This document shows positions 1-64,000 of a DNA stretch of 64,000 bases, piece after piece. Position numbers and translations under genes: made by a program. The notes under the pieces were generated by a model. That model was not told the DNA's origin. It saw only the letters and a list, made by a program, of their open reading frames with translations, and ran no database searches. The stretch is taken from IMG/VR virus record IMGVR_UViG_3300045125_000071, positions 124,001-188,000 of that record; one strand, given 5' to 3'. Every line of letters starts with the position of its first letter. The first letter of the stretch is position 1.

Positions 1-422
1 TTTGTTTCAGCTGCAACAGCAAATTGTCTACTTTTAGCTTTGTTTTTTTCTATTATTTTTATTATATCATCACCATTCAATACTGTTTTAGAATCCATTA
101 TTTCCTTAACAGCTAGCATTTTTGACGCTTCTTTTGTTTTTGGACCAACAGAAATACCTTTACCTAAAAATCCTGCTCTAATATCTGCATTAATAGCTGA
201 TTTTAATTCTTTTTCTAACAAAGAGAACTCTTTACCTAATGCTGCATTTATAGCTTTTTCAGTTGTTATGAATTCTCTCGCTAACAATGAAATTTTAGCA
301 TCTCTACTTAATGTTTTTAATTCTCTAGCAACTTTACTAATATCAACCTCACTCACCTCAAATTTTGATTCATTGATAAAATCACTAATTGTTTTTTTTG
401 GAATGGTTATATCTTTTTTCAT
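1..422 (-). CDS. hypothetical protein, 5' part (runs off window start)
   Basis: ATG at 422 (MKKDITIPKKTISDFINESKFEVSEVDISKVARELK...), open to the window edge; missing from the ORF track because it has no stop in the window. Confidence 0.7.
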   Translation of the reverse strand, partial: MKKDITIPKKTISDFINESKFEVSEVDISKVARELKTLSRDAKISLLAREFITTEKAINAALGKEFSLLEKELKSAINADIRAGFLGKGISVGPKTKEASKMLAVKEIMDSKTVLNGDDIIKIIEKNKAKSRQFAVAAET

Positions 423-442
423 ATTAAATTTTTTATTTTTTT

Positions 443-1614
443 TTAATCAAATGGGTCTTTACCACCATAATATTGGCGTATATTACTTAAAGTTTCTAAA
501 TTTTTTCGTTGTGTTTTATTTAATCCTGTTTTGTATGTTGCATATGTATCCACACCTTTTTCAAAACCATACAAAACACCACTAGTTGATGCACCAGCTT
601 TTAAAGCTGCTGGTGATTTCTTGCCTAATAATGATTCCAAAGATGATACAAACCTTTTCATTATTGATGAAAACCAGTCTAATGCTTGTGAAATAAAGCT
701 GGCACCTTTAGGAAAAGTTTTTGCCATTGCTGATTTTGCCTGAGTTAAAAATTTAGGAACTTTACTTGCACCAGAAATCATAGATTTTATTAAACTAGCT
801 AATTTAGGATTTTTACTTACTGCTACCTGTGCTTGTACTGGACTCATTTTTTTAGCGGTAATAAAGACGCTCTAGCGTTTTTTGCTAATACGCCAGTTGT
901 GACTAAACCTAAAATATCAGTACCTAAATCAAAAAAATGCCCTAGCATAGAATCATTTTTTCATTTTCTGGCCAATCATTAGAAGTAATCTGATATATAT
1001 CTAATGCGGTTATTATTGCCCATGGTATCCAATGAAATGCTAAACCAACACCCGTGGCAATTAAAATTGCGTCAGCAATCATAACAACTGTGCTATACAT
1101 AGCTTCTTTTAATTTTCTGAAAACCCAACGTACACCCTTTGCTAAGGAAACTAAAATTTCTTTCCACTCACCTTTTGAGATTACAACACCAAATTCTTTT
1201 AATCCTTCCCAACCTTCTATAAACGCATCTTTTACACCCTTCCCAGCATCAGCTAATTTTTCACCAAACCACGTATCTTGAAAAAATTCCATTCTAATAA
1301 TATATTTCTTAGACCATGTAAATTTTGCTTTTCTTCAAATATTGGTAATTTTAAAATATTTTCTTTAATATTTTGATATTCTTTATTATTTTCTAACGAT
1401 ATGTTATTAAATATTGTTTTGAAGATATCAATTGAATCCCATAAGTTACCCAAACTACGTTGTTCTTTTATATCAAATACATCATCTTGTAGAATGAAAT
1501 ATCTACCATCAACGGTTGTACATAATTCAAAAATGTAATTTCTTTTGTTTTTTAAATTATACAATCCCTTAATTCTATTTTTTCGGATTCGTTTAAGTTA
1601 AACGGTGTATACAT
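443..1614 (-). CDS. hypothetical, probably virion-associated protein (~3 homopolymer frameshifts)
   Basis: Track ORFs 1253-1564, 942-1292 and 443-847 join at homopolymer runs; start MYTPFNLNESEKNRIKGLY preceded by a TATTTAT motif. Confidence 0.6.
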
Positions 1615-1644
1615 TTTTCTAGTTTACAATATATAAATATACAA

Positions 1645-2317
1645 TTATAGTAAAGTGTTCCCCTTTCCTCTTTTAAAGATTGTCCAACAACATCTTTCCA
1701 TTTTGTAACAGCAATTTGATTTGCAGGACCTCTTGTAACACCGCTTTCCCATTTTGTTACTTGTGGGTATCCAGTACCACCGCCTTGTGTTGGTGTTGTT
1801 GATGCAGCAGCTGCGGCATCCTGTTCTTTCATTTCTTTTTTATTATTATAATAATTCAATATAAAATCATTTCCATACCCAGTACTAGATATTTCTTCTA
1901 TTGAAACTTCAATTGGTTCAATATTATTTTTTTCTCTTTATAATCTTCTAATTTTTCGGCACCAAAACCCTCAAAATATACTATAGGTTTACCATTAACC
2001 ATTTTAGATGCAATAATTTTACTTATTTTAGACACCCCCCAACCCTCTTCCTGGGATTCTCTATATGCAGCATCTATTGGTTTTTCATTTTTTTCCACCT
2101 TACCACCAGGTAAACCAATTTTCTTATTTTCAGATTTTTCATAGGGTCTAGTTGTTGCAGCAATTTTATTGTTTGGTAATTTAATAACCACAAACGCAGC
2201 AAACGCATTATCCTCCTCTTCTTCAGATAATTCTCTATAACCTTTACCTTCTTCTATAATTAATTTGTCAATTAATCTGCGTATTTGTTCTTCCTTGACA
2301 ACAACTATTTTATTCAT
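1645..2317 (-). CDS. NUDIX hydrolase fused to a C-terminal KWESGVTRGPANQI domain (frameshifted)
   Basis: Nudix box GLPGGKVEKNEKPIDAAYRESQEEG; reading continues across an A-run into ORF 1593-1859. Confidence 0.75.
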
Positions 2318-2682
2318 CTTCGTCATATATTGAATTATCTTTTTTGGCATACATTTTTATGTATTGTCCCGTTTTGCATTTGCTTCGTCTTCAATTTCAT
2401 ACCCAATATCTGGCGGTCTTACTTTTAATCTACCATCTTCCCATTGTTTATGGTGAACAAGTTCATGTGCAAGACTACGCATAACGTCAACTAACGCCCT
2501 ATTTTTACCGTTTATTTTGATTATCTTATTCTCCTTAGTATAATCGTAATTAGCGGTTGTTTTAAGCTCCTTTCTACCATTCTGTATCGAAATAGTTGGT
2601 ATGTTTTCAATTTGTAATTCTTTTTTTACAAATTTAGCAAAATCATTTAACGTATTTTTCTTTTTTCTGATAAAAAACTCAT
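2310..2682 (-). CDS. HExxH zinc metallopeptidase-like protein (frameshifted)
   Basis: SLAHELVHHKQ followed by EIEDEANAKAG. Confidence 0.6.
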
Positions 2683-2693
2683 AATAATAAATA

Positions 2694-2939
2694 TTATAAA
2701 AATTCTTCTTTTGGCGGTTCATTATGTTTATAAAACTCGATTAATAATTCAGAAACAAAATCTTCATCAATATCCTCCATATCTTTTTTGGTTATTATTG
2801 TTGGAGAATTTAATTCAATGTCTCTAAATAATAATTCATCTAACCTATAAGTATTTTCGGCATCACCCATAAAAGAAAATTCAACCTGGAGCGTTTGGGT
2901 TTTATCGTTGTAATAAAAGTTATGTATAATCATATTCAA
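2694..2939 (-). CDS. hypothetical protein
   Basis: 81-aa acidic ORF co-oriented with neighbours. Confidence 0.6.
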   Translation of the reverse strand: MNMIIHNFYYNDKTQTLQVEFSFMGDAENTYRLDELLFRDIELNSPTIITKKDMEDIDEDFVSELLIEFYKHNEPPKEEFL

Positions 2940-3017
2940 GTACTGATAATTATATTCATTTTTATCAAAATTTTATATTATATATGAAATTGATAAAATT
3001 TATTATAATTAATTAAT

Positions 3018-3224
3018 ATGGACTGGTATATTATTGAATATTTGTATCCCGAATCTTATAAATTGTTTATAAAAACAATGTATCCAAATACTGGATTAAT
3101 TAGTTTATCAGTATTAAAAAATTTTGATTTAAAAAAGTTGTACAGTTTTTTTGATAAACAAGAAATTTATCTTATATTAGAATTAAATAACACAAACCAG
3201 TGGAATTATATAATAAAAAAATGA
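3018..3224 (+). CDS. hypothetical protein (probably extends past a frameshift)
   Basis: ORF track; AT-rich leader. Confidence 0.45.
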   Translation: MDWYIIEYLYPESYKLFIKTMYPNTGLISLSVLKNFDLKKLYSFFDKQEIYLILELNNTNQWNYIIKK

Positions 3225-3641
3225 CACTTTTTTAAGTTCAAATTCATTAACCAGAAGTACAAGAGATGAAATTGAATCTGATGGTTTTATGCAATGTTTT
3301 AAATTTTTAGAAGTTGTTATAAATAATAAACAAAAAGTATGAAAGATTATTACACATTTGATTTTTATTTTGATTATTTATTACAAGCAATAAAAACTAT
3401 TACACACAAATAATAATACCGAATTTGAAATTAACACTGTTTATGAGTGGGTATTAATTATTGAAGATAAAACGCTTTTACGTTATAAAAACAGAAACTC
3501 AATAATATCTTATAGTAATGATTTAGAATTATTTATTGAATTAATTGATTATTTAATATCATTATTTGAAAAATCTGAGGAATATGAAAAATGTGAAAGG
3601 CTGCTAAATAGAAAAATTGAATGTAAACTTATTTAATATTT

Positions 3642-3866
3642 TTACTTAACTGTTTGGTAAAAAATATAAGACAACCAAAAACAACCTGAAATTGAATAAA
3701 AAATAATATCTGCACCCCAGTATGAGCCAGTGATTTCCATCATTAATTTGAACAATGCGTCGTAACCAAATGGGAGAAAAAACATCGCTAACATAAGTGA
3801 TATATCTCTGTAGAATTCCAACCTTTTCGCTTTGTCTTTCAAAGATTTTAATTTGTTTATCGCCAT
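3642..3866 (-). CDS. small membrane protein
   Basis: Two hydrophobic segments (ISLMLAMFFLPFG; IIFYSISGCFWLSYIF). Confidence 0.55.
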   Translation of the reverse strand: MAINKLKSLKDKAKRLEFYRDISLMLAMFFLPFGYDALFKLMMEITGSYWGADIIFYSISGCFWLSYIFYQTVK

Positions 3867-3893
3867 CGTCCATATTAAGGTTAATTATGCCGT

Positions 3894-4106
3894 TTATTGT
3901 TCATTAAAAACATTTCTTACATAATGCATGTCTCCATTGTGCTTAACCCAAATCTTACAATTTTCGTGATTACAATTAATATCACTACATAATTTTGTTA
4001 AATGAATATTGTCACAATATGTTTTTGCATCAATTATTTCATCATCAAATTCCTCCTCAATTAAATTCAAAGGACTACCATTATAATATCTTACTTTTCT
4101 TATCAT
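3894..4106 (-). CDS. hypothetical protein
   Basis: 70-aa ORF with Cys/His cluster. Confidence 0.5.
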   Translation of the reverse strand: MIRKVRYYNGSPLNLIEEEFDDEIIDAKTYCDNIHLTKLCSDINCNHENCKIWVKHNGDMHYVRNVFNEQ

Positions 4107-4224
4107 GATTCTTTTCTTTCTTTTTTCGGGTAAAATTCAAACCTGTTATGTTCTGTTGGTGTCGCTAATAAAATACCAGGTTTAATTTTATCTTTTAAAG
4201 TTTCTTGATAAATATAATGTTTTA

Positions 4225-4510
4225 ACTAAAAAATAATAAAAGTATTAGAACACTTGAATTAATTGGATGCAGTTATGATGAATTAATTAAATTCATTGAA
4301 AATAAATTTATTGATAGTATGAATTGGAATAATTACGGTTATTATGGTTGGCATATTGACCACATCAAACCATTATCTTCAGCAAAAAATGAATTTGAAT
4401 TAATTAAATTATTTCATTATACTAATTTACAACCTTTATGGTGGAAAGATAATCTAAGTAAAAATGGTAAATACATTCCTCAACATTCTTTTCTTAATTC
4501 ATTAGAATAA
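4225..4510 (+). pseudogene. HNH homing endonuclease remnant
   Basis: TLELIGCSYDELIKFIENKF-MNWNNYG-WHIDHIKPL-HYTNLQPLW-NLSK HNH motif; no intact N-terminus; antisense to neighbours. Confidence 0.7.
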
Positions 4511-6849
4511 TGGTCAAATCTATTGTGTTCTGTTGGGGTCATAAGTAATATTCCAGGGTATAATTCATTTTTTTTAACAAGTTGATACATAAAACTCATT
4601 AACGTCTGTTCAAATGGTGATTGGAATTTTGTATTTATAAACATTTTTTTATTACCTATTCTACTAACTATTTGTGGCCAATTACAATAGTACACCTCAC
4701 CCGTAGCGTATGGTACATTTTTATATGATAATATTTTATTAAAATTTGTTTTTTGGGGCGTTTGAGTCTAAACCAAATTTTGGTAAATCATAATTATTTG
4801 GCCAAAAAGTTGTTCTAATATTTTGTGGTACATTATACCATGCCCATTGAGTTCCATTATCACCATAAAATTCGGAATAATTTAATTTTAAAAAATCAAA
4901 ATTTTCTATTTGCATAATCTCCAAAGATATTTTATATAAATTATTAATATATCTTCTAAAACCATTTCTACAAATTGAGTCTTTTTCTGGATAAAAAAAC
5001 ATATCATCCTCAAAGAAATAATAATAATCTAAATTTGTTTCATTTTGAAAATGTTCAGCTATAAATTGTCTACCACCAGATATACCTATATTGTCTTTTT
5101 TTATATGTTCAAATCCATATTGTTCACATAATTCTTCATATTTTGAAGTTGTTGATAAATCTGTTGAATTATTAAGCAAATATTTTTTCGGTTTTTCTAT
5201 ATAATTTTTATCATATTCTAACATCGATTCTATCAACACTTCAAATTGTTTTGGACTATTAAATGTTATTACATATAAACCAACATTATTAATGTCTAAA
5301 TTATTTTGAATTTTTATATTTTCAGATTTTTCCCGTTTTACTGTTAAATTATCGTTTTTTAAATTTTCAAAAAAGGTACCTAATAAACCATTATATTCAA
5401 TTTCATAATATTGAATTAATTCTGGGTATTTATATGTCATGATAGTGAATATACTTTCTTCAGTACCCATATAACCTTCATTTAGGCTATCATATAACAA
5501 AGTATAATAAATGTTATTTATTTCACCTATAACATCTTTTGGTCCACCAAATATCCCACCACGAGCAACTTTATTTACTTCAGCATCCGCATAGTTACAA
5601 ATTGCATTATATTCAAAACCGTGAATTTCTGTTTTACCATCATAAGGAAAACAAACAAATGAAAAATCATCAAAATATTTTTCTAATTTTTGTATAACCC
5701 TATCTTGCCAAAAATAACCTTCATGTACAGTATTCGTCAAACCACCGTCAACCCAAATCAAATGTGTTGAATCAAATTTATCCATTATTTTAGCATCATT
5801 CAATAAAAACATTTTAGACATTACAATCGGATTGTACATTTCCAATTTTGCTTGCGTACTATCTTTTAACCATTCAGCTTGATTATACCATTCAGGTTTA
5901 TTTCTAATTTCTTGTATTTTATTAAAAATATCAAAATTATTTTTGAACCAATCTAATTCTTTTATTATTATTTGCGTGTTTTCAAATTTTCTTCTATTTT
6001 CAACAAAATCTTTATATTTTGATTCTATAAAAATAATCATATTATCTTCTGTTTTTAGAAGTTTTTCTAGATTAATTAGATAATGTTCAAAACCTCTATT
6101 CCATCCTTCAGATAATTCATTTCTTTTTATATCCCATATTCCAGTAACTATTGTTACATTTTTTCTTACGTTATTATTTGATTTTTTAAATAATGTTTCA
6201 TGCAAATCGTTTCTTAATCCAACGATATCTTGACCATTAATTTCATAGATATATTTGTTATCCATGAATATTTTTTTAATGTCTTCTTGCTCTTCAATAT
6301 TTAAATTTATCCATTCGAGTCTTATAACCGATGGTTTATATTTTTCTAAATCAATTTGTTTAAATATTTTATAATCATGACCTTCCGCGTCAATTTTAAC
6401 AACATCAAAGTTTTCAATGTTGTGTTTTTTTAACACGGTTTCAAATCTTAAACAATTAACTTGTACTATTTTACCATACTTGTTAACAGTATCCTTATCA
6501 CCTTCACTTCCTAATCCGTTTTTTGGTGGATATACGGCACTCATACCGTAAAAACAACTATGTACAACTCCATTATCTATAACATCCCTATCAATTGTTA
6601 ACATATCTATCGTACCATCATAATCTGATATTGCACAATTTTCAAAAAATTTGAACCGCCTATGTTATTTTTTAATTTTTCAAAAAGATATGGTATTGGT
6701 TCGACATACAAACCAATAAAATTATACATATTTGTATAGCCAATCATCTCATCAAACATGACACCATCCATAGCGCCGATATTGATAACAAAAACATTCT
6801 TTTGTTTCTTTCCTATATAATGAAGAGCCTTATCAAAAAAATTACTCAT
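4480..6849 (-). CDS. multidomain protein: FkbM-type methyltransferase + HtrL/WlaTC-like glycosyltransferase + GT-A-like domain (frameshifted)
   Basis: INIGAMDG / VVKIDAEGHDY (FkbM); TIVTGIWDIKR...MSKMFLLNDA...WVDGG (HtrL-like); YYYFFEDD DxD-like motif; track ORFs 6607-6849, 4739-6604 and 4480-4695 join. Confidence 0.7.
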
Positions 6850-7460
6850 TTAATTTTTTATTTTACAAACCCAAACAATTTTATCAAAAGAATCTTTTTC
6901 AATTGATTCCAAATTATATTGTTCACAAACATCTTTTATATCATCATCTTTTATTTCACACCAATTCCAGATTTTATCATAGTAGTTATCTTCAAAATTT
7001 TGTAAATCACTACAATAATCATGCGCCATTATAATATCACCTGGTTTTAAATATTCAGACAATTGATTGAATTCTTTTACTTTATTTCCACCATCACAAA
7101 TGATTAATGTTTTACCATCATTTTGTATGTATGGAACAATGTAATCTTTTTTATCAAAATATAATCATTACCTTGACCAAATAAATTCTCACTTGAAATT
7201 TCTAAATTCTGCATTTCATTAAGTTTATCGTGAAATGAATTATGGTTTATATCATAAGATTTAATGATAGTGTCATATAAACCCAATTCATTTAAAGTAT
7301 CTCTTAAAAAATGTGTAAATCCGCCAGCACCAGTACCAATTTCTAGAATTCTATTTGGTTTATATTTTTCTAAAAAATACGTAAATACTTGAACGAAATC
7401 TTCATGTTGTTGTAACATTGTTCCTTTATATACTGATATACCAGTAATTGGTTTTTTCAT
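6850..7460 (-). CDS. class I SAM-dependent methyltransferase (CmcI-like; frameshifted)
   Basis: ILEIGTGAGG motif I; YLKPGDIIMAHDY. Confidence 0.7.
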
Positions 7461-7463
7461 ACT

Positions 7464-8307
7464 TTAATTATTTAGTTTTTCAAAAATATTATAAAAATAA
7501 ATTTCATCTTGAAAGTTATATTTTGCCATATCACTATCTTCATGATGCCATGTTGTAAAAAATTGCGGGTTAAAAATTTCCGTGTGCCTATCGTACAATA
7601 ATGTTAATAAATGTTCTTCTCTATCAAGACCACCAAATTGAACCATTTCATTTATAGCATTTTCATAATTTAGTAAAAAAATTTTTAATAATTCAACATC
7701 GCCACCAAATAAACCGCCAATAACATGTGAAGTTATATTTTTTGGGTTGGTCAAATAAAAATTTGGATTAGGTGATGAATCCATAATATGTTTTTCTTGT
7801 GTTGCAACTATAATCACTATTTTATCTAAACTATTCAACCCACTAACTAATTTAGGATTAAATAATGTACAATTAAAATATGAATTAAATCCTACACCAT
7901 CTATATATTTGTTTGGGAATAAACCACCATATGATAAACCGCAATCAATCCAATATATATAATCATAATTTTCATGTAAATGATTTTTCATCCAGATAAA
8001 TTTTCCATGCATCACTTCATTGCACCTATCTGTTTTAACATTATTCATTTTTTCTTGAAAATAATTATGATACGGGTGTTTAAATAAATCATATTCAATA
8101 AATCTTATTAATTGATTTGAATTTTGTGATATAAATTTTTCTTGTAAATTATTTATTTCACTTGGACTGGTATAAATTACAAAATCGGCTTCGGTTTTCA
8201 ATAATGTTTTTAAGGAATTAAAATAATGGTGGTATCTACCAGTTCTACCACCTAATTTCGTGTTATCTAACCCATCATAAAAACAAGTAACAAATAATGT
8301 TTTTCAT
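7464..8307 (-). CDS. HtrL/WlaTC-like glycosyltransferase (frameshift near start)
   Basis: N-terminus LFVTCFYD; YIYWIDCGL; HVIGGLFGG; resembles the middle domain of 4480-6849. Confidence 0.6.
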
Positions 8308-8949
8308 AATATTATTTTTAAAAAATACATGATTAATTGGTTTATCAAAATTATCTTCTGGCCACAACCACCTACATAATAATCGTTTATCGGTTCAACA
8401 GGAAAACTATTAATATATTTTGAGCAATGTATTAATATTGAATCTTCAAAAATTGGTTTTAATTTGGTTCTTAAAAATTGTTGGTCGGAATCGTACCCCC
8501 ATTTATCCCAACCGTCCATTAATTTTTTTATAACAACCTTATCATTTTTTTAATCCCCACATACCACCCATTATATCAAAGTGTGAAATATTGTCTCTAA
8601 TAGAGTGCAATAACATGTCTGATTCTATAAATAAATCAACACATTTCTTTTCTCTATATGATAACCTAGCATCCGCATCCCTAACAATCATGATTTCCAC
8701 ATCGTCATCATCTATAGCTAAAAACCTCCACATCATTTGAAATATATCTTTACGATTTTCCATATTAATCAATTCAACATTATCATAAGTTTCTAAAATT
8801 GATATAGTATTTGATGATACCGAATCGTCATAATATACCCTACAAATCCAATCTGGGTATATTATTTTTGCCAACTCAATATTACAAATCATTCCTTTGG
8901 AATATCTTAAATCAGAACCATAAAGAGAAAATGATATTATTTTTTTCAT
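8304..8949 (-). CDS. putative glycosyltransferase-associated protein (frameshifted)
   Basis: IISFSLYG...YPDWICRVY...MMWRF...RDADARLSYRE motif set typical of glycan clusters; joins ORF 8304-8519. Confidence 0.6.
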
Positions 8950-9896
8950 AATAAATTTTTATGGTATGTGTCAAAAATTTCTAATAACATATTTTCAGAA
9001 TTATATGGGTCTACAGGTTTATGGTGTATATTATTTAATATACCATATGAAATAAAATTACTAATCCAACAATAATTATTAAATAGATATATTTTTTTAC
9101 TAAATGAAAATAAAATAAATTCTATTAGACAATATTCCCAATAATCATTATCGTTATAGTCTCTATTAACTGTTTTTTTATAATCTTCATCTAATAATAT
9201 AAAATTGTTATACATTTTTTTTAATGTATTTTTTATTTCAATATTATTTGAAAAAACTAAAATTTTATTTTCATTTTTTGCAATTTTTTTGATGTGTGTT
9301 AAAGCATCATCAGTAAATTCAATATAACCTTTAAATATATAATCTCTAACCGCAAAAGGTGTTTTATTGTTATTCAAAATATTATCATTAAAATAATCTG
9401 CAATATCATCCAAATCCCTAAAATGCATGATACTAAAACTATCTAATTCATATTTTATTTTTATATTTTTTACTTTTTCAATTATTGAATTTGAAAATTT
9501 TGGGTAATCATCATATTTTTCTATTGTTTGATTACCAAGTCTAGATAAGTTTATATATGGGAAATCTAAATCATCGTTAAAATTAGTTGGAGCAAAAACA
9601 TCATAACAATGCATACCAGTTATCCATTCATTTATTGGAAAAATTAGTTTATAATCACCTAATGATTCACAAGACTGTGCAACATTTGTAATTATAATAT
9701 CATCAAAATAATTGTAATATTTTTTTCAAATAGATTTATAAAATCAATCTCTCTTTTAGAATTAAAAATTAATATTATATTATAATTTTTTCTTTTAATT
9801 GTTTTGATAAAAAATAAATTTCACAAAAATAGGTATAAAAATCTCCAATACCCGAAGTAAAATTTATTTGTATATAAATCAAATTATTGTTCCCAT
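8946..9896 (-). CDS. putative fucosyltransferase-like glycosyltransferase (frameshifted, start approximate)
   Basis: N-terminal FTSGIGD, IMHFR, LIEFILFS...SNF pattern resembling GT-B fucosyltransferases. Confidence 0.4.
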
Positions 9897-10824
9897 TCAT
9901 CCAAACCTAAAAGTTTATATGTTAAATTTATACTACCATTTAGGGATAGATAATCATCATAATATTTCCTGGCGTTTTTTGATATAAAATTTAAAAAATC
10001 AATATCATCTTTAACTTCCAAAAATTTATCGGTAATCATTTTTGCGTGAGATGCATTACCTAATCTATCTATTATTAAATCCGTAGGTTTTTCTATTGAA
10101 ATGTAATGAAAATTTGGAATTAACGGTATTGCCATTTTGTTGATATATTCAAATCTTATGATTGGAACACCTAAACCAAAATTTTCAACATCCCTATAAC
10201 AAAATTCACCTCTCCCTGATATTGATAATGCTACTTTATATTTTATTAAATCTCTAGCATATGCATCAAAATTACCCATAGGAAGACCGCCTTCAAAAAA
10301 TTCACTATTAAAATATGAAAGTATTTTTCTATCTTCTATGGATGTACCTCTAAAATAAAATTTATCTATAAAATTTGATATGTTATTTCTTTCACTATAG
10401 ATTGAATCTATATCGTATAAATTAGATGGAAAATAAATCCATGGTGAATATTTTGATAAATTATCTTGACCAACATGTCTAATCAATTTATTTTCATCAA
10501 ATTGTGAAAAGATAATTTTTTTGCAAAGCGGATTAGGATGGTGATTTAAAATAGCGCCTGTCAAATCGTCAGAAACAGATAAAACAACAAATTCAGAAGT
10601 CTCTTTATTTTCTATAATCATTTCACACTCTAGCATAAATGACTTAGTAATATCATTCAATAATTCAACAGGATAATATGAAATGTTTGCTTTATCGTAA
10701 TAAACATCTTCTATTACATCAAATTTTTGTTTTAAATGTTCTATAAAATTTTTAAAAAAATATTATAATATCTATAATTCCAGGAATGTTCATTTTGGGG
10801 TGTATGTATTATAATTTTAGTCAT
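9884..10824 (-). CDS. putative glycosyltransferase (GT47/GT90-like C-terminus; frameshifted)
   Basis: FYFRGT...YKVALSISGRGEFCYRDVENFGLGVPII. Confidence 0.5.
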
Positions 10825-10833
10825 CATTTATAA

Positions 10834-12080
10834 TTATAAATTACCAATTATTCTCTCACACCAACCCTTAGTACTACTATATGGCCAAACAACCCAATAT
10901 TTCGGTTTTATATCTGTTTGAAATTCTCTCCATACCTTACAATATCCATCTGGGTCATTTTTCATTCTATTTATCTCATTCCTATCCGCATCTTTTCTGA
11001 AGATTGTTTCGTCATTTTCATCATGAAACGCAACAGCCCAAAATTCATAATCATTTTCTGGAACCTTATCATAACCAATATCAATACAATGTTTAAATAT
11101 TTTTAAAAGGAATTTTCAAAATCTTCACCATATAATGGTGGATTTGGTGCTATGTTGTTATCCAACGTATATTTTTGTATTGCACGTTTTTTAAATGAAA
11201 TACCAGCATATCTTTCATAATCTTCCAAAGTTCTTTCTTTTTCCAAAATCATATGGTCCGAAATCAATATCTTTAACTTCACCATCCATTTCGAAAAGTT
11301 TTCTATTCTTTTTATGTGAGATATTGTTTTTTTCAACCCATTTTTATCATCGTCCCATTGCTTTGTTCTACCTTTTCTAGTATACTCATGCCAAACAACG
11401 ACTTTATGTGGGTGAAATAAATCGTAACCCCAGGTATACGCTCTAACAGCAATTGAAATTTCTTCACCATGAAAATAATAATCTGGGTCATGGGGCACTT
11501 CTAAAACAAATTGACCTAGTGTGAATGCAAAATGTGCAGAATAAAATCTCGCTGGAATTGGTTCATTCAATTCTTGATAATTATCAATGGATGCTGGTAA
11601 AAAGAATATTGCGCCTTCTGGTATGAATCTATCAAAATTCATTTTCCAAGGAATCATTATTCTTGATTCTGAGTCATTATCTGGGTCAAATGAAGATACG
11701 TAACCAGTCAATAACGGTTTTTTATGACCTTTATCTTGTAGTTGCTTAATCATGTTTATACATTCCTCATCCCAATTTTCAACAAATCTGTGATGAGAAT
11801 CTATTTGTAGTGTATAGTCTTCACCATTGTAATTCTGTTGTAATGTATTTCTTGCCCAACAGGCACCTTTTGAATCTAAATAGTTAATGTCAACAATTTT
11901 GAACCTACCATCATCTTTAAATTCGTCTAAATTATCCCATTCATCACTCAATGAATGTTGCCAAGCAATAGAAAATACCAAATTTTCAGGGTATTTTGCG
12001 TTTTTTATACAATCTTTAATTGTTGGAATTAATTGCGGGTCTCTATAAGACGCAATTTGAACAAATATTTTATTATTCAT
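10834..12080 (-). CDS. GlcNAc-transferase family (Skp1-type) glycosyltransferase (frameshifted)
   Basis: IFVQIASYRD, LQIDSHHRF, YFHGEEI, HEYTR motifs. Confidence 0.75.
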
Positions 12081-12189
12081 GATTTTTTAGTGTATTTATA
12101 AAATATAGGTAAAGATGTTGAAAAAATACACCTATAAATTTTTTTACAATAAAAAATCTTTACATTTATTAAAAACATAATTTAATTAT

Positions 12190-12536
12190 ATGGATAAAAT
12201 ATATCAACCAGAAATTGTTTTGAAAAGTAACCAAATTGTTGATTTACTTGTAGATATAAATTTTTTAAAGAGAATGATATTGAAAAAACAGAATTTGCAT
12301 TAAATTACTTTAATGTAAAACTTACAGAAAAATTTATTAATGGTGAATTAAGTGATGATGACGTATTTTCTGAAAATGAAATGGAAACTTGTCTAAAAGA
12401 AATTATTGTTGGTTCAACATTACAACAATTAAAAGAAAAGGGTTACATAAATTCATACGAGGATGAAAATACTGAGGAAGTATTTTTAACAGAAGACAGT
12501 AAAGAGTATATAAAAAATATGAAAGATTTGGATTAA
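12190..12536 (+). CDS. hypothetical acidic protein (frameshifted)
   Basis: MDKIYQPEIVLKSNQ...; joined by eye across T-runs. Confidence 0.45.
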
Positions 12537-12537
12537 T

Positions 12538-13286
12538 CTAATTCGAAAGTGTCTTTAAATTCTTTACCAGATTCTTTATAACTTTTATTTGTTTCATCTT
12601 TATGTTTTCGGTGAATTGCCAATTCCAGCATAACTCATTTTTTACATCAAAACCATAAAAAGTTAACACTTGTTTTTGAACTTTTACAACATCGGAACCC
12701 CGCCAATTTTGTCCAACAGCGATAATACCACAAGAAATATCTTTAATAAGATTAGATTCACCCAAAGTAGAATGTCTATTTTCCAACCAGGTTAATCTTT
12801 CAATCAAATTTTGATAATGTGAATTCATTTGACCCCATCTAATGCTACCAAAAAACAATACACAATCAGATTCGAATAATTCTTTACTTATTTTCCATAA
12901 CTCATCATCGGGATTATTGATGTTTCTCCAACATCTATGGTTCCCAGTTGGATTTTGTCTTTATCTTTTAATGCCGCTTTTTTAATCCACATTCATTACC
13001 TTTCATATGCGAAACATTTGCTTCACATGCATAAATTTTCAATTCTGGTACTTCGATTAACTTACATTTTGATTTTCCTAAGTAAGATTGTATTGCTTCT
13101 GCTAATATTGTTGATTTCGGTTTCTCTTTCAATTCCTTTGCTGCCCATCCGCCGCGATTTGAAGTTGTAAGAAACAATATTTTTCTTTCCTTCTAGAAAC
13201 TTAACTGTCTTAATTAATTTTTTATAATGAGGATTGTCTTTTTTAAGATTTGGGTCAATCTCCTCTAATATTTTGATTAGTTCCAT
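12538..13286 (-). CDS. flavodoxin-like NAD(P)H-dependent FMN reductase / iron-sulfur flavoprotein (frameshifted)
   Basis: FLTTSNR...KS..LAE; IYACEAN..C..C; DDEL..ISKELFESDCIVFFGSIRWG; three track ORFs join. Confidence 0.65.
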
Positions 13287-13615
13287 TATTTTTTCTTTTC
13301 CTCAGTTTGAGTAGTATAAATAGCTTTTTTATGTTCTCTAATCTTATTTTTCAATTGGTTAATCAATGTATGCGCTGATTGTAAATTTGTTGAAATTTTA
13401 GAAACCCTACCATTTGATATGGTTTTTAGACCATCAGGTATACAATCTTCCAATTTTCTTAATTCTTTGAGTGTTTCATTTAATGCGTTTTCCAATTCTT
13501 CGATTTTATACTGAACTCTTGAAAATTCATCGCGTTTCACCTTTGAAGTTTCTTCGGATATGACCTTTAAAAACGCATTTTTTATAATTTCTTCAGATAA
13601 TAGATTCTTGTCCAT
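13286..13615 (-). CDS. hypothetical coiled-coil protein
   Basis: 109-aa ORF with upstream TATTTAT motif. Confidence 0.7.
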   Translation of the reverse strand: MDKNLLSEEIIKNAFLKVISEETSKVKRDEFSRVQYKIEELENALNETLKELRKLEDCIPDGLKTISNGRVSKISTNLQSAHTLINQLKNKIREHKKAIYTTQTEEKKK

Positions 13616-13692
13616 ATGTATATAAATACTTAATCTTTACCATTTTTTTATTTGGATTTTATTTCCTATATTTTATTTATAAAAACAAATTT

Positions 13693-14767
13693 ATGCTTTT
13701 TGATTTTGACGATATTTTAATTACACCTGCAATTACATCCCCAATTAACTCAAGAAAGGAAGTTAATCCTTTTTATGCTGATGGGTTTCTTCCATTAATG
13801 ACCGCCCCAATGGATACTGTTGTTGATGTTGAAAATATGAATATTTTCAAAGAAAATAAAGTACACGTTGTATTACCAAGAAATACCTATTGTGTTGATG
13901 ATGTCTTTTCATCATTTGGTTTGGACCAATTTATTGATTATTTTATCACAACAAAGAGGACATCGGATAAACCATTTAAAGTGTTAATTGATGTTGCAAA
14001 TGGTCATATGGAGAAATTAATCACTACCACAGAAATAGCGAAAAAATGTATGGCGACACCATGATATTGATGGTGGGTAATGTAGCAAACCCAAATACAT
14101 TCCAAAAATTTTGCGAAACAGATGTTGATTATGTTAGAATTGGTATTGGTAATGGTGGCGGGTGTTTAACGACTGTACAGACAGGTATTGGTTATCCTAT
14201 GGCTTCACTCATAACAGAATGTCATAAAAAAAGGTCTAATTTAAATGAATCAATAAATTTAAGTTTATTTTTTGACAAAAAATTAGAAAAAAAACGTATA
14301 AAAACCAAAATCGTTGCTGATGGCGGGTTTAAAAAATACTCAGATATTATTAAAGCATTAGCGTTGGGTGCCGATTATGTGATGTTGGGTTCAATATTCA
14401 ATAAAGCGTTGGAAAGTGCGGGTGAAACAATAAGACATACGCCTGAATTAACCGTAGGTCAAGTTGTTGACCAATATTCACAAGAGGCAAGAGATATGTT
14501 TGAAGCAGAAATCATTTTGAGAAAACTGTTCAGAGGTATGAGTACTAAAGAGGTACAGAAGAAGTGGGGTAAAGATGACCTGGTAACATCTGAAGGTATT
14601 GTTAAATCACACAAAGTAGAATATACATTATCAGGGTGGAGAAAGAATTTTGAGGATTATTTGCGTTCTGCCATGAGTTACACGGGAAAAAAGGACTCCA
14701 CGAATTTATTGGTGGAGTTCAATATGAAATGATTACACAAAATGCTTTTAAAAGGTTTGACAAGTGA
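13693..14767 (+). CDS. IMP dehydrogenase / GMP reductase family protein (frameshifted)
   Basis: FDFDDILI, TAPMDTV, IDVANGHM, catalytic loop RIGIGNGGGCLT, IVADGG, FRGMS. Confidence 0.85.
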
Positions 14768-15016
14768 TTAATCAACCCTAAAATCTCTTTCTTCTGTGCT
14801 TGTGAGTTCCTTATCGCGTTTCATACCTTCTTTAATGTATGTACGAATAAGTTTAGAAACAGTCATTTTTTTATGGTCAGCAACTTTTTCAATTTCTTTA
14901 TAATATGCTGGAACAATTCTGAATGAAAGCATTTGAATTAACTGTTTGTGTTTTGGCATATCAGTTGGATTCTTTGCCCCAGACTCTTTTGCTTGTTTAT
15001 ATGCTTTAGATGCCAT
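14768..15016 (-). CDS. small putative DNA-binding (ribbon-helix-helix-like) protein
   Basis: MLSFRI...EIEKVADHKKMTVSKLIRTYI pattern. Confidence 0.5.
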   Translation of the reverse strand: MASKAYKQAKESGAKNPTDMPKHKQLIQMLSFRIVPAYYKEIEKVADHKKMTVSKLIRTYIKEGMKRDKELTSTEERDFRVD

Positions 15017-15086
15017 GTTAATATATATTTCTCTATAAATATTTCATAATTAAGATTATTTTAATTATCTTTTAAAAACTTAAAAT

Positions 15087-15440
15087 ATGGTAAATAAAAA
15101 TCAAGAAAATAAAATTAACCAAACTTTAGAAGGTCAATTTCCCCAAATGACCGAAGAATTTAAAAAAATTTGTACTGAACAATATGATTTATTTTGCGCC
15201 AAGATGTCAAATTATGGGAAGGGTAATATTATGTTAGGTGGTGACATAAATGATGAAGAAGATAGAAAATTGGCTTTAAAGGGGATTACTATTAGATTAA
15301 ATGATAAAACAAACAGACTTATTAATTTATTACTTAAAAACAAAGAAAACGTTGTAAACGAAACTATTGTTGATACTTTCCAGGATATCATAAACTACAG
15401 TATTATTGCCATGATTATTGAAAGGCAGAAGTGGAAATAG
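15087..15440 (+). CDS. DUF1599 / nucleotide-modification-associated domain 1 protein
   Basis: K..NYG..N...GITIRLNDK.NRL.NL......V.ETIVDTFQDIINYSII. Confidence 0.7.
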   Translation: MVNKNQENKINQTLEGQFPQMTEEFKKICTEQYDLFCAKMSNYGKGNIMLGGDINDEEDRKLALKGITIRLNDKTNRLINLLLKNKENVVNETIVDTFQDIINYSIIAMIIERQKWK

Positions 15441-15600
15441 TTTTATAATAGTATTTATATTAAACTTGGTGTATGAAATTCAATGTGAGTCATCCAACAT
15501 TCGTTACTTTTTAGATAGCGTAAATTCAAGTATTCTTAGCAATATAAAAATTGACAATTATTTTGGGATATCATCTGAAAAAAAATTTGGTATTCAATAT

Positions 15601-15831
15601 ATGGTATTAAAACTTATGAAAAATGCTGTTAAAACAAGAGCAAAATTAACTAATACCGAATTAAAAAGTTTTGTGATTTTACTACAAACAAAAAACGAAG
15701 AATCTGAAAATTATGAATTCGCGGCTATCCTAAAAGATATTATTGTAAATTTTGATACGGTGAATGATTTTGTAAAACCTGTTAAAAAAACTAAAATTAT
15801 CAAAGTCGACGAAAAACAAAATGAAGAATAA
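15601..15831 (+). CDS. hypothetical protein
   Basis: 3' part of track ORF 15418-15831. Confidence 0.5.
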   Translation: MVLKLMKNAVKTRAKLTNTELKSFVILLQTKNEESENYEFAAILKDIIVNFDTVNDFVKPVKKTKIIKVDEKQNEE

Positions 15832-16200
15832 TATAGATTATGCAACAAAGAAAAAATATGCTCTATATGCACTGAAATGGTGTAATACTTATTTTGGAAA
15901 ATGTAAAAGAAAAAAACGGGAACTAATATTTGAAATAAATCCCAGAAAAAATTAAAAAAACGAAGTATATATTTTGGATATTATTGTTTTTATAGAAACA
16001 AACTAACAATATATATAAACAATTGTGAGACCTTACTTGATATTGTTCAAACAGTTATTCATGAATATACGCATTATTTACAATCAAGAACAAAATATGA
16101 ATACTATGAACAAATCTACAACTATTCAACAAATCCTCTAGAAAAAGAAGCGAAAAAAACGAATTGAAATATGGTAAAAAATGTTTAAGAAGTATTAAAA
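15821..16200 (+). CDS. HExxH metallopeptidase-like protein (frameshifted, end approximate)
   Basis: TVIHEYTHYLQ...NPLEKEA read by eye. Confidence 0.5.
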
Positions 16201-16201
16201 A

Positions 16202-16399
16202 TCAGTTCAATATTTCCAAATCTGTAATTTCTTTCAAATAATACAATACAACATTATCTTGTGTTTTTTTCAAAACAATATTACACTCAAGCAAATTCAT
16301 TAATTCATGAATTTTATTTTCCTTAATATGTGATGCATGATATTTTCTATACACAAAATATAGCTTATTATCATATTTTATTAATTCATGATTAATCAT
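16202..16399 (-). CDS. hypothetical protein
   Basis: ORF track; translationally coupled to the upstream gene. Confidence 0.55.
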   Translation of the reverse strand: MINHELIKYDNKLYFVYRKYHASHIKENKIHELMNLLECNIVLKKTQDNVVLYYLKEITDLEILN

Positions 16400-16950
16400 A
16401 ATTTTTGATTTCGAATGTGGTTTAAAACTTCATTAGCAATATTATAATCAACATTAAATTCATTAAAAGGTAAATTATTAACCAATAATAACTCTTTGAT
16501 TTTTTTGTCAATTGACAGAGATTCTTCATAATCCTGATATCTACCAACATTTTCATATGTATTTTCTAACCTCTTTAGGTAAATATTTATATTTTTGTAT
16601 TTTTTAAAAAGTGAAATAATAAAATTATCATAACTTTCATCATAAAATTCACTAGGGTAATTTGAAAAAGAATCGTACATGTTTTTATATACCAGACCAA
16701 GTAGTATTGGTGAATCAACAATAATATAGTCCACCTTACCATATAATCTAGATATATTTCTATGCTGATTTGCTGTGACGTAAAATTGGTCTTTTATTGA
16801 TTCAATATTACCATCCCAAGCAAGAACTTTTGGGAATTCTTGTGTTAATTCAACACTATACGCTCTTTTTTTCATTACAGAAAATAATTCCGAGGCAAGC
16901 GTGGATTTACCAGAACCTGGTCCACCAAATAAATTTATGATAATACTCAT
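16396..16950 (-). CDS. P-loop NTPase/kinase (AAA_28/NadR-like)
   Basis: INLFGGPGSGKST Walker A; YIIVDSPILL. Confidence 0.75.
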   Translation of the reverse strand: MSIIINLFGGPGSGKSTLASELFSVMKKRAYSVELTQEFPKVLAWDGNIESIKDQFYVTANQHRNISRLYGKVDYIIVDSPILLGLVYKNMYDSFSNYPSEFYDESYDNFIISLFKKYKNINIYLKRLENTYENVGRYQDYEESLSIDKKIKELLLVNNLPFNEFNVDYNIANEVLNHIRNQKL

Positions 16951-17037
16951 ATGTAAATTATATAAAAAATATTCCAAAAATAAAACGTATATATAACTAA
17001 TTTTGTTTTTATATAAAATATTTATAGTATCAAGATT

Positions 17038-17362
17038 ATGGAAATGGATAGTAATTCAGTATATACGGTATTAATAACAGCAATAACGGTGCTTGGTTCT
17101 GCAAGAGCATGGAGGTATTATGAGAGGAGGGCACTTTTAAAAGAAAAAGACAGAAAATTACATGAAAGATAATTGCGCAGAACGAATTGCAAAACTTGAA
17201 GCATTGTTGGAAAAAGCTTCCGTAGAAAAAGATGAAATGAGACAAGTAATATTGAAACTAACCGAACAAGTTGCGGAACTTAGAGTTAAAGTTGAATTTC
17301 TTGAAGAAGAAAATGAATATTTGAATAATTTAAGAGGTGGAAAGAGAAAACCAACTCAATAA
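17038..17362 (+). CDS. membrane-anchored coiled-coil protein (frameshifted)
   Basis: N-terminal TM helix (VYTVLITAITVLGS) joins ORF 17162-17362; TATTTAT upstream. Confidence 0.55.
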
Positions 17363-17700
17363 TTTTTAACAATACTATCAAATATTTCAATCACTTGATT
17401 TAAAGAAGAATGGTCAAAACATTCAGAATACCCAGAAAAAGATTCTAATAATGGTCTATATTTTTTTATTACCTTATTTTTTTCAATTTATCAAGAACTT
17501 TCTTTTCAATTTCTTCAGCCATTTCGGTATCAACTCTCCTCAAAATTGTTTCAACAACATATCCATCATAACCAAATAATTTACTAAATCTACTGATAAT
17601 AAATTTTTTTGATGTTATTCCTACCTTCACAAATAAAAGGTTGGTTTTTTCTTCTTTTAGAATAATTAAATACAAAGATTTTGGTGGATTTCTTTTTCTT
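17356..17700 (-). CDS. GIY-YIG/T5orf172-like nuclease domain protein (frameshifted, ends approximate)
   Basis: LYLIIL...FVKVGIT..RF...E.....GYSECF. Confidence 0.45.
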
Positions 17701-17709
17701 TTTTCTTTA

Positions 17710-17916
17710 TTATGTTTTTCTAAATTTTTTTGAGAAAGTAACGGCTTGACTCAATGTTTTAAATTCTTTAATTACCCTATATGGATTTGGTATATATTTT
17801 TTATATTTTTTTACATAAAGCAACTTACCACTATCAACTTCATATAATGTTGAATTATTTTTTTTAATTTCATTAATATCAAAATATCCAATTTTTGTTA
17901 CCAATTTCTTGCTCAT
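17710..17916 (-). CDS. hypothetical protein
   Basis: 68-aa basic ORF. Confidence 0.55.
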   Translation of the reverse strand: MSKKLVTKIGYFDINEIKKNNSTLYEVDSGKLLYVKKYKKYIPNPYRVIKEFKTLSQAVTFSKKFRKT

Positions 17917-17993
17917 ATGTATTTTACAGTTCTAAACATAATTATTGGTATTCTTTATTTAAAATGCGATATTTATAGAATATTTAATATATT

Positions 17994-19729
17994 ATGGATA
18001 TAAATTACTTAACAAACAAGCTATTAAAAGAAGCTGTAGAAAAAAATATCAAAAACAATTTGATAACTTATACGGAACTTGGAAAAACGAAAAACCAAAT
18101 CTTACATTAGAAGATGCTGAGGCAATATATAATGTTTATAGAAGTGTTTTAGGTTCTATTAATATGGATGTAGACGCTGTTAAAAGATTTTTATATATAC
18201 ATGATGGCAAAACACCTAATAAAAGAAAATTAGAATTAAAAGATTTACAAAATATTGAATCTATCACATTTGTTGAGTTGCTTTCATTTTAGAAATTGTG
18301 GAAAAAATTCGAGAAAGATATTGATTCCGATGATTCTGAAGCAAAAAAACAAGACGATTTACAAAAAGAAAATGAAATAAAGGCAATATTTGATGCTGAT
18401 GGTGTGCAACCAACAAAAGAAAAATTGATGAATCTAAGAAAATGTGGTATGATGCCACATCAGCAAAAATATCAGAAGGTTCAGTAAGGTTATATGAAAT
18501 TATGAACCAAACCCAAATCTATAAGAATGGGTTTATTACTATCAAAAAATGTACTTGCTAGGAAAAATACAATCGAGAAAGGAGGTTTTAATTACCCATG
18601 GTGCGTAACCATGAGAGGTCGTAATGTCTATATTAGACGTGTTGATGAAAATGGTAATGAATATGGTGATGGCGTTCAGAATCACATGGAAAACATGTAT
18701 TCCAGCTATAGAAGCGGTCAAGGTTGGACATTTTATTTTGTTATAGATGATAGTAAACCAGAAACCGACAAATATCATATGGCATCAATAGCAGTATCTA
18801 AAAATAAATTATTTTTGTTACATCAATGCTTAATGATGGTGATAGACAAATGGATTGGGATGACATATCAATAATTTATCCAGATTTAGATGATTTGGAA
18901 AATGTTTTAGTACCAAGAGAACATGATACTAAAGAATTAGAAACAAAAAGCATTCTTGATATTGTTAATGAAATACCAGGTAATCAAACGAATTTTCAAG
19001 ACAAGACAATCAAAGACAAATGGATTTTATTGATGCTGGTGGTGTTTTAAGAGTACCACGTTCTTGGGAAATGGCTAGTAAAGATGTAAGAGCAACATAT
19101 ATTAATACAACAATAGTACCAAACGTAAACTCAAAATTCAGTAATTTAGAATTTATTCAAGCGGTACTAAAAACAAGTAAAAACCATTTAGAAAAAAATT
19201 GATAAATTTAGGATTTAAAAATGGTGTAAATTACCTAATTGAATATTATTTAAATCGTTCTTATGAATCAAAAATTGCAAGTAAAACAAATAAAAATCAT
19301 AAATTAATGATAAATAGAGTCACCAAAAAAGTTGGTTTATTCGATTTTGGTAATTTTACTTGGTTAACATTTAACGGTATAACATTCGATGATAACTATT
19401 CTCTTATGAGCGGTAGGGGTGAATTTTATGTAAGCAATAAAAACATAAATTATATTTTAGAAAAATATACAAAAGGCGCTGAAGATTCAACAACGCTTTA
19501 TGCATTATTTGAATTCGGTGGACCATCTAAACTTACTGCCGATGCTTATTTTTTCACCAATACCCAGTGGAACAAATTATTAAAAGATAAGAAAATAACA
19601 CCAAAATCTGCTAAATCACCCATAGCTAAAATTAAAGATTTTGAACCAGAAAGGGACATTGATATAAAAGAATATCTTATGAATTTAAAAGGGGTTTATA
19701 ACCCCCTTTTTTATTTAAGCAATGAATAA
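17994..19729 (+). CDS. large hypothetical protein (several frameshifts)
   Basis: Track ORFs 18296-18487, 18527-18874, 18826-19050, 19020-19202 and 19199-19729 abut in shifting frames; TATTTAT upstream. Confidence 0.55.
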
Positions 19730-20424
19730 TATTTGTTAAAGTGTTTTATTTCATAACCTTTTGCTGTTTTTTGATTACCAGATAAAACATGTTTTACATT
19801 ACTTTCTGAACATTTTAAAAATTCCGCAACTTCTTTAGTCGTTTCAAATTTAGCAATAATTATATTATTTTTTAAAATAATTTTTTCACCGTGGTAATTC
19901 CAAACTTTATCTCTAATTATTTTTTTCCTTTTTCACTTAATTTTTGTTTTGTTTTTTCTGTATGTTTTTTCCCATAAAAAGGATTTTTATTACCAGAATA
20001 TCTACCCTTCATTGTTTCAGATTGTCTTTTTTTTGTTCTTTAGTTAATACTCTTTTATTATTTTTTCCATAACTATTACCTATGTTTGTCAGTCTATATG
20101 CTAATCTAGCTTCTTCATATGCTGATGATGATATGATTCTTTTTGTTTTATTTGACATAGATAACATTTTATGAAAAGCTAATGCCATTTGTCTATCTTT
20201 ATATATTATCCATAATAACCAATGCGCAATAAAATGTTCTCTAGCTGTTAATAATACAATGTTTTCATTATTTTTTGGTCTATTACTATTACCTTTTCCA
20301 CCTTTACATTTTGGTACTATATGATGTCCTTCAAAATATTCACCATTCTTTTTTCTTTTATTCTATCGTTTTTCATTAATAACCTACTAAACATTAAATC
20401 ATCATATATTTTTTTATAATTCAT
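19712..20424 (-). mobile_element. HNH homing endonuclease with NUMOD-like C-terminus (frameshifted)
   Basis: Read by eye: YFEGHHIVPKCKGG...NIVLLTAREHFIAHWLL; C-terminal IAKFETTKEVAEFLK. Confidence 0.7.
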
Positions 20425-20446
20425 AATAATCTTTTAATTAATATGG

Positions 20447-21298
20447 TTATTTTGTTAATAGTGAATAAAATAATTTGAATTCTTTCATTCGTTGTTCTAA
20501 ACCTATTTGCCCACCATTTACACATCTTGTAACAATTTTTACTGTTTGTTCGGATGCGTCAACACACTTATTTAAACAGTTTTTACTAAAAAACCATGCA
20601 GCAGATAATAATGGATATTTAGTCGCAACTAAATCTGGGTTGTTTACTAAATTCACATTTATGGCATCACCAAAAGCGACGTAATTATTTTTACCTGTTA
20701 ATTGTATATATCCCCTACCTCTGAATTTAAAACCCTCCTTAGTTGGTTCTGGACCATTACCCATTCTATCACCGTAAACCCTCGATGCTATTTTTTCTGG
20801 TTTCTTTTCATATGATTCAGCAAGATTACCTGGAAAATATCTTGGAAACACTCTCAGAAGCCCTTGTCTGGAATAATTAAGATTTTCCTGTACAATCCTA
20901 AAGTTACCAGATTCATGTCCACATTGAGCCAGAAAATGGGCTAATTTTATTGGTGTATCTATTTTAAACTTTTCTGTTGTTTCAGGTATTTGGGCAAGAA
21001 CATTATCTGGTATATAGCCCCTTAAATTTTGTAAATTTAGGGGACCAATAGTTTCAGTAATTTCTGTTGCTATTTCATCGGTTTCTTGTTTTTTAATTGG
21101 TTTGCTGTCAAATTTTGTTGTAAATAATTTACCCCAAGTGTTTTGTCCAACAACACCATCCGCAATCAAACCATTTCTAGCTTGCCATTTTTTTACCGCA
21201 GCTTGCGTACCAGCACCAAAAACACCATCAGCACTTAACCCTAATTTTTCTTGTAATTGTTTTACCTGTTCGCCTCTAGACCCTATTTTTAATAACAT
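20447..21298 (-). CDS. endolysin: peptidoglycan-binding domain + GH19 (chitinase-like) muramidase
   Basis: V..LQ.KLG..ADGVFG..T..AVKKWQ...GL.ADG.VG; FLAQCGHES, FRGRGYIQLTGKNNY, VNGG. Confidence 0.9.
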   Translation of the reverse strand: MLLKIGSRGEQVKQLQEKLGLSADGVFGAGTQAAVKKWQARNGLIADGVVGQNTWGKLFTTKFDSKPIKKQETDEIATEITETIGPLNLQNLRGYIPDNVLAQIPETTEKFKIDTPIKLAHFLAQCGHESGNFRIVQENLNYSRQGLLRVFPRYFPGNLAESYEKKPEKIASRVYGDRMGNGPEPTKEGFKFRGRGYIQLTGKNNYVAFGDAINVNLVNNPDLVATKYPLLSAAWFFSKNCLNKCVDASEQTVKIVTRCVNGGQIGLEQRMKEFKLFYSLLTK

Positions 21299-21387
21299 AA
21301 TTTTATAATTTTATAATTTTATTCAATTATATATAAATATTTCATTTTGAAATTATTATGTATTTATAATAATAACAAAATATTAGT

Positions 21388-22575
21388 ATGAGTAAGACTC
21401 TTTTTATATTAAAAGAAAACCAAATAAAAAAACTTATTGGTAATATATTATTGGAACAACAAACTATTACTAATAACTCCACAACAGTTAATATATTTCC
21501 AAAAACACCTTTAGGTAATTTATTTAGCTATGGTGAATTTCAATCTGAAAAGGTCAAAGATTATATTTTAACGAATTTGAAACCAAGAATAGAGGATTTT
21601 ATAGCAAAAAGTGATTCGGCTCAATTTACCATCAAAATATCTGCTGGGGAATCTCTTGTCACAAATCCAAAAGGTTTCGAGACAAGAGGAAGTTTAGCAC
21701 TAGCCAGAGCTAATTCAGTAAATCAATATTTTCAAGAAGCGTTTGGTGATTTAATAAAAAATGGTGTTATAAAAATAGAATCACCAAATAATGTAAGTAA
21801 AGTTCAAATCGGTACAACACCTTATGAAAAAGGTGACCAAAACAACCCAAATTTAGTGGCTAAATATAAAGCCGAGCAGTTTGTAAATTTTGAAATTGTC
21901 GGTTCAGGAACAAAAACTGAAGTTAAAACAACAACATTATGTGAAACAGAACCATTACGGAGTAGCGGTGGTTATATTATGGCAGATAATGATTATACTA
22001 ATATAACAAATTGGAATTTAGGTAAAGGTAGTGGGGATGTATATATTATGTACGATGTTTACCAACAATTAGATATTTTATATTTTGAATATAATGGTCA
22101 AATATATGGGGACACATTATTTCATGGAAGTACTGGGGATACACAAAGAATATTTTTAGGCACAAGTTTAAGAGCGAAATACGGTAACGGTACTCTACCT
22201 AATCAAATGGCGAACAACACATTTATACCATTAAATCAAAGTGATAGTAGAATATTTAAAAGTTTAGATGATATGGGTGAATGGGGTTTGGTTAAAAGTT
22301 TTCAAAACACATTTGGTCCAAATTCTTCATTACATAACCCACAATACATGGCAGCATTCCAGGAATTTGATGAGACTAAAAACAAGAGTAGGTTAATTAA
22401 AAATTTAGGCGTTGATTTCCCTTGGGGTTATTTGGATAGTAAAATAGGTAAAAAAGAAGTAACCATTGGTCCGTTTAAAAAAGTTGATGGGATTGACACT
22501 ATTAAGGTTATTAATGTTGCCCCAGTCGGAACTACTGGGTGGGTAATATCGTTGGTCTGTACAAATAATCCTTAA
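21388..22575 (+). CDS. putative virion protein with shared N-terminal leader and OmpA-C-like domain
   Basis: ILKENQIKKLI leader; SAGES...SLALARANSV motif; TATTTAT upstream. Confidence 0.6.
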   Translation: MSKTLFILKENQIKKLIGNILLEQQTITNNSTTVNIFPKTPLGNLFSYGEFQSEKVKDYILTNLKPRIEDFIAKSDSAQFTIKISAGESLVTNPKGFETRGSLALARANSVNQYFQEAFGDLIKNGVIKIESPNNVSKVQIGTTPYEKGDQNNPNLVAKYKAEQFVNFEIVGSGTKTEVKTTTLCETEPLRSSGGYIMADNDYTNITNWNLGKGSGDVYIMYDVYQQLDILYFEYNGQIYGDTLFHGSTGDTQRIFLGTSLRAKYGNGTLPNQMANNTFIPLNQSDSRIFKSLDDMGEWGLVKSFQNTFGPNSSLHNPQYMAAFQEFDETKNKSRLIKNLGVDFPWGYLDSKIGKKEVTIGPFKKVDGIDTIKVINVAPVGTTGWVISLVCTNNP

Positions 22576-22860
22576 TATATTTGGGTATTTGATTTTTATA
22601 TCATTTTCATCCAATTTGATATACGTTTTTGTTTTGAAATCATACAAAGATAATTGTCTAACAAAGACAGTGTCTTTTATATTACTCCAACTGATAAATG
22701 CTATATGTTTGTTTGTCAATTTTTCTACATGCGAAATAATAAAACTATTTAACTTTTTATCAATCTTCATTGTTTGCCACAAACTATCGGAATTTATACC
22801 ATTTTGGGCATAAGATGATACCGAATAAAGACAAAATACAAGAATTGTTAGGTATCTCAT
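22405..22860 (-). CDS. putative secreted protein (true 3' end uncertain)
   Basis: Signal peptide MRYLTILVFCLYSVSSYAQ. Confidence 0.5.
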   Translation of the reverse strand: MRYLTILVFCLYSVSSYAQNGINSDSLWQTMKIDKKLNSFIISHVEKLTNKHIAFISWSNIKDTVFVRQLSLYDFKTKTYIKLDENDIKIKYPNILRIICTDQRYYPPSSSDWGNINNLNSVNPINFFKRTNGYFFFTYFTIQITPREINA

Positions 22861-23032
22861 AAAATTTGTTTTAACAAACGTATAACAATTATACACATTT
22901 TCCAAATTTTTTTTATATTGTATTTATAAATGACCTTGTGCTTGATTTTCAAGTGTTTATATATAACATTTGAGTTGGATTTAACACCCAACAAATTGAA
23001 AATCAAATAATTAGAGAATAAAAAATAAGGAA

Positions 23033-24028
23033 ATGAAAAAAAAAGTATCAATTAACAGTGGCGTTGCTGTGCCACAATCCTTCATTACAAAGAACAAACA
23101 GAGGGTAAAACAGTATGCAGACACCGTTTATCTTGAAAACGGGGACGAGTTCGAATTAGAACTCTTTAATCCAACACAAAATAAGGTTTTGGCTAAAATT
23201 GAACTGAACGGAACAAGTATCGGTAGTGGTGTTGTTCTCCGACCAGGGGAAAGGGTATTCTTGGAAAGGTATCTGAATGAACCTAAAAAATTCAAATACG
23301 ATACCTATTTTGTGGATGATAATAATCCAAGCGTTGATGCTGCAATCAAACAAAATGGGGATGTTATGGTATCGTTCTATGATGAAGAGAAACCTGACTA
23401 TTTGTATAATGGTACTTGTTGATATCAGGTAATTATTTGTCATCAGGCACAACATACCACAAATTACCCAACATTTACAACTTTTAATGATAACTTCACA
23501 TACACAACAAATGGGTTGAATATGTATAGAGATACATTATCATTCAGTTCTTCAGAGGTAAAAAGCGCATCAATAAGTTCACGAAGTTTTGCCAAGACAA
23601 AAGAAACTGGCAGAATTGAGAAGGGTGGTGACTCATCACAAAAATTAACATATGATTCAACAAGATTTAAAACCACAAAAATCGCAACAAACTGGTGGAA
23701 AATTTTGCCAATGTCAGAAAAGGTAAAAACGATTGATGAGGTTCAGACATTCTATTGTTCAAGTTGTGGAACAAAAAGAAAAAAGGATAATTATAAATTT
23801 TGTCCAAACTGCGGAACAAAATTTGTTGAAGAAAAAGAACCTAAAATCATATTCACCGAAGATGTTAGATATATTCATTATATTAATGGTGAATTTAGAA
23901 CTTTAATGATGTCATCGTATAATGATACCTTAGATAAATTTTTGGAAAGACATAAACACAAATCCAAAATTATCATAAAAAGAGATAGTCTGACAGAAAA
24001 TAGTTTGAGGGCGATTTTAATAGATTAA
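23033..24028 (+). CDS. hypothetical phage protein with C-terminal zinc ribbons (frameshifted)
   Basis: ENGDEFELELFNP...VLRPGERVFL; CSSCG...CPNCG; ORFs 23033-23422 and 23516-24028 join. Confidence 0.6.
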
Positions 24029-24373
24029 AATAAAATAACACAAGGTCACAAAAAAGGGGGGTTTAAACCCCTTTTTTATTTCATGTATTTCTTTTTCTTT
24101 TGATATCATTTTATCGACCGCATTTGTAAATTTAAAACATTTGTCTGTAATGTCATTTGCTTCGTGGTCGAACATTGTTAATTTTACACTATTATGTTTA
24201 ACTAACATATCTGGATGATGGTTTTGTTTTTTTGCAATATTGGCAACTTTGTTTACAAAATCGATAACATCGTCATATGATTCAAATTTATATGTTTTAA
24301 CCAATTTTCCACCAGTTTCTTTCCAATCAGATTTTATTTTATCAAGTTGTTTTTCGGTTATAATAATTTTCAT
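24017..24373 (-). CDS. phhB: pterin-4-alpha-carbinolamine dehydratase
   Basis: LVKTYKFESY...FVNKVANIA...NHHPDM.V...V.L...H....IT.K. Confidence 0.85.
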   Translation of the reverse strand: MKIIITEKQLDKIKSDWKETGGKLVKTYKFESYDDVIDFVNKVANIAKKQNHHPDMLVKHNSVKLTMFDHEANDITDKCFKFTNAVDKMISKEKEIHEIKKGFKPPFFVTLCYFILIY

Positions 24374-24376
24374 ATA

Positions 24377-24986
24377 TTATGATTTATATAATAATCTCAA
24401 TAATTTTTTAGTTAAATCTGGATTGTTTCTATTTGCGTGAATATATTTGTATAACGGTATTCTGAATGATTCGATATTTTTACCAGGGAAATTACTTTTA
24501 AAATTTTCTTTATCTGCCAATAAATCTGGCGATTCAATATTCGGTGTTTTTTTTACTTCTTCCTTTTTTTGTTGTGGTGGTGCTGGGTATGTTTTATTTA
24601 TTTGTTGCATTGTTTTGCTTGGTTCATTTGGTGCGTTTGCGCTGGTTGTTCATTTAATTGTGGTCTATCAACATTCAACATTTCAGCATCATAATCCCTT
24701 CTTTTCAAACCACCAGCCTCAACTTCATCAACTAACATATTTGTAATCGCATCCAGAAAAGCATACATTTTTTCTCTATCTTCATAATATGCTGGATGTA
24801 ATTTAATATTGTTTATAACAATTTTAGCCATTTTATATGGTGATGGTTCCATAGATTGCCCAGGCATAAGTTTACCACCTTCATAAGAATAATCTTCTTT
24901 ACCAAGCTCATCCATTTGCGCATATTCTTCTTGCAATCTTTTTTGTAATTTCTTTAATTGCAATTCCGTCAACTTAATTTTTTCAT
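24377..24986 (-). CDS. hypothetical protein with shared leader (frameshifted)
   Basis: MKKLKLTELQLKKLQKRLQEE; ORFs 24598-24972 and 24377-24610 join. Confidence 0.55.
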
Positions 24987-24987
24987 A

Positions 24988-25101
24988 TTATTTGATGTTA
25001 ATATTTTTTAAAACAGAGATATTATCGTTGATTCTTTTTGTTGTTTTTTTACCTGACTTGATACTTTTTGTTGGTCTATGTTTTTTTTGTTTTTTTGCCA
25101 T
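24988..25101 (-). CDS. small basic peptide (37 aa)
   Basis: MAKKQKKHRPTKSIKSGKKTTKRINDNISVLKNINIK; TATTTAT upstream. Confidence 0.5.
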   Translation of the reverse strand: MAKKQKKHRPTKSIKSGKKTTKRINDNISVLKNINIK

Positions 25102-25155
25102 TTTAGTATTATTGTTTCAAACGATATCTCTTTATTTTATATATAAATATCAATT

Positions 25156-25355
25156 TTAATTTTTATCCATATCTTTATTATCATCTGATTTTCCAGAGAA
25201 TGTCTTATATTGTCTTAATCTCTTAGCTTTAAAAGCGGGAGAATCACTGCTCTCATAATCTGCTAATGCTTTTTTCGCTGCGCGTTTTTAAGTTCTGGAG
25301 ATAATTCAACGATTAGATTTTTTAATTGTGTTTCTGTTAAAATAATTTTTCTCAT
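25156..25355 (-). CDS. small protein with shared leader (one frameshift)
   Basis: MRKIILTETQLKNLIVE...; TATTTAT upstream. Confidence 0.55.
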
Positions 25356-25371
25356 ATATCAATAAATATGT

Positions 25372-26279
25372 TCAATAATATCTATTATTAACTAAAAAAT
25401 AAATCAAGTTCTTCCATTCTTCTTTTTGTAAACCCCGCATGAATTTACCGTTATCATAAACATATTGCAACCAGTATGTTTTGATTGCTTTTGGGTCTTC
25501 ACTATTAATTGCGTTTTTCAATCCATCGCCAAGACTCCCAACATTGTATAGAAAAATTGCTAAAGCATCGAACTCATTTTGACTAAGAGGAACTGAAATA
25601 TCTTTTTTAATTTCTGGCAAAACTTTTTCATTCATATGGCTCATTAGATATTTTGCAGCCATTGCTTTAGATATGTGGAATTTGGTTCCTTTTTGATATT
25701 TCTTTAATTCTGGATGGTTTTTAACCAATGTACCATAGCCAATGGTCAATGCTCCGCCACACGGTTTTGATGTTGGTGCGTCAGGACAATGGTCATCATA
25801 AACCTGGCTTCTGAAATCTTCCGTTTTTTGTGATTGCAATATTTGAATCGCAAGTCTTGAATATGTTTTAGCTGCTGGTTTACCAACAGGTAACGCATAT
25901 ACATGAAATATTCTGTTTTTTCCAAACTTGCCAATTTTTATCAATTTTGCTTTCGGATTCTTTGTTTTTACCATATCACAAGAAGGACATTTTCCATTAT
26001 CAATCTCTTCAGAAAAAGGAATCAACAAAATGACAGGCTTTTCATTTTCAGCCGTCTCAAATTTCAAAATAGATTTTCCCATATCTGATAATGTTATTTG
26101 GATGGATTTTAAAACAATTTTTTTCCTTTTGTAAGTGTTTTCACTTTTTTATAAAAATTATTTAATGTCACATCCTGTATGGTATAATTTTGTGGTTTTA
26201 TAGATAATTCGTTTTCATTTATTAATGTTTTTATAACAATCGATAATTGAGATTCTGTCAGTTTAATAAAATTTGGCAT
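25372..26279 (-). CDS. GH24 phage lysozyme with N-terminal extension and shared leader (frameshifted)
   Basis: VYDD...LTIGYGT; LSQNEFDAL..FLYNVG; W..YVY.NGK..RGL; start MPNFIKLTESQL. Confidence 0.8.
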
Positions 26280-26327
26280 TATGTAACTATTTTCTGATAG
26301 ATAAATATTTATATAATAAAATAATCA

Positions 26328-27068
26328 TGAAGAATAACATTATATTAACGGAATCACAATTGAAAAGAATAATTGAGAAAGTAATTGCTGAGCAAGATAA
26401 ATCATACACTGTTGGCGATTTAAAAAATATGGGCTTGCTTGGTGGTAAACCACCAACACAACAATGGACACCGCCAGCACGTGGTGAAAAATATGGTGAA
26501 AGTAGAGGTCCTGGTAGAATTGCAAAAGAAGGAAATATAAGACCTTCCATAACATTGCCGAGTGGTTTATTCAAAAATGGAATTGATAGAATTGATACAA
26601 GTTCTGTTGAATTTAAAAATGGTATAAACGCAATTGCTGATGCGGTCAAAAAAAGGGACAAAATATAACGGTATTCGTTGAGGGTGGAGCATCGGCTGTC
26701 GGTCAAGTAGAAGGATATGATAATAATGCATTAGCAAGTAGAAGAGCGCGCAATTTTATTGCACAAGCACAAAAAATGTTCCCATCTATAAATTTCAAAA
26801 CATCAACAAAAGTGGGTGTATCGACACGAAAAAATTCACCAGAAGCGGAAAGTGAGCAATATGTTAAATTGATGTTTCCTGGCGAAATGTCACCAGAAAA
26901 AAATATCAAGCGGTTGATAATACACAACTGGTAATGAATTATCGTAAACCAAAGAAACCAGTAGAAACCAAAAAATAGATTATAAAACATATTATAAGGT
27001 ATGTTATTGGATACCAGAAGAGTATTATAGCCAAGTAATGTCTTTAATTCAAAAAGTTGGGGGTCTAG
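26328..27068 (+). CDS. putative virion protein with shared leader, OmpA-C-like (frameshifted, end approximate)
   Basis: MKNNIILTESQLKRIIEKVIAEQ; VEGGASAVG...NNALASRRARNF after the frameshift. Confidence 0.55.
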
Positions 27069-27086
27069 AAGTATAATAAAATAATC

Positions 27087-27161
27087 ATGAAGAATTACAT
27101 TATATTGACAGAATCTCAATTAATACAAGTTATAAAGACTATTATAGCTGAAGGCAAATAA
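27087..27161 (+). CDS. 24-aa peptide consisting only of the shared leader
   Basis: MKNYIILTESQLIQVIKTIIAEGK*; 5' region duplicates that of the 26328 gene. Confidence 0.5.
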   Translation: MKNYIILTESQLIQVIKTIIAEGK

Positions 27162-27193
27162 TTATTTCCATTCTCTTTTAATTAAATGGATAT

Positions 27194-27658
27194 ATGAGAA
27201 TAAAGAAGGGAAAACACGGGAACATTCATTTACCAAGAATCGTATCACCAAAGAAGGAATTGAAACGTCAAGCAACGTTCACCGATTCATGCAGATATGA
27301 TATTGGTGATGACCAAAGCGATATCAATAAGTTATATGGAATCGGGTTTTTACCATGGCACAGAAAGAATTCAATAAGATTTGGTTGGAGATATGTGAAG
27401 GAAACCGATAAGATTGAAATCCTGGCGTATTGGTATATAAACAGCACCAGATACAATGAAAGCATATGTTTTGTGGATATCAATCAGAAATGTGCATACA
27501 GCATCAAATGGATTGGCAATGGTTATGAATTGAAGGTGGATGACATATCAAAGACAATCAATATGGGTAGCCATAATTTTGGTTTATATGTTATATCCAT
27601 ACTTCGGCGGGAATATGAAAGCCCCACATGATATTGTTATTGAAATTTCATCCCACTA
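27194..27658 (+). CDS. hypothetical protein (frameshift near 3' end)
   Basis: ORF 27194-27631. Confidence 0.6.
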
Positions 27659-27853
27659 ATCCTTAAGTTTTATATTAGTTATGAATATTAAATAAAATAC
27701 CCCAAAAATTTTTTTCACTTTGGGCATTATTTTCTAAGTTTTCAGTTTTTTACCAAAAATTTTTTCACATTTACCAATAAAATCCAATTTCCCAGAAAAA
27801 ATTTGGAATATATAGTATATTTGTGTAAATTTCATTTATTAAAAAGTTTAAAC

Positions 27854-28406
27854 ATGGAAAAAACAAAAATCGTTAAAAATAACGAAATGACCGCAGAAAT
27901 TCTCAAGGAAATGTCAGAAGAAGGGTTTTGGATTTTATTCGAAAGACTTTCATTGAAAAACAATTATCCTGAAATATTTCAGCATATTAATTGTACAACC
28001 TGGTGAAGAATCTTTTCTTAGAGAAAGAATTGAAGATGAAATTGAATATTTACAAAATTACCTTAATGATAAAGAAAAAAATTGGAGTAAACACAAACGT
28101 ACTTACCAATTATTAGATAAAGAACATATGAGGTTTGACCAAAGTGGCTACGAGTCAGTAACGGGTGAGGTAACAATACACAATACGGGAATATTAAATA
28201 AATTCGCTGATTTGGGAATATATGATTATACAAGTTTCCTATTCTTGGATTTCTATAAAGGCAGTGGAACCATATATTTGAAATATTGGGACAATGACGA
28301 GTATCTTGAAGAAGATGATTTAGGTGGTCTTACTACATCTGAAATAATATATAGGATTTTTGAATTGACGATTTTTACAAATAAAGTAAAAGAAAGAAGA
28401 TGGTGA
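27854..28406 (+). CDS. hypothetical protein (frameshifted)
   Basis: Frame of ORF 28128-28406 is open upstream (NWSKHKRTYQLLDKEHMRFDQ) and joins MEKTKIVKNNE at 27854. Confidence 0.5.
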
Positions 28407-28507
28407 AATGACAAAAAATTTTTTTTCAATTTTACTATATTTTTCCAAAAAAAATTTTTGTTACGGGATTGACCCCTGTTTAGACCCCCTAAAAATGCCT
28501 ATATAGA

Positions 28508-28561
28508 GGGGGGATACCATGGGGGAGGGGGTAGGTAGGGTGCATATAGGTAGGTAGGGGG
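28508..28561 (+). other. G-run tract (G-quadruplex-like) at the array boundary
   Basis: Several G3-G6 runs and GGTAGG repeats, preceded by C-runs at 28472-28489. Confidence 0.6.
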
Positions 28562-28562
28562 T

Positions 28563-28577
28563 AAACTAGACAAAATC
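28563..28577. repeat. cassette palindrome 1 (right arm only)
   Basis: AAACTAGACAAAATC; left arm replaced by the G-tract. Confidence 0.85.
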
Positions 28578-28698
28578 CAGCCGCCCCCCGTACCTGCTGA
28601 ACTTCAGCATGGCTTTAACAAATGATTAACCTATTGTGTGTTCGTATATGGATATGTTTCGTATATTTGCTTATTCAATCACCTAAACCTTTTACGCC

Positions 28699-28989
28699 AT
28701 GCAAATCAAGACTTCTTACGCGCACCCAGTGAACTTCAGTGTTGATGTGAACATCGAAGACGGTTTCATCAGTTATAATGTTAAGGTATCCGAAACCGAG
28801 TTGGAGATTACCTACTCATATGCCGATACTCGCACGGGTGTAACCAAGGCGCAGATTAATGCGGGTGCAGACTTCATCCGCGAGAGCCTCAAAAATCGCA
28901 CCCTGCACCTGCCCACCTTCATTCCCATTGCAGACATCGCAGATGTTGACCAATGGGATGGTGTTGCGGAGCAAGTGTATCCCGAATAG
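28699..28989 (+). CDS. cassette 1 hypothetical protein (paralog of 31820)
   Basis: Lies between promoter and terminator; LHLPTFIP...QWDG shared with 31820. Confidence 0.85.
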   Translation: MQIKTSYAHPVNFSVDVNIEDGFISYNVKVSETELEITYSYADTRTGVTKAQINAGADFIRESLKNRTLHLPTFIPIADIADVDQWDGVAEQVYPE

Positions 28990-29068
28990 GCTCACCACAC
29001 ACATTCAATGCCCACCGATTGGTGGGCATTTTTTTTGCCCCAACCCGACGGGGACTCGACCGCCGTTA

Positions 29069-29113
29069 GATTTTCTCTAGTTTCAAAGTGCTATGATAAA
29101 ACTAGAGAAAATC
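29069..29113. repeat. cassette palindrome 2
   Basis: GATTTTCTCTAGTTT-N15-AAACTAGAGAAAATC (compensatory change in both arms). Confidence 0.95.
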
Positions 29114-29255
29114 TCGGAAGCCCCAGATTCCTCCTCGGTTGGTTTAACAATACATTAGCGATGTATTAACATGATATTAGCAAAAGGTGAGCGTATCTTT
29201 GTGGCTCACCTAAACCACCGCATGAGTCGAGCGGTTCACCAAACGACACCACACC

Positions 29256-29699
29256 ATGGCAAACCCAATGCCCGCTGCTTCTCTCCTGCACCTGATTTCC
29301 GAAGAAACCAAAGAACTGAAGGGCGCACCCTTCACCGTGCGTTCCAAGCGCACGGGCGTAGACTTCACCTACAAGGTGACCCAGTCCGTTTTCAAGGACG
29401 TGCGCTACTTTCACGTCAAGGTCGAGAAGATGCTTGATGGCATCCTCGGCTTTTACTACCTCGGCTACTTCCGTGCCGATGAGGGGAAGATTTTTGCCAA
29501 AGGTCGTGTGCCCGTGGAAACCCCTTCTGCCCTCGCCATTGGCTGGGTGCTGCGCAAGGCATTCGCAAAGGATGCTGCTGCGCTTGATGAGGGCGTGGAA
29601 GCGTTCAACCTCGGTTCGTGCTGCGTGTGTGGTAAGCGTCTGTCCGATGCTCGTAGCATCGAGTTGGGTATTGGTCCCGTCTGCCGTGGTGAGCGTTAA
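29256..29699 (+). CDS. DUF6011-like zinc-finger domain protein
   Basis: C-terminal CCVCGKRLSDARSIELGIGPVC. Confidence 0.7.
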   Translation: MANPMPAASLLHLISEETKELKGAPFTVRSKRTGVDFTYKVTQSVFKDVRYFHVKVEKMLDGILGFYYLGYFRADEGKIFAKGRVPVETPSALAIGWVLRKAFAKDAAALDEGVEAFNLGSCCVCGKRLSDARSIELGIGPVCRGER

Positions 29700-29935
29700 T
29701 CGCTTTCATCCCCGATATTGAAACCCCGTCCATGTGACGGGGTTTTTTGTTTCTATCCCTAAACGAATTTAAAGCCTTTTACGGGCGTTTCTTGTTCCAA
29801 TAGTATCCTACTATTGTTTTCTGATTATCGTCTATTGTAGGGGGTTCTAAAACGATTAAGCAAAACGGACAACCAAAACGTGGGAACAGACATTCTTGCT
29901 GTGAGGCTGAAGCGACGGGACGCTTCCCCAGTTCG

Positions 29936-29980
29936 GATTTTGTCTAGTTTTATGTTATTGTTGTGAAACTAGACAAAATC
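29936..29980. repeat. cassette palindrome 3
   Basis: Consensus arms, N15. Confidence 0.95.
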
Positions 29981-30123
29981 TTGCCGCCCGTACCTGCTGA
30001 GCGATGGGGTTTGTCTTTAACAATACATTAGCAATGTATTAACATTTTATTTGGAAATTGTGTGCGTATCTTTGTGGCTCACCTAAACCACCGCATGAGC
30101 CGAGCGGACAAACGGCACACACC

Positions 30124-30495
30124 ATGGGTCTTGATATGTACATTCAGCGCCGAGTTAATGGCGGTCAGTCCGAGCAGGTTGGCTACTTTCGGAAATTCTA
30201 CGCCCTCCATGATTGGATTGGCATTCATGTGGGTGAGGTTGAGAACCTTGCCCCCGTTGTCCTGTCCGAGGAAGTCCTTCAGAACTTGTCCATGACGTTG
30301 GAAAATGTCATGGATTGTCCCGAATTGGCTCGCCTGACCTTTCCACCCGAAAAGAACTACGGGGATATTGACCCGTGGTATTTCCATCGGGTCGGAACTG
30401 CCTTGGAGTTGGTGTGGAAACTCCGTATGGAGGCTTCCGTTGCCCTTCAAGAGCGTGGCGAAGTCCACGAACTTGAATATGTGGCGTGGTGGTGA
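30124..30495 (+). CDS. MGLDMY-family phage protein (paralog of 53013)
   Basis: MGLDMY...VGYFRKFYALHDWI...YVAWW. Confidence 0.8.
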   Translation: MGLDMYIQRRVNGGQSEQVGYFRKFYALHDWIGIHVGEVENLAPVVLSEEVLQNLSMTLENVMDCPELARLTFPPEKNYGDIDPWYFHRVGTALELVWKLRMEASVALQERGEVHELEYVAWW

Positions 30496-30717
30496 CCTTG
30501 CCCGTATCCCACAAAGCCCGTCCGATGTGACGGGCTTTTTTATTTTCATCCCTTACCCAATTTCAAGCCCATTACGGGCTTTTTTCATTACTGATGGTAT
30601 CTACATATCACCCGAAGATTATCGTTCAATTTTGGGCGTTATAATGCGTTTAAGCAAATGGTCATCCAAAACGTGGGAACAACGATTTCCCTGGCGACGG
30701 GACGCTTCCCCAGTTCG

Positions 30718-30765
30718 GATTTTGTCTAGTTTTAGATTTTAATAGTTTCAAAACTAAACAAAATC
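30718..30765. repeat. cassette palindrome 4
   Basis: N18, right arm AAACTAAACAAAATC. Confidence 0.95.
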
Positions 30766-30959
30766 TGCCCGTCCAAAGCCAGGTCGCAGACTGCCAAAAT
30801 CCTTTAACAATACATTAGCACATCATTAACATTATATTTGCATATTGCACCCTATCTTTGTTGCAGTTCTTTGATAGACGGACTATCTTACATAGCCTTG
30901 CAGGTGCAAGGTGGGTAGATGATATTTTAACTTTTTTTCACCTAAAAAAACCTAAACAC

Positions 30960-31556
30960 ATGGCACAGAAAGTTCAAATGAGCGTACTTGATTTCGTATT
31001 ATTTATGCTCCGTTTCACGCACCGCCACATGGCAGGATTGACCGCTGAAACCTGCCTTGATAATGCCCAAATGAAGGGTGGTAAAGCCACCGCTGCAAAG
31101 TATGGTGGTTATGTCACGAAGTTGTCACGGATAACGTGGAATCACTCCGTGGACTACGAAAACGCAGTCAAAAACAAACTTGTAAAGTTTGGTCTTGACC
31201 CCGAAGCGTTTATCGCAGGTGAGCATAGGTTTGCAAAACGTGCGCTTTGTGACGGAAAGTTGACCACTATGGCTTATCACAAAGATGATGAACATCTACC
31301 TATATCCGAGCGTAGGTGGTATCTTGTGGCTTACATCATGGACGGCATCGTAAAAAGCAAATATGCTTACACGGATGCCAACGGCAACGAAGTTGATGCT
31401 GATACGCTCCATGCCGACCTTTATGATAAGCGTTCACGCAAACAAGCGGATGCAGGTCTAACGGAAATTGAGCAGCAGGTAATCTATCGGAATTATTCGG
31501 TGGAAAATTTGCGGAACATTCGCTTTGAAGGCTACGATATTGACATCGTGCAGTAA
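30960..31556 (+). CDS. hypothetical phage protein
   Basis: Start MAQKVQMSV after a CCTAAACAC leader; terminator follows. Confidence 0.8.
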   Translation: MAQKVQMSVLDFVLFMLRFTHRHMAGLTAETCLDNAQMKGGKATAAKYGGYVTKLSRITWNHSVDYENAVKNKLVKFGLDPEAFIAGEHRFAKRALCDGKLTTMAYHKDDEHLPISERRWYLVAYIMDGIVKSKYAYTDANGNEVDADTLHADLYDKRSRKQADAGLTEIEQQVIYRNYSVENLRNIRFEGYDIDIVQ

Positions 31557-31648
31557 TACAATGCCACCCGAAAGGGTGGCATTTTTTTTGGCTAAAATTT
31601 AACGTTAACAAACCCTTAACAATCGGAAAATCTGGCTGCCACCGTTCG

Positions 31649-31693
31649 GATTTTGTTTAGTTTTAGATTGGTATTACAAAACTAGACAAAATC
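31649..31693. repeat. cassette palindrome 5
   Basis: Left arm GATTTTGTTTAGTTT, N15. Confidence 0.95.
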
Positions 31694-31819
31694 TGCGCTG
31701 GGGACGCTGGCTGAGGCACGGGTGGGTTGCGCTTTAACATATGATTAACCCCAAGTATTATGTGGGGATGAATATGCGATGTATATTTGCTTATTCAATC
31801 ACCCCTAAATCTTTAAGTC

Positions 31820-32109
31820 ATGCAAATTAATGGTTCTTACGCCCTCCCAAGCATCTTCAATGTTTCAGTTGAATTCAGTGACAACAGGAACATCACCTAC
31901 AAGGTAGAAGCCGACATCGAAAAAAGGAAGTCGCTATTTCCGTGGATTTGGCTGATGGCACTTTCACGGATGCGGAACGTGAGGAAGGTGCGAATTTCAT
32001 CTGTGCGAGTCTTGTGGATGGCTCTTTACATCTGCCCTCGTTCATCCCTCTGTCCGATGTGGAGGACATTGAGCAGTGGGATGGCATCCATGAGGCTCTC
32101 CAAGCCTGA
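31820..32109 (+). CDS. paralog of 28699 protein (frameshift in A-run at ~31920)
   Basis: Shifted frame gives EEGANFICASLVDGSLHLPSFIPLSDVEDIEQWDGIHEALQA*, which aligns to 28699. Confidence 0.8.
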
Positions 32110-32206
32110 CAATCCTCGAAACGGATTCGATGCCCGACCGAAAGGTTGGGCATTTTTTGCGCTTGAGTGGCGGAAGTTCTGGATACCTGCTGGTTCCCAG
32201 TCAGAG

Positions 32207-32251
32207 GATTTTGTTTAGTTTTAGAAGGGTATTACAAAACTAGACGAAATC
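32207..32251. repeat. cassette palindrome 6
   Basis: N15, right arm AAACTAGACGAAATC. Confidence 0.95.
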
Positions 32252-32384
32252 CAACAGGTGACAGCCAGGAAGTGTGCAACGTATTTGCGGTGGATATGTT
32301 GTGAAAACATTAACATTATATTTTTGGTTATGGTCATGTTCTTTGTATATTTGATTATTATTACACCTTAAACCTTTAATCGTT

Positions 32385-32711
32385 ATGAACAACTACATCA
32401 TCATCAGTCGCACCTTTGTTGAGGTTACCCCCGATAGCGCAGAGGACGGGGAATTTTCCGACCACGGCTTCATTGACGAGCGTGTTGAGGTCACCTTCCC
32501 CGAATTGGTAGACCTCATGTACGAACACTGCCACCCCTCATGTTCCCCCAATGACGGAGGAACGGATGTATGGTACTCAACCGAGATGTACACTTCCGAT
32601 TTTGGGGATGGAACGAACCGCCAAGAAAGCATCCACTTCCATAAGGATAACACCCCGAACATCGCCAAATATTGGAAAATGGCGGCAAGGGCGGCAGGAC
32701 TTGTGGAGTAG
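32385..32711 (+). CDS. hypothetical phage protein
   Basis: 108 aa between promoter and terminator. Confidence 0.8.
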   Translation: MNNYIIISRTFVEVTPDSAEDGEFSDHGFIDERVEVTFPELVDLMYEHCHPSCSPNDGGTDVWYSTEMYTSDFGDGTNRQESIHFHKDNTPNIAKYWKMAARAAGLVE

Positions 32712-32789
32712 TCGCCCACCACCCCCGAACATCCCAGCAGAGATGCTGGGATTTTTTTGCTCTAATAGAACTTCAGGCCCACAGCTCCA

Positions 32790-32838
32790 GATTTTATCTA
32801 GTTTTAAAACTAATCGTATTACAAAACTAGACGAAATC
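32790..32838. repeat. cassette palindrome 7
   Basis: N19. Confidence 0.95.
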
Positions 32839-32967
32839 TACCCGTCCCGCGTGCCTCAAGTGCCTGAAGTACCACTTGTTCCCCTTTGTGATAACATTAA
32901 CAATCAATTTGATTGTTTTTAGTTTATGTGGTGTATATTTGCTTATTCAATCACCTAAACCAATTTT

Positions 32968-33084
32968 ATGAAGCACTTTATTTTTCTTCTCATTCTTACG
33001 GCTATTTATTTCATTTTGTTTCTCACAATTTTTCTGCCATATTTCTTGTGGCATTTCAAAAACACCCCCAACTCGCTCATGTGA
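32968..33084 (+). CDS. small membrane peptide (38 aa)
   Basis: MKHFIFLLILTAIYFILFLTIFLPYFLWHFKNTPNSLM, directly after promoter. Confidence 0.6.
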   Translation: MKHFIFLLILTAIYFILFLTIFLPYFLWHFKNTPNSLM

Positions 33085-33154
33085 ATAAGGGTTACATTCA
33101 GAAAGTAAGAAAAGTTTTCATAAACGATTCAAAACGCCCCCAAACTTTCTGAAC

Positions 33155-33286
33155 ATGAAAAAAATCATCTTCCTTCTGTTCGTATCCATTTTTTTTGCAT
33201 CTTGCATGACCACTCGCACAAAAGTCGGTGGGTGCTACTACTACTATCGACCGAGCATGAAAAACGCCAAATGGCGTTATCTATAA
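33155..33286 (+). CDS. small lipoprotein (43 aa)
   Basis: MKKIIFLLFVSIFFAS-C signal peptidase II lipobox; terminator follows. Confidence 0.7.
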   Translation: MKKIIFLLFVSIFFASCMTTRTKVGGCYYYYRPSMKNAKWRYL

Positions 33287-33372
33287 TTTTCATATGGCAA
33301 GCATCGTTCCCCCTGACATTTCCATGTCGGGGGTTTTTTTGTCCACCAGCATAACCTGGCTGGATGAATCTG

Positions 33373-33417
33373 GATTTTGTCTAGTTTTACAACAGTATTG
33401 CCAAACTAGACGAAATC
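33373..33417. repeat. cassette palindrome 8
   Basis: N15. Confidence 0.95.
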
Positions 33418-33531
33418 TGGAGCTGTTCGAGTCGTCCCTCAACAGTTCGAGACGTTATGAGAACATTAACACTCGATTTGTTTGTGTTTCGGTATTTATC
33501 AGTATATTTGTATAACAAAACACAATACGCC

Positions 33532-33693
33532 ATGAAAAAAGATTATCTACTACGGATTTCCATGTTGCTTCTGCACACCATCTATGTGCTGACCGCTTTT
33601 CCCATCTTGGTATTACAATCCATATGGAAATGGAAGGTGGAATTATTGGATAACCTTTTTACAATTACTTCAGACATTGGCGCATCCTTCTAA
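33532..33693 (+). CDS. small membrane protein (53 aa)
   Basis: One TM helix; lies between promoter and terminator. Confidence 0.65.
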   Translation: MKKDYLLRISMLLLHTIYVLTAFPILVLQSIWKWKVELLDNLFTITSDIGASF

Positions 33694-33839
33694 AAATGTT
33701 CTTCAAGGAGCGTGAACCCAATAGTTACGCAAACTATTATCAGCACATCAGTTTAAAATAGTTCAAGGGTTATAGGTGAAACCCCGTCCGAAAGGGCGGG
33801 GATTTTTTGCCCTGAAGAATACGGCGGCTTCCCTGGTGA

Positions 33840-33884
33840 GATTTTGTCTAGTTTCAAAGTGTTATGATAAAACTAGACGAAATC
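33840..33884. repeat. cassette palindrome 9
   Basis: N15. Confidence 0.95.
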
Positions 33885-33993
33885 TGACCTGATGCGGGCT
33901 GGACCTGCTGGTGGTGGGTATCTTGTGAAAACATTAACATTTGAAAACATCGTATTACCGATATGGGGTGTATATTTGCATAAACAATAAGAC

Positions 33994-34179
33994 ATGAAAC
34001 TGAATATCGCAACAAAACTGAACGAACTTCAAGAGGAGGTTCTGAAAATTGAAAACGAGGATGCCCGTCACTTTGAAATCAAAGAAATTGCCGAGATGGT
34101 AACGGCATGGTATGATGGAAATGTCGAGAGGCGCAGAAGGATTGCAGAAGAAAAAAACTTCACCAAACAACACCAGTAA
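33994..34179 (+). CDS. hypothetical protein
   Basis: Follows promoter. Confidence 0.7.
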   Translation: MKLNIATKLNELQEEVLKIENEDARHFEIKEIAEMVTAWYDGNVERRRRIAEEKNFTKQHQ

Positions 34180-34180
34180 T

Positions 34181-34339
34181 ATGCACATCACAAGACATCG
34201 CACGAAACTCGCATGGAGGTGCTTCAAAAAGTATCTTCAAGACAAAAGCATCCCAAATGTGTTCGCTCGTGTTTATTGGGCGTTCATGTCCGCACGTTGG
34301 TATTTCCTTTATCCCAAATGTAGTTTCCAAAAAGATTAG
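34181..34339 (+). CDS. small basic protein (52 aa)
   Basis: MHITRHRTKLAWRCF...; coupled to upstream stop. Confidence 0.55.
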   Translation: MHITRHRTKLAWRCFKKYLQDKSIPNVFARVYWAFMSARWYFLYPKCSFQKD

Positions 34340-34437
34340 GGTTTAGGTGTTTTTTCATAGGTTAGCAATCATCCCCCGACATTTCCATGTCGGGGATTTT
34401 TTTGCTCAGCCAATGAAGTCCTGGTTTCCCCGTGTAA

Positions 34438-34482
34438 GATTTTGTCTAGTTTTAAAAACGTATTACAAAACTAGACAAAATC
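34438..34482. repeat. cassette palindrome 10
   Basis: Consensus arms, N15. Confidence 0.95.
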
Positions 34483-34592
34483 TGACCTGATGCTGTGCAG
34501 GTAGGTTGCACAGCAAAACGGTTTAACAACGTGTTAACAACATCATTCGGATATGGGGTGTATATTTGCATAAACATTAAAACCTAAACACT

Positions 34593-34918
34593 ATGCCCTA
34601 CATCAGCGAGAAAAAACATGGATTAAGACAGACGGTTGGAGAGGTTACGTTCAACCCGTCAATGCGGTGGGATGCTGCAACTGCACAGGGGATTGGAGTG
34701 ATTCACCCTGCCCCACAAGTGTGGTCTTGGAGGAAATCAACGGTTTCAAAAAACTGTTGAAGGCAAACGGCATCCAACACAAAAGAGTGGTAACACAATC
34801 GAGCAACGTGTTCATGGTGAAGGTGAACATATTGGTTCACCCGAACGACAGGGAACGCGCCTTGGAATTGGCAAAAGAGCATGAGCAAAACACCCGACTA
34901 TTCTATCGGGTGTCATAA
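34593..34918 (+). CDS. hypothetical Cys-rich protein (frameshift in A-run)
   Basis: MPYISEKK joins TWIKTDGWRGYVQPVNAVGCCNCTGDWSD... Confidence 0.7.
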
Positions 34919-35021
34919 GATGGTGTTTTTTCATAGGTTAGCAACCCCCCGATGTTTCCACATTGGGGGTTTTTTTGTCCGTCTGGAGGAGGTTCTGGTA
35001 CCTGCTGGTTTCCAGTCAGAG

Positions 35022-35069
35022 GATTTTGTTTAGTTTTGAAACTAGTGGAATATAAAACTAGACAAAATC
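35022..35069. repeat. cassette palindrome 11
   Basis: N18. Confidence 0.95.
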
Positions 35070-35186
35070 TTACCAGAAGCGGGCTGGCTCCTCCTGAACA
35101 CGGGCTTTAACATAACATTAGCAATCGGAATGTTCGGTATTACGTTATCCGTTGTATATTTACATATCACCAAAAACAAAAAACAC

Positions 35187-35522
35187 ATGACAACTGCAAT
35201 CGCTCAAACCTGCAACCAACTCGGCAAAAGGGAATTTGACCCTGCCGAAACTTTGGCGTACTTCAAGGCTCACGGCTTTCTCTTTTGGTCGTGGGGTGCT
35301 TCAAAATTCACCAACTTCAATAACTTGGGGTTGTGCTTCAAAGTGAATGGGCATCACCACAAGGGGTACGTTTTCGTGGCTCTTGATTGGTCGGACACCT
35401 TCGATGTCCATATCATCAACACGCAAGGTCGGGTGCTTGACACCTACAATGAGGTTTACATTGACGAACTTTTCAACGTCATTGACAACCGAATTGAGAA
35501 GATAAAGGACTACGTGCGATAA
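35187..35522 (+). CDS. hypothetical phage protein
   Basis: WSWG...GL.FKVNG..HKG.V...DTFDV...VYIDEL...ID..IE. Confidence 0.8.
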   Translation: MTTAIAQTCNQLGKREFDPAETLAYFKAHGFLFWSWGASKFTNFNNLGLCFKVNGHHHKGYVFVALDWSDTFDVHIINTQGRVLDTYNEVYIDELFNVIDNRIEKIKDYVR

Positions 35523-35585
35523 CTCAAACCGCCCCCGATGTAATGTCGGGGGTTTTTTCTATTTTTGTTAAATAAATCTAATATC

Positions 35586-35855
35586 ATGGAACTTGTAGCA
35601 ATTATCATATCATTGTTGTTAGTAATCCTTTATTTATATGCTCGTTATGTTGAATTAAAACATGTGAAAAATTTAAAAGATGAATATATTCTTTCGTTAG
35701 AGGATTTTGTCGATAAACAAAAGATTCATATTAACACATTAGAGGAACTGGTTAGTGTGTATAGACAAAAAGATAAATATAATGAAGATGTCATACAGGC
35801 AAAAGATGGTATAATTAAAGCGTATGAAACACAGGATAAATATTATTTGAATTAA
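35586..35855 (+). CDS. membrane-anchored coiled-coil protein
   Basis: MELVAIIISLLLVILYLY TM helix; AT-rich compared with neighbours. Confidence 0.65.
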   Translation: MELVAIIISLLLVILYLYARYVELKHVKNLKDEYILSLEDFVDKQKIHINTLEELVSVYRQKDKYNEDVIQAKDGIIKAYETQDKYYLN

Positions 35856-35920
35856 ATTTGGTTTGTAAATATAAACGTATTACCTTTGCAACATATTAAT
35901 AACAATTAAAAATAAAAAGT

Positions 35921-36298
35921 ATGACAAAGATTTTCAATGGTACTCCCCACGCCATCAATGTAGTTGATAACGGCACTTTTGATTCTGCTCTGCGTAAGTA
36001 TGTGACAGACACCCCCAACGTGGTTGCCTCAATCCCTTCCAATGGGGTGTTGAGCGCAAAAATAGTTACGAAGGATGGTGACCCTATCAATGGCATCCCG
36101 ACCTTTTTCAAAGGTACCAACGGCTTTGACCCCATCCCTGACGGGTATGACGTGGTAATCGTTTCCGCTCTTTACGCTTCTGCCGTTCGGTCGAATGGCT
36201 TGACAGATACGTCGAAACTCTTTACCGTGGCTGACCCCGTTTATTCCACGGACGGCAAGACAATCCACGGATGTAGGGGCATCTGCCCTTTCATTTAA
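35921..36298 (+). CDS. hypothetical phage protein
   Basis: N.TPH.IN...IVSAL...L.TV...V......I.GC motif set. Confidence 0.75.
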   Translation: MTKIFNGTPHAINVVDNGTFDSALRKYVTDTPNVVASIPSNGVLSAKIVTKDGDPINGIPTFFKGTNGFDPIPDGYDVVIVSALYASAVRSNGLTDTSKLFTVADPVYSTDGKTIHGCRGICPFI

Positions 36299-36393
36299 GA
36301 CATAGTGTTTTTCATAGGTTAGCAATCACCCCCTGACATTTCCATGTCGGGGGTTTTTTTGCTCAGTACTCTTGGCTCGTGCGTCCCAGTCGG

Positions 36394-36442
36394 GATTTTG
36401 TCTAGTTTTAAAACTAATCGTATGACAAAACTAGACAAAATC
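36394..36442. repeat. cassette palindrome 12
   Basis: Consensus arms, N19. Confidence 0.95.
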
Positions 36443-36551
36443 CTTTCAGGCGGGGCCAGGCGGATTCCAAAACAGACCATTAACAGAAAATTAACGGGTG
36501 GGATGTCGGGTAATACAGAATAAAGTGTATTTTTGCTGAAAATAATTTAAT

Positions 36552-37090
36552 ATGAAAAAGACATTGATAATTCACCCAAAGGACAGAAGCACGGATTTTC
36601 TCAAACCGATATATGAGGATATAACCTATAAGACAATCATTTCGGGTGACTTAACAAGATTGCACGTTTTATCTGAAATTAATAGCCATGACAGGATAAT
36701 AATGATGGGGCATGGTTCACCGATGGGATTGTTCGGGGTGAATTTTAATTGTGGTTTCATTATTGACGAACTTGCGGTGGAATTATTGAGAAAAAAGAAA
36801 ACTATTTCATTTGGTGTTATGCCAGTGAATTTGTTAAAAGGCATAAGCTGAATGGTTTTTCCACTGGAATGTTCATAAGCGAAACCTATGAAGCAATGAG
36901 TTGTGGTGTTACTGCAACGAAGGAAGATGTTGTGAATAGCAATTCTGTGTTTGCTGAAATGATGCGTAAAACTATAATGAAAGAACAAAGCGAGGTGTTT
37001 AATAGCGTTTCAAAAGCGTATGACAAGTACGCAAAAGAAGCCAATAACAATGTGGCAAGGTATAACCATGAAAGGTTGATATTGATATAA
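36552..37090 (+). CDS. hypothetical protein (frameshifted)
   Basis: LIIHPKD.STDFL...MMGHGSP.GL; WC.A..F...GMFISE after the shift. Confidence 0.7.
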
Positions 37091-37172
37091 TGTCTTTTGA
37101 AAACTTTAACAAATAATATTTGGTTTTTATTTTCAGGTAATGTAAATTGCATCAAACCTTAAATCAAAAGTT

Positions 37173-37610
37173 ATGAGAAACTTCAATGAATTTTATTCGT
37201 ACATTCTGAATCTTATGAAGGATGAAATCTCTATCACGGGAACGTATCAAGGAAAATTGTTTTGTCTGGTTGATGACGCAAATAATATTTGTACTGCGGA
37301 AATCCCCAACAAGAATTTGGATGATATGGGTGATTTGTTTTTGAAAGTCATGCAAACCCAACATCTTATTGATGAGTTTCCCGTTCGACTGCGAAACGAT
37401 GGTATGACACCTTTGGCGTTTGCCCACACGGAATTGTTTTATTCCGAAACATCATCAAGGATTGCTTTCATCAAGATTGCCATAGATGATGATGGTGATA
37501 ATGTTGTTTTGGAACATAAAAAATATGAAATCAAAAACAATGAAATCATTGTGGATGAAAAGGGTAATCTGAAAAAACAAAAAGTGAAACTGGTCGAAAT
37601 CGAAGAATAA
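37173..37610 (+). CDS. hypothetical protein
   Basis: 145-aa ORF with upstream TAAATTG box. Confidence 0.7.
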   Translation: MRNFNEFYSYILNLMKDEISITGTYQGKLFCLVDDANNICTAEIPNKNLDDMGDLFLKVMQTQHLIDEFPVRLRNDGMTPLAFAHTELFYSETSSRIAFIKIAIDDDGDNVVLEHKKYEIKNNEIIVDEKGNLKKQKVKLVEIEE

Positions 37611-37671
37611 AAATATAAAAGTTTTTTTTGGTGAATTAAAAATTATTCATAACTTTATCAAAACTTAAAAC

Positions 37672-38136
37672 ATGGAACAAGAAAAAATGGTAAAATGTCT
37701 TTTCTTCTTTGATGAGATGAAGAATAAGGCGATGAAAGAAATCCGTGAAACGGGTACGTTGCACGCTGCGATTTTTGCTCTTACCGAAAAGGAAGATAAT
37801 GGTAAGAAATGCGTTGCTGCTGCGATGATACCGAACTTCATGGGAAAAAACGGAATTGAACTTCTGACTTCGGTGATTCGCCTTACAATAGGGTTGAGGA
37901 TGTTCGTGGACAAGGTTGAAGAACAAGAGGAAACAAAAGTCATCGCTGTTTTTCATTGCGAATTGTTAGATGATGAGAACGGACAAAAGTTGTACACGAT
38001 GCGGAAATTTTGTGATAATGGGAATGATAGTGATGACAATATCAAGGTGTACAATCTTGTTCATGGCGATAGCACCGTTGATGAGAACGGCAACATCGTA
38101 GCACCCGAACTTGAATTTGTGGAGGATGAGGAATGA
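37672..38136 (+). CDS. hypothetical protein
   Basis: 154-aa ORF followed by terminator. Confidence 0.7.
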   Translation: MEQEKMVKCLFFFDEMKNKAMKEIRETGTLHAAIFALTEKEDNGKKCVAAAMIPNFMGKNGIELLTSVIRLTIGLRMFVDKVEEQEETKVIAVFHCELLDDENGQKLYTMRKFCDNGNDSDDNIKVYNLVHGDSTVDENGNIVAPELEFVEDEE

Positions 38137-38222
38137 TTTGATTTAAGGTTTAGGGTAGTCCCCGTCCGAAAGGATGGGGATTTTTTTGCTCAGCCTGGCC
38201 GTCGCCTGGTTATTACCTGTCG

Positions 38223-38264
38223 GATTTTGTCTAGTTTTGTGTTGTTTTAAAACTAGACAAAATC
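38223..38264. repeat. cassette palindrome 13
   Basis: Consensus arms, N12. Confidence 0.95.
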
Positions 38265-38353
38265 TCTACTGTTGGGCCTGGATGCTCCAAAAAAACTTCA
38301 AATATTTTTTGGTTATTCCAAAATACATTGTATCTTTGCTGAAACAATAAACA

Positions 38354-38542
38354 ATGAATAATAACAAAATGAAAGGAAAAAGAATTCGGTTGATTAAAAT
38401 GGTAGACCCGCAAGCCGTTCCGAACGAAACCACGGGAACAATCACCCATGTGGATGGTATAGGTCAGATTCACGTTAAATGGGATAATGGTAGGAGCCTT
38501 GCCATCATTCCCGAAGAGGATGAGTACGAGATAATCGATTAG
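38354..38542 (+). CDS. DUF4314 domain protein
   Basis: GKRIRLIKMVDP..P....GTI..VD.IGQIHVKWDNG.SLAII...D. Confidence 0.8.
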   Translation: MNNNKMKGKRIRLIKMVDPQAVPNETTGTITHVDGIGQIHVKWDNGRSLAIIPEEDEYEIID

Positions 38543-38607
38543 GAACTAAAGAAACTTTGTAATAACTTTGCGCAAGATTTGTTAAACAATAATTAAAACT
38601 TAAAAAA

Positions 38608-38952
38608 ATGCGTTATTTGAAATTGACTTATGCAGGAAAGAATTCCCCCACATTGGTGAACATGGATGATGTTCGGACGATGTACATGGTATCTGACCCG
38701 AATGGTCGATACGAGCCGTCAACAAAGGTTGTTTTCAAAAATGGTGAATACATAAACGTGTCGGAGGACTTGCAGACAATATTGAAACTGACCCAGGATT
38801 TCAATTCGGGCAAGTATCAAGAAACCGATTGGGAAACCCCGCCAATCGTTCCTAGCGTCCAACAAAGGATGGAAAATTCCTTCACACGTAGGAGATACAA
38901 TCGCGAACGCAATTTCAATCACGAAAGCGCGTACAACGATAATCAATGGTAG
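38608..38952 (+). CDS. hypothetical protein (FlbD-like N-terminal fold)
   Basis: YLKLT......LVNMD.V......TKVVF.NG....V.E. Confidence 0.55.
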   Translation: MRYLKLTYAGKNSPTLVNMDDVRTMYMVSDPNGRYEPSTKVVFKNGEYINVSEDLQTILKLTQDFNSGKYQETDWETPPIVPSVQQRMENSFTRRRYNRERNFNHESAYNDNQW

Positions 38953-39043
38953 TTGTTCATGGTGTTTTATGTTTTGCCCCCGTCATACAAATGGCGGGGG
39001 TTTTTTATTGTCGCTACTGGAACTGTTCAGGCCCACCAGTCGG

Positions 39044-39088
39044 GATTTTGTCTAGTTTAAGACAGGTATTACAAAACTAGATAAAATC
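39044..39088. repeat. cassette palindrome 14
   Basis: N15. Confidence 0.95.
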
Positions 39089-39213
39089 TTCCCTGTCGTG
39101 GGCTGGCGTGTTGTAACCTATTTACAATCCAAGTGTTAGGATAATTTTAACAATTAAAAATTGGATAGATTTTGAACATGATTTAGTTTTGTGTCAGAAT
39201 AAAATTAAACCAT

Positions 39214-39681
39214 ATGAATTTGAATGTCGCACAAAAGTTGGCAAACGACCTATTGATTGAACATGGTCTTGTTCAGAAAGGTTGGTACTTTCAATTTGAT
39301 AATAGCAAAAGGCGTTTCGGTGTTTGCAAATATGGTAAAAAGGTTATTGGTCTTTCACGGGAATTGACGTTGCTCAACGACGTTGTAAATGTTAAAGATA
39401 CTATCCTGCACGAAATAGCCCACGCCATTGCAGGACGAGGTGCTGGACATGGTTGGTTGTGGAAACAAGTTTGCATCCGCATCGGGGCAAAGCCTGAAAG
39501 GTGTTATTCAAGCAATGAGGTCAATACGCCACTACTGAAATATCAAGCAACGTGTGGTGCTTGTGGTGCGCTGCATCAGAAAGCAAAAATGCACAAAAAG
39601 GGTGTGAGAAGGTCTTGCAAATGTCAAAGCGGAAAAGATTGGGATAGTAGGGTATTACTTGAATATAAGGCATATTATTGA
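39214..39681 (+). CDS. SprT-like zinc metalloprotease
   Basis: RRFGVC...IGLS...DTILHEIAHA...GHG..WK.V...IG. Confidence 0.85.
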   Translation: MNLNVAQKLANDLLIEHGLVQKGWYFQFDNSKRRFGVCKYGKKVIGLSRELTLLNDVVNVKDTILHEIAHAIAGRGAGHGWLWKQVCIRIGAKPERCYSSNEVNTPLLKYQATCGACGALHQKAKMHKKGVRRSCKCQSGKDWDSRVLLEYKAYY

Positions 39682-39938
39682 AAAAAACTTATTATCTTTA
39701 CATTCTAAAAACACAATCACCATATATTATGAAATACATATTTAGAGGAAATGTTATATTTGAATACATTCCTGAAAAACAGGAAGTGATTCAGAATAAA
39801 ATACATCAAGTTATACCTGCATTTGATTATTGTAGAATGATACCTGAAGATTACAAATTGTTGGGTGAGTTTTTTGATAAAGCATATAGACACACCAAAG
39901 GAGAAGAAATTGTTTTAAATGATATTATAGTAAGTTAA
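39678..39938 (+). CDS. hypothetical protein
   Basis: ORF track; TTG start overlaps upstream stop. Confidence 0.5.
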   Translation: MKKTYYLYILKTQSPYIMKYIFRGNVIFEYIPEKQEVIQNKIHQVIPAFDYCRMIPEDYKLLGEFFDKAYRHTKGEEIVLNDIIVS

Positions 39939-39944
39939 AAGTAC

Positions 39945-40056
39945 AGTCAGGTGGCGAAACGGTAGACGCACGGAAGGCATTCCGATTCTCCCTTGTTAGG
40001 AGGCATCCAAAAGCAAGGGCATAGCATGAATACAGGTTCGAATCCTGTCCTGACTA
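39945..40056 (+). ncRNA. tRNA-like RNA lacking a canonical anticodon loop
   Basis: Acceptor AGTCAGG/CCTGACT; D-arm GCG-AAACGGTAGA-CGC; T-arm ACAGG-TTCGAAT-CCTGT; CGGAA-GGCA-TTCCG (4-nt loop) plus a long extra arm. Confidence 0.75.
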
Positions 40057-40215
40057 CTTAAAAAATAAACTTATGATACTTGTTAAAGAAAATAAGGGAT
40101 TTGCTGTTTACTTTGATACCAATACCCAAACGTATTTGGTTTTCAAAGATGGCGGATTCTTAATAGGAAACAAATACAAGTTCAGTGATGTAAAATCTTA
40201 TTTGGATTGATATTC

Positions 40216-40294
40216 AGTCAGGTGGTGTAATGGTAGCACACGGAGAAGAACTCACCAAAAGGTAGAGCCGACACGGAGTATAGGTTCGATTCCT
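40216..40294 (+). ncRNA. 5' part of a second tRNA-like element, interrupted in the T-arm
   Basis: AGTCAGG-TG-GTG-TAATGGTAG-CAC ... ATAGG-TTCGATT-CCT; matching 3' part at 41401-41423. Confidence 0.75.
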
Positions 40295-40323
40295 CGCGCA
40301 GGCCCTCATCAAAACACACGCAA

Positions 40324-40467
40324 ATGAACACGCACACGATTGAGGTATCCATCCCATCTAATGTTGACCTTGAGCATACATTTTATGCGGTGTTGGATGC
40401 GCTTTGCGCTTCCGACAATGTTACACAGGGGAGGTTGAATTGGTTTTACAAACCATTCGAAAACTAA
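40324..40467 (+). CDS. small hypothetical protein (47 aa)
   Basis: MNTHTIEVSIPSNVDLEHTFYAVLDALCASDNVTQGRLNWFYKPFEN after an AAAACACAC leader. Confidence 0.55.
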   Translation: MNTHTIEVSIPSNVDLEHTFYAVLDALCASDNVTQGRLNWFYKPFEN

Positions 40468-40537
40468 ATTTACAAACCATTCGAAAAAAGAAAAGAGAAA
40501 AGTTCGGTTTAGACCTATAATGTGCAATGACCTCCGC

Positions 40538-40577
40538 GCCCTGCAGTGGTTGAGCGGTTCGATTCCGCAGTGGGGCC
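40538..40577 (+). ncRNA. armless tRNA-like minihelix (acceptor stem + T-arm)
   Basis: GCCCTGC/GTGGGGC 7-bp stem, AGTGGTTG linker, GCGG-TTCGATT-CCGC. Confidence 0.5.
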
Positions 40578-40610
40578 TAAACTGCGCTGCACAGGACAAA
40601 GCAGCAACAC

Positions 40611-40711
40611 ATTATGAACGTTTCGGGGCTTTGCGTAGTAGCCCTTAGTATAAACTTAAAATTAACCACGACACTTGATAGGGCTATTACGCAAAACCCT
40701 TGTTATGTGCC
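40611..40711 (+). other. integron attC-like recombination site
   Basis: ...AAC-GTTTC-GGGGCTTTGCGTAGTAGCCCT-N34-AGGGCTATTACGCAAAACCC-TT-GTTATGTGCC: long imperfect stem with unpaired bases ending in a GTT core. Confidence 0.65.
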
Positions 40712-40728
40712 GTTAAATTTTTAAAACG

Positions 40729-41169
40729 ATGTCAAAATTAAAAACAGCTCAAGATTTAATTAAAACAAATAACAGTTCAGTTATGGCTGGGTTCAATATG
40801 TTTATTCACGGACACCCACCTATTACATTTGCAGATGGTTACCACGATGCTTATGACAGAATGCAAGGTTATGAATTTGCTCAAAAAATGGCAAAAGAAG
40901 ATGGTATTGCTTTTACAAAAATATTCAAATGTAAAGAAGGGGATTGCCACCCGTTTCAGTATGGCGGTTTCTTCGTGTGTAATAATTGCGGCAGGAAAGG
41001 TGTAGATAAAGAATGGTGGAAAATTCAAGTTGAAAAAGACGGAAATGAATTTTGTTGTCACGGATTGGATTTTGTCAACTTGCAGGAAAGTTCAAACTAC
41101 GCTTTCGGTAAAACGTTTGAAGAAGCAATTTCTAATTACGAAAAGGTTATGTTAGGGTTGTCCGCTTAA
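40729..41169 (+). CDS. hypothetical Cys/zinc-binding protein in an integron-cassette-like unit
   Basis: C..CG motif; flanked by GTTATGTGCC (40702) and its inverse GGCACATAAC (41171). Confidence 0.75.
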   Translation: MSKLKTAQDLIKTNNSSVMAGFNMFIHGHPPITFADGYHDAYDRMQGYEFAQKMAKEDGIAFTKIFKCKEGDCHPFQYGGFFVCNNCGRKGVDKEWWKIQVEKDGNEFCCHGLDFVNLQESSNYAFGKTFEEAISNYEKVMLGLSA

Positions 41170-41369
41170 TGGCACATAACACTCAAATATTCGCATTCGA
41201 GACGTGGAGCAATGGAGGAATCCAAACGTCAGCATTTTATGAGGGGGATGAAGCAATGAATTTCATTGCTCGCCACGAGCAAAGTGGCACATTCGCTACA
41301 TTGCACGTCTTCAAAAATGAGAAAGAGGCCCTACAGGCTTACGAAGATTTTCGTAGCGAGGGGAACTGA
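41169..41369 (+). CDS. hypothetical protein
   Basis: 66 aa, coupled start overlapping the inverse core site. Confidence 0.55.
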   Translation: MAHNTQIFAFETWSNGGIQTSAFYEGDEAMNFIARHEQSGTFATLHVFKNEKEALQAYEDFRSEGN

Positions 41370-41510
41370 CCCCTCCCCCCGACCTGCAATGGTTTCAGCG
41401 AGGTTCGATTCCTATCTTGGCTACTCGTTCCGTCTAATCAACGGATAATATGCCCCAACCGAAAGGTTGGGGTTTTTTGTTTCTGGCGCTTCCTGCTGTT
41501 CTTCTGGAAA

Positions 41511-41550
41511 GATTTTGTCTAGTTTTGAAATGGTAAAACTAGACGAAATC
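41511..41550. repeat. cassette palindrome 15
   Basis: N10. Confidence 0.95.
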
Positions 41551-41677
41551 CAACAGGTACCAGCCAGGCGACGGGCTTGGGCAACCTGTTAACGGGCTTT
41601 AACATACAATTAACAACAATTATTTTGATAGCGATTATACGCAACATATCTTTGCATAAACAATTAAATCATAAGCC

Positions 41678-41986
41678 ATGAACGCACAAGAGATTCTGAA
41701 AAAACTGACTGAAATTCAAGAAGAAGTCAACACGCTAAAATCGAATGTCGAAAACGCGACCGCCAATTTCAAACTGACCGATGAGCAGATTAATAAAATC
41801 GCAAGGTCGGTTGCCAAAAGTATCTCATATGCTGGCGAGAACATCGTTGATGACTACGATTTGTCCATGACCCATCGGGAGGTGGAGTTGAGTGACATCA
41901 CCTTCAGTGAGCGCAAGTTGATGGAATTCATCGAAGATGCGTTGAAAGAAACCATTGAAGAATTGGTGGAGACCGAGGCGAACTAA
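41678..41986 (+). CDS. hypothetical coiled-coil protein
   Basis: Between promoter and terminator. Confidence 0.8.
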   Translation: MNAQEILKKLTEIQEEVNTLKSNVENATANFKLTDEQINKIARSVAKSISYAGENIVDDYDLSMTHREVELSDITFSERKLMEFIEDALKETIEELVETEAN

Positions 41987-42075
41987 CCATTCGCCATCGA
42001 ACGAGCAAACCCCGACCGAAAGGTTGGGGTTTTTTGTTTAACCCCTTCCGACGCTCAGGTAAACAAAACCGTTCG

Positions 42076-42117
42076 GATTTTGTCTAGTTTTGAATTGTTT
42101 TTAAACTAGACAAAATC
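42076..42117. repeat. cassette palindrome 16
   Basis: Consensus arms, N12. Confidence 0.95.
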
Positions 42118-42241
42118 TTGACCGTCGAGGCCAGGCCGATTGCAATCTATTTGCAATCCAAGTGTTAGGATAATTTTAACAGTTTTTATTTGGTGAACAT
42201 ATAATACCGTTATACTTTTGCTGAAACAAAACACATACGCC

Positions 42242-42847
42242 ATGAATGAAGCAGTTGACAGCAAAAGAATCGGGGACTACCTTATTGAAATCTTCCCCGA
42301 TAGCAGCCCCGAAAGCCCAAGAGAATGGGATAATTTGGGAACAATGATATGTTTCCACAAAAGGTACAATCTGGGCGACAAGCACGACTACGACCACAAC
42401 GACTATGACGGGTGGGATGAAATGGAAGCCGCCATTGTCAAGAACGAAAATGCGGGAGTTATATTGCCCTTGTACCTTTACGACCACGGAGGAATAACAA
42501 TATCCACAAGCCCGTTCAGTTGCCCGTGGGATAGCGGAAGGATAGGTTTTATCTTTGTTTCAAAAGAGAAGATGCTGAAAGAGTACGGGGGAAAAATTGT
42601 CACCATGAAACTGAAAGAACGGGTGGAAAAGTATTTGGAAGGGGAAGTTGAAACTTATGACCAGTACCTTCGGGGTGACGTTTATGGCTACAAAATATCC
42701 AAGGTGACGACCTGCAATGAAGGACATGAACACAAGAAGTTCCAAGATAGTTGTTGGGGGTATTACGGGGAGGAGGGTGGTTGCATGGAGCAAGCGGAAA
42801 GTGTTGTTAATCACTATGTCAAGAAGGACAAAGAAAAGATGGTATAA
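42242..42847 (+). CDS. conserved hypothetical phage protein
   Basis: SPREWDNLGTMICFH.RY.LGD; LPLYLYDHGG; WDSG..G; Y..GDVYG. Confidence 0.8.
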   Translation: MNEAVDSKRIGDYLIEIFPDSSPESPREWDNLGTMICFHKRYNLGDKHDYDHNDYDGWDEMEAAIVKNENAGVILPLYLYDHGGITISTSPFSCPWDSGRIGFIFVSKEKMLKEYGGKIVTMKLKERVEKYLEGEVETYDQYLRGDVYGYKISKVTTCNEGHEHKKFQDSCWGYYGEEGGCMEQAESVVNHYVKKDKEKMV

Positions 42848-42955
42848 GGGTAATGCCCCCGACTGAAAATGTTGGGGGTTTTTCTCTTTTTTTTAACATT
42901 TGAAATTGGGTATAACAATATAAAAAAATATCTTTGTAGTATAAACATACACACC

Positions 42956-43189
42956 ATGAGAATAGCAGAAGTTAGAATCACCGAAATGAATGTTGGAGAA
43001 ACGAAAACTTTCAGTATTGAGTTTTCGAGCGCACCAGACCTTATTGTTAAAATTGACAACGCCATTAATGGGGCTAAATGGGAAAAAGAAGGTAGCCTTA
43101 ATCTTGAGGTTGTGGTGGTGGACGAGGAGCAGTTCCACGATGAAGAATACGAAATGTTGGAGGATGAAAACATCATATTAGGATATTGA
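42956..43189 (+). CDS. hypothetical acidic protein
   Basis: Own promoter (TATCTTTG at ~42929) and terminator, no palindrome. Confidence 0.7.
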   Translation: MRIAEVRITEMNVGETKTFSIEFSSAPDLIVKIDNAINGAKWEKEGSLNLEVVVVDEEQFHDEEYEMLEDENIILGY

Positions 43190-43271
43190 AACCACACGCC
43201 CTCGAAGAAGCCCCGACCGAAAGGTTGGGGTTTTTTATTGTCTACTGGCGGAACGGCGCTACCGACGGTGA

Positions 43272-43311
43272 GATTTTGTCTAGTTTTGGAATGATAAAAC
43301 TAGACAAAATC
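43272..43311. repeat. cassette palindrome 17
   Basis: Consensus arms, N10. Confidence 0.95.
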
Positions 43312-43409
43312 CAGCCAGCGGGCGAGCTGGGAGCGTGTTGTGAAAACTTTAACATTTCAAATTTGCACATAACCAATATGCAAAGTATTTTTGCTGAAAC
43401 TTAAATCAC

Positions 43410-43910
43410 ATGAAACAAATCGAACTGACCGAAAACGTTATGGTATCCGACCCTTGCTATGAGAAGGGTACATGGTGTCAAGAAGAAATTGTGGTAAAAC
43501 CAGGGGTGTATTGTGTTATGACCCAAAAGAAAGATGGAAGGGTTGACAAATTGCTCGCCATGCACATTGACCACACGGATGCGAAATTGAAAAAGAAGCC
43601 ATATTGCACCATTGGTGTTGATAGCGGACAAGCAGGGATTTTCTCTCTTGATACGTTCCGAAACGACAAGGTGTTTGAGGGGGAAGAAAGTGATTTTGCA
43701 AAAAGAATGGGGTTGGATGAAGGTGATGGTGAAAAGTGGTATTCCCATATTTGTGACCTAACATTGGGTGAAGATAGTTGGGGAACATACGCCAATGGTG
43801 TGGCATCGTCAAGCGGTTGGGGTGATGGTAGTTATGATGTATTCGTTGCCGAAGCCAAGTCGGGCGAAATCGTCGGCATCTTGATTGATTTTGAAGTCGG
43901 TGACTATTAA
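43410..43910 (+). CDS. DUF4241-like protein
   Basis: V.DPCY; IGVDSGQAGIF; SSGWGDGSY.V. Confidence 0.6.
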   Translation: MKQIELTENVMVSDPCYEKGTWCQEEIVVKPGVYCVMTQKKDGRVDKLLAMHIDHTDAKLKKKPYCTIGVDSGQAGIFSLDTFRNDKVFEGEESDFAKRMGLDEGDGEKWYSHICDLTLGEDSWGTYANGVASSSGWGDGSYDVFVAEAKSGEIVGILIDFEVGDY

Positions 43911-43955
43911 CACCACATTAACAAAATAAAATATAAATTGCATAAAAATTGAAAC

Positions 43956-44171
43956 ATGAAAGTTATTGCAGCACGTATTACCGAAATGCCGAAAGATTTT
44001 TTTGACCCGATGCCCCAAGTCTATGTGACATTGGAGAACGGAAAGGAACAATATCTTTTTGAGTATTACCCCGATGAAATCAGTTTCACCCCGAATGAAT
44101 TTGTGGGGTTGACAATCGAAGAATGTCGGCATCTCAAATTTCAGAAGGATAAAAGATTTTTAACCACATAA
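43956..44171 (+). CDS. hypothetical phage protein
   Basis: MPQVYV...LF.YYPDEISF...EFVGLT.EE...D. Confidence 0.75.
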   Translation: MKVIAARITEMPKDFFDPMPQVYVTLENGKEQYLFEYYPDEISFTPNEFVGLTIEECRHLKFQKDKRFLTT

Positions 44172-44182
44172 AACAAATCCAA

Positions 44183-44359
44183 ATGTTTGAAACTAAAATT
44201 AAACTGAAACAAGGTTGTTCCCTTGACTTAATGAACGGAATTGTCATATGGGATAGAGATAGGTTGGAAACGCTGAGATGCGCCCTGCTACGAAAAGAGT
44301 TCGTGGATAGGCTTACGGACGAGGAAGTGATTTTAATCAATGAAAAATGTTTAATATGA
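44183..44359 (+). CDS. small hypothetical protein (58 aa)
   Basis: MFETKIKLKQGCSLDL... read by eye, in operon. Confidence 0.55.
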   Translation: MFETKIKLKQGCSLDLMNGIVIWDRDRLETLRCALLRKEFVDRLTDEEVILINEKCLI

Positions 44360-44505
44360 TGGTAGCAATCTTTGGAATTGTTTGTGGAGTGGCAGGGTTC
44401 GCCATAGGGTGGAACTTTTGCAGGAAGGAAACGCTAATTCATCTGCTCGAAAAAGGAGCATTGGACAAAGACGTTTTTAAGGCTGAAATTGAAAAGGATT
44501 TTTAA
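44356..44505 (+). CDS. small membrane protein (49 aa)
   Basis: MMVAIFGIVCGVAGFAIGWNFC; ATGA coupling. Confidence 0.55.
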   Translation: MMVAIFGIVCGVAGFAIGWNFCRKETLIHLLEKGALDKDVFKAEIEKDF

Positions 44506-44523
44506 TCAACAAACAAATAAACA

Positions 44524-44820
44524 ATGTTAAGTCACACACGCAAGAGCGCAGGTGGAACATCGTTCCACGGCTCGGAGATTCGCACAACGGCAGGCAAACT
44601 CAAAGCGTTGTTCCCCGATTCGTATGACGAGAGCAATGATGGGAGGGACAAGACCAACTACGACTTCACCCTTCAAGACGATGATGGGAACATCGTGACA
44701 ATCTACGATTGGAAGGAGTACCGACCGATTGGTGACAATGAAATGATTAACTTCCACATCGGAGGTATGAGCCAAGACATCACCGAAAGGGCGAGGATGT
44801 ACCTTGAAAGCGTCGTATGA
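44524..44820 (+). CDS. hypothetical phage protein
   Basis: GTSFHG...DKT..F...TIYDWK...HIGG. Confidence 0.75.
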   Translation: MLSHTRKSAGGTSFHGSEIRTTAGKLKALFPDSYDESNDGRDKTNYDFTLQDDDGNIVTIYDWKEYRPIGDNEMINFHIGGMSQDITERARMYLESVV

Positions 44821-44909
44821 CATTTATTCGGATGGTTCAGAGAACCCGCCCCGACCGAAAGGTTGGGGCTTTTTTGTGTCCACAGATTCTTCCAGCTCCC
44901 ACAGCTCAA

Positions 44910-44956
44910 GATTTTGTCTAGTTTTGAATCCGCTGTTTACCAAACTAGACAAAATC
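44910..44956. repeat. cassette palindrome 18
   Basis: Consensus arms, N17. Confidence 0.95.
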
Positions 44957-45082
44957 CCGAATCGCCCAGCCAGGTGGTGCTGGTAAAATGTTAATGGTTT
45001 CATAAAAAGAAAATAAGACTGAAAATAAATTTGGTGCATATGAAATTTCAGACTAAATTTGCATCATAAAACTTTTATCACC

Positions 45083-45919
45083 ATGAGTAACAAACTCGCA
45101 ACCACGCCCCTGAACTGGGGTGTCCGCACGGAGAGCCTGACAACGGAGTCGGGCATCGTTCTGAACGACTATGTGTCCCTTGTACGGGATGACACGAACG
45201 TTCCCTTGTCGGTGGTGTCCAGCACCTATCATCCGTTTCAGAACGAGCAGTTAATCGAATTGCTTGAGAAGGTGTCCAAACAAACGGGTGTGGGCATCCA
45301 CAAGAGCGGATATTTCGGGGATGGACAGAAGGTGTATATCCAATTAAAAACGGATGACCTTGCCATGCCCAACGACAGGGTGGAAGGCTTCGTGACGGGT
45401 ATCAACTCTTTCGATGGAAGCACATCCCTTGCTTTCGGGAATAGCACCATCACGATTTCTTGTCAGAACACCTTCTTTGCTGCCATGCGGGAACTGAAGT
45501 CCAAAATTCGTCATACAAAAAATATGATGATAAAGGTGGATGAAGTTGCAGCATCCCTTGACAAGGCACTTATCGAAGAGAAGAAGATGTTCGAGCGTAT
45601 CAAACGCATGAGCGAAGTCCGCATGACCCCGCAGGTGAAAGACCTTGTAATGAGGGCTCTTTTCGACCTTGACAGCACCCTTGACCTGTCGAAGGAGGAT
45701 GCCGTTTCCACGGTGACGCGGAACAAGATTATCAAGTACGAAATTGACCACCAAACGGAAGTCACGCAGAAGGGTGACAACCTGTGGGGTCTCTTTTCGG
45801 GTGTGACCCGTTACACCACCCACACCGCCACCAAGAATGACACGGAGTCCAAACTCTTCGGGGTCTATGCGGGAAGGGAACGCAAGATTTTCAATGAACT
45901 GGCAGCGTTCGCCAACTGA
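45083..45919 (+). CDS. DUF932/DUF945 family protein (phage/plasmid TIGR03299-like)
   Basis: L.VVS..Y..FQN; G.F..G.KVYIQL; NSFDGS.S.....T....CQNT; RHT; NLWGLF.GVT.Y..H. Confidence 0.85.
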   Translation: MSNKLATTPLNWGVRTESLTTESGIVLNDYVSLVRDDTNVPLSVVSSTYHPFQNEQLIELLEKVSKQTGVGIHKSGYFGDGQKVYIQLKTDDLAMPNDRVEGFVTGINSFDGSTSLAFGNSTITISCQNTFFAAMRELKSKIRHTKNMMIKVDEVAASLDKALIEEKKMFERIKRMSEVRMTPQVKDLVMRALFDLDSTLDLSKEDAVSTVTRNKIIKYEIDHQTEVTQKGDNLWGLFSGVTRYTTHTATKNDTESKLFGVYAGRERKIFNELAAFAN

Positions 45920-46032
45920 CCTGAAACAAACCCCCATCGTTTCCACGATGGGGGTTTTTAACTTTTTTTGTATTACGTTTAATTTGATTATTTTTGCGTC
46001 GGAAATATATTTATCATTAAAACAGAAAGAAC

Positions 46033-46705
46033 ATGAATAAGAATGAATATAGCGTTCGAGCCAACAAGGTTGAACAAGAAATGAACAGGATTGCAGAATT
46101 GATGAACACGCCGAGAATTGAATTAAACGAATCCAGCCTATCCCGTGTGTGGAGGCATACAGAGGAGTATGACATCGCCACAATATCGGCGTTCAGGAAC
46201 ATGAATGTAAATTGTCTGAATTACAGCGAGAATGTCGAGGAAGGACATGAATTCACATACAAAGAGAACAAAAGAGAGGAACAGGGATTTATTGTCTGTA
46301 TTGTTGCAGAAGGGTTATGGGGTGACGAAAATCATGGGCAATTATATCGAGAACTTCAATACCGAAAGTGCGGTTGAAGTCGGTGAAGAATCTTTCTTTG
46401 TTGTGAACAAAAATTCGGATGAAGATTTCTTCCCCACGCTGATAAAACTGGCGAAGTATTTTTGTCAAGACAGCGTATTACTTAAACCAAAGGGCGAGGA
46501 TGCTTATTTGTATGGAACAAACAATTCCGAATTCCCAGGTCTGGGTAATACAATCAATTTGGGTTCGTTCAAAGGTGGTGAAGAAGCGGAATTCCATTCC
46601 CGTGTTGGCAAATCAAAAAGACCATTTTTCTTTGCGGAAGATTTCAATGTCGCAAGTCGCCATCTGATTTCAACAAAAGCAAAAAAGGTTCTATCGCAAA
46701 TCTGA
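46033..46705 (+). CDS. hypothetical protein with T4-like leader (frameshifted)
   Basis: LNESSLSRVWRH...ATISAFR...N..RN..L...L...GYG.TK..G.YIE...EES.FV; two track ORFs join. Confidence 0.7.
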
Positions 46706-46790
46706 TATAAAATCATATCAATCAAAAACCCCGCAAATATGTGGGGTTTTTTTATGCTCAGTCTGGTGGAAGCCTGGCTGGCATCGATAG

Positions 46791-46838
46791 GATTTTGTCT
46801 AGTTTTGAAACTATTAAAATCTAAAACTAGACAAAATC
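46791..46838. repeat. cassette palindrome 19
   Basis: Consensus arms, N18. Confidence 0.95.
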
Positions 46839-46938
46839 TTTCCAGCGGCGGGGGCTGGGAAAAAAAACTTCAAAAAACTTTGAAAAAAATTTGGTTAATA
46901 CATATTGATTGTATAATTTTGCATTAAAACGTAAACAC

Positions 46939-47196
46939 ATGGAAAAGAAAACCAAGCACACCCTTTTGAAGGGAGAAGGCATCAACCAACACACCTTGTA
47001 TGGTGATTTCAAGGTTGAAGAGAAGGAATCGTTCAGCCGTCTGGTCGTAACCAAAAACAGCGTTCTGCGACATGAAACACCCACAGGCGAGTTCGCTGAA
47101 CACAAGCCCCTTTCGGTGGACAAAGGAAAGTGGAGCATGGGAAGGCAGGTCGAGTACAATCCCTTTGAAAACAGAATTAGTGCAGTATTTGATTAA
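46939..47196 (+). CDS. hypothetical protein of the type found beside DUF6745 genes
   Basis: L..GE...H.L...L.HE...EH..L....G.W..GRQ.EY.P......V.D. Confidence 0.7.
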   Translation: MEKKTKHTLLKGEGINQHTLYGDFKVEEKESFSRLVVTKNSVLRHETPTGEFAEHKPLSVDKGKWSMGRQVEYNPFENRISAVFD

Positions 47197-48133
47197 TGTC
47201 AAATTTTGCGTAACATTCATACCTACCATTAAATTCTTTTTTTGGTAGGTATGAATTATTCTTATTGTTGTTTTTTATCGTTACTTCAATTTCACTAATA
47301 TATTTAGCATCGCCATTAATAATTTTTAATATTTCAAAATTGTACGGCATTTTATTTTTCCCCCTAAATCTCTGTGAAATTGAATTGAAAGTTTTACCTA
47401 CTTTGAAAAATCTCTCATCATTATCCCAACATTCTAATATGTATAATTTGAATGAATCAAATTTATTTGATTTTAGACCTTTCTGTTCCCATAATCGGTA
47501 ACTCCAAACACCATAATTCATACCACATTTTTTACAACCTTTTCCATTCAAATGATTATTAGGTCGTTGGTTAAATTCCCCATGAACAGAACAAATTATT
47601 TTAACATCAGTTTTTGTATTTACATATTTTGATAATGAATAATCGTAGGTATTACCATGAACACTAATTGCTTTATCTACAAAATCTTGTGTTGTCAATT
47701 TCCCTGTTTTTCCACATTTTGGGCAACCATATCCATTTAGATGGTCGTTAGGTCGTTGGTTAAATTCCCCATGAATATGACATAATATTGTGACTTTTGT
47801 TGTTGAATTAATTATAACACATTTTGAGTAATCATATTTATCACCATGAACTTTTTTAGCTTTTTCAATAAAAATATCAGAGTATTTCGGTTTGATAGAT
47901 TTTTTTACTATTTCTTTCTTAATTTTCTCTTTTACCTTTCTTTTACTTTTATTGTATTGTTTCAATTTTTCTTTTCTTTCTGGTGATAGATTTTTATAAT
48001 AATTTTTATCATATTCCAATCTCTGTTTTTTTATTTTCTCTATATTGTTTTTCTTGTACTCCCTGGCTCTTGCCTTATATCTTTCTCTTTGTTCTTCCGT
48101 TAAGTCTAACCATTTCATATTGCTATTTATCAA
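47177..48133 (-). mobile_element. free-standing homing endonuclease (DUF723 repeats + GIY-YIG-like C-terminus)
   Basis: Two F..KA..VHG..YDYS...C..HG.F.QRPN.HL.G.GC..C repeats; LYIL...FFKVGKT; AT-rich and antisense to the array. Confidence 0.8.
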
Positions 48134-48236
48134 TAAGTATTATCTCATAACCCAAAAATATAGTCCACAAAAAATTTTTTTGGGATTATTTTGTTGTATC
48201 AAACTATTTTTGTTATATTTGCATAAACAACACGCA

Positions 48237-48458
48237 ATGTATAATATTAAAAGAGAATGTTGGAATGAAAAAACATATAATGGATATGTTGATGCCCCAT
48301 ATTGGCGTATTACCTTTTCATACTATATAATTGGATTAAAAGACAATGGAGAGTTTTGGGCTATTAATGGAAAAGGTATTGATGTGAACACGCATTATGT
48401 TAAGGATATGCTAAACAGAATTATTACAGAATGTAATTTGAATATAACACTTTCTTAA
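48237..48458 (+). CDS. hypothetical protein
   Basis: MYNIKRECW after a TATATTTG promoter box. Confidence 0.6.
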   Translation: MYNIKRECWNEKTYNGYVDAPYWRITFSYYIIGLKDNGEFWAINGKGIDVNTHYVKDMLNRIITECNLNITLS

Positions 48459-48470
48459 AAACAAAACACG

Positions 48471-48704
48471 ATGGTAAAACTTGCACAAAGAACTATCTGT
48501 CCCAATGGACATGACATATCTATTGGACTAACTGGTAACATTGGTTACGTTTCAATCACAGATACTAATTTATATCCAGATGATGATAGTAGAAGTGAGA
48601 GAAGGGATTTAAATTATCATATAATGATGATACCCTTATTGACCAGGAAAGACTTGATAGCTTTAAGAACTGCGATTGATGAAGTTTTAGAAAATTCAAA
48701 ATAA
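48471..48704 (+). CDS. hypothetical protein
   Basis: ORF track, in operon. Confidence 0.65.
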   Translation: MVKLAQRTICPNGHDISIGLTGNIGYVSITDTNLYPDDDSRSERRDLNYHIMMIPLLTRKDLIALRTAIDEVLENSK

Positions 48705-48775
48705 TATATCACCATATTTTTGATAAAGTATAACAATTTTTTTCTTATATTTGTAAAACTAAAACAATAACAATC

Positions 48776-49150
48776 ATGGCTAATCCGTTAGTACATTCAA
48801 AGAGTTCAGTTAAACGCTGGGGTGGGCAAATATCCGATTACCTTCCGCTTCACGAGCTTATTGATTCACCAAAAGCTACGATGAACAACAATTCGGTAAG
48901 ATTGCTTACGCATAACACATGGTTTGCGTATCACATCATGCCCAAGATTTTCGGCTACAACATCACCAATTCGGATGGCAAGTCCGTTGATGTGGTGGAC
49001 ATCGCCATGTTGCATATTGCCGAGGATTTTCGTATGAAATTCGTTCCAACCCCCAGGATTATTTGCAGCACCTACAAGTTCAGCCGTGGATGAACAATGG
49101 GGTAAAAGTATTAGAGAGTGAAGAAGCACAAAACATTGTTAAACAATTAA
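48776..49150 (+). CDS. DUF6915-like protein (frameshift near 3' end)
   Basis: MANP..HS.SSVKRWGG...DYL..H..ID.PK...H...FG..I.NSDG..V.V.......H..ED. Confidence 0.65.
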
Positions 49151-49834
49151 ATGATAAATTACATGAGCAAGAAAACTAAAACAATCGAGTTCAGAATTGA
49201 AACGGAAGAACAAGCCATCCAAGAATGGAAGAAGTTAGGTATTACATCATGCGAAATGCAATTCAGTTGCGGTGGCGACAGCATGAACGACTATTCCTTT
49301 GAATTTTTCAAAAATGGTGTTGGTGTCATTGAAAGCAAAGAGTTGGATAATTTTTTCGACAACGAAGTTTTCAAAAGGGTGGAGTTTTATGAGGCTTCTG
49401 ATGGACATTACATCGGTGAGGCTGGTTCGGTTGAAATCACGTTGGTAGAAGAAGATGATGAAGAACCTTTCTTAAATTATTCCAAATCATCACAATCCGA
49501 ATGGAACGAAAGTTTCACAGAAACGATTGATGTGGAATTGACAGAAGAAGAAACCAATTTTCTGAATAGCAAGGTTCGGAGGGTTTCTGCTGATGAAAGT
49601 AACGAACCTTTTTATATCTACAAAAAGGACTGCATATTGTCCAAACGTGAAATGGAAATAAGAAATAAATTGGGTAGAAGATTGGATGAAATTGCCCAAG
49701 ACCATGACATCGAAACCGCAGTAGGTGATAAGCAAGAGTATTACCAATGGGAAATCAATACCGATGATACAGAGGTAAACAAATTGCGTGTTTCAAGGTC
49801 ATACGTTGTTTACAAGGATGATGACACTTTTTAA
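49151..49834 (+). CDS. DUF6878-like acidic protein
   Basis: GI......FSCGGDS...; GE.G.VEI. Confidence 0.5.
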   Translation: MINYMSKKTKTIEFRIETEEQAIQEWKKLGITSCEMQFSCGGDSMNDYSFEFFKNGVGVIESKELDNFFDNEVFKRVEFYEASDGHYIGEAGSVEITLVEEDDEEPFLNYSKSSQSEWNESFTETIDVELTEEETNFLNSKVRRVSADESNEPFYIYKKDCILSKREMEIRNKLGRRLDEIAQDHDIETAVGDKQEYYQWEINTDDTEVNKLRVSRSYVVYKDDDTF

Positions 49835-49854
49835 TTCAAATAAAAACAAACAGA

Positions 49855-50541
49855 ATGGAAATTATTATTGACAACGCATCGTTTCCGTATGACATTGGTT
49901 GCCGTCTTATCAAGACGAAATACTCCGAATGTCCATTTGATGAACTCAAAGAAGTATGGGATGATATTCAACCCATAACATTCAAGGAAATCACAAAGCA
50001 TTTGGATAACATCGAGAAAAGAAGGGTCGCCATAAATTGTTTGGGCATCAACCGACTTGTGAAGGAAGTTGAACCGAAACTGCTGGACACCCAGACAATC
50101 AAGAAAACAACGGCATGGGTGAATGACGATGGCAAGTTGGAAGCGTTCAATTTTGAGGACACCTACGAACTTTACCAAGTCGAAGCCAAAAAATTGGGTC
50201 TTGAAACAACCCAAGAGAGTAGGAACTATTTTCACTATGTCCGATGCAAGGACACATCAACGGACAGGGAATATCTTTTGTGGGTGGATGCCATAGACGT
50301 TTACAGGCATAACAACAATTCACACGGATGGGTTTCAAGTAATGTGAACTATGGAACGAAAATAAACGCCATCCAAGCCATCGCATGGACAATCCAAACG
50401 GACATCAAAGAGGGTGGTATTGAGAAGATTGTTCGGCAGGGAGATTGCATCCTTATCAAAGAGAAAAGGAAGGTTGAAAGGGGGTCGGAAAGGCATCTGA
50501 CAGAGGAAGAATACAGGGAACTGCTGGTTGCTGAAAGTTGA
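49855..50541 (+). CDS. DUF6745-associated type hypothetical protein
   Basis: NIEKRRVAI..LG; VRC.DTST.R.Y.LWV; A..AIAWT; RQGD. Confidence 0.6.
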   Translation: MEIIIDNASFPYDIGCRLIKTKYSECPFDELKEVWDDIQPITFKEITKHLDNIEKRRVAINCLGINRLVKEVEPKLLDTQTIKKTTAWVNDDGKLEAFNFEDTYELYQVEAKKLGLETTQESRNYFHYVRCKDTSTDREYLLWVDAIDVYRHNNNSHGWVSSNVNYGTKINAIQAIAWTIQTDIKEGGIEKIVRQGDCILIKEKRKVERGSERHLTEEEYRELLVAES

Positions 50542-50624
50542 TGTTGTTGTGTGTTTTGTTTATCCCCATCCGAAAGGGTGGGGATTTTTTGTCCTTCAGG
50601 TTTCTCCTGGCTAATTAGCGGCTG

Positions 50625-50667
50625 GATTTTGTCTAGTTTTGTGTGTGATATAAAACTAAACAAAATC
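50625..50667. repeat. cassette palindrome 20
   Basis: N13. Confidence 0.95.
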
Positions 50668-50759
50668 TTTCCAGGTTGGTTGGCTAATTCTTCAGATAAA
50701 AAAAATTTTTGGTTATGTAAATAAAAGTTGTATATTTGCTGAAACAAAAACCAAACACA

Positions 50760-51275
50760 ATGAAAATCGAATTAAAAAACGTCAAGTTCTCCGAGTTCGC
50801 ATCCGAGGAAACCAACTGCTTCGCTGCCGACCTTTATGTGGATGGTAAGAAGGTTGGATTCTGCAAGAATGATGGTCATGGTGGTAACACCTGGGTTTAC
50901 AATTCCGATGCAAATACGCTGACCAAATTCCGTGAGGTTGAAGAATATTGCAAGACGCTTCCGCCAATTGAATTCGGTGATTTTTCAATTCCATCCAATT
51001 TGGAAAATGTTGTCGATGGTTTGTTCGAAGAGTGGTTGAAAGAGAAAGACAAAAAACGGATGCAAAAGAAGTTGGAGAAGTCCATGCTCAAAGGCATCTG
51101 CATTGAAACCGAGAATGGTTTCACGTTGGCAACATTCAAGATGGTTGGCAAGGTTGTCCCATTGGCTGATGCGTTAAAGGTTCAGCCAGTCCTCGAACAC
51201 ATCAAACAATTCTGTATTACAGAGAAGCAAAAAGGGAATAAAATTCTGAATACAAATTTGCCTTTTGAAATATAA
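50760..51275 (+). CDS. hypothetical phage protein
   Basis: LKNVK..EF.SEET.CF.A.LY.DGKK.G...NDG.GG. Confidence 0.8.
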   Translation: MKIELKNVKFSEFASEETNCFAADLYVDGKKVGFCKNDGHGGNTWVYNSDANTLTKFREVEEYCKTLPPIEFGDFSIPSNLENVVDGLFEEWLKEKDKKRMQKKLEKSMLKGICIETENGFTLATFKMVGKVVPLADALKVQPVLEHIKQFCITEKQKGNKILNTNLPFEI

Positions 51276-51304
51276 TTGTATTACCTTTACATAAACAATA
51301 CACT

Positions 51305-51559
51305 ATGTCATTGAAAGATGCTTTTACAACGGAATTAATTCGCGAACTCAGGAACAGGGGTGTAATCAACATCCTGTGGACGAATGAAGATATTATCGAA
51401 ACGGCAAAAAATCTTGAAGTCGAATTGACGGATGAAGAGATTGATGATGTTACCACATTGATGGAAGAAAAACATGATGCCAATTATGGTGTCAACTGGT
51501 CATTCATTGAGGAATGTATTTGGCAAGTTATTGATAACCGAAAAAAATCAAAAACATGA
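51305..51559 (+). CDS. hypothetical protein
   Basis: W..EDI......LTDEE...V......HDA..GV.W. Confidence 0.75.
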   Translation: MSLKDAFTTELIRELRNRGVINILWTNEDIIETAKNLEVELTDEEIDDVTTLMEEKHDANYGVNWSFIEECIWQVIDNRKKSKT

Positions 51560-51760
51560 GCAAAAAAACATACGAAGTTTCTTTTGCAACTCTCCGTTCA
51601 GGCAGAGAATCCGCTTGAGGCAGCGAAAGAGGCCAATAGATTAGCCTTCAATGAAGGTGACACATTCATCTACGATGTTGAAGACGAAGAGACGGGCGAG
51701 AAGTTCACCGTAGATTTGTCCGAAAACGATGAGGATGCAGTTTTACCCAACAACGATTAA
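51556..51760 (+). CDS. small acidic protein (frameshifted)
   Basis: MSKKTYEV...VQAENPLEAAKEA... read by eye. Confidence 0.55.
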
Positions 51761-51767
51761 ATTTCAT

Positions 51768-52166
51768 ATGAAAACAAAAATCGTAACAACACAAGCAATT
51801 CGTGAAACCGCATACGACATCGCGGAAGAAATGACTGAAATGTTGGGAACGGAATTCACGGTCACCCTTGTCGAGGGTATGCCACTTGGTGACTATTACC
51901 GCATCGAAGGAGAGATAACTGCGGAACAGTTCGAGGAAATGCCTGACATCGAGAACGAATGGCTTTTCGAGAACCCGACCAACGAATGGGTGTCGAAGTT
52001 CGGGAAACTTAGCGATACCGAATATTCCAAGACAATCAAGGATACTGTTTTCTACTACAACACCTATTTGTTTGGTGGGAGTCATTATCAGATACTAGTA
52101 AGTGGTGAAATGGGTGGCAAGTACGATGTGGAAGAACCCGAAGATATTGCGAGAATATCAAGATAA
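51768..52166 (+). CDS. hypothetical acidic protein
   Basis: Start MKTKIVTT; terminator follows. Confidence 0.7.
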   Translation: MKTKIVTTQAIRETAYDIAEEMTEMLGTEFTVTLVEGMPLGDYYRIEGEITAEQFEEMPDIENEWLFENPTNEWVSKFGKLSDTEYSKTIKDTVFYYNTYLFGGSHYQILVSGEMGGKYDVEEPEDIARISR

Positions 52167-52251
52167 TTTGTGTTTTGTGTTTTGTGCTCCCCCGCTGTTT
52201 TTACGGCGGGGGTTTTTGTTCCCGCTGTACGCCCGCCGAGCCAACTGTTCG

Positions 52252-52298
52252 GATTTTGTCTAGTTTTAAAATCGCGTATGACAAAACTAGACAAAATC
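52252..52298. repeat. cassette palindrome 21
   Basis: Consensus arms, N17. Confidence 0.95.
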
Positions 52299-52378
52299 TT
52301 TTCAGGGACACCAGGCCCAAAAATTTTTTGGTATATCAGAAATAATGTATTACCTTTGTGTTCTAAAACACACACATC

Positions 52379-52681
52379 ATGCAAGACGAAAAAACAGTTG
52401 AAATCGTTAATCAGATTACCAATTATGTGAATACCTTTTCCAGAAGGGATGATTTCAATAAGGTAATGTCCACGGAACATCGCACTCTGCAACAATCTTT
52501 CACACGTTTGTGCCTGAAATGGTTGGAACACGTTGCTCAAGATGAATATAAGACAGACCCACGGAATGAAGCCAGCAAGAGTACTGCAAAAGAATTGATA
52601 TCAAAGTTCAGAGAAGAGAAAGGATTTTTACCGTCAGAATTTTTACCTTTGTGTAAAAAATATTTGGTGAACAAAAAATAA
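52379..52681 (+). CDS. hypothetical protein
   Basis: HRTLQQSFTRLC motif; follows promoter. Confidence 0.75.
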   Translation: MQDEKTVEIVNQITNYVNTFSRRDDFNKVMSTEHRTLQQSFTRLCLKWLEHVAQDEYKTDPRNEASKSTAKELISKFREEKGFLPSEFLPLCKKYLVNKK

Positions 52682-52712
52682 CTTTATACTTTTACATTCT
52701 AAAACATACACA

Positions 52713-52988
52713 ATGACAAATTTGGAAAATTACGATTTTGAAATGTTTTCCCCTGCTGGGAACAAAGCCTGTCAAAGTCTTGTAAAGAAGGTATTCAGGA
52801 AGATTGAAGGCAAGACAAGGCTTACCGAAGATGATGTCTATAAACACATCAGAGAAGGTATTAAGAAGGTTAAGGAAAAACATTCTGAAGTGTATGACAG
52901 CGAACCAGGTTGGCACATCCAAGAATGGGTGAATAAGAAACTGAAAGAGGTTGGCTATGGCTTCGAGGTATCAAGGTACGATTTCTAA
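52713..52988 (+). CDS. hypothetical protein
   Basis: ORF track, in operon. Confidence 0.7.
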   Translation: MTNLENYDFEMFSPAGNKACQSLVKKVFRKIEGKTRLTEDDVYKHIREGIKKVKEKHSEVYDSEPGWHIQEWVNKKLKEVGYGFEVSRYDF

Positions 52989-53012
52989 TAAACAAAACAA
53001 AAACCTACAACT

Positions 53013-53585
53013 ATGGGATTGGATATGTATCTGAACAAGCGCACCTACGTTAAGAACTGGTCGCACATGGATAAGAGTGAATTGCACACGGTGACCATCA
53101 AAATGGGTGGTAAGAAAAGGGCTGACATTAAGCCCGAACGCGTGTCTTACATTATCGAGGAGGTCGCCTATTGGCGCAAATTCAACGCTCTGCATGGGTG
53201 GTTTGTCACCAATGTTGCCGATGGTGTTGACGACTGCAAGGAGGTCTATGTTTCTCATGAAAATTTGATGGAGTTACATGAGACCCTTCTGAAAGTTCAG
53301 GAAATCCTGAACGCTGCGCCCACCGTACAAAGGGAGGTCTCAAACGGGTGGCAAACGGATGGAAATGGCGGGATAAAGGAAACCACGGCTATGATACTTG
53401 TTTACGATTGTGAGGAAGAAATCAATGAGGTGTTACCGCCGACCCCAGGTTTTTTCTTTGGAAGCCAAGAAATCGATGGATGGTTCAAACAGAATGTTGA
53501 CGAAACGGTTACCGTAATCGGTGACATTCTGAAAGAAATCGAATTCGGTTATTCATCAGATTATTATTACGAGGCATCGTGGTAA
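53013..53585 (+). CDS. MGLDMY-family phage protein (paralog of 30124)
   Basis: MGLDMYL...EVAYWRKFNALHGWFV...LP...GFFFGS...YYEASW. Confidence 0.85.
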   Translation: MGLDMYLNKRTYVKNWSHMDKSELHTVTIKMGGKKRADIKPERVSYIIEEVAYWRKFNALHGWFVTNVADGVDDCKEVYVSHENLMELHETLLKVQEILNAAPTVQREVSNGWQTDGNGGIKETTAMILVYDCEEEINEVLPPTPGFFFGSQEIDGWFKQNVDETVTVIGDILKEIEFGYSSDYYYEASW

Positions 53586-53635
53586 ACGGTGGGGAGCAAT
53601 CCCCACCTTTTTTCATTTCATAAAACTTAAAACAC

Positions 53636-53983
53636 ATGAAAACATTGAACGAACTGAAAGAACAATTGCAAGAGGATATTATCACCTATCTTGATGACAT
53701 CGTGGCTGAAGATGAGGTAACCGAATTGTGTCAAAAAGTGGTAAACAGGGTTAACGAACTAAAACATAATATTCAAACAGAATACAGAGTATATTGTATT
53801 GACATGGATGATGATGAATTATATGCCGAAGATTTCGACGGTGTATGGGATTTGTCAGACGAAAAATTCATTGAACACGCTGAAAGGCAAGGTCTTGTAT
53901 GGTCTCTGGAAGGTTTCCAAGAAGCGTTCAATCAGGACGGTGTATCCGATACATGGATTATGCGTATTATCAAACATTCATAA
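53636..53983 (+). CDS. hypothetical acidic protein
   Basis: F...AE.QG.VWSL.GF. Confidence 0.7.
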   Translation: MKTLNELKEQLQEDIITYLDDIVAEDEVTELCQKVVNRVNELKHNIQTEYRVYCIDMDDDELYAEDFDGVWDLSDEKFIEHAERQGLVWSLEGFQEAFNQDGVSDTWIMRIIKHS

Positions 53984-53995
53984 ATTCAAACAAAT

Positions 53996-54193
53996 ATGGC
54001 CAAAAGATACCAGGTCATTTCGCCAGACGGGTTCACCATCGAATTCGATGTGTGGGCATATCCATCAAAGAAAAAGGCAAAAGAGGCTTTTGAGAAGTGG
54101 AAGGAAAGATATACCAGACAAGGATATTATTCATCCGTGAAGTATGGTAGAATTCCTTTAGCCGAATTGGAAAATTATTGTCAAATTGGATAA
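53996..54193 (+). CDS. hypothetical protein
   Basis: V.SPDG..I...; R...QGYYSS...IPL. Confidence 0.7.
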   Translation: MAKRYQVISPDGFTIEFDVWAYPSKKKAKEAFEKWKERYTRQGYYSSVKYGRIPLAELENYCQIG

Positions 54194-54205
54194 AATTAAA
54201 ACAAA

Positions 54206-54391
54206 ATGAAACTTCGTAACTACATCCTGACTCTGGACGCAAAAGTTCAAAACCTTTACAAGAATACGATTGAGACAATGCATATGCAAGCATATAATTT
54301 GCGTGATGCAAAGGTGAAATCTTCAAGAATTGCACGTGATTACAACATGAAAGTTGTAAGTGTAAAACTGAACAGAGCGATTCATTTTTAA
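54206..54391 (+). CDS. hypothetical protein
   Basis: ORF track, in operon. Confidence 0.65.
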   Translation: MKLRNYILTLDAKVQNLYKNTIETMHMQAYNLRDAKVKSSRIARDYNMKVVSVKLNRAIHF

Positions 54392-54403
54392 ATTATAAAC
54401 ACA

Positions 54404-54778
54404 ATGAAAAAGATTCTTGAAAAAATCAGAAAAGCTTACGAGAAACACGGACAGGCTGCGGCTTTCGATGTCGCCAACGAACATGGGTTGAAGTACGAGT
54501 ACTGTTGGACTTGTGAAACGTCAAGCCCCGCTGTTGACCATCAATGTGCTATCTGTGGATGCGACACAACAACGCGTATGACACATACCGAGTTTTTCGA
54601 AAGAACGGATTACATTACTCTGGGACAGCAGAAGCTAACGCTGTTGGCTATTCTGGATAAAGGTGGATTGCACTCAACCCAGGTCGAAGACATTGAAGGA
54701 TTAATAAATTTCATCGACAGCTTTCAAGACACAGCCATTGATAATGGTATGAAAGAAGAAGATGTTTTTATAAATTAA
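54404..54778 (+). CDS. hypothetical protein with CxxC...CxxC
   Basis: YEYCWTCE...CAICG. Confidence 0.7.
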   Translation: MKKILEKIRKAYEKHGQAAAFDVANEHGLKYEYCWTCETSSPAVDHQCAICGCDTTTRMTHTEFFERTDYITLGQQKLTLLAILDKGGLHSTQVEDIEGLINFIDSFQDTAIDNGMKEEDVFIN

Positions 54779-54828
54779 ATTTGCGTAATTGATATAAACG
54801 TATTACCTTTATACCAAAATTCAGAAAC

Positions 54829-55029
54829 ATGGCACTCAAAAAACACATTCCAACAATCGAAGACAGAATCCAAGAAAGGAAAGATGTTCATGCAATGTTG
54901 AAGACATCGATGAAAGAAGTAAAAAGTCTTATCAATTGCCTGGATAAAATCGACGAGCAAATAAAAAAATTGGAAAAAAGAAAACGAAAAAAAGAAAGTG
55001 TGAACCAAAGTTCAAAAAGATTGTTCTAA
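54829..55029 (+). CDS. small coiled-coil protein
   Basis: ORF track. Confidence 0.6.
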   Translation: MALKKHIPTIEDRIQERKDVHAMLKTSMKEVKSLINCLDKIDEQIKKLEKRKRKKESVNQSSKRLF

Positions 55030-55056
55030 ATAAGTAACCAACAAAAACCAGATAAA

Positions 55057-55329
55057 ATGAAAGTACAAGTAGTTTGCAAAGTTCCGAGCGGACATCAGCC
55101 AAAACCAGTCAAAATTCTTTGCGGTGGCTGCAAGAAAAACCCCGATGGTTCGTTTTCATTTGAAATGGAATTCGATACCAAGGTTGATGCAACCCAATGG
55201 TTGTATGATAGGGCATATGAAATCGCAAAAGATGATAAGGAACTCAAGCGGCTCAATTCGCAAATCAGGGTTCACAAGAAACTGAGCTATGATGTTGCGA
55301 CAGCAAAAATCATGCGTGTCAAAAACTAA
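55057..55329 (+). CDS. hypothetical protein
   Basis: ORF track. Confidence 0.65.
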   Translation: MKVQVVCKVPSGHQPKPVKILCGGCKKNPDGSFSFEMEFDTKVDATQWLYDRAYEIAKDDKELKRLNSQIRVHKKLSYDVATAKIMRVKN

Positions 55330-55331
55330 TC

Positions 55332-55514
55332 ATGTCAAAAAGAGTTATCAAGTACGAAGTAATCGTCTGTGGTGAGGTCATCAAGGTCGAAAACCTAAAA
55401 GAGGCTGAGGACAGGTTGAAGAGGCACGAACTATCGGACTTCGCACCATCCTACATCCTCCGAAAGGAGTTCTCCCAGAAAGGGAATTTGCTGGATGTGA
55501 TAATGGTGGGTTAA
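55332..55514 (+). CDS. hypothetical protein
   Basis: ORF track; terminator follows. Confidence 0.6.
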   Translation: MSKRVIKYEVIVCGEVIKVENLKEAEDRLKRHELSDFAPSYILRKEFSQKGNLLDVIMVG

Positions 55515-55674
55515 CTCATTGCGGATGGGTTCATGAGGACAAGGAGATGCCGAAAGGTGTCTCCTTTTTTATGAAATTATTATCAAATATTTTGTTAATG
55601 TGGAAAAGATTATATATTTTTGCACGTACAATACACAATATGTTGATATTTTTGCACAAGTAAATCAAATCAAA

Positions 55675-55905
55675 ATGAGTAAAGCCGAAACCGTAAACCT
55701 AACAGACAAGTTGAACAGAAAACACATACGACTTGTCCTGTCCGATGACGGAAAGGGCGTATGGGAACGATGGGAGTCAAAGGACAAACATAAGTGGGTT
55801 AAAACCCATGAATCTCTTTCTGTTCAAAATGTTATCAAGGAACAGGAGGAAGTTAAAACCCGAAACTATTTCAATCTATTCAGAATAATCTTTTCCAAAC
55901 GATAG
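55675..55905 (+). CDS. hypothetical protein
   Basis: Start MSKAETV; terminator follows. Confidence 0.6.
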   Translation: MSKAETVNLTDKLNRKHIRLVLSDDGKGVWERWESKDKHKWVKTHESLSVQNVIKEQEEVKTRNYFNLFRIIFSKR

Positions 55906-56001
55906 TTCTGTGAGATAGCTATTGTTGGTTTTAGTTCGAAAGCCCCGCAGTTTTGTGGGGCTTTTTTATTTGTTCGAGAGTCGTCCTGGTTAACAGCTCC
56001 A

Positions 56002-56043
56002 GATTTTGTCTAGTTTTGGAACGATTTAAAACTAGACAAAATC
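56002..56043. repeat. cassette palindrome 22
   Basis: Consensus arms, N12. Confidence 0.95.
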
Positions 56044-56111
56044 CATCCAGGGAAAAAATTTTGCATATCAAAGTATTATTTGTATATTTGTGTAAACAAA
56101 ACATATCACAT

Positions 56112-56872
56112 ATGAAGTTTAAATCAATTGCGGAAGCCAAGAGACAAACGGGCTTATCTTACCTGGGCAATGTTAACCACAGCGCAAAGCATGAAAAGAA
56201 CGCGAAGTACAATGAGCTTGTATATGCATTATATCTGGCTCCAGCTAAGCTGTCTGGTTACAATGTTTGTCCAAAGTCGAACGCCGAATGTCGGTTATTA
56301 TGTCTGAATGAAAGCGGACAAAATAAGATGGACAAGGGGAATATCAATAATGCCCGAATCAAAAAAACAAAACTGTTTTTCGAGGACAGACAGTTTTTCA
56401 TGGAATGGCTGGTGGCTGAAATCAAACGCTACAAAACCAAAGCCAAAACGATGGGGTATCATTTCAGCATTCAGATTGAATAATACGTCGGATATCAGTC
56501 CCGAACAATTTCATATGGAAATCGATGGGGAACGGAAAAATATACTACAGCTGTTTCCCAGATGTACAGTTTTACGATTATACCAAAGTGGACAATCGAA
56601 TTGACATTGTCAACAAACATACCAACTATGACCTTACCTTCTCGTATGACGGGTACAATTGGGAGGTCTGTGAAAAGATGCTGAAGAACAATGTTCGGGT
56701 GGCGGTTGTCTTCGCAAAGCAACTTCCTGAACAATGGCGGGGACATAACGTCATCAGCGGGGACGACTACGATGTGCGCTTCCGTGACGACAGGAACGTC
56801 ATTGTCGGCCTGAAGTTCAAGCAGGTACGGAACAAGTATACCAAGGACATGAAGTTCGTGGTGCAGGACTAA
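56112..56872 (+). CDS. GP88-like protein (mycobacteriophage gene product 88 family; frameshifted)
   Basis: LYLAPA..SG.NVCP....C...CL..SG; RLN.TSDI; FYDYTK; YDLTFS; D..D.RF.D...VGLK.K. Confidence 0.7.
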
Positions 56873-56939
56873 CGGTTCAGGGATAATGGTCCATCCCCCA
56901 GGAAAAACCTGGGGGATTTTTTTATCTCAGCACGAGCAA

Positions 56940-56986
56940 GATTTTGTCTAGTTTTAAAACCGCGTATGACAAAACTAGACAAAATC
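56940..56986. repeat. cassette palindrome 23
   Basis: Consensus arms, N17. Confidence 0.95.
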
Positions 56987-57157
56987 CAATCTGGTGCCAG
57001 CAGGTCATAAAAAATTGTTAAAAAAATATTTGTTAAAAGGTATTAATGTTTTAGCTTTGTGTTTGAATATGTCAAATTTGACATCTTTGAAATCAGAACA
57101 AAAACATTATGTTTTGTTTATGTTGGTTCTCGTGTTATATTTGTATGTGTGGGGTAT

Positions 57158-57727
57158 ATGGAGAGTCGTATTTTAATTACAGGTGATTCCAAATCACTGC
57201 GCAATCTGGCTGGGGACTTCGGCAACTTGTACGATGACCCTGAAAGGTTATTCATGTCTTCCATGGTTGGGATAGCAGCTGACGGTTGTTCGAATCTGGT
57301 GCATTTTGGTAGTCCATATGATGAAGTTGTTGATTCATTTGACTACTCTTATTTTGCTGGTGAAATCAAAGCGTCCTTTACTTCTGATTATCCCTGCAAA
57401 GAATTCTTCATTAAGCTTTCAAGGAAGTACGGTGTATCTATCCGTGTGGTATACATCGATTTTGGGTTACCATATAATTCAGGTTCTTATACTATAGTTG
57501 ATGGTAGATTATGGGTACCAATAACGTATGAAACGGCGTATGAATGTCTGTACCAGAACTTTACAAAAGAATTCTGGACCTATTTAAAACACGGGACACA
57601 TTTGAAACATCTTAAACCAAGCGAATCAATTGACCAATTCATCGACAGGTTTTTTGGTTACGTATTACACCAGGACCTAGAAGAGATTCGCAGGTTGCAC
57701 CAGGAAATAGTAACGAGCATTTCTTAA
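57158..57727 (+). CDS. hypothetical protein (possibly YubB/DUF1281-like ferredoxin fold)
   Basis: I.ITGD...L..L; F.S.YP..EF...LS.KY.V.....Y...G...SG; weak resemblance. Confidence 0.55.
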   Translation: MESRILITGDSKSLRNLAGDFGNLYDDPERLFMSSMVGIAADGCSNLVHFGSPYDEVVDSFDYSYFAGEIKASFTSDYPCKEFFIKLSRKYGVSIRVVYIDFGLPYNSGSYTIVDGRLWVPITYETAYECLYQNFTKEFWTYLKHGTHLKHLKPSESIDQFIDRFFGYVLHQDLEEIRRLHQEIVTSIS

Positions 57728-57741
57728 AAAAACAAACAAAA

Positions 57742-58251
57742 ATGGGAAGAGTTAACAAACGGACTAAGTCAGCATTCGCAGATTTAACTGGAAACGAGAG
57801 GGAAGTAAGCGCGTATGACATATTCCTTAACTTGAACAATCCAACGGAACCGTCGAGTACTCTGCTGGGCCTAATCTCCAATTATAGGGTGTATATCGAA
57901 TCAAACAGGTTGGTCATCGAGCGAATCGGATTGGTGGAAGAATTAATCATGCAACTCAGGACGTATGAAAACATGGATGACATTAAGATATCCAACATCA
58001 GGAACTACATCTACGCTCGTGCGCCTTTCTACAGGAAGGACATCAAGACCAAGGATGTTCGTGTCATCGTGGACAGCACCGATATTTGGAATGTACCTCT
58101 GGATGAGCTAAATTCGAACGAGGAATTCATGAACAAAGCCAAGGAGGCCCTGAGGGAAAAGATGAAAGCTGTCATCGATAAGAACCTGGAACGACTTCAG
58201 GAACTGAATGAAAAGATTTCATCTGAAATGAAAGTTGGGGTGGATGATTAA
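57742..58251 (+). CDS. hypothetical protein (ARAPF motif)
   Basis: YIYARAPFYRKD; similar to 58537. Confidence 0.75.
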   Translation: MGRVNKRTKSAFADLTGNEREVSAYDIFLNLNNPTEPSSTLLGLISNYRVYIESNRLVIERIGLVEELIMQLRTYENMDDIKISNIRNYIYARAPFYRKDIKTKDVRVIVDSTDIWNVPLDELNSNEEFMNKAKEALREKMKAVIDKNLERLQELNEKISSEMKVGVDD

Positions 58252-58277
58252 TCACGTATTACATAAATCTAACAAAT

Positions 58278-58547
58278 ATGGAAAACAGTGTTTACACTCA
58301 GGAGACGTATGACAAGTATTTTAAAGCGGCTGAGGATTACGCCAGGATGTGGGGAATCACTGATGTTCATGTAATAGAAATCATGACATCGGTAATGTTG
58401 CACAGGGATAATCTGAGACCTGGTGGTGGCTTTGTACAGTCAGTTGTCGCCAACGACCTGTATCAGGCTATCAATAGAGCTGATGATACCTGCATTAAGT
58501 ACTTGAAACAAATTGTTGCGGCTAAATACAATTGTCATGTCAGATAA
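58278..58547 (+). CDS. hypothetical phage protein
   Basis: PGGGFVQSV..NDL..A..RAD. Confidence 0.75.
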   Translation: MENSVYTQETYDKYFKAAEDYARMWGITDVHVIEIMTSVMLHRDNLRPGGGFVQSVVANDLYQAINRADDTCIKYLKQIVAAKYNCHVR

Positions 58548-59073
58548 GAAGATAAAGGTTAATGGTGTCTTCACCAAGATTTCAGGTGATGATAAAAAAC
58601 TGTCTGAATGGGAAGTGTTTAAATCAAACACCGCCCGCGCCGCAGCTAAGATTGGTAATAATACCAAAAAAGCTCGCATACAGGCTAAGCTTAAGCGTTA
58701 CAGTGAAATCATCCAGAGCGAACAGTTCATCAGCATGATTGCAGAACTGACTCAGCTGGAACATGAAATCATACAGAATCAGTGCTCGGTAAACCCAAAG
58801 ATTACCATGGGCACCCTGAAACAAACCAGGAACGGCAACGTCGTGGAACATCTGATTGCGCGTGCACCATTCCCATTCAAGGATAAGAACAGAAATGAAT
58901 TTCGCATGTATCTGGGGAAAATGGGCGAACTTCCATATGCGACGGTGGAGGATGTGTGCAAGGATTCCAGGTTCATGGTCGAAGTGGAGAAAAAGGTCGT
59001 TTCAGCAATGAACGATATCATCGCTGGAAAAACCAATTCAAAAGTATATATGGGTAACAATCCAGAGACATGA
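58537..59073 (+). CDS. hypothetical protein (ARAPF motif)
   Basis: HLIARAPFPFKD; similar to 57742. Confidence 0.7.
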   Translation: MSDKKIKVNGVFTKISGDDKKLSEWEVFKSNTARAAAKIGNNTKKARIQAKLKRYSEIIQSEQFISMIAELTQLEHEIIQNQCSVNPKITMGTLKQTRNGNVVEHLIARAPFPFKDKNRNEFRMYLGKMGELPYATVEDVCKDSRFMVEVEKKVVSAMNDIIAGKTNSKVYMGNNPET

Positions 59074-59206
59074 GAAAAATATTGAAGTGGGCGGAATGGA
59101 AAATTGATTTATATATCGCCTATTTTATGTACAATCCAGGTAAACGGTACCACTATCATCGCTACATGATTAAAAAGTGGGGTGATAAATATTTAAATAC
59201 GTTTCA

Positions 59207-59644
59207 ATGAATCGACCAAATGAGCAATTGGGGTCCGCAGCCCCATCGCCATGGACAATCGCACCAATGGCATTGCTGGCTCTTTTCCTTTCCTTCTTCG
59301 GATTCCCATTTCTATTCCTAGTTGTAATTTACCAGTTCTTCGAACTCTGGTTCTGGGACTATGAATTGTATGACCGAACCATCGTGGAAAAGAAAGGAAT
59401 ATTCTCCGTGTCATACAGGGAGGTTCATTACGCCCGAATCAAATCAATCATGGTGGACCAACCATTCCTGCTCCGCATAGTGGGTCTGTCGAACATCACC
59501 ATCAAATCAAGTGACCCTTACATGCCCATCCTGGAAATAAAAGCGGTTTCAGATGGTTTGCAATTAAAGGAGTTCATCAGCCAGAAAATGTACGAATGGC
59601 GAAAAGCCGAAGGCATTAAGGAATTCGATATGTACAATCTGTAA
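59207..59644 (+). CDS. membrane protein with bacterial PH domain (bPH_2/YdbS-like)
   Basis: TM helix, then YEL....I..K.GIF......VHY.RI.SI...QP.L.RI.GL..I.I. Confidence 0.8.
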   Translation: MNRPNEQLGSAAPSPWTIAPMALLALFLSFFGFPFLFLVVIYQFFELWFWDYELYDRTIVEKKGIFSVSYREVHYARIKSIMVDQPFLLRIVGLSNITIKSSDPYMPILEIKAVSDGLQLKEFISQKMYEWRKAEGIKEFDMYNL

Positions 59645-59735
59645 TTCCCGCGTATTACATTTTCAAAAAAAAGTTGCCCTGAAATTTTTTTATTCGGCCA
59701 GAATTTGTTATATTTTATATATAAACAAATGTAAA

Positions 59736-59942
59736 ATGAATAACAAAAAAATGAAAAGGGTCGGCACCCAAAAGAACGCCAGCAATTACACCCGCACAGG
59801 GAATAACATCTACTTCGACGGCTACTCGTACCGTGTACGCGTGAGCGTAGATGGTGTCAGGTACAGCAGGAACTTTACAACAAAGAAAGCAGCAATGCAG
59901 TACCGTAAACAATTGCTCTCCGAGCAACTAGAAGTCGCGTAA
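59736..59942 (+). CDS. small AP2/Arm-type DNA-binding protein
   Basis: NIYF...SYRVRV...G...S..F.TKK.A..YR. Confidence 0.6.
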   Translation: MNNKKMKRVGTQKNASNYTRTGNNIYFDGYSYRVRVSVDGVRYSRNFTTKKAAMQYRKQLLSEQLEVA

Positions 59943-60039
59943 TACAATAATCTTGCATGCCGTGCAATGCCAGTGCTTTATGTACTGGCATTTTTTTTGC
60001 ACAACATATTACAAAAATTTATATATGTATTACTACCGC

Positions 60040-60057
60040 ATGTTCCACGTGGAACAT
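60040..60057. promoter_or_regulatory. parS: parS-like centromere palindrome
   Basis: ATGTTCCACGTGGAACAT, an 18-bp perfect palindrome whose core fits the consensus TGTTNCACGTGNAACA. Confidence 0.75.
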
Positions 60058-60106
60058 ATCCTGGCGGCTCCGCGTATGACAATGTGTATGTATGACACAT
60101 TATTAG

Positions 60107-60115
60107 TTATCCACA
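60107..60115 (+). promoter_or_regulatory. DnaA box
   Basis: TTATCCACA exact consensus, single copy. Confidence 0.35.
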
Positions 60116-60389
60116 ATATATGCACTGACATTATGACATGCCAGGGCCAGAAATTTTGTCAGTAGGTCGAGATTGGGACGTAGGACAATCCCCAAATGTA
60201 TTACAACTATTTTACATATTATCTACTTATTTATATTCAATATATTAGAACTGAATTTTTGTGGGTTTGTAATACTTAAAACGCCAATAAATTAATTACG
60301 ACAAAATGACCTGACTAAATAACCCTTTTAGATTACAAACAACTGACATTATGTTAGTAACATTTCTTTGCACAATAACATAAATTATA

Positions 60390-60725
60390 TTAGTGTGCAT
60401 CCCATATTAGGGGTTCATCGCAGTTCGGACATTCATTAAGAACCAGTAAATTATTCTTTCGGAAGCTCCATTTTTCTACTATCTCTTTATCGTTTTCAGT
60501 TAGTTTTCGGTATCCATCAAGACAACCTATCTCGCCATTTATGTCATAGTATTTTCCTTTGTACCTTGTAATGACATGGTTCATTTCCTGGTTTATGTAT
60601 GGTATACAATTCTTATACATTCTACTTAGTAATACATGGAACCTATAACATCCTCCCCTTGTAAAAATATATTCCATGTATCCATCGGTGTTCCTTAGTT
60701 CATCTATGAATTTTTCCAAAGTCAT
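60390..60725 (-). CDS. hypothetical phage protein
   Basis: YIFTRGGCYRFH..L...Y...H.......YYDI.G. Confidence 0.75.
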   Translation of the reverse strand: MTLEKFIDELRNTDGYMEYIFTRGGCYRFHVLLSRMYKNCIPYINQEMNHVITRYKGKYYDINGEIGCLDGYRKLTENDKEIVEKWSFRKNNLLVLNECPNCDEPLIWDAH

Positions 60726-61326
60726 AGTTCTTCCTTTCCTATTTGCAGGGTCTTCAGGTGTTTGATTAGTTCTTCTAGGTTATAGGGTTCAAAGTCTGGG
60801 TTTCCGTCAATACCTATATCCATTCTCCTACCTTTTGAAATCTTCATTATGGTTAGGAAGATGACAATGACCGTGTAGGTGTATGCGACCTTTACGGAGG
60901 TTGTTCCATGTTTCCAAAGGGTAGTGCATACATTCTATGGTTTCTTCTTTGTATTCGAATTGTTCGAACCAATTTACGGATAGGAATAATTTTTCTTATG
61001 TTATTATGATTCTTATCAATGTGATGGTCATGGTTACCGAGAATGAGGTGTATGTTTTTACATATGATTCTATTACGGAATTCTTCGATGTTTTCAAATC
61101 CACCGAAACTCCAATCTCCCAGGTGTATTAGAATATCGTCTTCTTTAACAAGGTTGTTTATATTGTTGACGATTGCATCATTCATCTCTTCAAGGGTATT
61201 GAAGTTCCTTGTTCTTTCTGTGGGTATTTCTCCTTCTGGTGTTCTCCAATTTGTTGTTCCTCTACAGATATTTTTCTGTGAGTAATGGGTATCGGAGGTT
61301 AACCATATGGTTTTATTGTTATCCAA
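60722..61326 (-). CDS. calcineurin-like metallophosphoesterase (frameshifted)
   Basis: TSDTH, HLGD, GNHD, C-terminal HLHGH.H. Confidence 0.85.
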
Positions 61327-61347
61327 TTTTTATCATTCTCCAACATT

Positions 61348-62214
61348 TTAAAAATAATCCTTAATAAATAATGAATCCCAGTTTGTTTTATTGTTGCTTC
61401 TGCTTGATGGTGCAAAGTATTCTTCCACCGCATTTATATAAAACGAGTGTTCCCCTTGATTGAAGACATTCCAGTTATCATCGCTGAAGAATCGTTTCAT
61501 ATTCAATTGTTCCAATGCCAGGTTGTCAAATGATGTTACATCGAATATATTAAACATCTTTCTTACCCACCAAAACCATTGCCGATGGTTCTTTGTGGTT
61601 AAATCAACCTTTCCCTCATTGAAACCGAAATTCTTTTCTCCCAATATTAATATCTTCCTAACACCTTTATTCCTTAGATTGATTACATCCATAATGCTGT
61701 CAATCCCCGCGATTACATGGATAACCGTGTGCTCGTAAGCCAATATGGATTCTGGCACCTTCCAATTTAAATGATGACCGATATGATATCCCCAAACCCT
61801 TAATCAACCCATTGTGGATTAGAGATTTTAATATCTTCTCATCCCTGTTTATATGACCCTGATTTATGGTTAAATTGACAATATATCCCTTGCCAATTGC
61901 TCCAGCGAATAAAATCAAATAAATCCATTGTGATTTCATTTGCCCCAATTGCAAGTTCAACCCCCTTTGGAAGACCCGTTAACCTATCCTTTAACTTATG
62001 ATAATCACATTCATCCCCATCGGTTCTTGCGGATTCATGACAAAATTTGCAAAATGCCGAATTGGTCTTTGGATTATATCCATATGCGCATTTTGTGCTT
62101 AACCCTTATGTCGATGTTCAAAGGATAATCCAATTCAAGCGTGTTCTCAAATTGAATTACCCTTGTCCCATCTCCATGCAATTCAATCATTGCATTTCCG
62201 TTATTGTATATCAT
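61348..62214 (-). CDS. radical SAM protein (frameshifted)
   Basis: Read by eye: MIYNNGN...DGT...DIRV.TKC.YG...FCKFCHESA...ELAIG. Confidence 0.6.
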
Positions 62215-62239
62215 TGTTTGTCCCGCGAAATTATAAATC

Positions 62240-63118
62240 TTATATCTCCGTTATGGTGAACCTGATAACCTTGACCAAACCTGGAACCTTTCTCATCTCA
62301 TCCGTTATCAACTTATAACGTTTCCCCCAATCATTGTCATTTTTATTAATCAAACCCTTCCGCTCCAATTCCTTCTGAATCTCATAATAACGATTATCAT
62401 CCTCCCTTTCCAAAAGGATTTCGCCATTTGAAAAATCCTGATGCAAATGGTGTCCAAGTTCATAGAAAACTCCGCGATGTCTGGTGATTTTCCATAAAAT
62501 CGAATCATCGCTATTAAAACGACCATCCTCGCTTACCAACACGCCCCCCAAAAGCGAATGAATCGCATCACTTATCTCTTCATCCGTTGGCTTGGTCAAA
62601 AACTTTGCGGTTGTCTTGAAATTATCAATGGTTAACTCAAACTTGAATTGCGGACGAATCATCTTCCCCATCCCTGTACTCAGGAACATGATAAAATTCG
62701 GGAGCAGCCGTGCTGTTGTCATTGCCACCAAATAACCATGAATTCTTGTTGAATATGAAATTCCTCAAATCATGCTTGCCATTCGGAACAATGCCATATG
62801 ATTCATGGTCAATGTAGCCATCATCCAACCCATTAAATCGAACATCCGTCGCCCCAGTCTGCTCCATGATTACCTCTTTCAACATTTCCAACTTTTCATC
62901 ATTATTGGCGAACGATTGGGCGGCATAACTCGCCTTGGTCGGAGCATCATTATTTTTGAACCAATCCCAACCATATTCCCCACCAAATATTTCCACAACA
63001 CCATATTGGTCTGGATATAAGGTGTCAAGAACAAATTGCTTATCCTCCGATGCAAGCGAAATGGAATGTGACGATGAGCTGTTTGTCTCAAAACCCCCTT
63101 TCTGATTAATTTCTTCAT
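62240..63118 (-). CDS. conserved phage protein, RxGVFETNSSSxHS family (frameshifted)
   Basis: MKKLIRKG(V)FETNSSSSHS; GYIDHES; F....GNDN. Confidence 0.65.
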
Positions 63119-63135
63119 GATTCCGTTTGTTTGTA

Positions 63136-63700
63136 TTAATAGATATTTGATTTGACCTGGTCCATCTCAACGCTTCTCTTCTGCATCAATATTTCATTCT
63201 CATATGTTATCTTCACCTGTTTGTATTTGGATATCTCAACCTGAACATTTGTGTTATCCTTATATAACCATGTTGTGGAATATTGGCAATTTTCAGATTG
63301 AACCGCAACCATTTCATAACCATCATTCAATTCATATGGTGCGGTGAATTTTTCCGATATATAATCTGGTTGACCATATTTCTTTGTCAAAGTTTCAACC
63401 ATCTCTTCGTATTTTTCATTTAACATATCCCAGGTTTCCTGCTTTTCCAAATATACGGTTAATCTACAGAACTGTTTTGATTTTGGTGTCAAAATCAAAT
63501 ACAATTCAACATCCTGCAACATGATTTTTCCGCTCATGTAGATTGCAAGGTCGTCGGTTTTCATTACTTTGAACCCCTTCTGTTTGAACCTCTCAACTGC
63601 CACCGAAGCATTGCCAGAAATGTTAACCCCATAAAATTGTTGGGAATAAGATTGAAAGCGAGAATAAAACGAAAGCCAGGATTGAAATAACTGTTCTCAT
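63136..63700 (-). CDS. putative secreted protein (frameshift after signal peptide)
   Basis: MRTVISILAFVLFSLSIFSQQF...G.N.SG joins ORF 63136-63603. Confidence 0.65.
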
Positions 63701-63848
63701 GATATATTTTTTGTAAAAATATGCAATTCTTTTTCTATTTACCAAATATTTTTATTTATTTGGAAAATTTTTGTTTCCCGCGAAATCAAAAAACGGCACC
63801 GTTTCATGGGTGCCGCCTTTGGTGTGGTTTTATTTAATTTAAAACCCT

Positions 63849-64000
63849 TAACACATGTTGGTCGTTATGGCTGAATAATCCTTAAACCCATCAGATGGCA
63901 TGTCCTTATATTCCCACCCTTTCTTCCCATAAAAACATCTCCTAAAATCAAGAAACTCACTGCATTCTCATATTCCTCCTTCGCCAAGAGCATCATCAAA
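63849..64000 (-). CDS. hypothetical protein, 3' end (partial)
   Basis: Open frame from the window end toward a hairpin at ~63790-63825. Confidence 0.45.

What the first reader, a model, noticed from the sequence alone, without database searches (positions are those of the whole stretch)
1614..27161. Shared N-terminal leader on unrelated proteins, a possible capsid-targeting signal
Seen: a motif like [IL]-[IL]-[TK]-E-x-Q-[LI]-x-x-[LI]-[IV]...[IL]-x-E begins the NUDIX protein (2317), 21388, the pterin dehydratase (24373), 24986, 25355, the GH24 lysozyme (26279), 26328 and 27087; related LNES starts occur at 1614 and in 46033. Most are preceded by TATTTAT. Established: T4 internal proteins carry an N-terminal capsid-targeting sequence removed by prohead protease after (I/L)-x-E. 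Inference: a modular tag that packages enzymes into the head for injection.
Basis: partly seen in the sequence, partly recalled or inferred. Interest (0 to 1): 0.68.

Follow-up and report, generated by a model that had tools for sequence, protein, structure and literature searches.

The report
Swappable capsid-address leader on phage proteins
A 22-residue N-terminal leader that ends in the cutting motif of the T4-type head protease sits on many unrelated proteins of this large uncultured T4-like phage and hundreds of its relatives, so it most likely marks proteins loaded into the capsid, although no virion data exist yet.

Summary
In the 251-kb T4-like viral contig that contains the window, nine ORFs begin, 1-4 residues after Met, with h-h-L-T-E-x-Q-L-x-x-h-h...[LIV]-x-E. 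Seven are in the window. A strict pattern gives 8 hits against 0.075 in shuffles. A profile finds the leader only at N-termini in six related contigs (42 of 42 hits). At least 453 IMG/VR loci carry a near-identical version, and the best 78 are fused to 47 unrelated cargo families. Near-complete 257-322 kb genomes carry 7-16 tagged ORFs each, and 10 of 12 large contigs encode a T4 gp21-type protease (Peptidase_S77). Synonymous sites are free, so the peptide is what is selected. Orthologues of the 395-aa cargo carry either of two different leaders, both ending at an invariant E-Q. One orthologue lies directly after the major capsid gene. AlphaFold models the leader as a detached, low-confidence helix. 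Tagged cargo includes a GH24 lysozyme (frameshifted here, intact in orthologues), a NUDIX protein and an OmpA-like protein. The pterin dehydratase is a look-alike, not a member. Capsid targeting and cleavage are strongly suggested by analogy with the T4 capsid targeting sequence but are not demonstrated. This is a new variant of a known kind.

The parts
1898..2317 (-). Leader (residues 1-22, nt 2252-2317, ending I-I-E) fused to a NUDIX-domain protein of 139 aa
   Evidence: Leader profile 30 bits. Pfam NUDIX over residues 40-92, E 1.3e-7. PHROGs nudix families, plus a portal-fusion family.
21388..22575 (+). Leader (residues 1-23, nt 21388-21456, ending L-L-E then Q) fused to a 395-aa protein whose first folded domain is OmpA-like
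   Evidence: Profile 25 bits. 230 homologues carry two alternative leader types with an invariant E-Q junction. In the AF2 model residues 1-31 have pLDDT below 50. Foldseek matches OmpA C-terminal domains, E 8e-5. An orthologue lies directly after Gp23 in L108. TATTTAT at 21361-21367.
24598..24986 (-). Leader-bearing ORF of about 128 aa, function unknown; its ATG at 24986 is out of frame by one base in an A6 run
   Evidence: Profile 12.5 bits without the Met. No Pfam or PHROG match.
25263..25355 (-). Leader ORF that stops after 30 aa; another frame continues as a small basic peptide, so a frameshift is probable
   Evidence: Profile 39 bits. Frames shown. TATTTAT (reverse complement) at 25362-25368.
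25372..26279 (-). Leader fused to a GH24 lysozyme; one gene split by a frameshift between 26082 and 26109
   Evidence: Profile 37 bits. Pfam Phage_lysozyme E 1.3e-16. Intact orthologues P0161-P0170 align across the break and keep the leader.
26280..26326 (.). Divergent intergenic region carrying TATTTAT on both strands (26301-26307 and 26306-26312) in front of two leader genes
26327..26931 (+). Leader (ending I-A-E then Q) fused to a protein continued after a frameshift (26327-26668, then 26641-26931); the second part has an OmpA-like sequence motif
   Evidence: Profile 42 bits. Frames. No Pfam or PHROG match. The OmpA-like motif was read by eye only.
27087..27161 (+). Leader-only ORF of 24 aa plus stop; its start and upstream DNA are nearly identical to those of the 26327 gene
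   Evidence: Profile 40 bits. DNA comparison. The next gene (27194-27631) has eight homologues that all start without a leader.
24017..24373 (-). Pterin-4a-carbinolamine dehydratase: a look-alike, not a member
   Evidence: Pfam Pterin_4a covers residues 8-88. Solved dehydratases align from residue 9-16 and have 15-19 residues of their own before that point. Leader profile 8.3 bits, in the noise. No [LI]-x-E before the fold begins.
13286..13615 (-). Probable degenerate leader (ends I-S-E-E) on a 109-aa protein
   Evidence: It looks orthologous, by reading the two translations side by side, to an ORF in G012 that starts at 17811(-) and carries a scoring leader (18 bits). No alignment was run. 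TATTTAT (reverse complement) at 13622-13628. It does not itself reach 5 bits.
46033..46705 (+). Frameshifted S-adenosylmethionine-lyase-family gene with an N-terminal extension of about 40 aa that ends L-N-E then S; only a candidate for a divergent leader
   Evidence: Pfam S-AdoMet_lyase E 2.2e-8 on the second frame. ATATTTAT 18 nt upstream. No profile match.
1565..1614 (-). Start with a short N-terminus ending L-N-E then S on a frameshifted ORF; weak candidate
   Evidence: TATTTAT reverse complement at 1633-1639. No profile support.

Best explanation
The leader is a capsid-targeting propeptide, the counterpart in this clade of the T4 capsid targeting sequence (CTS).

Proposed mechanism:
1. 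Late in infection, tagged proteins are made together with head proteins.
2. The amphipathic N-terminal helix (about 17 residues after M-K/R-K) binds the scaffolding core of the prohead, so the protein is built into the head.
3. The gp21-type Peptidase_S77 then cuts after the [LI]-x-E that closes the leader and frees the mature protein inside the capsid.
4. The protein can leave with the DNA at the next infection.

Because the address is a short self-contained module, any gene that acquires it becomes cargo. This would explain the many unrelated tagged families, the leader swaps between orthologues and the leader-only remnant.

Shown here: the leader exists, it is strictly N-terminal, it is selected at the peptide level, it is modular, it ends in the T4 cleavage motif, it co-occurs with the protease, and tagged genes are linked to head genes.

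Inferred: binding to the core, cleavage, packaging and ejection.
For: 1. T4-type head machinery is in the same contig: Peptidase_S77 and Gp23. The capsid protein carries a conserved [IL]-x-E followed by A/S about 8 residues before the mature core in three clade members.
2. The leader is real and N-terminal: 8 strict hits against 0.075 expected, and 42 of 42 profile hits at 14 bits or more in seven contigs start at Met.
3. It ends in the protease motif: [LIVM]-x-E lies at +8 to +17 in 39 of 42 leaders, against 22% of control ORFs.
4. In IMG/VR the near-invariant version ends V-[IL]-N-E, after which sequences diverge completely. The best 78 loci hold 47 unrelated cargo families. At least 599 stretches matched and 453 were confirmed.
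5. Orthologues of the 395-aa cargo carry one of two different leaders, joined to the mature part at an invariant E-Q.
6. Gene position: one orthologue lies immediately after Gp23 in an intact head module. In this contig, tagged small ORFs lie directly after the capsid gene, at contig positions 79056(-) and 76317(+).
7. Genomes of 257-322 kb that CheckV rates 93-100% complete have 7-16 tagged ORFs each, and 10 of 12 large contigs encode Peptidase_S77.
8. Synonymous codons are free: 0.517 observed same-codon fraction against 0.533 expected.
9. AF2 models the leader as a detached helix with pLDDT below 50 in front of a confident fold.
10. TATTTAT upstream is shared with the scaffold, protease, a sheath-like gene (named from its sequence only), a gp25-like gene (likewise) and the endolysin.
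11. T4 precedent: gp21 cuts after L/I-x-E, and a 10-residue CTS is sufficient to package foreign proteins (PMC9026906; PMC3012670).
Against: - There is no direct evidence: no virion proteome, no N-terminal sequencing, no cultured member.
- The closest cultured phage, Flavobacterium phage immuto, has no match to the leader.
- [LIVM]-x-E arises easily in any amphipathic helix rich in Glu, so the motif alone is weak evidence.
- The leader is twice as long as the T4 CTS, and no sequence homology to it was shown.
- The complex prediction of leader with scaffold gave no answer, which counts neither way.
- Some cargo (lysozyme, OmpA-like and LysM domains) acts on peptidoglycan. That is not an obvious job for proteins delivered to the cytoplasm.
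- One complete 62-kb phage with no Gp23 or S77 match carries the first half of the leader on one ORF.
Confidence: 0.65

Rival explanations
1. The leader is an assembly or sorting signal for some destination other than the inside of the head. Candidates are the tail or baseplate, a capsid decoration site, or the cell envelope. It might or might not be cleaved.
For: Several cargo proteins act on or bind peptidoglycan: the GH24 lysozyme, a lysozyme with LysM in a relative and the OmpA-like domain. That would suit a tail-tip or periplasmic role.
Against: - The leader has no hydrophobic core and carries several charges, so it is not a Sec, Tat or SAR signal.
- Its end matches the head protease motif.
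- Tagged genes sit next to capsid genes, not tail genes.
- No T4-type tail-targeting leader is known (my own knowledge).
Confidence: 0.15
2. The leader is a permanent N-terminal helix with a generic job and is not removed. Such a job could be oligomerisation, DNA binding or partner binding through a coiled coil.
For: It is an amphipathic helix with heptad-like spacing. The Glu positions follow helical periodicity.
Against: - A generic domain need not begin exactly at Met in 42 of 42 cases.
- It need not be joined to cargo by a disordered linker through an invariant E-Q.
- It need not be interchangeable with a second, different leader on the same orthologue.
Confidence: 0.12
3. The conservation lies at the nucleotide level. 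It would then be a translation-initiation region, an RNA element or a recombination cassette that happens to be translated.
For: - A shared upstream TATTTAT motif.
- Two leaders (26327 and 27087) are nearly identical in DNA, and one has lost its cargo. This suggests recombination at leaders.
Against: - Among 41 leaders the same-codon fraction at identical residues equals the codon-usage expectation (0.517 against 0.533).
- The peptide is kept across contigs of 26-42% GC.

Recombination at leaders may occur, but as a consequence of the conservation, not its cause.
Confidence: 0.05

Closest known systems
[quoted passage not shown]
   Same: - It sits at the extreme N-terminus.
- It is conserved on otherwise unrelated, fast-evolving proteins.
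- It ends in L/I-x-E.
- A gp21-family protease and a Gp23-type capsid protein are encoded in the same genome.
- Tagged genes are partly clustered.
- Reviews of T4 already suggest the CTS is an evolutionary device for loading varied proteins (PMC9026906; PMC3012670).
   Different: - The leader is about 22 residues, against 10 in T4.
- It has a different sequence. No homology to the T4 CTS was shown here; T4 gp22 and gp24 N-termini, read, share only a loose E-h-h-x-E flavour.
- The scale differs: 7-16 tagged ORFs per genome and at least 47 cargo families in a small sample, against a handful in T4.
- At least two interchangeable leader types exist.
- Cargo includes recognisable enzymes and peptidoglycan-binding domains.
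- All members are uncultured and nothing has been verified at the bench.
Propeptide-processed head and ejection proteins of giant phages (phiKZ, 201phi2-1, SPN3US)
   Same: Large phages with a gp21-related protease that cuts many head proteins after Glu. Many of these are packaged and ejected (PMC9026906).
   Different: Their motif is S/A-x-E. No single conserved leader sequence shared by unrelated cargo is described in the review read here.
Encapsulin cargo-loading peptides
   Same: A short conserved peptide that addresses diverse enzymes to the interior of an HK97-fold shell (my own knowledge).
   Different: They are usually C-terminal and not cleaved, the compartment has no portal or DNA, and the sequence is unrelated. 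This comparison was not tested here.

Membership tests
T4-type CTS / prohead-protease propeptide cargo | The leader lies at the extreme N-terminus of the precursor | tested here: met
   All 42 profile hits at 14 bits or more in seven contigs begin at Met. Nearly all matches in 12 further genomes start at profile position 1.
T4-type CTS / prohead-protease propeptide cargo | The same leader sits on otherwise unrelated mature proteins | tested here: met
   47 unlinked families among 78 loci once the leader is removed. In the window it sits on NUDIX, GH24, OmpA-like and unknown proteins.
T4-type CTS / prohead-protease propeptide cargo | The leader ends in the gp21 cleavage motif L/I-x-E | tested here: met
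   39 of 42 leaders against 22% of controls. Invariant E-Q junction in 52 homologues. V-[IL]-N-E in the IMG/VR set.
T4-type CTS / prohead-protease propeptide cargo | A gp21-family protease and a Gp23-type capsid are encoded in the same genome | tested here: met
T4-type CTS / prohead-protease propeptide cargo | Sequence relationship to the T4 CTS itself | not tested
   The T4 ip genes were not fetched. Only T4 gp22 and gp24 N-termini were read. The length differs (22 against 10 residues).
T4-type CTS / prohead-protease propeptide cargo | Late co-expression with head proteins | tested here: inconclusive
   TATTTAT is enriched upstream of leader genes and is also found before scaffold, protease, sheath-like, gp25-like and endolysin genes. 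There are no transcript data.
T4-type CTS / prohead-protease propeptide cargo | The protein is present in the mature head with the leader removed | not testable with these tools
   No cultured member and no proteome.
T4-type CTS / prohead-protease propeptide cargo | The leader binds the scaffolding core | tested here: inconclusive
   Complex prediction of leader with the 517-aa scaffold returned 'no answer'.
Leader-tagged set: pterin-4a-carbinolamine dehydratase at 24373 | An extra N-terminal segment in front of the catalytic fold, closed by [LI]-x-E | tested here: not met
   Pfam covers residues 8-88. Solved homologues have their own 15-19 residues before the aligned start. Profile 8.3 bits.
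Sec/Tat/SAR signal peptides | An uninterrupted hydrophobic core of about 10 or more residues | tested here: not met
   The leaders carry E, Q, K and R throughout. Hydrophobic moment is 0.6-1.2 with mean hydropathy 0.2-1.1.

The most novel reading that the evidence does not exclude
A whole clade of uncultured T4-like phages of about 250-320 kb uses a sequence-readable, interchangeable address label, in at least two leader types. With it they load a large and rapidly changing arsenal of proteins into the capsid for co-injection. The arsenal would include enzymes, peptidoglycan-active proteins and perhaps anti-restriction functions such as a SAM lyase. If so, the injected proteome of uncultured phages could be listed from sequence alone.
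Probability: 0.5. Interest if true: 0.8.

Novelty: new variant of a known kind. Interest (0 to 1): 0.7.

Why it matters
Proteins that travel inside the capsid act before any phage gene is expressed. In T4 they include anti-restriction and host-takeover factors.

A conserved leader that can be searched for would turn hundreds of 'hypothetical' ORFs of uncultured large phages into candidate injected effectors. It would give a ready-made packaging tag for engineering such phages. It would also extend the T4 CTS principle from a few proteins in T-even phages to a general cargo system with many families.

No paper in the library searched holds the motif strings.

Tried and rejected
- Complex prediction: complex prediction of a 40-residue leader with the 517-aa scaffold of L108 gave no answer, score 0.00. 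It counts neither for nor against binding.
Neither was retried. The same questions were put through alignments by reference (A1, A4).
- The search for related loci with A1 failed because the alignment had no stretch conserved enough.
- The closest cultured relative, Flavobacterium phage immuto, has no leader match, so no laboratory model was found.
- The listing of cluster members gave no names for homologues of the 395-aa cargo.
- A profile of the type B leader finds only one clear member in the seven contigs, in G001. It does not pick up the 'LNES' starts at 1614 or 46033.
- Rejected: nucleotide-level conservation as the cause.
- Rejected: the pterin dehydratase as a tagged protein.
- Rejected: the idea that 27087 is the broken start of the 27194 gene. 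Homologues of that gene have no leader.
- Cargo size and pI show no clear signature: median 137 aa, bimodal pI.
- The high-GC part of the window was compared with relatives and with known phages, without result.


Full report
CONTEXT
The window is positions 124001-188000 of a single 251,358-bp IMG/VR viral contig, linear, with a CheckV completeness estimate of 75%. GC is about 28-30%, except for a stretch of about 40 kb near 40% that covers window 28-64 kb.

The contig is a distant T4-like phage. It encodes a Gp23-family major capsid protein (E 8e-65) and a gp21-type prohead protease, Peptidase_S77 (63 bits). These lie in a head module read from its translations as portal, protease, acidic scaffold, then capsid protein; only the protease and capsid protein have family matches in this contig. 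The closest cultured capsid proteins are 41-42% identical over about half the length: Flavobacterium phage immuto and Microcystis phage Mel-JY01.

The assembly carries many homopolymer frameshifts. The portal, protease, scaffold and several window genes are split. Broken ORFs here are therefore most simply sequencing errors.

THE OBSERVATION
- A strict pattern has 8 matches in the six-frame translation of the contig. Shuffles within stop-to-stop segments average 0.075, and reversed sequences give none.
- Every match lies 1-4 residues after a Met that closely follows a stop.
- A profile built from 18 leaders (A1) separates cleanly. Eight ORFs score 25-42 bits, and the frameshifted 24986 start scores 12.5. 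Everything else is below 10, including the pterin dehydratase at 8.3.
- Two solid members lie outside the window beside the capsid gene, at contig 76317(+) (122 aa) and 79056(-) (57 aa). The second is immediately downstream of the capsid gene.

CORRECTIONS TO THE LIST
- 26328 is 26327.
- The 24986 ATG is one base out of frame in an A6 run.
- The lysozyme is one gene split by a frameshift. Ten intact orthologues of 295-311 aa, up to 84% identical, align across the break, and the closer ones carry the leader.
- 27087 is a 24-residue leader followed by a stop. The next gene has eight homologues that all start without a leader. The DNA of the 27087 start is nearly identical to that of 26327. It is therefore a duplicated leader without cargo.
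- The pterin dehydratase is a look-alike. Pfam covers residues 8-88. Solved dehydratases have their own 15-19 residues before the aligned start. There is no [LI]-x-E before the fold.
- An ORF at 13615(-) has a degenerate leader. This rests on its resemblance, by reading, to a scoring ORF in a related contig.

THE LEADER IS A CLADE-WIDE, STRICTLY N-TERMINAL PEPTIDE SIGNAL
- A degenerate DNA pattern for nine leader residues found 33 IMG/VR loci. About 24 are N-terminal on varied ORFs, in contigs of 29-42% GC.
- The larger of those contigs have Gp23. The smaller ones are rated as 5-34% of genomes of roughly 300 kb.
- The profile gave 42 hits at 14 bits or more in seven contigs, and all begin at Met.
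- One 99-kb contig has 17 matches at E of 1 or less. The cultured phage immuto has none.
- A second alignment of the commoner variant (A4) matched at least 599 stretches in IMG/VR, of which 453 were confirmed from the Met onward.
- In the best 78, a nearly invariant 22-residue leader ends V-[IL]-N-E, and similarity then stops. With the leader removed, they fall into 47 unlinked families.
- Twelve large contigs carry 3-16 tagged ORFs. The seven rated 93-100% complete (257-322 kb) carry 7-16. Ten of the twelve encode Peptidase_S77.

PEPTIDE, NOT DNA
At positions where two leaders share a residue, they share the codon in 51.7% of pairs. Codon usage alone predicts 53.3%. Selection therefore acts on the peptide.

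THE END OF THE LEADER
- [LIVM]-x-E lies 8-17 residues after the invariant Glu in 39 of 42 leaders, against 22% of control ORFs at matching positions. The commonest position is +13.
- T4 gp21 cuts after L/I-x-E (PMC9026906).
- The capsid proteins of three clade members keep an [IL]-x-E followed by A/S just before the conserved mature core. This suggests the same specificity, which is an inference.

MODULARITY
The 395-aa protein at 21388 has 230 homologues, all unnamed.
- Their N-termini fall into two types. One is the leader described here. The other is longer and contains R-I-L-x-L-H-E.
- Both join the conserved mature part through an invariant E-Q preceded by a hydrophobic residue two places back.
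- In a 146-kb contig with an intact head module, the type B orthologue lies directly after Gp23. A type A leader sits on another protein 4 kb away.

STRUCTURE
AlphaFold2 with 52 homologues gives mean pLDDT 87.8. Residues 1-31 are below 50, with a short helix at 10-21. Confident folding starts near residue 35. The first domain matches OmpA-like peptidoglycan-binding domains (Foldseek E 8e-5).

EXPRESSION SIGNAL
- TATTTAT lies within 50 nt upstream of 6 of the 9 leader genes here and 28 of 42 across the clade, ending 4-32 nt before the ATG.
- Only 33 of 365 other ORFs have it (p = 6e-5).
- The motif also precedes the scaffold, protease, sheath-like, gp25-like and endolysin genes. The sheath-like and gp25-like names come from reading the translations only.
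- A late promoter is a reasonable inference, but it is untested.

INTERPRETATION
The anatomy matches the T4 CTS principle: a short N-terminal address, sufficient for packaging and removed by gp21, on diverse internal proteins.
- Confidence that these leaders direct proteins into the prohead and are cut off at [LI]-x-E is about 0.65.
- Still open are the binding partner (the complex test gave no answer), cleavage itself, and what peptidoglycan-active cargo does.
- The rivals are a different destination, a permanent helix, or a nucleotide-level element. They are less consistent with the strict N-terminal position, the invariant junction, the leader swaps and the free synonymous sites.

NOVELTY
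The principle is known from T-even phages. This leader sequence, its length, its two interchangeable types, its spread over hundreds of uncultured large phages and the number of cargo families are not in the searched literature. I file it as a new variant of a known kind.

Noticed in passing
window 28000-64000 (contig about 150-195 kb): A stretch of about 40 kb at roughly 40% GC inside a 28-30% GC phage contig. It has few matches to related contigs and none of note to known phages. It could be a chimeric assembly, an acquired island or a mobile element.
   Followed up: partly
whole contig, e.g. window 13693-14732, 25372-26279, 26327-26931; L004 12181-12869 and 14362-15893: Frequent frameshifts at homopolymer runs split essential genes (protease, portal, scaffold) and window genes. 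They are most likely sequencing errors rather than pseudogenes.
   Followed up: partly
window 46033-46705 (+): An S-adenosylmethionine-lyase-family gene (the family of an anti-restriction enzyme), frameshifted. It has an N-terminal extension of about 40 residues ending L-N-E then S, and ATATTTAT upstream. It may be another packaged protein.
   Followed up: partly
homologues P0003-P0120 of window 21388-22575; L108 10001-11161: A second, longer leader type (containing R-I-L-x-L-H-E and ending Y-L-x-E-Q) replaces the first type on orthologues. Contig 117149(+) looks like a hybrid of the two types.
   Followed up: partly
window 27087-27161 (+): A leader-only ORF whose start is nearly identical in DNA to the 26327 gene. 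It suggests duplication or recombination at leaders with loss of the cargo.
   Followed up: yes
window 1898-2317 (-): The NUDIX cargo also matches a PHROG annotated as portal protein (profile positions 538-603 of 794). Nudix domains are therefore fused to portal proteins in some phages.
   Followed up: no
contig 73311 (+); L108 13882-14343 (-); L009, L029: A widespread family with a Y-M-F-F motif lies a few kb from the capsid gene. It carries the leader in relatives, but in this contig it has a different N-terminus ending L-K-E.
   Followed up: no
G014 (62.6-kb complete contig with terminal repeats), 10302-10343 (-): A small phage with no match to Gp23 or Peptidase_S77 carries the first half of the leader on a 74-aa ORF. 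This may be chance, transfer, or a hint that the helix has a use outside T4-type heads.
   Followed up: partly
window 4700-12100 (-): A run of large minus-strand ORFs that look like glycosyltransferases or methyltransferases when read by eye. They were not scanned.
   Followed up: no
window 20164-20272; L004 5144-5728: Short DNA matches to homing-endonuclease genes of T4-like coliphages, and a GIY-YIG-like ORF near the head module.
   Followed up: no

What the first reader, a model, noticed from the sequence alone, without database searches (positions are those of the whole stretch)
28410..28580. Array boundary: A/T tracts, C-runs, a G-run tract and a half palindrome
Seen: AnTn tracts (also at ~27700-27805), C-runs, then ~55 bp of G3-G6 runs abutting a lone right arm at 28563. 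Base composition and promoter type switch here. Inference: candidate genome terminus or packaging site, placing the cassette array among the first-injected DNA, or a G-quadruplex at the first cassette. The half site may be a recombination or cleavage scar.
Basis: partly seen in the sequence, partly recalled or inferred. Interest (0 to 1): 0.6.

Follow-up and report, generated by a model that had tools for sequence, protein, structure and literature searches.

The report
Conserved head of phage cassette array
The A/T tracts, C-runs, G-runs and single repeat arm are one copy of a non-coding element conserved once per genome at the start of the early-gene block in a large family of uncultivated T4-like jumbo phages, not a genome end, a scar or an assembly error; its function is still unproven.

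Summary
Window 28413-28577 holds two AnTn tracts, C-runs, a 54-nt G-run tract and a lone right arm of the inter-cassette palindrome. The G-run tract contains the only canonical G4 motif in the 251-kb genome. GC content jumps from 0.30 to 0.50 here.

The genome is T4-like (gp23 capsid, gp20 portal). About 45 distinct related IMG/VR contigs carry the same element:
- It occurs once per genome and lies inside the contig, including in a circularly closing 310-kb assembly.
- It sits 53-73 kb from the terminase gene.
- In most relatives it lies where leftward genes and the rightward early genes diverge.

The lone arm abutting the G-runs recurs in two other array-bearing lineages, so it is an integral part of the element, not a scar. 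No RNA fold is conserved. Only half of the relatives keep a four-tract G4.

G0's cassettes nearest the head are the GC-richest and have no homologues in any relative. The array itself resembles PeSL cassettes of T4-type phages.

A near-identical element lies upstream of a DNA-invertase gene in about ten Flavobacteriia assemblies.

The terminus/pac reading is not supported. The most likely function is inferred only: a unique cis-acting site of the T4 origin type that also anchors cassette turnover.

The parts
27700..27806 (+). First copy of the left half of the head element. It holds AnTn boxes at 27704-27715, 27755-27765 and 27796-27804.
   Evidence: Aligns to the left half of the relatives' element far above shuffled controls, with scores of 34-46 against about 18 +/- 3. 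Sequence.
27816..28406 (+). TAnnTTTG box (27816-27823) and a low-GC gene (ATG at 27854, stop at 28406). The gene has an apparent +1 frame break near 27985-28006. It sits between the two left-half copies.
   Evidence: Three-frame translation. Promoter box. No Pfam or PHROG match. No relative found.
28413..28459 (+). Second copy of the left half: A6T8 (28413-28426) and A8T5 (28447-28459). These are homologous to the TTCYGGAAAA-type boxes of relatives.
   Evidence: In relatives this box occurs nowhere else in genomes of 287-324 kb.
28460..28489 (+). Box GTTACGGGATTGACCCC followed by a second C-run. The relatives' consensus is GGnATTG(A/T)CCCCCC.
   Evidence: Nearly invariant columns in alignment A1. 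This part was not imposed by the search pattern.
28500..28517 (+). Core box TATATAGAGGGGGGATAC. Relatives have TATATAAGGGGGGATAC followed by GGnAGGGGGG.
   Evidence: One copy in each record checked that holds it.
28508..28561 (+). G-run tract, with a canonical four-tract G4 motif at 28508-28540.
   Evidence: The only such motif in the genome. In relatives, 19 of the 40 aligned sequences (39 relatives plus G0) have one on this strand, against 1 per 396 kb of flanking DNA.
28563..28577 (+). Lone right arm of the inter-cassette palindrome, directly abutting the last G-run.
   Evidence: The same arrangement is seen in G014 (arm at +67) and G015 (arm at +49). G001 has a degenerate copy.
28584..28602 (+). 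C6 run plus a GTACCTGCTGA flank. A near-copy stands behind the arm at 29966, and it is matched by the C-run/CCTGA segment of relatives.
28610..28669 (+). Promoter region of the first cassette: TTTAACA..TTAAC upstream motif and TATATTTG box at 28662-28669.
   Evidence: Repeat families D5, D7 and D14..
28699..29113 (+). First cassette: 96-aa ORF (28699-28989), hairpin plus T-run terminator (29007-29037) and first complete palindrome (29069-29113).
   Evidence: GC 0.49. No homologue in any fetched relative.

Best explanation
Shown (about 0.85 sure): the stretch is this genome's copy of a conserved, single-copy, non-coding 'head element' of roughly 170-250 bp. It marks the start of the rightward early-gene cassette block in a large family of T4-like jumbo phages, probably of Bacteroidota.

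Its parts, in order:
- two or three AnTn boxes of the TTCYGGAAAA type;
- the box GGnATTG(A/T)CCCCCC;
- a variable 20 nt;
- the invariant core TATATAAGGGGGGATAC-GGnAGGGGGG;
- a variable tail of G- and C-runs;
- in the lineages with palindrome arrays, one single arm of that palindrome;
- then the first early promoter.

It is conserved as primary sequence, not as a folded RNA.

Inferred (about 0.35): it most likely works as a unique cis-acting initiation site of the kind T4 has at oriE, oriF and oriG. Those origins also lie where transcription diverges and base composition shifts. They combine repeats or an early/middle promoter with an unwinding region. Here the iteron-like boxes and A/T tracts would be the entry and unwinding part. 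Early transcription into the G-rich non-template strand would favour a persistent RNA-DNA hybrid.

Independently of that function, the fixed single arm serves as the anchor of the array. Homologous, PeSL-like exchange between a cassette's palindrome and this arm would add or remove cassettes next to the head. That would explain why the head-proximal cassettes are the GC-richest and are unique to this phage.
For: Identity of the phage and its relatives:
- T4-like capsid, portal and terminase.
- Relatives share 66-86% capsid identity.
- Three contigs carry both the capsid gene and the element: G001, G003 and G005.

Conservation:
- About 45 distinct homologues were found.
- Alignment A1 shows conserved boxes beyond those used as search patterns.

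Single copy and internal position. The AnTn box is found only inside the element in four large genomes.

Divergent setting: in at least 30 of 45 loci the left genes are on the minus strand and the right genes on the plus strand.

T4 precedent: T4's active origins lie at such divergence and composition-shift points, oriE has iterons and an early promoter, and oriF and oriG work through R-loops (PMC3016281). G-rich non-template strands stabilise R-loop primers (PMC3488243).

No conserved RNA fold: the consensus energy is -0.75 kcal/mol with no covariation. C-run to G-run swaps are tolerated without compensation.

Lone arm conserved: G014 and G015 show the same arrangement, and G001 has a degenerate copy.

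Head-proximal novelty:
- G0 ORFs in 28.7-35 kb have GC 0.41-0.57 (apart from one 78-aa ORF at 0.35).
- They have no homologue in any relative, apart from one weak match of the 30960-31556 ORF to one locus (35% identity).
- From 35.1 kb onward many ORFs have homologues.
- The distal array is syntenic with G001.
- G014 shows the same GC jump, 0.29 to 0.41, at its element.

PeSL precedent: PeSLs combine an early promoter, an AT-rich stretch and a polyG/polyC stem-loop. A crossover inside the loop and mini-circles have been reported (PMC2839356).
Against: - No promoter that would fire into the G-runs could be recognised. There is no TTTG/TAnnTTTG pair and no sigma-70 pair with sensible spacing.
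- In T4 oriF and oriG the downstream unwinding element is A+T-rich, not G-rich.
- Cumulative GC skew has only a local minimum here, and it is confounded by gene orientation.
- Only 19 of the 40 aligned elements (G0 among them) keep a four-tract G4.
- The bacterial homologue lies about 190 nt upstream of a DNA-invertase gene in the same orientation. That looks more like a promoter/leader or a res-type site.
- No reads were available to test replication, ends or transcription.
- Cassette gain at the head is inferred from composition and gene distribution only.
Confidence: 0.4

Rival explanations
1. Transcriptional control region. The boxes would be operators for a host or phage factor. The core would be an unusual promoter or leader for the first early transcript. 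The G-run/C-run tail would be a PeSL-like stem-loop that insulates the early block from leftward or incoming transcription.
For: - Orientation relative to the downstream genes is kept in most phages.
- The same orientation holds in the bacterial copies, where the element lies about 190 nt upstream of an invertase gene.
- Many relatives have polyG followed by polyC hairpins in the tail, as PeSL stem-loops do.
- The first early promoter follows within about 100-200 nt.
Against: - No recognisable Bacteroidota or sigma-70 promoter is present in the conserved part.
- The boxes occur at this one locus only, which is unusual for a regulator's motif.
- No conserved hairpin or covariation is seen.
- In four of the loci carrying the adjacent 180-206-aa gene (L142, L197, L205, L239) that gene is inverted, yet the element is unchanged.
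Confidence: 0.25
2. Packaging initiation site or physical genome terminus. Terminase would cut here, so the cassette array would enter the cell first.
For: - It is a unique site flanked by A-tracts, as in some pac and cos regions.
- Three contigs end inside the G-tract (two at +27, one at +66) and three start 28-48 nt before the core.
- A chromosomal island carrying the same non-coding element could be a satellite that mimics a helper's packaging signal.
Against: - The capsid, portal and terminase genes are of T4 type, and T4 itself packages by the headful without fixed ends (established knowledge of the family).
- The element is internal, at arbitrary positions, in G000, G001 and G007-G013, including a contig with overlapping ends.
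- It lies 53-73 kb from the terminase gene.
- The contig breaks are not at one nucleotide. They overlap by about one k-mer across the most conserved core, as expected where co-occurring strains share that core.
Confidence: 0.1
3. Integron-like acquisition site. The head with its half site would act like attI, a site-specific recombinase supplied in trans (for example a host invertase) would insert circular cassettes there, and the palindromes would play the part of attC.
For: - A single non-palindromic site stands at the head of an array of palindromes, and this is conserved in three lineages.
- The newest-looking cassettes lie next to the head.
- The element is linked to a serine invertase gene in Flavobacteriia.
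Against: - No tyrosine or serine recombinase is found in G0 or in two 100%-complete relatives.
- Every cassette has its own promoter and terminator.
- Most relatives have the element without any palindromes.
- One relative (L132, in G016) has unrelated palindromes and no half site.
Confidence: 0.1
4. A DNA or RNA G-quadruplex as such is the functional unit, acting on the first cassette.
For: - It is the only canonical G4 motif in 251 kb.
- In relatives such motifs are about 200-fold enriched in the element over flanking DNA.
Against: - 21 of the 40 aligned sequences lack a four-tract motif, yet all keep the exact core sequence.
- Upstream G:C tracts can switch strand.
- The ordinary (hairpin-type) fold of the stretch is no more stable than that of shuffled sequence, z = +0.5 and +0.8. 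This program does not model quadruplexes.
Confidence: 0.07
5. Assembly artefact: a chimeric join of two genomes of different GC content, or a low-quality G-rich patch.
For: - There is a sharp GC jump.
- The record has many frameshifts.
- Contigs of relatives often break here.
Against: - Independent assemblies show the same order: low-GC left side, element, then a higher-GC array (G014, G001).
- The distal array is syntenic with G001.
- The element is conserved box by box in about 45 contigs.
Confidence: 0.02

Closest known systems
PeSL (promoter-early stem-loop) cassettes of the hyperplastic regions of T4-type phages (Arbiol et al. 2010, PMC2839356; Comeau et al. 2014, PMC4122927)
   Same: - The phages are T4-type.
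- The blocks consist of small orphan early genes, each with a host-type promoter, an A/T-rich upstream part and a G/C stem-loop terminator.
- The repeated intergenic units can recombine. A crossover in the loop was reported for RB49, which would leave half sites.
   Different: - The promoters here are of the Bacteroidota -33/-7 type.
- The repeat includes an extra A/T-rich 15-16-nt-arm palindrome between terminator and promoter.
- The array is one 30-kb unidirectional block with a strong GC offset.
- It starts at a conserved single-copy head element with one arm. No such leader has been described for PeSLs. Recombination was not tested here.
Bacteriophage T4 replication origins oriE, oriF and oriG (Kreuzer and Brister 2010, PMC3016281)
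   Same: - They lie at points where transcription diverges and composition shifts.
- oriE has a cluster of short repeats and depends on an early promoter.
- oriF and oriG use a transcript that stays hybridised.
   Different: - T4 origins share no sequence motif with this element.
- Their unwinding element is A+T-rich, not G-rich.
- T4 has several origins, whereas this element is single-copy.
- No replication data exist for these phages.
Integron attI site plus attC cassette array
   Same: A simple site stands at the head of an array of imperfect palindromes that separate single-gene cassettes, and the apparently newest cassettes lie next to the head.
   Different: No integrase is present. Cassettes carry their own promoters and terminators. 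The arms have no GTTRRRY-type core. Most relatives have the head without palindromes.
G-rich R-loop primer sites: mitochondrial CSB II (PMC3488243, PMC4176368) and ColE1 RNA II (the latter from my own knowledge)
   Same: G clusters on the non-template strand directly downstream of a possible start, next to A/T-rich DNA.
   Different: No promoter or polymerase partner has been identified. No T7-like polymerase gene was detected in the phages, but the control search also found nothing, so that result says little. Only half of the relatives keep four G-tracts.
res site upstream of a resolvase/invertase gene (Tn3/gamma-delta type; from my own knowledge)
   Same: The bacterial copies lie directly upstream of a 201-aa serine recombinase gene. 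The element holds two or three dyad-like boxes spaced about 34 and 51-54 bp apart.
   Different: The boxes do not resemble known resolvase half sites. The phages encode no serine recombinase. No flanking inverted repeats define an invertible segment.

Membership tests
PeSL-type cassette region of T4-type phages | Host genome is a T4-type phage | tested here: met
   Gp23 capsid E 2e-75, Portal_T4 E 1e-74, and a terminase match.
PeSL-type cassette region of T4-type phages | Repeated intergenic unit holding a host-type early promoter with an A/T-rich upstream part | tested here: met
   TTTG-N17-21-TAnnTTTG sites are concentrated in the array (17 on the plus strand of the window), some preceded by AnTn tracts. 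This rests on sequence motifs only.
PeSL-type cassette region of T4-type phages | G/C stem-loop acting as a terminator in the same unit | tested here: met
   Repeat families D4 and D11 are GC hairpins followed by T-runs after the cassette ORFs. Activity was not assayed.
PeSL-type cassette region of T4-type phages | Recombination between units creates indels and mini-circles | not testable with these tools
   Only indirect signs are available: 90%-identical 92-nt promoter segments in neighbouring cassettes, 98%-matching palindromes 16 kb apart, and lineage-specific cassettes next to the head.
Physical terminus / pac or cos site | Molecule ends (read starts or contig ends) at one fixed position | tested here: inconclusive
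   No usable reads. The element is internal in G000, G001, G007-G012, G014, G015 and G016 and 387 nt from one end of G013. Six contigs break within about 115 nt of it, but not at one nucleotide.
Physical terminus / pac or cos site | Site in or next to the terminase genes | tested here: not met
   Terminase_6N matches lie 53-73 kb from the element in G000, G001, G008 and G010.
Integron | Integrase gene adjacent to the attI-like site | tested here: not met
   No Phage_integrase or Resolvase match in G0. No Resolvase match in G001, G008, G010, G014 or G015.
Integron | Promoterless cassettes expressed from a common promoter | tested here: not met
   Each cassette has its own promoter box and terminator.
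T4-type R-loop origin | Promoter followed by an A+T-rich unwinding element | tested here: inconclusive
   A/T tracts lie upstream of the G-runs, not downstream. No promoter was recognised.
T4-type R-loop origin | Location at a point of transcriptional divergence and composition shift | tested here: met
   Left genes on the minus strand and right genes on the plus strand in at least 30 of 45 loci. GC jump in G0 and G014. In G0 itself three plus-strand genes intervene.
Canonical intramolecular G-quadruplex | Four runs of at least three G with loops of 1-7 nt | tested here: met
   28508-28540, unique in the genome. Kept in only 19 of the 40 aligned elements. Folding was not assayed.
Structured non-coding RNA (any Rfam family) | Match to a covariance model, or conserved base pairs with covariation | tested here: not met
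   No Rfam match of note in 26000-31000. RNAalifold on 40 sequences gives 3 invariant pairs, no covariation and -0.75 kcal/mol.

The most novel reading that the evidence does not exclude
The head element is the fixed entry point of a recombinase-free (or host-invertase-assisted) gene-capture platform in T4-like phages of Bacteroidota. New anti-defence or host-takeover cassettes from GC-richer mobile elements would be inserted next to a conserved leader through its single repeat arm. The array would then read as a dated record, newest and GC-richest at the head and older, ameliorated and shared cassettes further away. The same leader would be portable to chromosomal islands of the hosts.
Probability: 0.15. 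Interest if true: 0.8.

Novelty: new variant of a known kind. Interest (0 to 1): 0.62.

Why it matters
A single-copy non-coding element is kept almost letter for letter across phages whose capsid proteins have diverged by up to a third. It is also shared with host chromosomal islands. It must therefore be read by some machinery, whether for replication, transcription, packaging or recombination.

It gives a handle on an uncultivated but widespread group of freshwater and marine jumbo phages:
- It marks the start of their early region.
- It explains why assemblies of these phages break there.
- It offers a testable candidate for an origin.

The array behind it extends the PeSL idea of cassette shuffling to Bacteroidota-type phages. 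It adds a leader and a polarity, with the newest cassettes at the head. That makes the open question of how T4-like phages acquire accessory and anti-defence genes directly testable.

Tried and rejected
1. Alternative genetic code for the low-GC part: ORF coverage does not single out any recoding. The short ORFs come from frameshifts.

2. Close relatives among deposited phages: no DNA match, near or distant. The best isolates by capsid protein are at 29-45% identity.

3. Read mapping of ends: only one freshwater run was found. It has five small contigs, none on the boundary. The stretch sent was 5,501 letters.

4. Relatives of the left-flank genes: none were found for 27978-28406. The hits for 27194-27631 (49% identity) are not syntenic.

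5. Exact palindrome pattern: absent from IMG/VR. In JGI metagenomes it gave only isolated, unrelated palindromes. The related arms in G014 and G015 differ by 1-2 letters and were found later through the head element.

6. Hairpin or cruciform of C-runs with G-runs: no more stable than shuffled sequence, and not supported by covariation.

7. Rfam: nothing.

8. DnaA boxes as a sign of an origin: TGTGGATAA follows the element in several relatives, but it recurs before many early promoters, so it is a promoter-associated motif.

9. Late-promoter reading of TATATAA: it is not found upstream of the capsid genes of relatives and is not enriched in G0.

10. T7-like polymerase promoter reading: no RNA_pol match in five genomes, but the control set cannot ring, so the evidence is weak.

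11. Global GC-skew extremum at the element: only a local one.

12. Invertible segment around the bacterial copy: no convincing flanking inverted repeats.

13. Function of the conserved 180-206-aa protein next to the element:
- no Pfam, PHROG or PDB sequence match;
- a confident model, pLDDT 96;
- no significant Foldseek match to solved structures (best E 0.06);
- only Sm/Hfq- and WYL-like small-barrel similarity at Z about 7, within the noise range;
- four uncharacterised viral proteins in BFVD.

Full report
**Observation**

- AnTn tracts: A6T8 at 28413-28426 and A8T5 at 28447-28459.
- C-runs: 28473-28476 and 28485-28489.
- G-run tract: 54 nt at 28508-28561.
- Right arm of the inter-cassette palindrome: 28563-28577, immediately after the last G-run, with no left arm before it.

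A genome-wide scan found 22 complete palindromes, all between window 29069 and 56986. This one lone arm stands at their head.

GC content rises from 0.30 to 0.50 within about 1 kb.

Long AnTn tracts are no more frequent in the genome than a third-order Markov model predicts. Even so, 4 of the 17 lie within 750 bp here. The four-tract G4 motif at 28508-28540 is the only one on either strand of the 251,358-bp record.

The stretch does not fold better than shuffled sequence as DNA or RNA, and it matches no Rfam family.

**What the genome is**

The window is bases 124001-188000 of a single 251-kb viral contig. It encodes a Gp23-type major capsid protein, a T4-type portal, a terminase, a DnaB-like helicase and an intein-bearing ribonucleotide reductase.

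The nearest isolates by capsid protein are distant T4-like phages at 29-45% identity. They include Flavobacterium phage vB_FspM_immuto.

IMG/VR holds hundreds of relatives with 66-86% capsid identity, several on contigs of 200-330 kb.

The cassette promoters have the Bacteroidota form TTTG-N17-21-TAnnTTTG, so the host is probably a member of that phylum.

The record has many frame breaks. Of the 141 proteins of relative G001 that have G0 matches, 38 are hit by two or more neighbouring G0 ORFs. Exact homopolymer lengths in the finding should therefore not be trusted.

**The array behind the boundary**

From 28.6 to about 59 kb all genes run rightward. Each small ORF has its own promoter and its own GC hairpin plus T-run terminator. 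A palindrome with 15-16-nt A/T-rich arms and a 10-19-nt loop stands between terminator and next promoter.

Recognisable products are a SAM lyase, DUF932, a SprT-like protein, DUF4241 and DUF6011. These are typical early accessory genes.

This layout matches the published description of PeSL cassettes in the hyperplastic regions of T4-type phages. PeSLs combine an early host-type promoter, an A/T-rich upstream part and a polyG/polyC stem-loop terminator. They recombine with each other, sometimes within the loop, and give mini-circles (PMC2839356; PMC4122927).

**The boundary is a conserved element**

Relative G001 (287 kb, 78% capsid identity) is syntenic with G0 on both sides of the boundary. 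At the corresponding place it has the same series of features: AnTn tracts, the GTTACGG-ATTG-C-run box, a second C-run, TATTTAA and about 90 nt of G-runs.

Two pattern scans of IMG/VR recovered about 45 distinct homologues. A 40-sequence alignment (A1) shows the following order:
- two or three boxes of the type TTCYGGAAAA-TTT;
- GGnATTG(A/T)CCCCCC;
- about 20 variable bases;
- the core TATATAAGGGGGGATAC followed by GGnAGGGGGG;
- a variable tail rich in G- and C-runs;
- the first early promoter.

The boxes outside the search patterns are conserved as well.

Each record checked that holds the element has exactly one copy. These are G001, G003 and G005-G016. Among them are four records that are 93-100% complete, one of which has overlapping ends. 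G002 and G004, both incomplete, have none.

The AnTn box occurs nowhere else in four genomes of 287-324 kb.

In at least 30 of 45 loci the genes on the left run leftward and those on the right run rightward.

In G0 the left half of the element is present twice, at 27700-27806 and 28413-28459. The two copies flank a low-GC gene that seems to have been inserted.

**The lone arm**

Two other lineages have palindrome arrays with nearly the same arm.

| Lineage | Left arm / right arm |
|---|---|
| G0 | ATTTTGTCTAG / CTAGACAAAAT |
| G014 | ATTTTGTCTGG / CCAGACAAAAT |
| G015 | ATTTAGTCTGG / CCAGACTAAAT |

In both of the other lineages the arms, allowing one mismatch, lie to the right of the element. 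The only exception in each is one isolated left-arm-like match 4.9 kb (G014) or 10.4 kb (G015) to its left. In both, the first arm is a lone right arm directly behind the last G-run. G014 also shows a GC jump from 0.29 to 0.41.

G001 has no palindromes, yet it keeps a degenerate copy of the arm at that place.

The contig of L132 (G016) has unrelated palindromes between its cassettes and no half site.

The half site is thus a regular part of the head in this sub-lineage, not an accident of G0.

The flank behind the arm (C-run, GTACCTGCTGA) resembles the tail of relatives that lack arms. It is copied behind the arm at 29966.

**Terminus or packaging site**

Reads could not decide. The only public run holds five small contigs that lie on cassettes.

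The comparative evidence is against a terminus.
- The element lies at arbitrary internal positions in all large contigs.
- It is 53-73 kb from the terminase gene.
- T4 itself packages by the headful without fixed ends (established knowledge of the family).

Three contigs end in the G-tract and three begin 28-48 nt before the core.
- The break points differ.
- They bracket the most conserved roughly 55 nt.
- That is what de Bruijn graphs give where co-occurring strains share a k-mer.

I rate this reading at about 0.1.

**RNA, G4 or duplex DNA**

RNAalifold finds no conserved structure. In two sequences the C-run is replaced by a G-run without compensation.

Four-tract G4 motifs are about 200-fold enriched in the element, but they are present in only 19 of the 40 aligned sequences.

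What is invariant is the letter sequence. This points to recognition of duplex DNA, or of a short single strand, by a protein.

**Polarity of the array**

G0 ORFs between 28.7 and 35 kb have GC 0.41-0.57, apart from one 78-aa ORF at 0.35. They have no homologue in any fetched relative, apart from one weak match of the 30960-31556 ORF to a single locus (35% identity). From 35.1 kb onward many ORFs have homologues in 1-17 loci. GC declines toward the phage's own level.

This fits gain of foreign cassettes next to the head. Homologous exchange between a circular cassette's palindrome and the head's single arm would produce exactly this architecture. No integrase or resolvase is encoded.

**Copies in bacteria**

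A scan of species-representative genomes found an identical 145-nt version of the element in about ten assemblies. Nine are labelled Flavobacteriia or Bacteroidota (Polaribacter, Flavobacterium, Arcticimaribacter and a Bacteroidetes single-cell genome among them). One is labelled Rhodobacteraceae.

In a Polaribacter chromosome it lies about 190 nt upstream of a 201-aa DNA invertase/resolvase gene, in the same orientation.

Flanks diverge to 83% identity while the element stays identical. The island shares no protein with the phages.

This supports a Bacteroidota host. It also shows that the element is a portable cis module.

**Function**

Function is not shown. A unique, sequence-conserved site with repeated boxes and A/T tracts, placed where transcription diverges and composition shifts, is what T4 shows at oriE, oriF and oriG (PMC3016281). 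G clusters on the non-template strand stabilise priming RNA-DNA hybrids elsewhere (PMC3488243).

I therefore put an origin-type site first (about 0.35). The other readings follow:
- an early-transcription control region (0.25);
- an attI-like site (0.1);
- a packaging site (0.1);
- a G4 acting as such (0.07).

Points against the origin reading are the lack of a recognisable promoter, the G-rich rather than A+T-rich downstream part, and the promoter-like position of the bacterial copy.

**A possible partner**

A family of 180-206-aa proteins lies next to the element in 14 loci, in either orientation. G0's weak homologue is 30858-31556.

- The family has 102 representatives in the large protein library.
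- A model of it is confident, with pLDDT 96.
- The model resembles only Sm/Hfq- and WYL-type small barrels at Z about 7, which is within the noise range.
- It has no family or PDB sequence match.

It is a candidate binder to test, nothing more.

**Limits**

No experiment or read data bear on function. Alignment invariants in the core are partly imposed by the search pattern. Locus ends from pattern scans are not always contig ends, so only ends confirmed by coordinates were counted as such.

Noticed in passing
whole genome G000; e.g. window 27854-28406, 13693-14732, 18826-19729: Many core genes are split into two or three neighbouring ORFs in different frames. 38 of the 141 G001 proteins that have G0 matches are hit this way. 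The record probably carries indel errors, or the phage carries many broken genes.
   Followed up: partly
L261:3780-4060 (Polaribacter chromosome) and L250, L253, L254, L257, L260, L275, L287, L292, L307: An identical 145-nt homologue of the head element lies about 190 nt upstream of a 201-aa DNA invertase/resolvase gene in about ten bacterial assemblies. Nine are labelled Flavobacteriia or Bacteroidota and one Rhodobacteraceae. Flanks diverge to 83% while the element stays identical. This may be a satellite or island that borrows a phage cis site.
   Followed up: partly
L221:5936-6556 (-), L142:812-1357 (-); weak G0 homologue at window 30858-31556: A conserved protein of 180-206 aa and unknown function lies next to the element in 14 loci, in either orientation. 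The AlphaFold model is confident (pLDDT 96). It shows only weak Sm/Hfq- and WYL-like small-barrel similarity, at Z about 7.
   Followed up: yes
L192, L175, L210 and other relatives, downstream of the element: The perfect DnaA-box sequence TGTGGATAA(C) recurs every 0.5-2 kb on one strand, just upstream of early promoters. G0 has a TTAACA-type motif at the same place. Early promoters of these phages may bind host DnaA or a phage factor.
   Followed up: partly
L132 (G016), 680-2760 nt right of its element: A relative has an analogous array but with an unrelated palindrome (TAGTGGGGCAA, 24-nt loop, TTGCCCCACTA) between terminator and promoter. Inter-cassette palindromes therefore arose or were replaced independently.
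   Followed up: partly
L241 (G014), 331-522 nt right of its element: Five tandem 48-nt repeats, each carrying a right arm, follow the first palindrome of that relative's array.
   Followed up: no
window 47177-48133 (-), repeats at 47523-47620 and 47712-47809: A low-GC (0.31) minus-strand ORF with treble-clef zinc-finger repeats (DUF4379) interrupts the plus-strand, higher-GC array. It looks like a separately inserted mobile gene.
   Followed up: no
window 39214-39681, 43410-43910, 45059-45919, 46232-46705, 29256-29699: Cassette products include SprT-like, DUF4241, DUF932, SAM-lyase and DUF6011 proteins. These gene types are also common in the leading regions of conjugative elements and in anti-restriction sets.
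   Followed up: no
L001:14384-17656 (-): The ribonucleotide reductase gene carries an intein with a LAGLIDADG domain.
   Followed up: no
window 28725-28957, 30331-30539, 31159-31323: A freshwater metagenome run holds short contigs identical to two head-proximal cassettes, and a 93% variant of the first cassette. The cassettes, or the phage itself, therefore occur in that sample at low depth.
   Followed up: no
window 29143-29234 and 30016-30107; 30718-30765 and 46791-46838: Neighbouring cassettes share 90%-identical promoter segments. Two palindromes 16 kb apart are 98% complementary. Both are signs of recent exchange or duplication inside the array.
   Followed up: no

What the first reader, a model, noticed from the sequence alone, without database searches (positions are those of the whole stretch)
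28563..56986. Phage-borne array of ~23 palindrome-delimited, self-expressing gene cassettes (main candidate novel system)
Seen in sequence: 22 full copies and 1 half copy of GATTTTGTCTAGTTT-N10-19-AAACTAGACAAAATC, spaced 0.5-4 kb apart over 28 kb and absent from the rest of the window. Each sits after an intrinsic terminator and about 40-100 bp (mostly 85-98) upstream of a TAnnTTTG -7 box. Each unit is therefore palindrome, promoter, 1-11 small co-oriented genes, terminator. Established: TAnnTTTG is the Bacteroidota primary-sigma -7 element, and mobile promoter/stem-loop cassettes (PeSLs) shuffle early genes in T4-like phages. I do not recognise this palindrome as attC, dif/pdif, REP or a CRISPR repeat. 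Inference: a modular early-gene (host-takeover/anti-defence) cassette platform in which the palindrome is either a recombination site or a shared operator for one phage regulator. No recombinase gene lies in this window.
Basis: partly seen in the sequence, partly recalled or inferred. Interest (0 to 1): 0.95.

Follow-up and report, generated by a model that had tools for sequence, protein, structure and literature searches.

The report
Repeated palindrome modules between phage early genes
A 251-kb uncultured phage of Bacteroidota-type bacteria marks the gap between 23 early-gene units with one conserved palindrome; related phages carry the same kind of element with different arm sequences and gain, lose and reorder genes at these modules, so it is a real element resembling known phage regulatory cassettes, though its molecular role is still unproven.

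Summary
There are 22 full copies and 1 half copy of GATTTTGTCTAGTTT-N10-19-AAACTAGACAAAATC, all at 28,563-56,986 (45 arms found, 0.48 expected by chance). Almost every copy lies between an intrinsic terminator and a Bacteroidota-type TAnnTTTG promoter.

The window is part of IMG/VR contig 3300045125_000071. This arm sequence occurs in no other record searched. The architecture is not unique, though. About 80 loci of related large phages were found. The closer relatives have terminator, inverted repeat, promoter modules with related but lineage-specific arms.

- **Arms are read in trans.** Lone arms sit beside promoters in L013. A lone right arm ends a conserved boundary element in all four lineages aligned. 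Arms that cannot form a hairpin still co-evolve with the paired ones, so they are probably protein-binding sites and not only hairpin formers.
- **Cassettes move at the modules.** Seven of seven inspected indels between two 90%-identical relatives are gene cassettes joined at arm/promoter modules. Cassette order differs across the clade.
- **New motif.** The strand-specific 8-mer GTAT[GT]ACA lies in hairpin loops, at start codons and inside genes.

No recombinase or attC-like features were found. This is best described as a new variant of T4-type promoter/stem-loop (PeSL) cassettes with an added operator-like palindrome. The mechanism is inferred, not shown.

The parts
28440..28577 (+). Conserved boundary element at the left edge of the early block: C-run repeats (ATTGACCCC, TTAGACCCCC), then G-run repeats (GGGGGGATAC, GGGGGAGGGGGTA, GGGGGT), ending in the lone right arm at 28,563-28,577.
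   Evidence: alignable with L008, L037 and L018. In each lineage it ends with that lineage's own right arm. The GC jump from 28% to 42% falls here.
28563..60165 (+). Early-gene block: about 23 co-oriented transcription units, 38-45% GC. The palindromes end at 56,986; the + strand genes and the 8-mer motif continue to about 60.2 kb.
29069..29113 (.). Palindrome 1, spacer 15. Both arms carry the mirrored change G to C / C to G.
29936..29980 (.). Palindrome 2, spacer 15.
30718..30765 (.). Palindrome 3, spacer 18. Its loop is the exact reverse complement of the loop at 46,791.
31649..31693 (.). Palindrome 4, spacer 15, GTATTACA in the loop.
32207..32251 (.). Palindrome 5, spacer 15, GTATTACA in the loop.
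32790..32838 (.). Palindrome 6, spacer 19, GTATTACA in the loop.
33373..33417 (.). Palindrome 7, spacer 15.
33840..33884 (.). Palindrome 8, spacer 15.
34438..34482 (.). Palindrome 9, spacer 15, GTATTACA in the loop.
35022..35069 (.). Palindrome 10, spacer 18.
36394..36442 (.). Palindrome 11, spacer 19, GTATGACA in the loop.
38223..38264 (.). Palindrome 12, spacer 12.
39044..39088 (.). Palindrome 13, spacer 15, GTATTACA in the loop.
41511..41550 (.). Palindrome 14, spacer 10.
42076..42117 (.). Palindrome 15, spacer 12.
43272..43311 (.). Palindrome 16, spacer 10.
44910..44956 (.). Palindrome 17, spacer 17, upstream of the DUF932 gene.
46791..46838 (.). Palindrome 18, spacer 18. Its loop is the reverse complement of the loop at 30,718.
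50625..50667 (.). Palindrome 19, spacer 13.
52252..52298 (.). Palindrome 20, spacer 17, GTATGACA in the loop.
56002..56043 (.). Palindrome 21, spacer 12. Its right arm ends 16 nt before the -33 TTTG.
56940..56986 (.). Palindrome 22, spacer 17, GTATGACA in the loop.
31671..60205 (+). Span holding all 27 forward copies of the 8-mer GTAT[GT]ACA: 8 in palindrome loops, others at or next to start codons (for example 35,919) and inside ORFs.
60074..60097 (+). Tandem GTATGACA-N8-GTATGACA after the last terminator, marking the right edge of the block.
   Evidence: L008, L016 and L037 have the same tandem arrangement.
50562..50590 (+). Example of the intrinsic terminator that precedes a palindrome (stem ATCCCCATCC/GGGTGGGGAT plus a T-run). 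The T-run ends 34 nt before the left arm.
50731..50738 (+). Example of the downstream -7 box (TATATTTG), preceded by an A-tract and TTTGG at -33. It lies 63 nt after the right arm.

Best explanation
The palindromes are this phage's version of a cis-element shared by a clade of uncultured large phages that use Bacteroidota-type promoters. In these phages every early transcription unit is bracketed by a composite module: intrinsic terminator, an inverted pair of 12-15 bp lineage-specific arms around a variable loop, then a host-type promoter (TTTG at -33, TAnnTTTG at -7).

Most likely the arms are binding sites for a phage-encoded, sequence-specific DNA-binding protein whose specificity co-evolves with its sites. 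Bound in the untranscribed gap between units, it would coordinate the whole block, either shutting it off or insulating units from one another once the protein is made.

Because the module is repeated about 23 times in direct orientation, it also supplies the homology at which gene cassettes are inserted, deleted and reordered, as with PeSLs in T4-type phages.

Shown: the anatomy, the clade-wide conservation of the architecture with diverged arms, lone arms that co-evolve, and cassette indels at the modules in relatives. Inferred: that a protein binds the arms, what that does to transcription, and that the genes are early.
For: 1. The repeat is real and far more conserved than its surroundings. 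About 98% of arm positions match the consensus, while module flanks are 70-87% identical. Variation is confined to arm positions 6, 7 and 9, between invariant GATTT and TAGTTT blocks. That pattern fits sequence-specific recognition better than a pairing-only constraint.
2. Position. All copies lie between a terminator and a promoter, the one stretch expected not to be transcribed.
3. Relatives colinear with the window have the same module with different but related arms: L008 ATAATGAATGGCC, L016 TTTCTGTGGCAA, L054 TTAGTGGGGCAA, L037/L011 TTGTTTGGCAA, L013/L032/L034 TTGGTTGGC.
4. Arms act without a partner. In L013 there are 35 left and 14 right arms, and single left arms sit about 17 nt upstream of the -33 element. 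In the window, L008, L037 and L018 a conserved boundary element ends in one right arm of that lineage's own sequence. A lone arm cannot form a hairpin yet tracks the paired arms.
5. In relatives the left-arm and right-arm consensus differ systematically and transversion mismatches are common: 148 against 66 transition mismatches, with no G-U bias (33 versus 33). Pairing itself is therefore not what is conserved there.
6. Cassette dynamics. All 7 inspected indels between L013 and L026 (90% identical) are cassettes, six with one gene, joined inside arm or arm-plus-promoter repeats. Homologues of window genes lie on either side of the conserved anchor gene in different phages, for example the SprT-like gene (19 upstream, 15 downstream).
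7. Precedent, from my own knowledge: Cluster A mycobacteriophage repressors co-evolve with 20-30 stoperator sites per genome.
Against: - Spacers of 10-19 nt (4 to about 90 nt in relatives) rotate the two arms relative to each other, which a rigid dimer would not tolerate. This requires independent or flexibly linked binding.
- In the window the arms are almost perfectly complementary, with no transversion mismatches and one mirrored double change at 29,069 (rough chance about 0.05). Transition mismatches lean towards G-U on the + strand (9 versus 3). Both features favour a base-paired form.
- Distance to the promoter varies (39-96 nt), while distance to the upstream terminator is tight (31-37 nt in 15 of 20 units). 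That is not the geometry of a classical activator or of a repressor overlapping the promoter.
- No DNA-binding protein was identified. No HTH or recombinase family was found among 68 ORFs scanned, and the two conserved core proteins gave confident models with no structural match.
- Nothing was tested at the bench, and the phage is uncultured.
Confidence: 0.5

Rival explanations
1. The element works through its structure. The arms pair as a DNA cruciform, a single-stranded DNA hairpin or an RNA hairpin in read-through transcripts. The loop then presents the conserved 8-mer GTAT[GT]ACA to a strand-specific factor, such as an RNA-binding repressor or endoribonuclease that silences early messages (in the manner of T4 RegA/RegB), or a nicking enzyme.
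For: - Spacer length is free while the arms stay complementary. There is a mirrored compensatory change at 29,069 and a 9:3 G-U bias on the + strand.
- Predicted stems are very stable: -35 to -43 kcal/mol with flanks, z-scores -3.4 to -5.6.
- The 8-mer sits in 8 of 22 window loops, always forward, and in 50 of 175 copies across 11 phages, although the arms differ.
- The same 8-mer is strand-specific (27 forward, 4 reverse; 3.6 expected per strand). It overlaps or abuts start codons and is about 9-fold enriched inside ORFs against synonymous-codon shuffles: 14 observed, 1.63 expected, none of 2,000 shuffles reached it.
- Loops flip between orthologous hairpins and within the window (30,718 versus 46,791, 18 of 18 nt). 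The arms therefore do interact in vivo.
Against: - The hairpins lie after strong intrinsic terminators and before promoters, so little RNA should contain them.
- Lone arms co-evolve with paired arms.
- In relatives the two arms are often not complementary and show no G-U bias.
- Only 8 of the 22 window loops carry the 8-mer.
- Flank complementarity is a shared motif, not copy-specific (permutation p = 0.82).
- No Rfam family matches.
Confidence: 0.25
2. The palindromes are dedicated sites for a site-specific recombinase or invertase encoded elsewhere in the genome. This would be an integron-like gene-capture platform or a set of mini-invertons, and it would actively excise, insert or flip cassettes.
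For: - Cassette indels in relatives have junctions at the arms. In one case (L026 3,669/4,173 versus L013 3,138) the shared sequence is little more than the arm plus about 8 nt.
- Loop inversions recur.
- Like attC sites, the element is an imperfect inverted repeat with a variable centre.
Against: - No recombinase was found among the window ORFs scanned.
- There is no attC-type conserved core, and cassettes carry their own promoters and terminators.
- Most junctions sit in 50-70 nt of duplicated module, including promoter sequence, as expected for homologous recombination.
- Small loop inversions between short inverted repeats also arise passively. This last point is from my own knowledge of minute hairpin inversions in chloroplast DNA.
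- Loops of 10-19 nt are too short to hold a switchable promoter.
Confidence: 0.1
3. The palindromes are selfish miniature elements (REP- or MITE-like) that spread into intergenic gaps and do nothing for the phage.
For: They are short palindromes with near-identical copies, confined to intergenic DNA. One copy is inverted relative to another.
Against: - Relatives with different arms have the element at the same place in the module, and before homologues of the same genes. The DUF932 gene is preceded by one in the window (44,910) and in L008 (9,848).
- The arms form a graded family (ATT...GGC) rather than unrelated invaders.
- A lone arm is built into a conserved boundary element.
- No target-site duplications and no transposase were seen.
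- Copies occur only in the early block, not in the rest of the window; an exact-match scan found no copy elsewhere in the 251-kb contig.
Confidence: 0.08

Closest known systems
PeSLs (promoter-early stem-loops) of T4-type phages (PMC2839356, PMC4122927)
   Same: Both are composite terminator-plus-strong-host-promoter modules repeated between small, mostly orphan early genes in a plastic region. Indels and replacements between close relatives have junctions inside the modules. Neither system has a dedicated recombinase.
   Different: There is no sequence or lineage relationship. The promoter here is the Bacteroidota -33/-7 type rather than sigma-70. Here an extra, highly conserved lineage-specific inverted repeat lies between terminator and promoter, and a second conserved 8-mer is present. 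Mini-circles could not be tested.
SAS/ESAS repeats of Cluster K mycobacteriophages (PMC3203893)
   Same: Both combine a short asymmetric motif tied to translation starts, in one orientation, with imperfect inverted repeats of about 17 bp separated by a variable spacer. Both are conserved across a phage cluster with lineage-specific positions, and in both the function is unknown.
   Different: The ESAS inverted repeat lies immediately upstream of the start-associated motif, inside the transcript leader. Here the repeat lies upstream of the promoter and carries the 8-mer in its loop. The 8-mer here also occurs inside ORFs. Sequences and hosts are unrelated.
Stoperators of Cluster A mycobacteriophages (my own knowledge)
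   Same: Both are 20-35 copies of a 13-15 bp site spread through intergenic gaps of one genome, with a consensus that co-evolves with the phage lineage.
   Different: Stoperators are single asymmetric sites in transcribed DNA, bound by the immunity repressor of a temperate phage. Here the sites are mostly inverted pairs in untranscribed gaps, and no repressor or sign of lysogeny was seen.
Integron attC sites
   Same: Both are imperfect inverted repeats with a variable centre that separate gene cassettes in a co-oriented array.
   Different: There is no GTTRRRY/RYYYAAC core and no integrase or attI nearby. Cassettes here have their own promoters and terminators. The arms are nearly identical within one genome, whereas attC sequences differ from cassette to cassette.
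N4-type hairpin promoters for a virion RNA polymerase (my own knowledge)
   Same: Both are hairpin-forming sequences upstream of early genes.
   Different: N4 hairpins have 5-7 bp stems and 3-nt loops and are the promoter itself. Here stems are 15-16 bp, loops are 10-19 nt, and a host-type promoter follows.

Membership tests
PeSL-type regulatory cassette (as a kind, not as a homologous family) | A strong host-type early promoter is part of the repeated motif. | tested here: met
   A TAnnTTTG box follows 22 of 23 copies, with TTTG/TTTGG about 20 nt upstream in many. This is a consensus match only; activity was not tested.
PeSL-type regulatory cassette (as a kind, not as a homologous family) | An adjacent stem-loop acts as terminator for the upstream unit. 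| tested here: met
   GC-rich stems followed by T-runs precede 20 of the 22 full copies. Termination itself was not tested.
PeSL-type regulatory cassette (as a kind, not as a homologous family) | The motifs flank mostly orphan genes in a region that varies between relatives. | tested here: met
   Most array ORFs have no Pfam family. Presence and order vary across 80 loci.
PeSL-type regulatory cassette (as a kind, not as a homologous family) | Indels between close relatives have their junctions inside the motif. | tested here: inconclusive
   Met in relatives: 7 of 7 indels between L013 and L026. It could not be tested for the window's own palindrome, because no close relative exists in IMG/VR, GTDB genomes or JGI metagenomes.
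PeSL-type regulatory cassette (as a kind, not as a homologous family) | Mini-circles form by exchange between flanking motifs. | not testable with these tools
   This needs reads from the source sample or inverse PCR.
Integron (attC / IntI) | Conserved R''/R' core (RYYYAAC / GTTRRRY) at the ends of the inverted repeat. | tested here: not met
   The arm ends are GATTTT / AAAATC; no such core is present.
Integron (attC / IntI) | A tyrosine recombinase with attI and a common promoter sits next to the array. | tested here: not met
   None was found among the window ORFs scanned. The rest of the 251-kb contig was not available.
Integron (attC / IntI) | Cassettes are promoterless. | tested here: not met
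   Each unit has its own promoter-like and terminator-like sites.
CRISPR array | Regularly spaced repeats with spacers of about 25-50 bp. | tested here: not met
   Copies start 467-3,834 nt apart and have genes between them.
REP/BIME with RAYT transposase | A conserved 5' GTAG tetranucleotide plus palindrome, genome-wide extragenic spread, and an associated RAYT gene. | tested here: not met
   There is no GTAG head. Copies are confined to one 28-kb block. No HUH or transposase family was found among the ORFs scanned.
Known RNA families (Rfam 15) | A match at or above a family's gathering score. | tested here: not met
   No matches at gathering thresholds. Only sub-threshold noise at E up to 1.
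Cluster K SAS/ESAS | A 13-bp start-associated sequence, with 17-bp inverted repeats immediately upstream of it. | tested here: not met
   The sequence and host differ, and the inverted repeat lies upstream of the promoter rather than next to the start-associated motif. This is a resemblance in kind only (PMC3203893).

The most novel reading that the evidence does not exclude
The inverted repeat with GTAT[GT]ACA in its loop is the substrate of a dedicated phage enzyme, either a hairpin-recognising nickase/recombinase or an invertase. The 8-mer ends in ...TAT(T/G)AC, which to my recollection resembles the loop nick sites of HUH rolling-circle initiators. Such an enzyme would actively mobilise or flip early-gene cassettes. 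That would be an integron-like gene-capture system in large phages, with the strand-specific 8-mer as its cleavage or orientation signal.
Probability: 0.08. Interest if true: 0.9.

Novelty: new variant of a known kind. Interest (0 to 1): 0.6.

Why it matters
If the arms are operators of one co-evolving phage regulator, this clade offers a natural series in which a DNA-binding specificity and 20-35 sites per genome changed together. That would be useful for studying how regulons drift.

The modules also show that the 'regulatory cassette as recombination handle' strategy known from T4-type coliphages exists, in a more elaborate form, in large phages with Bacteroidota-type promoters. This helps explain how their anti-defence and host-takeover gene sets turn over.

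The strand-specific 8-mer GTAT[GT]ACA is a separate, testable signal that was not found described in the papers searched. It marks start codons, hairpin loops and the end of the block.

None of this is proven function, and the phage is uncultured. The value is as a well-defined lead, not a discovery of a new class.

Tried and rejected
- **Close relatives of the window's palindrome.** An exact-pattern scan of IMG/VR found only the source contig. GTDB genomes gave 0 hits and JGI metagenomes 0. A shortened pattern gave nine unrelated single hairpins with no shared genes and nothing new in IMG/VR. Megablast against INPHARED phages found no match. A protein search found only distant DUF6915 homologues.
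- **tRNA genes and known RNA families.** None were found.
- **Stop-codon recoding** as the reason for short ORFs in the low-GC flank. There was no clear gain from recoding any stop.
- **Copy-specific complementarity of the flanks.** It is absent: own partners pair no better than other copies' partners (p = 0.82). The flanks share CCTGG/CCAGG-like motifs instead.
- **G-U wobble bias as a test for an RNA hairpin.** Suggestive in the window (9:3) but absent in relatives (33:33).
- **Promoter for a phage RNA polymerase.** The 8-mer overlaps or abuts start codons, so it cannot sit at -10 for those genes. Published jumbo-phage promoter motifs differ (PMC7598289).
- **Literature search for the 8-mer.** Nothing relevant.
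- **Candidate trans factor among the conserved core genes.** AlphaFold models of 49,151-49,834 and 49,855-50,541 are confident (pLDDT about 90). Neither has a significant PDB fold or sequence match.
- **Chimeric assembly at 28.4 kb.** Rejected, because the sequence on both sides of the junction aligns with relatives.

Full report
**1. The observation**

A search for the arm GATTTTGTCTAGTTT with up to two mismatches finds 45 matches on both strands, against 0.48 expected from shuffles. All lie between 28,563 and 56,986. They pair into 22 palindromes with spacers of 10-19 nt, plus one lone right arm at 28,563-28,577.

- Thirty-one arms are perfect and 14 carry one substitution.
- All substitutions fall at arm positions 6, 7 or 9, between invariant GATTT and TAGTTT blocks.
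- One copy (29,069) has the mirrored change G to C / C to G in both arms.
- The loop of 30,718 is the exact 18-nt reverse complement of the loop of 46,791.

Reading the flanks confirms the anatomy. A GC-rich stem with a T-run lies upstream of 20 of the 22 full copies. In 15 of those 20 the T-run ends 31-37 nt before the left arm. A TAnnTTTG box follows 22 of the 23 copies, 39-96 nt after the right arm, and a start codon lies typically 15-30 nt further on.

The flanks share CCTGG/CCAGG-like motifs that extend the predicted stem. This complementarity is a common motif and not specific to each copy.

**2. Context**

The window is positions 124,001-188,000 of IMG/VR contig 3300045125_000071, which is 251,358 bp long.

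GC content jumps from about 28% to about 42% at 28.4 kb. To the left are glycosyltransferases, two lysozyme-type enzymes, a NUDIX protein and a pterin dehydratase.

The array encodes mostly orphan proteins. The recognisable ones are DUF6011, a SprT-like protein, DUF4241, DUF932, an S-adenosylmethionine lyase, DUF6915 and a GP88-like pair. An HNH endonuclease lies on the minus strand. No recombinase or obvious DNA-binding regulator was found among 68 ORFs scanned. There are no tRNAs and no Rfam families.

**3. Relatives**

The exact palindrome occurs nowhere else in IMG/VR, in 185,579 GTDB species genomes or in JGI metagenomes. A shortened pattern found only unrelated hairpins.

Proteins do find relatives. 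The DUF932 protein leads to a 333-kb contig (L008) that is largely colinear with window 35-60 kb: 17 window ORFs have homologues there at 29-89% amino-acid identity. The DUF6915 protein (85-90% identical in the closer relatives, down to 55% in the most distant) finds 80 loci, many on contigs of 100-333 kb. No cultured relative exists in INPHARED.

**4. The same architecture with other arms**

L008 has terminator, palindrome, A-tract, then TTTGG...TAnnTTTG modules, with arms ATAATGAATGGCC. The other lineages are:

- L054: TTAGTGGGGCAA-N15-25-TTGCCCCACTAA about 15 times, in a layout very like the window.
- L037 and L011: TTGTTTGGCAA.
- L013, L026, L032 and L034: TTGGTTGGC.
- L016: TTTCTGTGGCAA.

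The arms form a graded family with a 5' ATT block and, except in the window, a 3' GGC block.

Two facts show that arms are recognised individually. First, L013 has 35 left arms and 14 right arms. Single left arms sit about 17 nt upstream of the -33 element of promoters, while left-loop-right pairs sit after terminators. Second, a conserved non-coding boundary element opens the block in the window, L008, L037 and L018. It consists of C-run repeats, TATA, then G-run repeats, and it ends in one right arm of that lineage's own sequence.

A lone arm that cannot form a hairpin still co-evolves with the paired arms. The same alignment also argues against an assembly chimera at the GC jump.

**5. Pairing or sequence?**

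In the window the arms are almost perfectly complementary. Transition mismatches favour G-U on the + strand, 9 to 3. In relatives there is no such bias (33:33), transversion mismatches are frequent, and the left and right consensus differ. Pairing as such is therefore not conserved across the clade.

The arms do interact physically at some rate. Orthologous loops are flipped between L013, L026 and L032, and between two window copies.

**6. Cassette dynamics**

L013 and L026 are about 90% identical. I inspected seven of the breaks in their alignment. All seven are insertions of cassettes of about 300-500 nt, six of them with one gene, built as promoter, gene, often a terminator, then an arm.

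- The junctions lie in the arm or in duplicated arm-plus-promoter sequence.
- The shared sequence at a junction is usually 50-70 nt. In one case it is barely more than the arm.

Across the clade, homologues of window genes lie on different sides of the conserved trio 48,776 / 49,151 / 49,855. The SprT-like gene is upstream of the trio in 19 loci and downstream in 15; the DUF4241 gene is upstream in 7 and downstream in 15.

This is the behaviour described for PeSLs in T4-type phages, where exchange between composite promoter/terminator motifs shuffles orphan genes and can produce mini-circles without a dedicated recombinase (PMC2839356, PMC4122927).

**7. A second signal**

The 8-mer GTAT[GT]ACA occurs 27 times forward and 4 times reverse in the window, against 3.6 expected per strand. 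All forward copies lie between 31,671 and 60,198. It is enriched 10-20-fold, with the same strand bias, in the closer relatives but not in distant ones. No flanking positions are conserved except a preference for C or T just before it.

Its positions are as follows:

- It sits in 8 of the 22 window loops, next to the right arm and always forward.
- Across 11 phages, 50 of 175 copies lie in hairpin loops, although the arms differ.
- About a quarter of copies overlap or abut start codons, as GT-ATG-ACA or GTATTACA-ATG.
- The rest lie mostly inside ORFs, in all three frames. There it is about 9-fold above synonymous-codon shuffles: 14 observed, 1.63 expected, and none of 2,000 shuffles reached it. 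Two of those 14 fall in spurious ORFs that overlap palindromes.
- A tandem pair marks the right end of the block in the window (60,074-60,097) and in L008, L016 and L037.

I could not assign it a function. It was not found in the papers searched. It cannot be a -10 element for the genes whose start codon it overlaps.

**8. Interpretation**

The part I hold with high confidence (about 0.85) is that these are composite regulatory modules of a block of host-transcribed, probably early, genes, and that the modules are where cassettes are exchanged.

For the palindrome itself I favour an operator-like site for a co-evolving phage DNA-binding protein. The overall statement has confidence 0.5. Three observations support this: lone arms co-evolve, the invariant blocks look like recognition sequence, and the sites lie in untranscribed DNA.

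The free spacer length, the near-perfect complementarity in the window and the conserved loop 8-mer keep a structure-dependent reading alive (0.25). A dedicated recombination system (0.10) and a selfish element (0.08) are less likely, for the reasons given under the rivals.

**9. Novelty**

The element is not attC, REP, CRISPR, an N4-type promoter or any Rfam family; each failed at least one defining feature I could test. It works like PeSLs and resembles the unexplained SAS/ESAS repeats of Cluster K mycobacteriophages (PMC3203893) and, by analogy, stoperators.

I rate it a new variant of a known kind, with interest 0.6.

Noticed in passing
window 31,671-60,205 (27 forward copies); also L007-L037, L054, L080, L085: The strand-specific 8-mer GTAT[GT]ACA is enriched 10-20-fold. 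It lies in hairpin loops, over or next to start codons and inside ORFs in all three frames. It is about 9-fold above synonymous-codon shuffles and absent from the rest of the window. It was not found described in the papers searched.
   Followed up: partly
window 28,440-28,577; L008 about 2,270-2,420; L037 1-160; L018 1-125: A conserved non-coding boundary element (C-run repeats, TATA, G-run repeats GGGGGGATAC / GGGGGAGGGGGTA) opens the early block. Two relatives' contigs break within about 100 nt of it (contigs of L015 and L037), so it may mark a genome terminus, a terminal-repeat edge, or an origin or packaging site.
   Followed up: partly
window about 28,400: GC content jumps from 25-30% (left flank) to 38-45% (array), while relatives' early blocks are 33-36% GC. 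The first ten cassettes (28.5-35 kb) are the most GC-rich and have almost no homologues in the relatives' loci. This is unexplained.
   Followed up: partly
window 60,074-60,097 and 60,040-60,057: After the last terminator of the block lie a tandem GTATGACA-N8-GTATGACA and, just before it, a perfect 18-bp palindrome ATGTTCCACGTGGAACAT. Both sit in a roughly 400-nt non-coding zone where + strand and - strand genes converge.
   Followed up: no
window 47,177-48,118 (- strand): An HNH-type endonuclease gene (phrog_681, E = 3e-47) lies on the opposite strand, inside the unit that holds the clade's most conserved genes. It is absent at this place in the relatives examined, so it is probably a homing endonuclease insertion.
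   Followed up: partly
window 46,232-46,705; 39,214-39,681; 45,083-45,919; 29,256-29,699: Array genes with recognisable families are an S-adenosylmethionine lyase (a known anti-restriction function in phage T3, from my own knowledge), a SprT-like protein, DUF932 and DUF6011. This set is typical of early or anti-defence regions of phages and of plasmid leading regions.
   Followed up: partly
window 48,776-50,541: The trio DUF6915, a 227-aa protein and a 228-aa protein is adjacent in most of the roughly 80 loci. AlphaFold models of the two larger proteins are confident (pLDDT about 90), but neither has a significant PDB fold or sequence match.
   Followed up: yes
window 28,577-36,600, 41,550 and 43,311 versus 38,264 and 46,838-56,100: There are two kinds of promoter upstream region. 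One has TTTAACA-N5-TTAAC(A) repeats (mostly the GC-rich first half). The other has an A-tract plus TTTGG at -33, as in relatives. These may be two regulatory classes.
   Followed up: no
window 29,721-29,935 and 30,513-30,717: In two units a repeated non-coding insert of about 200 nt (72% identical) separates the terminator from the palindrome. These are the two full copies with no T-run within 90 nt upstream.
   Followed up: no
L013, L026, L032 hairpin loops (for example L013 16,519 versus L026 16,049; L013 4,620 versus L032 1,906): Orthologous loops are inverted between closely related phages. Loops also fall into a few recurring types: an 8-mer pair spaced 20-21 nt, a 'taataaaatcaa' type with an inner hairpin, and an 'actttacag' direct-repeat type.
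   Followed up: partly
window 56,112-56,483 and 56,525-56,872: A GP88-like protein (PF17338) is split into two adjacent ORFs. Relatives show the same two-ORF arrangement, so it is probably natural and not a sequencing error.
   Followed up: partly

What the first reader, a model, noticed from the sequence alone, without database searches (positions are those of the whole stretch)
29069..29113. Compensatory change and variable spacer suggest the palindrome acts as a hairpin or cruciform
Seen: copy 2 has G>C in the left arm and the matching C>G in the right arm, keeping perfect pairing. Most other variants (GTTTAG, CTAAAC, GACGAA) are transitions that give a G-T pair on one strand. Spacer length varies from 10 to 19 nt (mode 15), with a semi-conserved GTAT(T/G)ACA against the right arm. 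Established: loxP/dif-type sites have fixed 6-8 bp spacers, whereas folded ssDNA substrates (attC, REP/HUH) and hairpin promoters tolerate variable loops. Inference: structure-based recognition, or two independently bound half-sites.
Basis: partly seen in the sequence, partly recalled or inferred. Interest (0 to 1): 0.7.

Follow-up and report, generated by a model that had tools for sequence, protein, structure and literature searches.

The report
Paired cassette-end sites in jumbo phage
The 45-bp "palindrome" is one of 22 head-to-head junctions between small early-gene cassettes of a freshwater T4-like jumbo phage; its two 16-bp arms behave as separately read cassette ends at which genes get shuffled, not as a folded hairpin.

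Summary
Window 29069-29113 carries G>C in the left arm and the mirror C>G in the right arm. The family is far beyond chance: 45 arms against 0.26 expected, all inside one 28-kb island of a 251-kb phage contig.

The compensatory change is a single event and is not significant. Within lineages, uncompensated arm changes outnumber compensated ones 39 to 4.

Every copy lies between a terminator and a Bacteroidota-type promoter. Each arm is helically phased with CTGG/CCAG motifs in its own flank. The right arm is also phased with the promoter. The two arms are not phased with each other.

Left flank plus left arm, spacer, and right arm plus right flank reassort independently among copies. A lone right arm behind a conserved G-rich leader starts the array in six related lineages.

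Relatives carry different arm sequences at the same positions, in both arms and in lone arms alike. Cassettes are swapped, inverted, duplicated or lost exactly at these sites.

No recombinase, HUH enzyme or known regulator was found.

Best reading: paired, independently recognised duplex half-sites that mark cassette boundaries and serve as recombination junctions. This resembles PeSL cassettes of T4-type phages, with an added element. Hairpin or cruciform function is not supported.

The parts
28468..28561 (+). Conserved G-rich leader that starts the array, placed where the GC content jumps from about 27% to over 45%
   Evidence: the same leader precedes a lone right arm in L139, L125, G001, L193 and L194.
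28562..28577 (+). Lone right arm TAAACTAGACAAAATC, the first cassette end of the array
   Evidence: It has no left partner. TTAACA follows at +38 and the -7 box at +85.
29069..29113 (+). Copy 1, the flagged copy. Spacer 13. Left arm G7C and T16C, right arm C10'G.
   Evidence: The upstream T-run ends 32 nt before it. Its spacer is related to that of copy 8.
29936..29980 (+). Copy 2. Spacer 13. Right arm A1'G.
   Evidence: Left flank plus left arm are identical to copy 3, while spacer and right side are unrelated.
30718..30765 (+). Copy 3. Spacer 16. Right arm G8'A. It is the inverted form of copy 18.
   Evidence: pair I1: 98% complementary to 46791-46838, spacer included.
31649..31693 (+). Copy 4. 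Spacer 13, ending in GTATTAC. Left arm C9T.
32207..32251 (+). Copy 5. Spacer 13, with GTATTAC. Left arm C9T, right arm A11'G.
   Evidence: the left flank is shared with copy 10 only. Orthologous junctions are aligned.
32790..32838 (+). Copy 6. Spacer 17, with GTATTAC. Left arm G7A, right arm A11'G.
   Evidence: The spacer is shared with copy 11.
33373..33417 (+). Copy 7. Spacer 13, with GTATTGC. Right arm A1'C and A11'G.
   Evidence: the T-run ends 32 nt upstream.
33840..33884 (+). Copy 8. Spacer 13. Left arm T16C, right arm A11'G.
   Evidence: Right arm plus right flank are shared with copy 9 (family D3).
34438..34482 (+). Copy 9. Spacer 13, with GTATTAC. Both arms match the consensus.
   Evidence: As single-stranded DNA it folds at -13.2 kcal/mol.
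35022..35069 (+). Copy 10. Spacer 16. Left arm C9T.
   Evidence: The only apparent read joint here is explained by paralogy with the flank of copy 5.
36394..36442 (+). Copy 11. Spacer 17, with GTATGAC. Consensus arms.
38223..38264 (+). Copy 12. Spacer 10. Consensus arms. Followed by a TTTGG-type promoter.
39044..39088 (+). Copy 13. Spacer 13, with GTATTAC. Left arm T16A, right arm C10'T.
   Evidence: It lies upstream of the SprT-like gene.
41511..41550 (+). Copy 14. Spacer 8. Right arm A11'G.
42076..42117 (+). Copy 15. Spacer 10. Right arm A1'T.
43272..43311 (+). Copy 16. Spacer 8. Consensus arms.
44910..44956 (+). Copy 17. Spacer 15. Right arm A1'C. Upstream of the DUF932 gene.
   Evidence: The orthologous site in G001/L101 carries an unrelated palindrome.
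46791..46838 (+). Copy 18. Spacer 16. Consensus arms.
50625..50667 (+). Copy 19. Spacer 11. Right arm G8'A.
52252..52298 (+). Copy 20. Spacer 15, with GTATGAC. Consensus arms.
   Evidence: The spacer is shared with copy 22.
56002..56043 (+). Copy 21. Spacer 10. Consensus arms.
56940..56986 (+). Copy 22, the last one. Spacer 15, with GTATGAC. Consensus arms.
28578..60200 (+). The island: 23 plus-strand transcription units. Each has the order right arm, phased CCAG flank, promoter, one or more small genes, terminator, phased CTGG flank, left arm.
   Evidence: GC content falls with distance from the leader (rho -0.59, p 0.003).
59943..60330 (+). Non-coding end of the island, with a cluster of GTAT(T/G)AC, a DnaA-box-like 9-mer and a 35-nt block conserved in G001

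Best explanation
The palindrome is not one structural unit. It is the head-to-head junction of two cassette ends.

Anatomy:
- The island at window 28.5-60 kb is an array of about 23 self-contained early-gene cassettes.
- Each cassette starts with the right arm AAAACTAGACAAAATC, then 3-5 helically phased CCAG motifs and a Bacteroidota-type promoter.
- Each cassette ends with an intrinsic terminator, three phased CTGG motifs and the left arm GATTTTGTCTAGTTTT.
- A short, freely varying linker joins neighbouring cassettes.

Shown:
- The arms are identical half-sites kept constant as sequence, not as a pairing.
- Each arm belongs to its own cassette side.
- The arm sequence is specific to each phage lineage, while its position is conserved.
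- Cassette swaps, inversions, duplications and losses between relatives have their breakpoints at these sites.

Inferred:
- Each arm, with its phased flank, is bound as duplex DNA by a phage-encoded, lineage-specific protein that has not been identified.
- That complex acts as a boundary or operator element for the early transcription units. On the terminator side it would act as an insulator or roadblock. On the promoter side it would act as a face-of-helix-dependent regulator.
- The 16-bp arms are the only long identities between cassettes, so recombination within them shuffles cassettes and keeps all copies alike.
For: Sequence constraint:
- There are 45 arms against 0.26 expected, confined to one island.
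- 12 of 16 arm positions are invariant, while flanks and spacers are unalignable.

Placement and phasing:
- The terminator T-run ends 31-37 nt before the left arm in 16 of the 20 copies that have a T-run within 120 nt.
- CTGG occurs 38 times in the flanks against 6.45 expected. 13 of these sit at -17, and the period is 10-11 nt.
- The distance from right arm to TTAACA falls in classes near 38, 49 and 59 nt (period about 10, p about 1e-4). The arm-to-arm distance is not phased.

Independent halves:
- Left flank plus left arm, spacer, and right arm plus right flank reassort independently.
- A lone right arm sits behind a conserved leader in six lineages.
- Lone arms are common in relatives: L125 has 24 arms in the left orientation and 12 in the right, L119 has 5 lone arms, L156 has 5.

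Lineage specificity:
- G001 is syntenic with the island but carries an unrelated palindrome at the same intergenic sites.
- Closer relatives L193, L194 and L195 differ at 1-4 arm positions, in both arms and in lone arms alike.

Shuffling:
- Unit order is 3-4 here and 4-3 in L193, L194 and L195.
- Unit 4 is inverted in L195 and unit 1 in L193.
- Units 2, 7, 12 and 13 are absent from relatives. Units 0/4 and 1/2 are paralogues.
- Indels between L125 and L124 are bounded by half-sites.
Against: - No binding protein was identified. There is no HTH_3 or MotA match in the 251-kb record, and only about 75% of the genome is held.
- The one small candidate DNA binder, an AP2-like protein at 59736-59942, has an invariant sheet across lineages whose arms differ. 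It therefore cannot explain arm specificity.
- The phasing statistics treat copies as independent although they are related.
- A regulatory role is inferred from position only. The RNA data are too thin to show transcript ends.
- Concerted evolution by gene conversion could keep the arms alike without any protein.
- The symmetric change in copy 1 and the between-lineage symmetry are also what a pairing constraint would give.
Confidence: 0.5

Rival explanations
1. The arms are the ends of mobile gene cassettes handled by a dedicated but unrecognised site-specific recombinase or transposase. This would be an integron-like or transposon-like gene-capture platform. The leader plus lone right arm would be the entry site, and the phased flank motifs would be accessory binding sites.
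For: - Cassettes are bounded by 16-bp inverted ends with phased subterminal motifs.
- A conserved leader plus lone arm starts the array in six lineages.
- Cassettes next to the leader have the highest GC and GC3 and have no counterpart in G001.
- Single cassettes are inverted, swapped, duplicated or lost between close relatives, precisely at the sites.
- Arms specific to each lineage are what a co-evolving enzyme and site pair gives.
Against: - No tyrosine or serine recombinase, Y1 transposase or rve-type DDE domain was found in 251 kb.
- There are no target-site duplications in the linkers (read).
- Linker length and sequence vary freely, which classical strand-exchange sites do not allow.
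- Cassettes carry their own promoter and terminator.
- The distal half of the array is colinear with a distant relative.
- T4-type homologous recombination acting on the repeats explains the same rearrangements.
Confidence: 0.2
2. The inverted repeat folds into a hairpin in single-stranded DNA, or a cruciform in supercoiled DNA, and the fold is what is recognised. Possible roles would be a priming or nicking site, a hairpin promoter, or a substrate of a junction resolvase that starts recombination.
For: - As single strands the copies fold at -7 to -13 kcal/mol, with z-scores of -5 to -8.
- There is one mirror G>C / C>G change.
- Arms stay complementary in every lineage.
- Spacer length is free.
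- GTAT(T/G)AC recurs in the loops of several lineages whose arms are unrelated. It matches 7 of the 9 bases of the circovirus/nanovirus nick site, recalled from memory.
- One copy is the exact flip of another (pair I1).
Against: - Covariation within the genome is not above shuffles.
- There are 39 uncompensated against 4 compensated changes within lineages.
- Lone arms keep the exact sequence.
- All 9 pairs in L125 carry the same mismatch.
- All copies share one sequence, which a structural signal does not need.
- Each arm is phased with duplex-face motifs in its own flank.
- By established knowledge of cruciform extrusion, loops of 8-41 nt disfavour it.
- No HUH or Y1 enzyme was found (the last two with silent controls).
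- GTATTAC is also part of ordinary -7 boxes in this island.
Confidence: 0.13
3. The repeats have no function of their own. They are selfish or neutral repeats, MITE-like or a by-product of unequal recombination, kept alike by gene conversion.
For: - Copies are mosaic and are homogenised within each genome.
- No binder and no enzyme were found.
Against: - Positions are conserved between distant relatives while the sequences are replaced.
- Distances to terminator and promoter are constrained and helically phased.
- Flank motifs lie outside the repeated core.
- The array-start architecture is conserved in six lineages.
Confidence: 0.1
4. The element acts in RNA, as a 16-bp AU-rich hairpin in read-through transcripts. 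It would serve as a processing site, like the RNase III sites between T7 early genes, or as a back-up terminator.
For: - On the plus strand, 9 of the 12 single-arm variant cells outside the innermost pair give G-U.
- One contig from an RNA library spans copy 2.
Against: - The element lies downstream of strong intrinsic terminators and upstream of the next promoter.
- The 9 cells come from only three variant types, which are shared by descent.
- Lone arms cannot fold.
- There is no Rfam match.
- The RNA contigs have depth 2-6 and could derive from DNA.
Confidence: 0.05

Closest known systems
PeSL (promoter-early stem-loop) cassettes of T4-type phages (Arbiol et al. 2010, PMC2839356; Comeau et al. 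2014, PMC4122927)
   Same: - The host genome is a T4-type phage.
- The elements sit in a hyperplastic region of small, mostly unknown genes.
- Each gene or gene pair is flanked by a composite of terminator stem-loop and early promoter.
- The motifs differ between phage lineages.
- Insertions, deletions and replacements between relatives sit at the elements.
   Different: - PeSLs consist only of the terminator stem-loop and the promoter.
- Here an extra pair of 16-bp inverted arms with phased GC-rich flanks lies between terminator and promoter.
- The array has a conserved G-rich leader with a lone arm.
- Single cassettes are inverted.
- The promoters are of the Bacteroidota type (TAnnTTTG), not sigma-70.
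Repeated operator sets of phages and plasmids: ESAS of cluster K mycobacteriophages (PMC11373665); from memory also the phiC31 conserved inverted repeats, L5 stoperators and RK2 KorB operators
   Same: - One short conserved site is repeated at many intergenic places of one genome.
- The site is associated with promoters or transcript boundaries.
- ESAS is a 15-17-bp imperfect inverted repeat with a 12-14-bp spacer whose role is still unclear.
   Different: - Those sites have a fixed or nearly fixed half-site spacing, and in ESAS they overlap the promoter.
- Here the spacing runs from 8 to 17 nt.
- The site lies 29-59 nt upstream of the -33-side promoter element (TTAACA or TTTGG), not over it.
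- Its left half is tied to the terminator.
- No cognate protein is known.
Integron attC/attI cassette arrays
   Same: - A one-directional array of small gene cassettes is separated by imperfectly conserved inverted repeats of variable central length.
- A special first site sits at one end.
- The cassettes that look newest lie next to it.
   Different: - There is no integrase.
- The arms are conserved as sequence and lack bulged bases.
- Every cassette has its own promoter and terminator.
- The distal cassettes are syntenic across distant relatives.
REP/BIME elements with RAYT (Y1 HUH) transposases
   Same: - Both are extragenic and lie after terminators.
- Both form inverted pairs with linkers of several types.
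- The sequence is specific to a genome lineage.
   Different: - Each REP is itself a small palindrome with a 5' GTAG. The arms here are not.
- There is no RAYT gene.
- The elements are confined to one island instead of being spread through the genome.

Membership tests
PeSL-type regulatory cassettes of T4-type phages | The host genome is a T4-type phage | tested here: met
   A gp23-type major head protein, a portal and a large terminase were found. The head protein matches T4-like phages, the nearest named one being Flavobacterium phage immuto.
PeSL-type regulatory cassettes of T4-type phages | A composite of terminator stem-loop and early promoter is repeated between small genes of a variable region | tested here: met
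   Terminators and TAnnTTTG promoters flank each unit. The cargo is mostly genes of unknown function.
PeSL-type regulatory cassettes of T4-type phages | Insertions, deletions and replacements between relatives have their breakpoints at the elements | tested here: met
PeSL-type regulatory cassettes of T4-type phages | Excised mini-circles carrying one element are detectable in infected cells | not testable with these tools
   Only low-depth contigs of public runs are available.
Integron (attC / attI / IntI) | An IntI-type tyrosine recombinase is present | tested here: not met
   PF00589 has no match in the 251-kb record, and the control genomes rang. The record is about 75% complete.
Integron (attC / attI / IntI) | The site is conserved as an imperfect fold with bulged bases, not as sequence | tested here: not met
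   The arms are 97% Watson-Crick or wobble paired, have no bulges, and 12 of 16 positions are invariant.
Integron (attC / attI / IntI) | Cassettes have no promoter and are expressed from a common promoter | tested here: not met
   Each unit has its own promoter and terminator.
loxP / FRT / dif-type sites | A fixed 6-8-bp asymmetric spacer lies between the two binding arms | tested here: not met
   Spacers are 8, 10, 11, 13, 15, 16 and 17 nt and differ in sequence.
REP / RAYT | A Y1 (HUH) transposase gene is present | tested here: not met
   PF01797 has no match, and the controls rang.
REP / RAYT | Each repeat is itself an imperfect palindrome preceded by GTAG | tested here: not met
   A 16-nt arm has no internal dyad, and no GTAG precedes it.
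HUH Rep origin (nonanucleotide in a hairpin loop) | A conserved nick motif lies in the loop of every copy | tested here: not met
   GTAT(T/G)AC is present in 8 of 22 loops only. The same 7-mer is also part of ordinary -7 boxes.
HUH Rep origin (nonanucleotide in a hairpin loop) | A Rep gene is present | tested here: inconclusive
   PF02407 and PF01446 found nothing, but the control genomes were silent too.
N4-type hairpin promoters | A 5-7-bp stem with a 3-nt loop lies at a fixed distance from the transcription start | tested here: not met
   Stems are 16 bp and loops 8-17 nt. The distance to the promoter varies from 40 to 97 nt.
N4-type hairpin promoters | A virion RNA polymerase is encoded | not tested
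   No search for a single-subunit RNA polymerase was run.
Repeated operator regulon (ESAS, phiC31 CIR, KorB type) | A cognate DNA-binding protein is encoded by the element | tested here: inconclusive
   No HTH_3 or MotA match was found. One AP2-like 68-aa protein is a weak candidate for another motif. Most small proteins were not scanned.
Repeated operator regulon (ESAS, phiC31 CIR, KorB type) | The spacing between the half-sites is fixed | tested here: not met
   Centre-to-centre distances run from 24 to 33 bp and are not helically phased.

The most novel reading that the evidence does not exclude
A clade of freshwater Bacteroidota-infecting T4-like jumbo phages carries a dedicated gene-cassette platform. 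Autonomous early-gene cassettes would be bounded by lineage-specific 16-bp inverted ends with phased accessory motifs. An as yet unrecognised recombinase or transposase would capture them next to a conserved G-rich leader with a lone end, and would then move, invert and exchange them. This would be a phage counterpart of the integron, using double-stranded, promoter-bearing cassettes.
Probability: 0.17. Interest if true: 0.85.

Novelty: new variant of a known kind. Interest (0 to 1): 0.55.

Why it matters
Variable regions full of small unknown genes are where large phages keep host-takeover and anti-defence functions. How those regions gain, lose and regulate genes is poorly understood outside the PeSL work on coliphages and vibriophages.

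This array gives a sharply defined architecture, seen in dozens of uncultured phage contigs:
- a conserved leader;
- lineage-specific cassette ends;
- phased flank motifs;
- autonomous promoter and terminator units.

Cassette swaps and inversions are visible between close relatives.

If a protein reads the arms, it is a new global regulator or boundary factor of early phage transcription. If an enzyme acts on them, it is a new cassette-exchange system. Either way, the arms can be used as computational landmarks to delimit accessory-gene cassettes in this phage clade.

Tried and rejected
- Exact-motif scan of viral contigs: the 16-mer gave 80 single chance hits, and the paired pattern gave none.
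- The paired pattern in metagenome contigs gave three hits (L085-L087). Inspection shows them to be unrelated long hairpins in other contexts. Genome contigs gave none.
- Megablast of the island against the phage collection found no match.
- Stop-codon reassignment as the cause of the short ORFs is not supported.
- Read laying: only low-depth Logan contigs were available. The single "goes back 2815" joint is paralogy between the flanks of copies 5 and 10. There is no evidence of circles or inversions in the population.
- Rfam gave only sub-threshold hairpin look-alikes. There are no tRNA genes in the window.
- Searches for a tyrosine recombinase, serine recombinase, Y1 transposase, rve, Viral_Rep, Rep_1, HTH_3 and MotA C-domain were all negative.
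- Target-site duplications around cassettes: none seen in the linkers.
- A promoter inside the palindrome: no TAnnTTTG lies at the right distance from the TTTG of either arm (read).
- A palindrome extended into copy-specific flanks: the flanks share motifs but are not complementary to each other.
- The MITE reading was rejected because the two halves of a copy have different histories and orthologous sites differ in concert between lineages.

Full report
**What the window is.** The window is bases 124001-188000 of a 251,358-bp IMG/VR viral contig, linear and about 75% complete.
- The genome encodes a gp23-type major head protein, a portal, a large terminase, a ribonucleotide reductase and a tRNA nucleotidyltransferase.
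- Its head protein matches T4-like phages. The nearest named one is Flavobacterium phage vB_FspM_immuto, at about 41% identity.
- Promoters of the TAnnTTTG type, A-rich leaders and the lack of Shine-Dalgarno sequences point to a Bacteroidota host. This is an inference.
- Public runs that hold the sequence are freshwater metagenomes.
- The genome is about 29% GC. Window 28.5-60 kb is an island of 35-51% GC.

**The observation.**
- Window 29069-29113 is one of 22 complete copies of GATTTTGTCTAGTTTT, a spacer of 8-17 nt, and AAAACTAGACAAAATC. One further lone right arm lies at 28562-28577.
- There are 45 arms with at most two mismatches against 0.26 expected. None lies outside the island in the whole 251 kb.
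- The flagged copy does carry G>C at 29075 and the mirror C>G at 29107.
- Its innermost pair is a C-A mismatch, so it is not perfectly paired.
That a transition leaves a G-T pair on one strand is true of any transition.
- Read as half-sites, the same variants (C9T, G7A) occur in both orientations.
- GTAT(T/G)AC abuts the right arm in 8 of 22 copies, against 0.003 expected.

**Is there covariation?**
- Within the genome, 12 of 16 pairs never vary, and one cell in 352 is a compensated double change. 219 of 500 column shuffles do as well.
- A search with the DUF6011 protein of unit 1 found closer relatives with slightly different arms:
  - L193: GATTTTGTCTAGGTTT
  - L194: GATTTTGTTTAGTTCA
  - L195: GATTTTGTTTAGTTCT
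- Between lineages the fixed differences are mirrored in both arms, so the arms stay complementary.
- Every copy in a genome carries these differences, and so do the lone arms, which have nothing to pair with.
- Within lineages, single-arm changes outnumber compensated ones 39 to 4.
- In the L125 lineage all nine pairs carry the same mismatch at one position.
- This pattern fits identical half-sites kept alike across a genome. It does not fit selection on pairing.

**Anatomy around each copy.**
- All genes of the island are on the plus strand.
- Upstream of each copy lies an intrinsic terminator. Its T-run ends 31-37 nt before the left arm in 16 of the 20 copies that have a T-run within 120 nt.
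- Downstream lies a promoter of one of two classes: TTAACA about 31 nt ahead of GTATATTTG, or TTTGG about 20 nt ahead of TAnnTTTG.
- The flanks are 57% GC. CTGG occurs 38 times there against 6.45 expected, mirrored on the two sides.
- Thirteen CTGG motifs sit at -17 from the arm, with further clusters at -7 and -27/-28, giving a period of 10-11 nt.
- The distance from right arm to TTAACA falls into classes near 38, 49 and 59 nt (period about 10, p about 1e-4).
- The centre-to-centre distance of the two arms is not phased.
- So there are two half-elements joined by a free linker. One is terminator, phased flank and left arm. The other is right arm, phased flank and promoter.

**The halves have separate histories.**
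- Copies 2 and 3, and copies 5 and 10, share left flank and left arm but nothing to the right.
- Copies 1/8, 6/11, 20/22 and 4/5/13 share spacers but not flanks.
- Copies 8 and 9 share right arm and right flank.
- Copy 3 is the exact flip of copy 18, spacer included.
- Recombination breakpoints therefore lie in the arms.

**Relatives.**
- G001 (the record behind L100, identical in the 20.8-kb stretch fetched as L101) is syntenic with this genome. The island genes from window 35130 to 59942 are largely colinear at 33-89% amino-acid identity, with 43410 and 55675 out of order.
- G001 has the same layout of terminator, GC-rich flank, palindrome, GC-rich flank and promoter. Its arms are unrelated (ATTATGAATGGCC type), and its flank motif is GATCA instead of CTGG.
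- The site upstream of the DUF932 gene carries a palindrome in both phages.
- The DUF6915 gene led to 80 further viral contigs. Several lineages among them have their own arm families, with variable spacers and many lone arms:
  - L156: AATTAGTGGGGCAA, spacers 15, 25 and 27 nt.
  - L119: GATTTTCTGTGGC.
  - L139, L136 and L125: TTG(T/G)TTGGC.
- GTAT(T/G)AC recurs in the spacers of several of these lineages even though the arms differ.
- A G-rich leader followed by a lone right arm of the local type starts the array in this window and in L139, L125, G001, L193 and L194.

**Cassette shuffling.**
- Unit order is 3-4 here and 4-3 in L193, L194 and L195.
- Unit 4 is inverted in L195, and unit 1 is inverted in L193.
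- Units 2, 7, 12 and 13 are absent from the relatives. Units 0/4 and 1/2 are paralogues.
- Between L125 and L124 (91% identical), extra promoter-gene-terminator cassettes begin and end at half-sites.
- GC content of the units falls with distance from the leader (rho -0.59, p 0.003).
- The ten units next to the leader have no counterpart in G001.

**What was looked for and not found.**
- No tyrosine or serine recombinase, Y1 transposase or rve domain was found, and the control genomes responded.
- No Viral_Rep or Rep_1 was found, but the controls were silent.
- No HTH_3 or MotA domain was found.
- There is no Rfam family.
- Read data are too thin to show transcripts or junctions.

**Interpretation.**
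- Shown: the arms are cassette-end half-sites conserved as sequence. They are lineage-specific, each tied to its own side, and they are the places where cassettes recombine.
- Inferred: they are read as duplex DNA by an unidentified phage protein and act as boundary or operator elements of the early units. Recombination in the arms keeps them alike and shuffles cassettes.
- The closest described system is the PeSL cassette of T4-type phages. PeSLs lack the separate arm pair, the phased flanks and the leader.
- The ESAS repeats of cluster K mycobacteriophages are a second analogue, and their role is also unknown.
- A dedicated cassette-exchange enzyme remains possible (about 0.2).
- A hairpin or cruciform function is possible but unsupported (about 0.13).
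- The cargo genes are typical accessory or early-type genes: a SAM lyase family protein, DUF932, an SprT-like protein, DUF4241, DUF6915, GP88 and others. An anti-defence role for them is a guess.

Noticed in passing
window 28468-28561: A G-rich leader of about 95 nt sits exactly at the GC jump of a 29%-GC genome. It contains a CCCCC...GGGGGG hairpin followed by G5-A-G5 and TAGG repeats. It is conserved in at least five other lineages and is always followed by a lone right arm. Its role is unknown. Some related contigs end right at it.
   Followed up: partly
window 59943-60330; L101 20028-20600: The non-coding end of the island, where plus- and minus-strand genes converge, holds a cluster of GTAT(T/G)AC repeats. 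It also holds a perfect DnaA-box-like TTATCCACA at 60108-60116 (G001 has one too) and a block of about 35 nt conserved with G001 (GGTCG.GATT.GGAC...GGACAATCCCC). It may be an origin or another protein-loading site.
   Followed up: partly
window 59736-59942 (+): The last gene of the island encodes a 68-aa protein. It is conserved in G001, L127 and L137, with an invariant SYRVRVSV.G..YS.NF stretch. The AlphaFold2 model (pLDDT 77) has several strands followed by one helix. Foldseek matches to AP2 and integrase arm-binding domains are weak (E above 0.1). It is a candidate binder of a motif conserved across lineages, such as GTAT(T/G)AC, but not of the arms.
   Followed up: partly
window 29143-29175 and 30016-30048: The class A promoters of units 1 and 2 contain a second short dyad (AATACAT, 5 nt, ATGTATT) between two TTAACA motifs. 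It may be a separate operator.
   Followed up: no
window 56112-56483 and 56525-56872 (+): Two adjacent ORFs match the N-terminal and C-terminal halves of Pfam GP88. This is a split or frameshifted gene, or two genes derived from one.
   Followed up: no
window 28578-35000: The cassettes next to the leader have 45-51% GC and a GC3 of about 0.6 in a phage of 29% GC. GC declines along the array. This looks like recent import from a source richer in GC.
   Followed up: partly
L154 (252-11352): A contig of 47% GC that also carries the DUF6915 gene has ten perfect GGTGTACT-(CA or TG)-AGTACACC palindromes. Their outer stems are copy-specific and complementary, and they lie about 25 nt upstream of start codons. 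This is a different kind of element, probably a true hairpin.
   Followed up: no
L147 (9949-20237): In another lineage the repeated dyad GGAAAAGT-gaaa-ACTTTTCC lies between the -33 TTTGG and the -7 box of the promoters themselves. That is a classical operator position.
   Followed up: no
genome G000 14384-17656 (-), locus L088: The largest ORF (1090 aa) matches ribonucleotide reductase over residues 15-325 only. Weak primase-like and terminase-like matches follow over residues 357-581. It may hold an intein or a fused mobile element.
   Followed up: no
whole genome G000: There are very few long ORFs for a 251-kb phage: 95 stop-to-stop frames of 200 aa or more. Reassigning TGA or TAG does not help. 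Either genes are genuinely small or the assembly carries frameshifts.
   Followed up: partly
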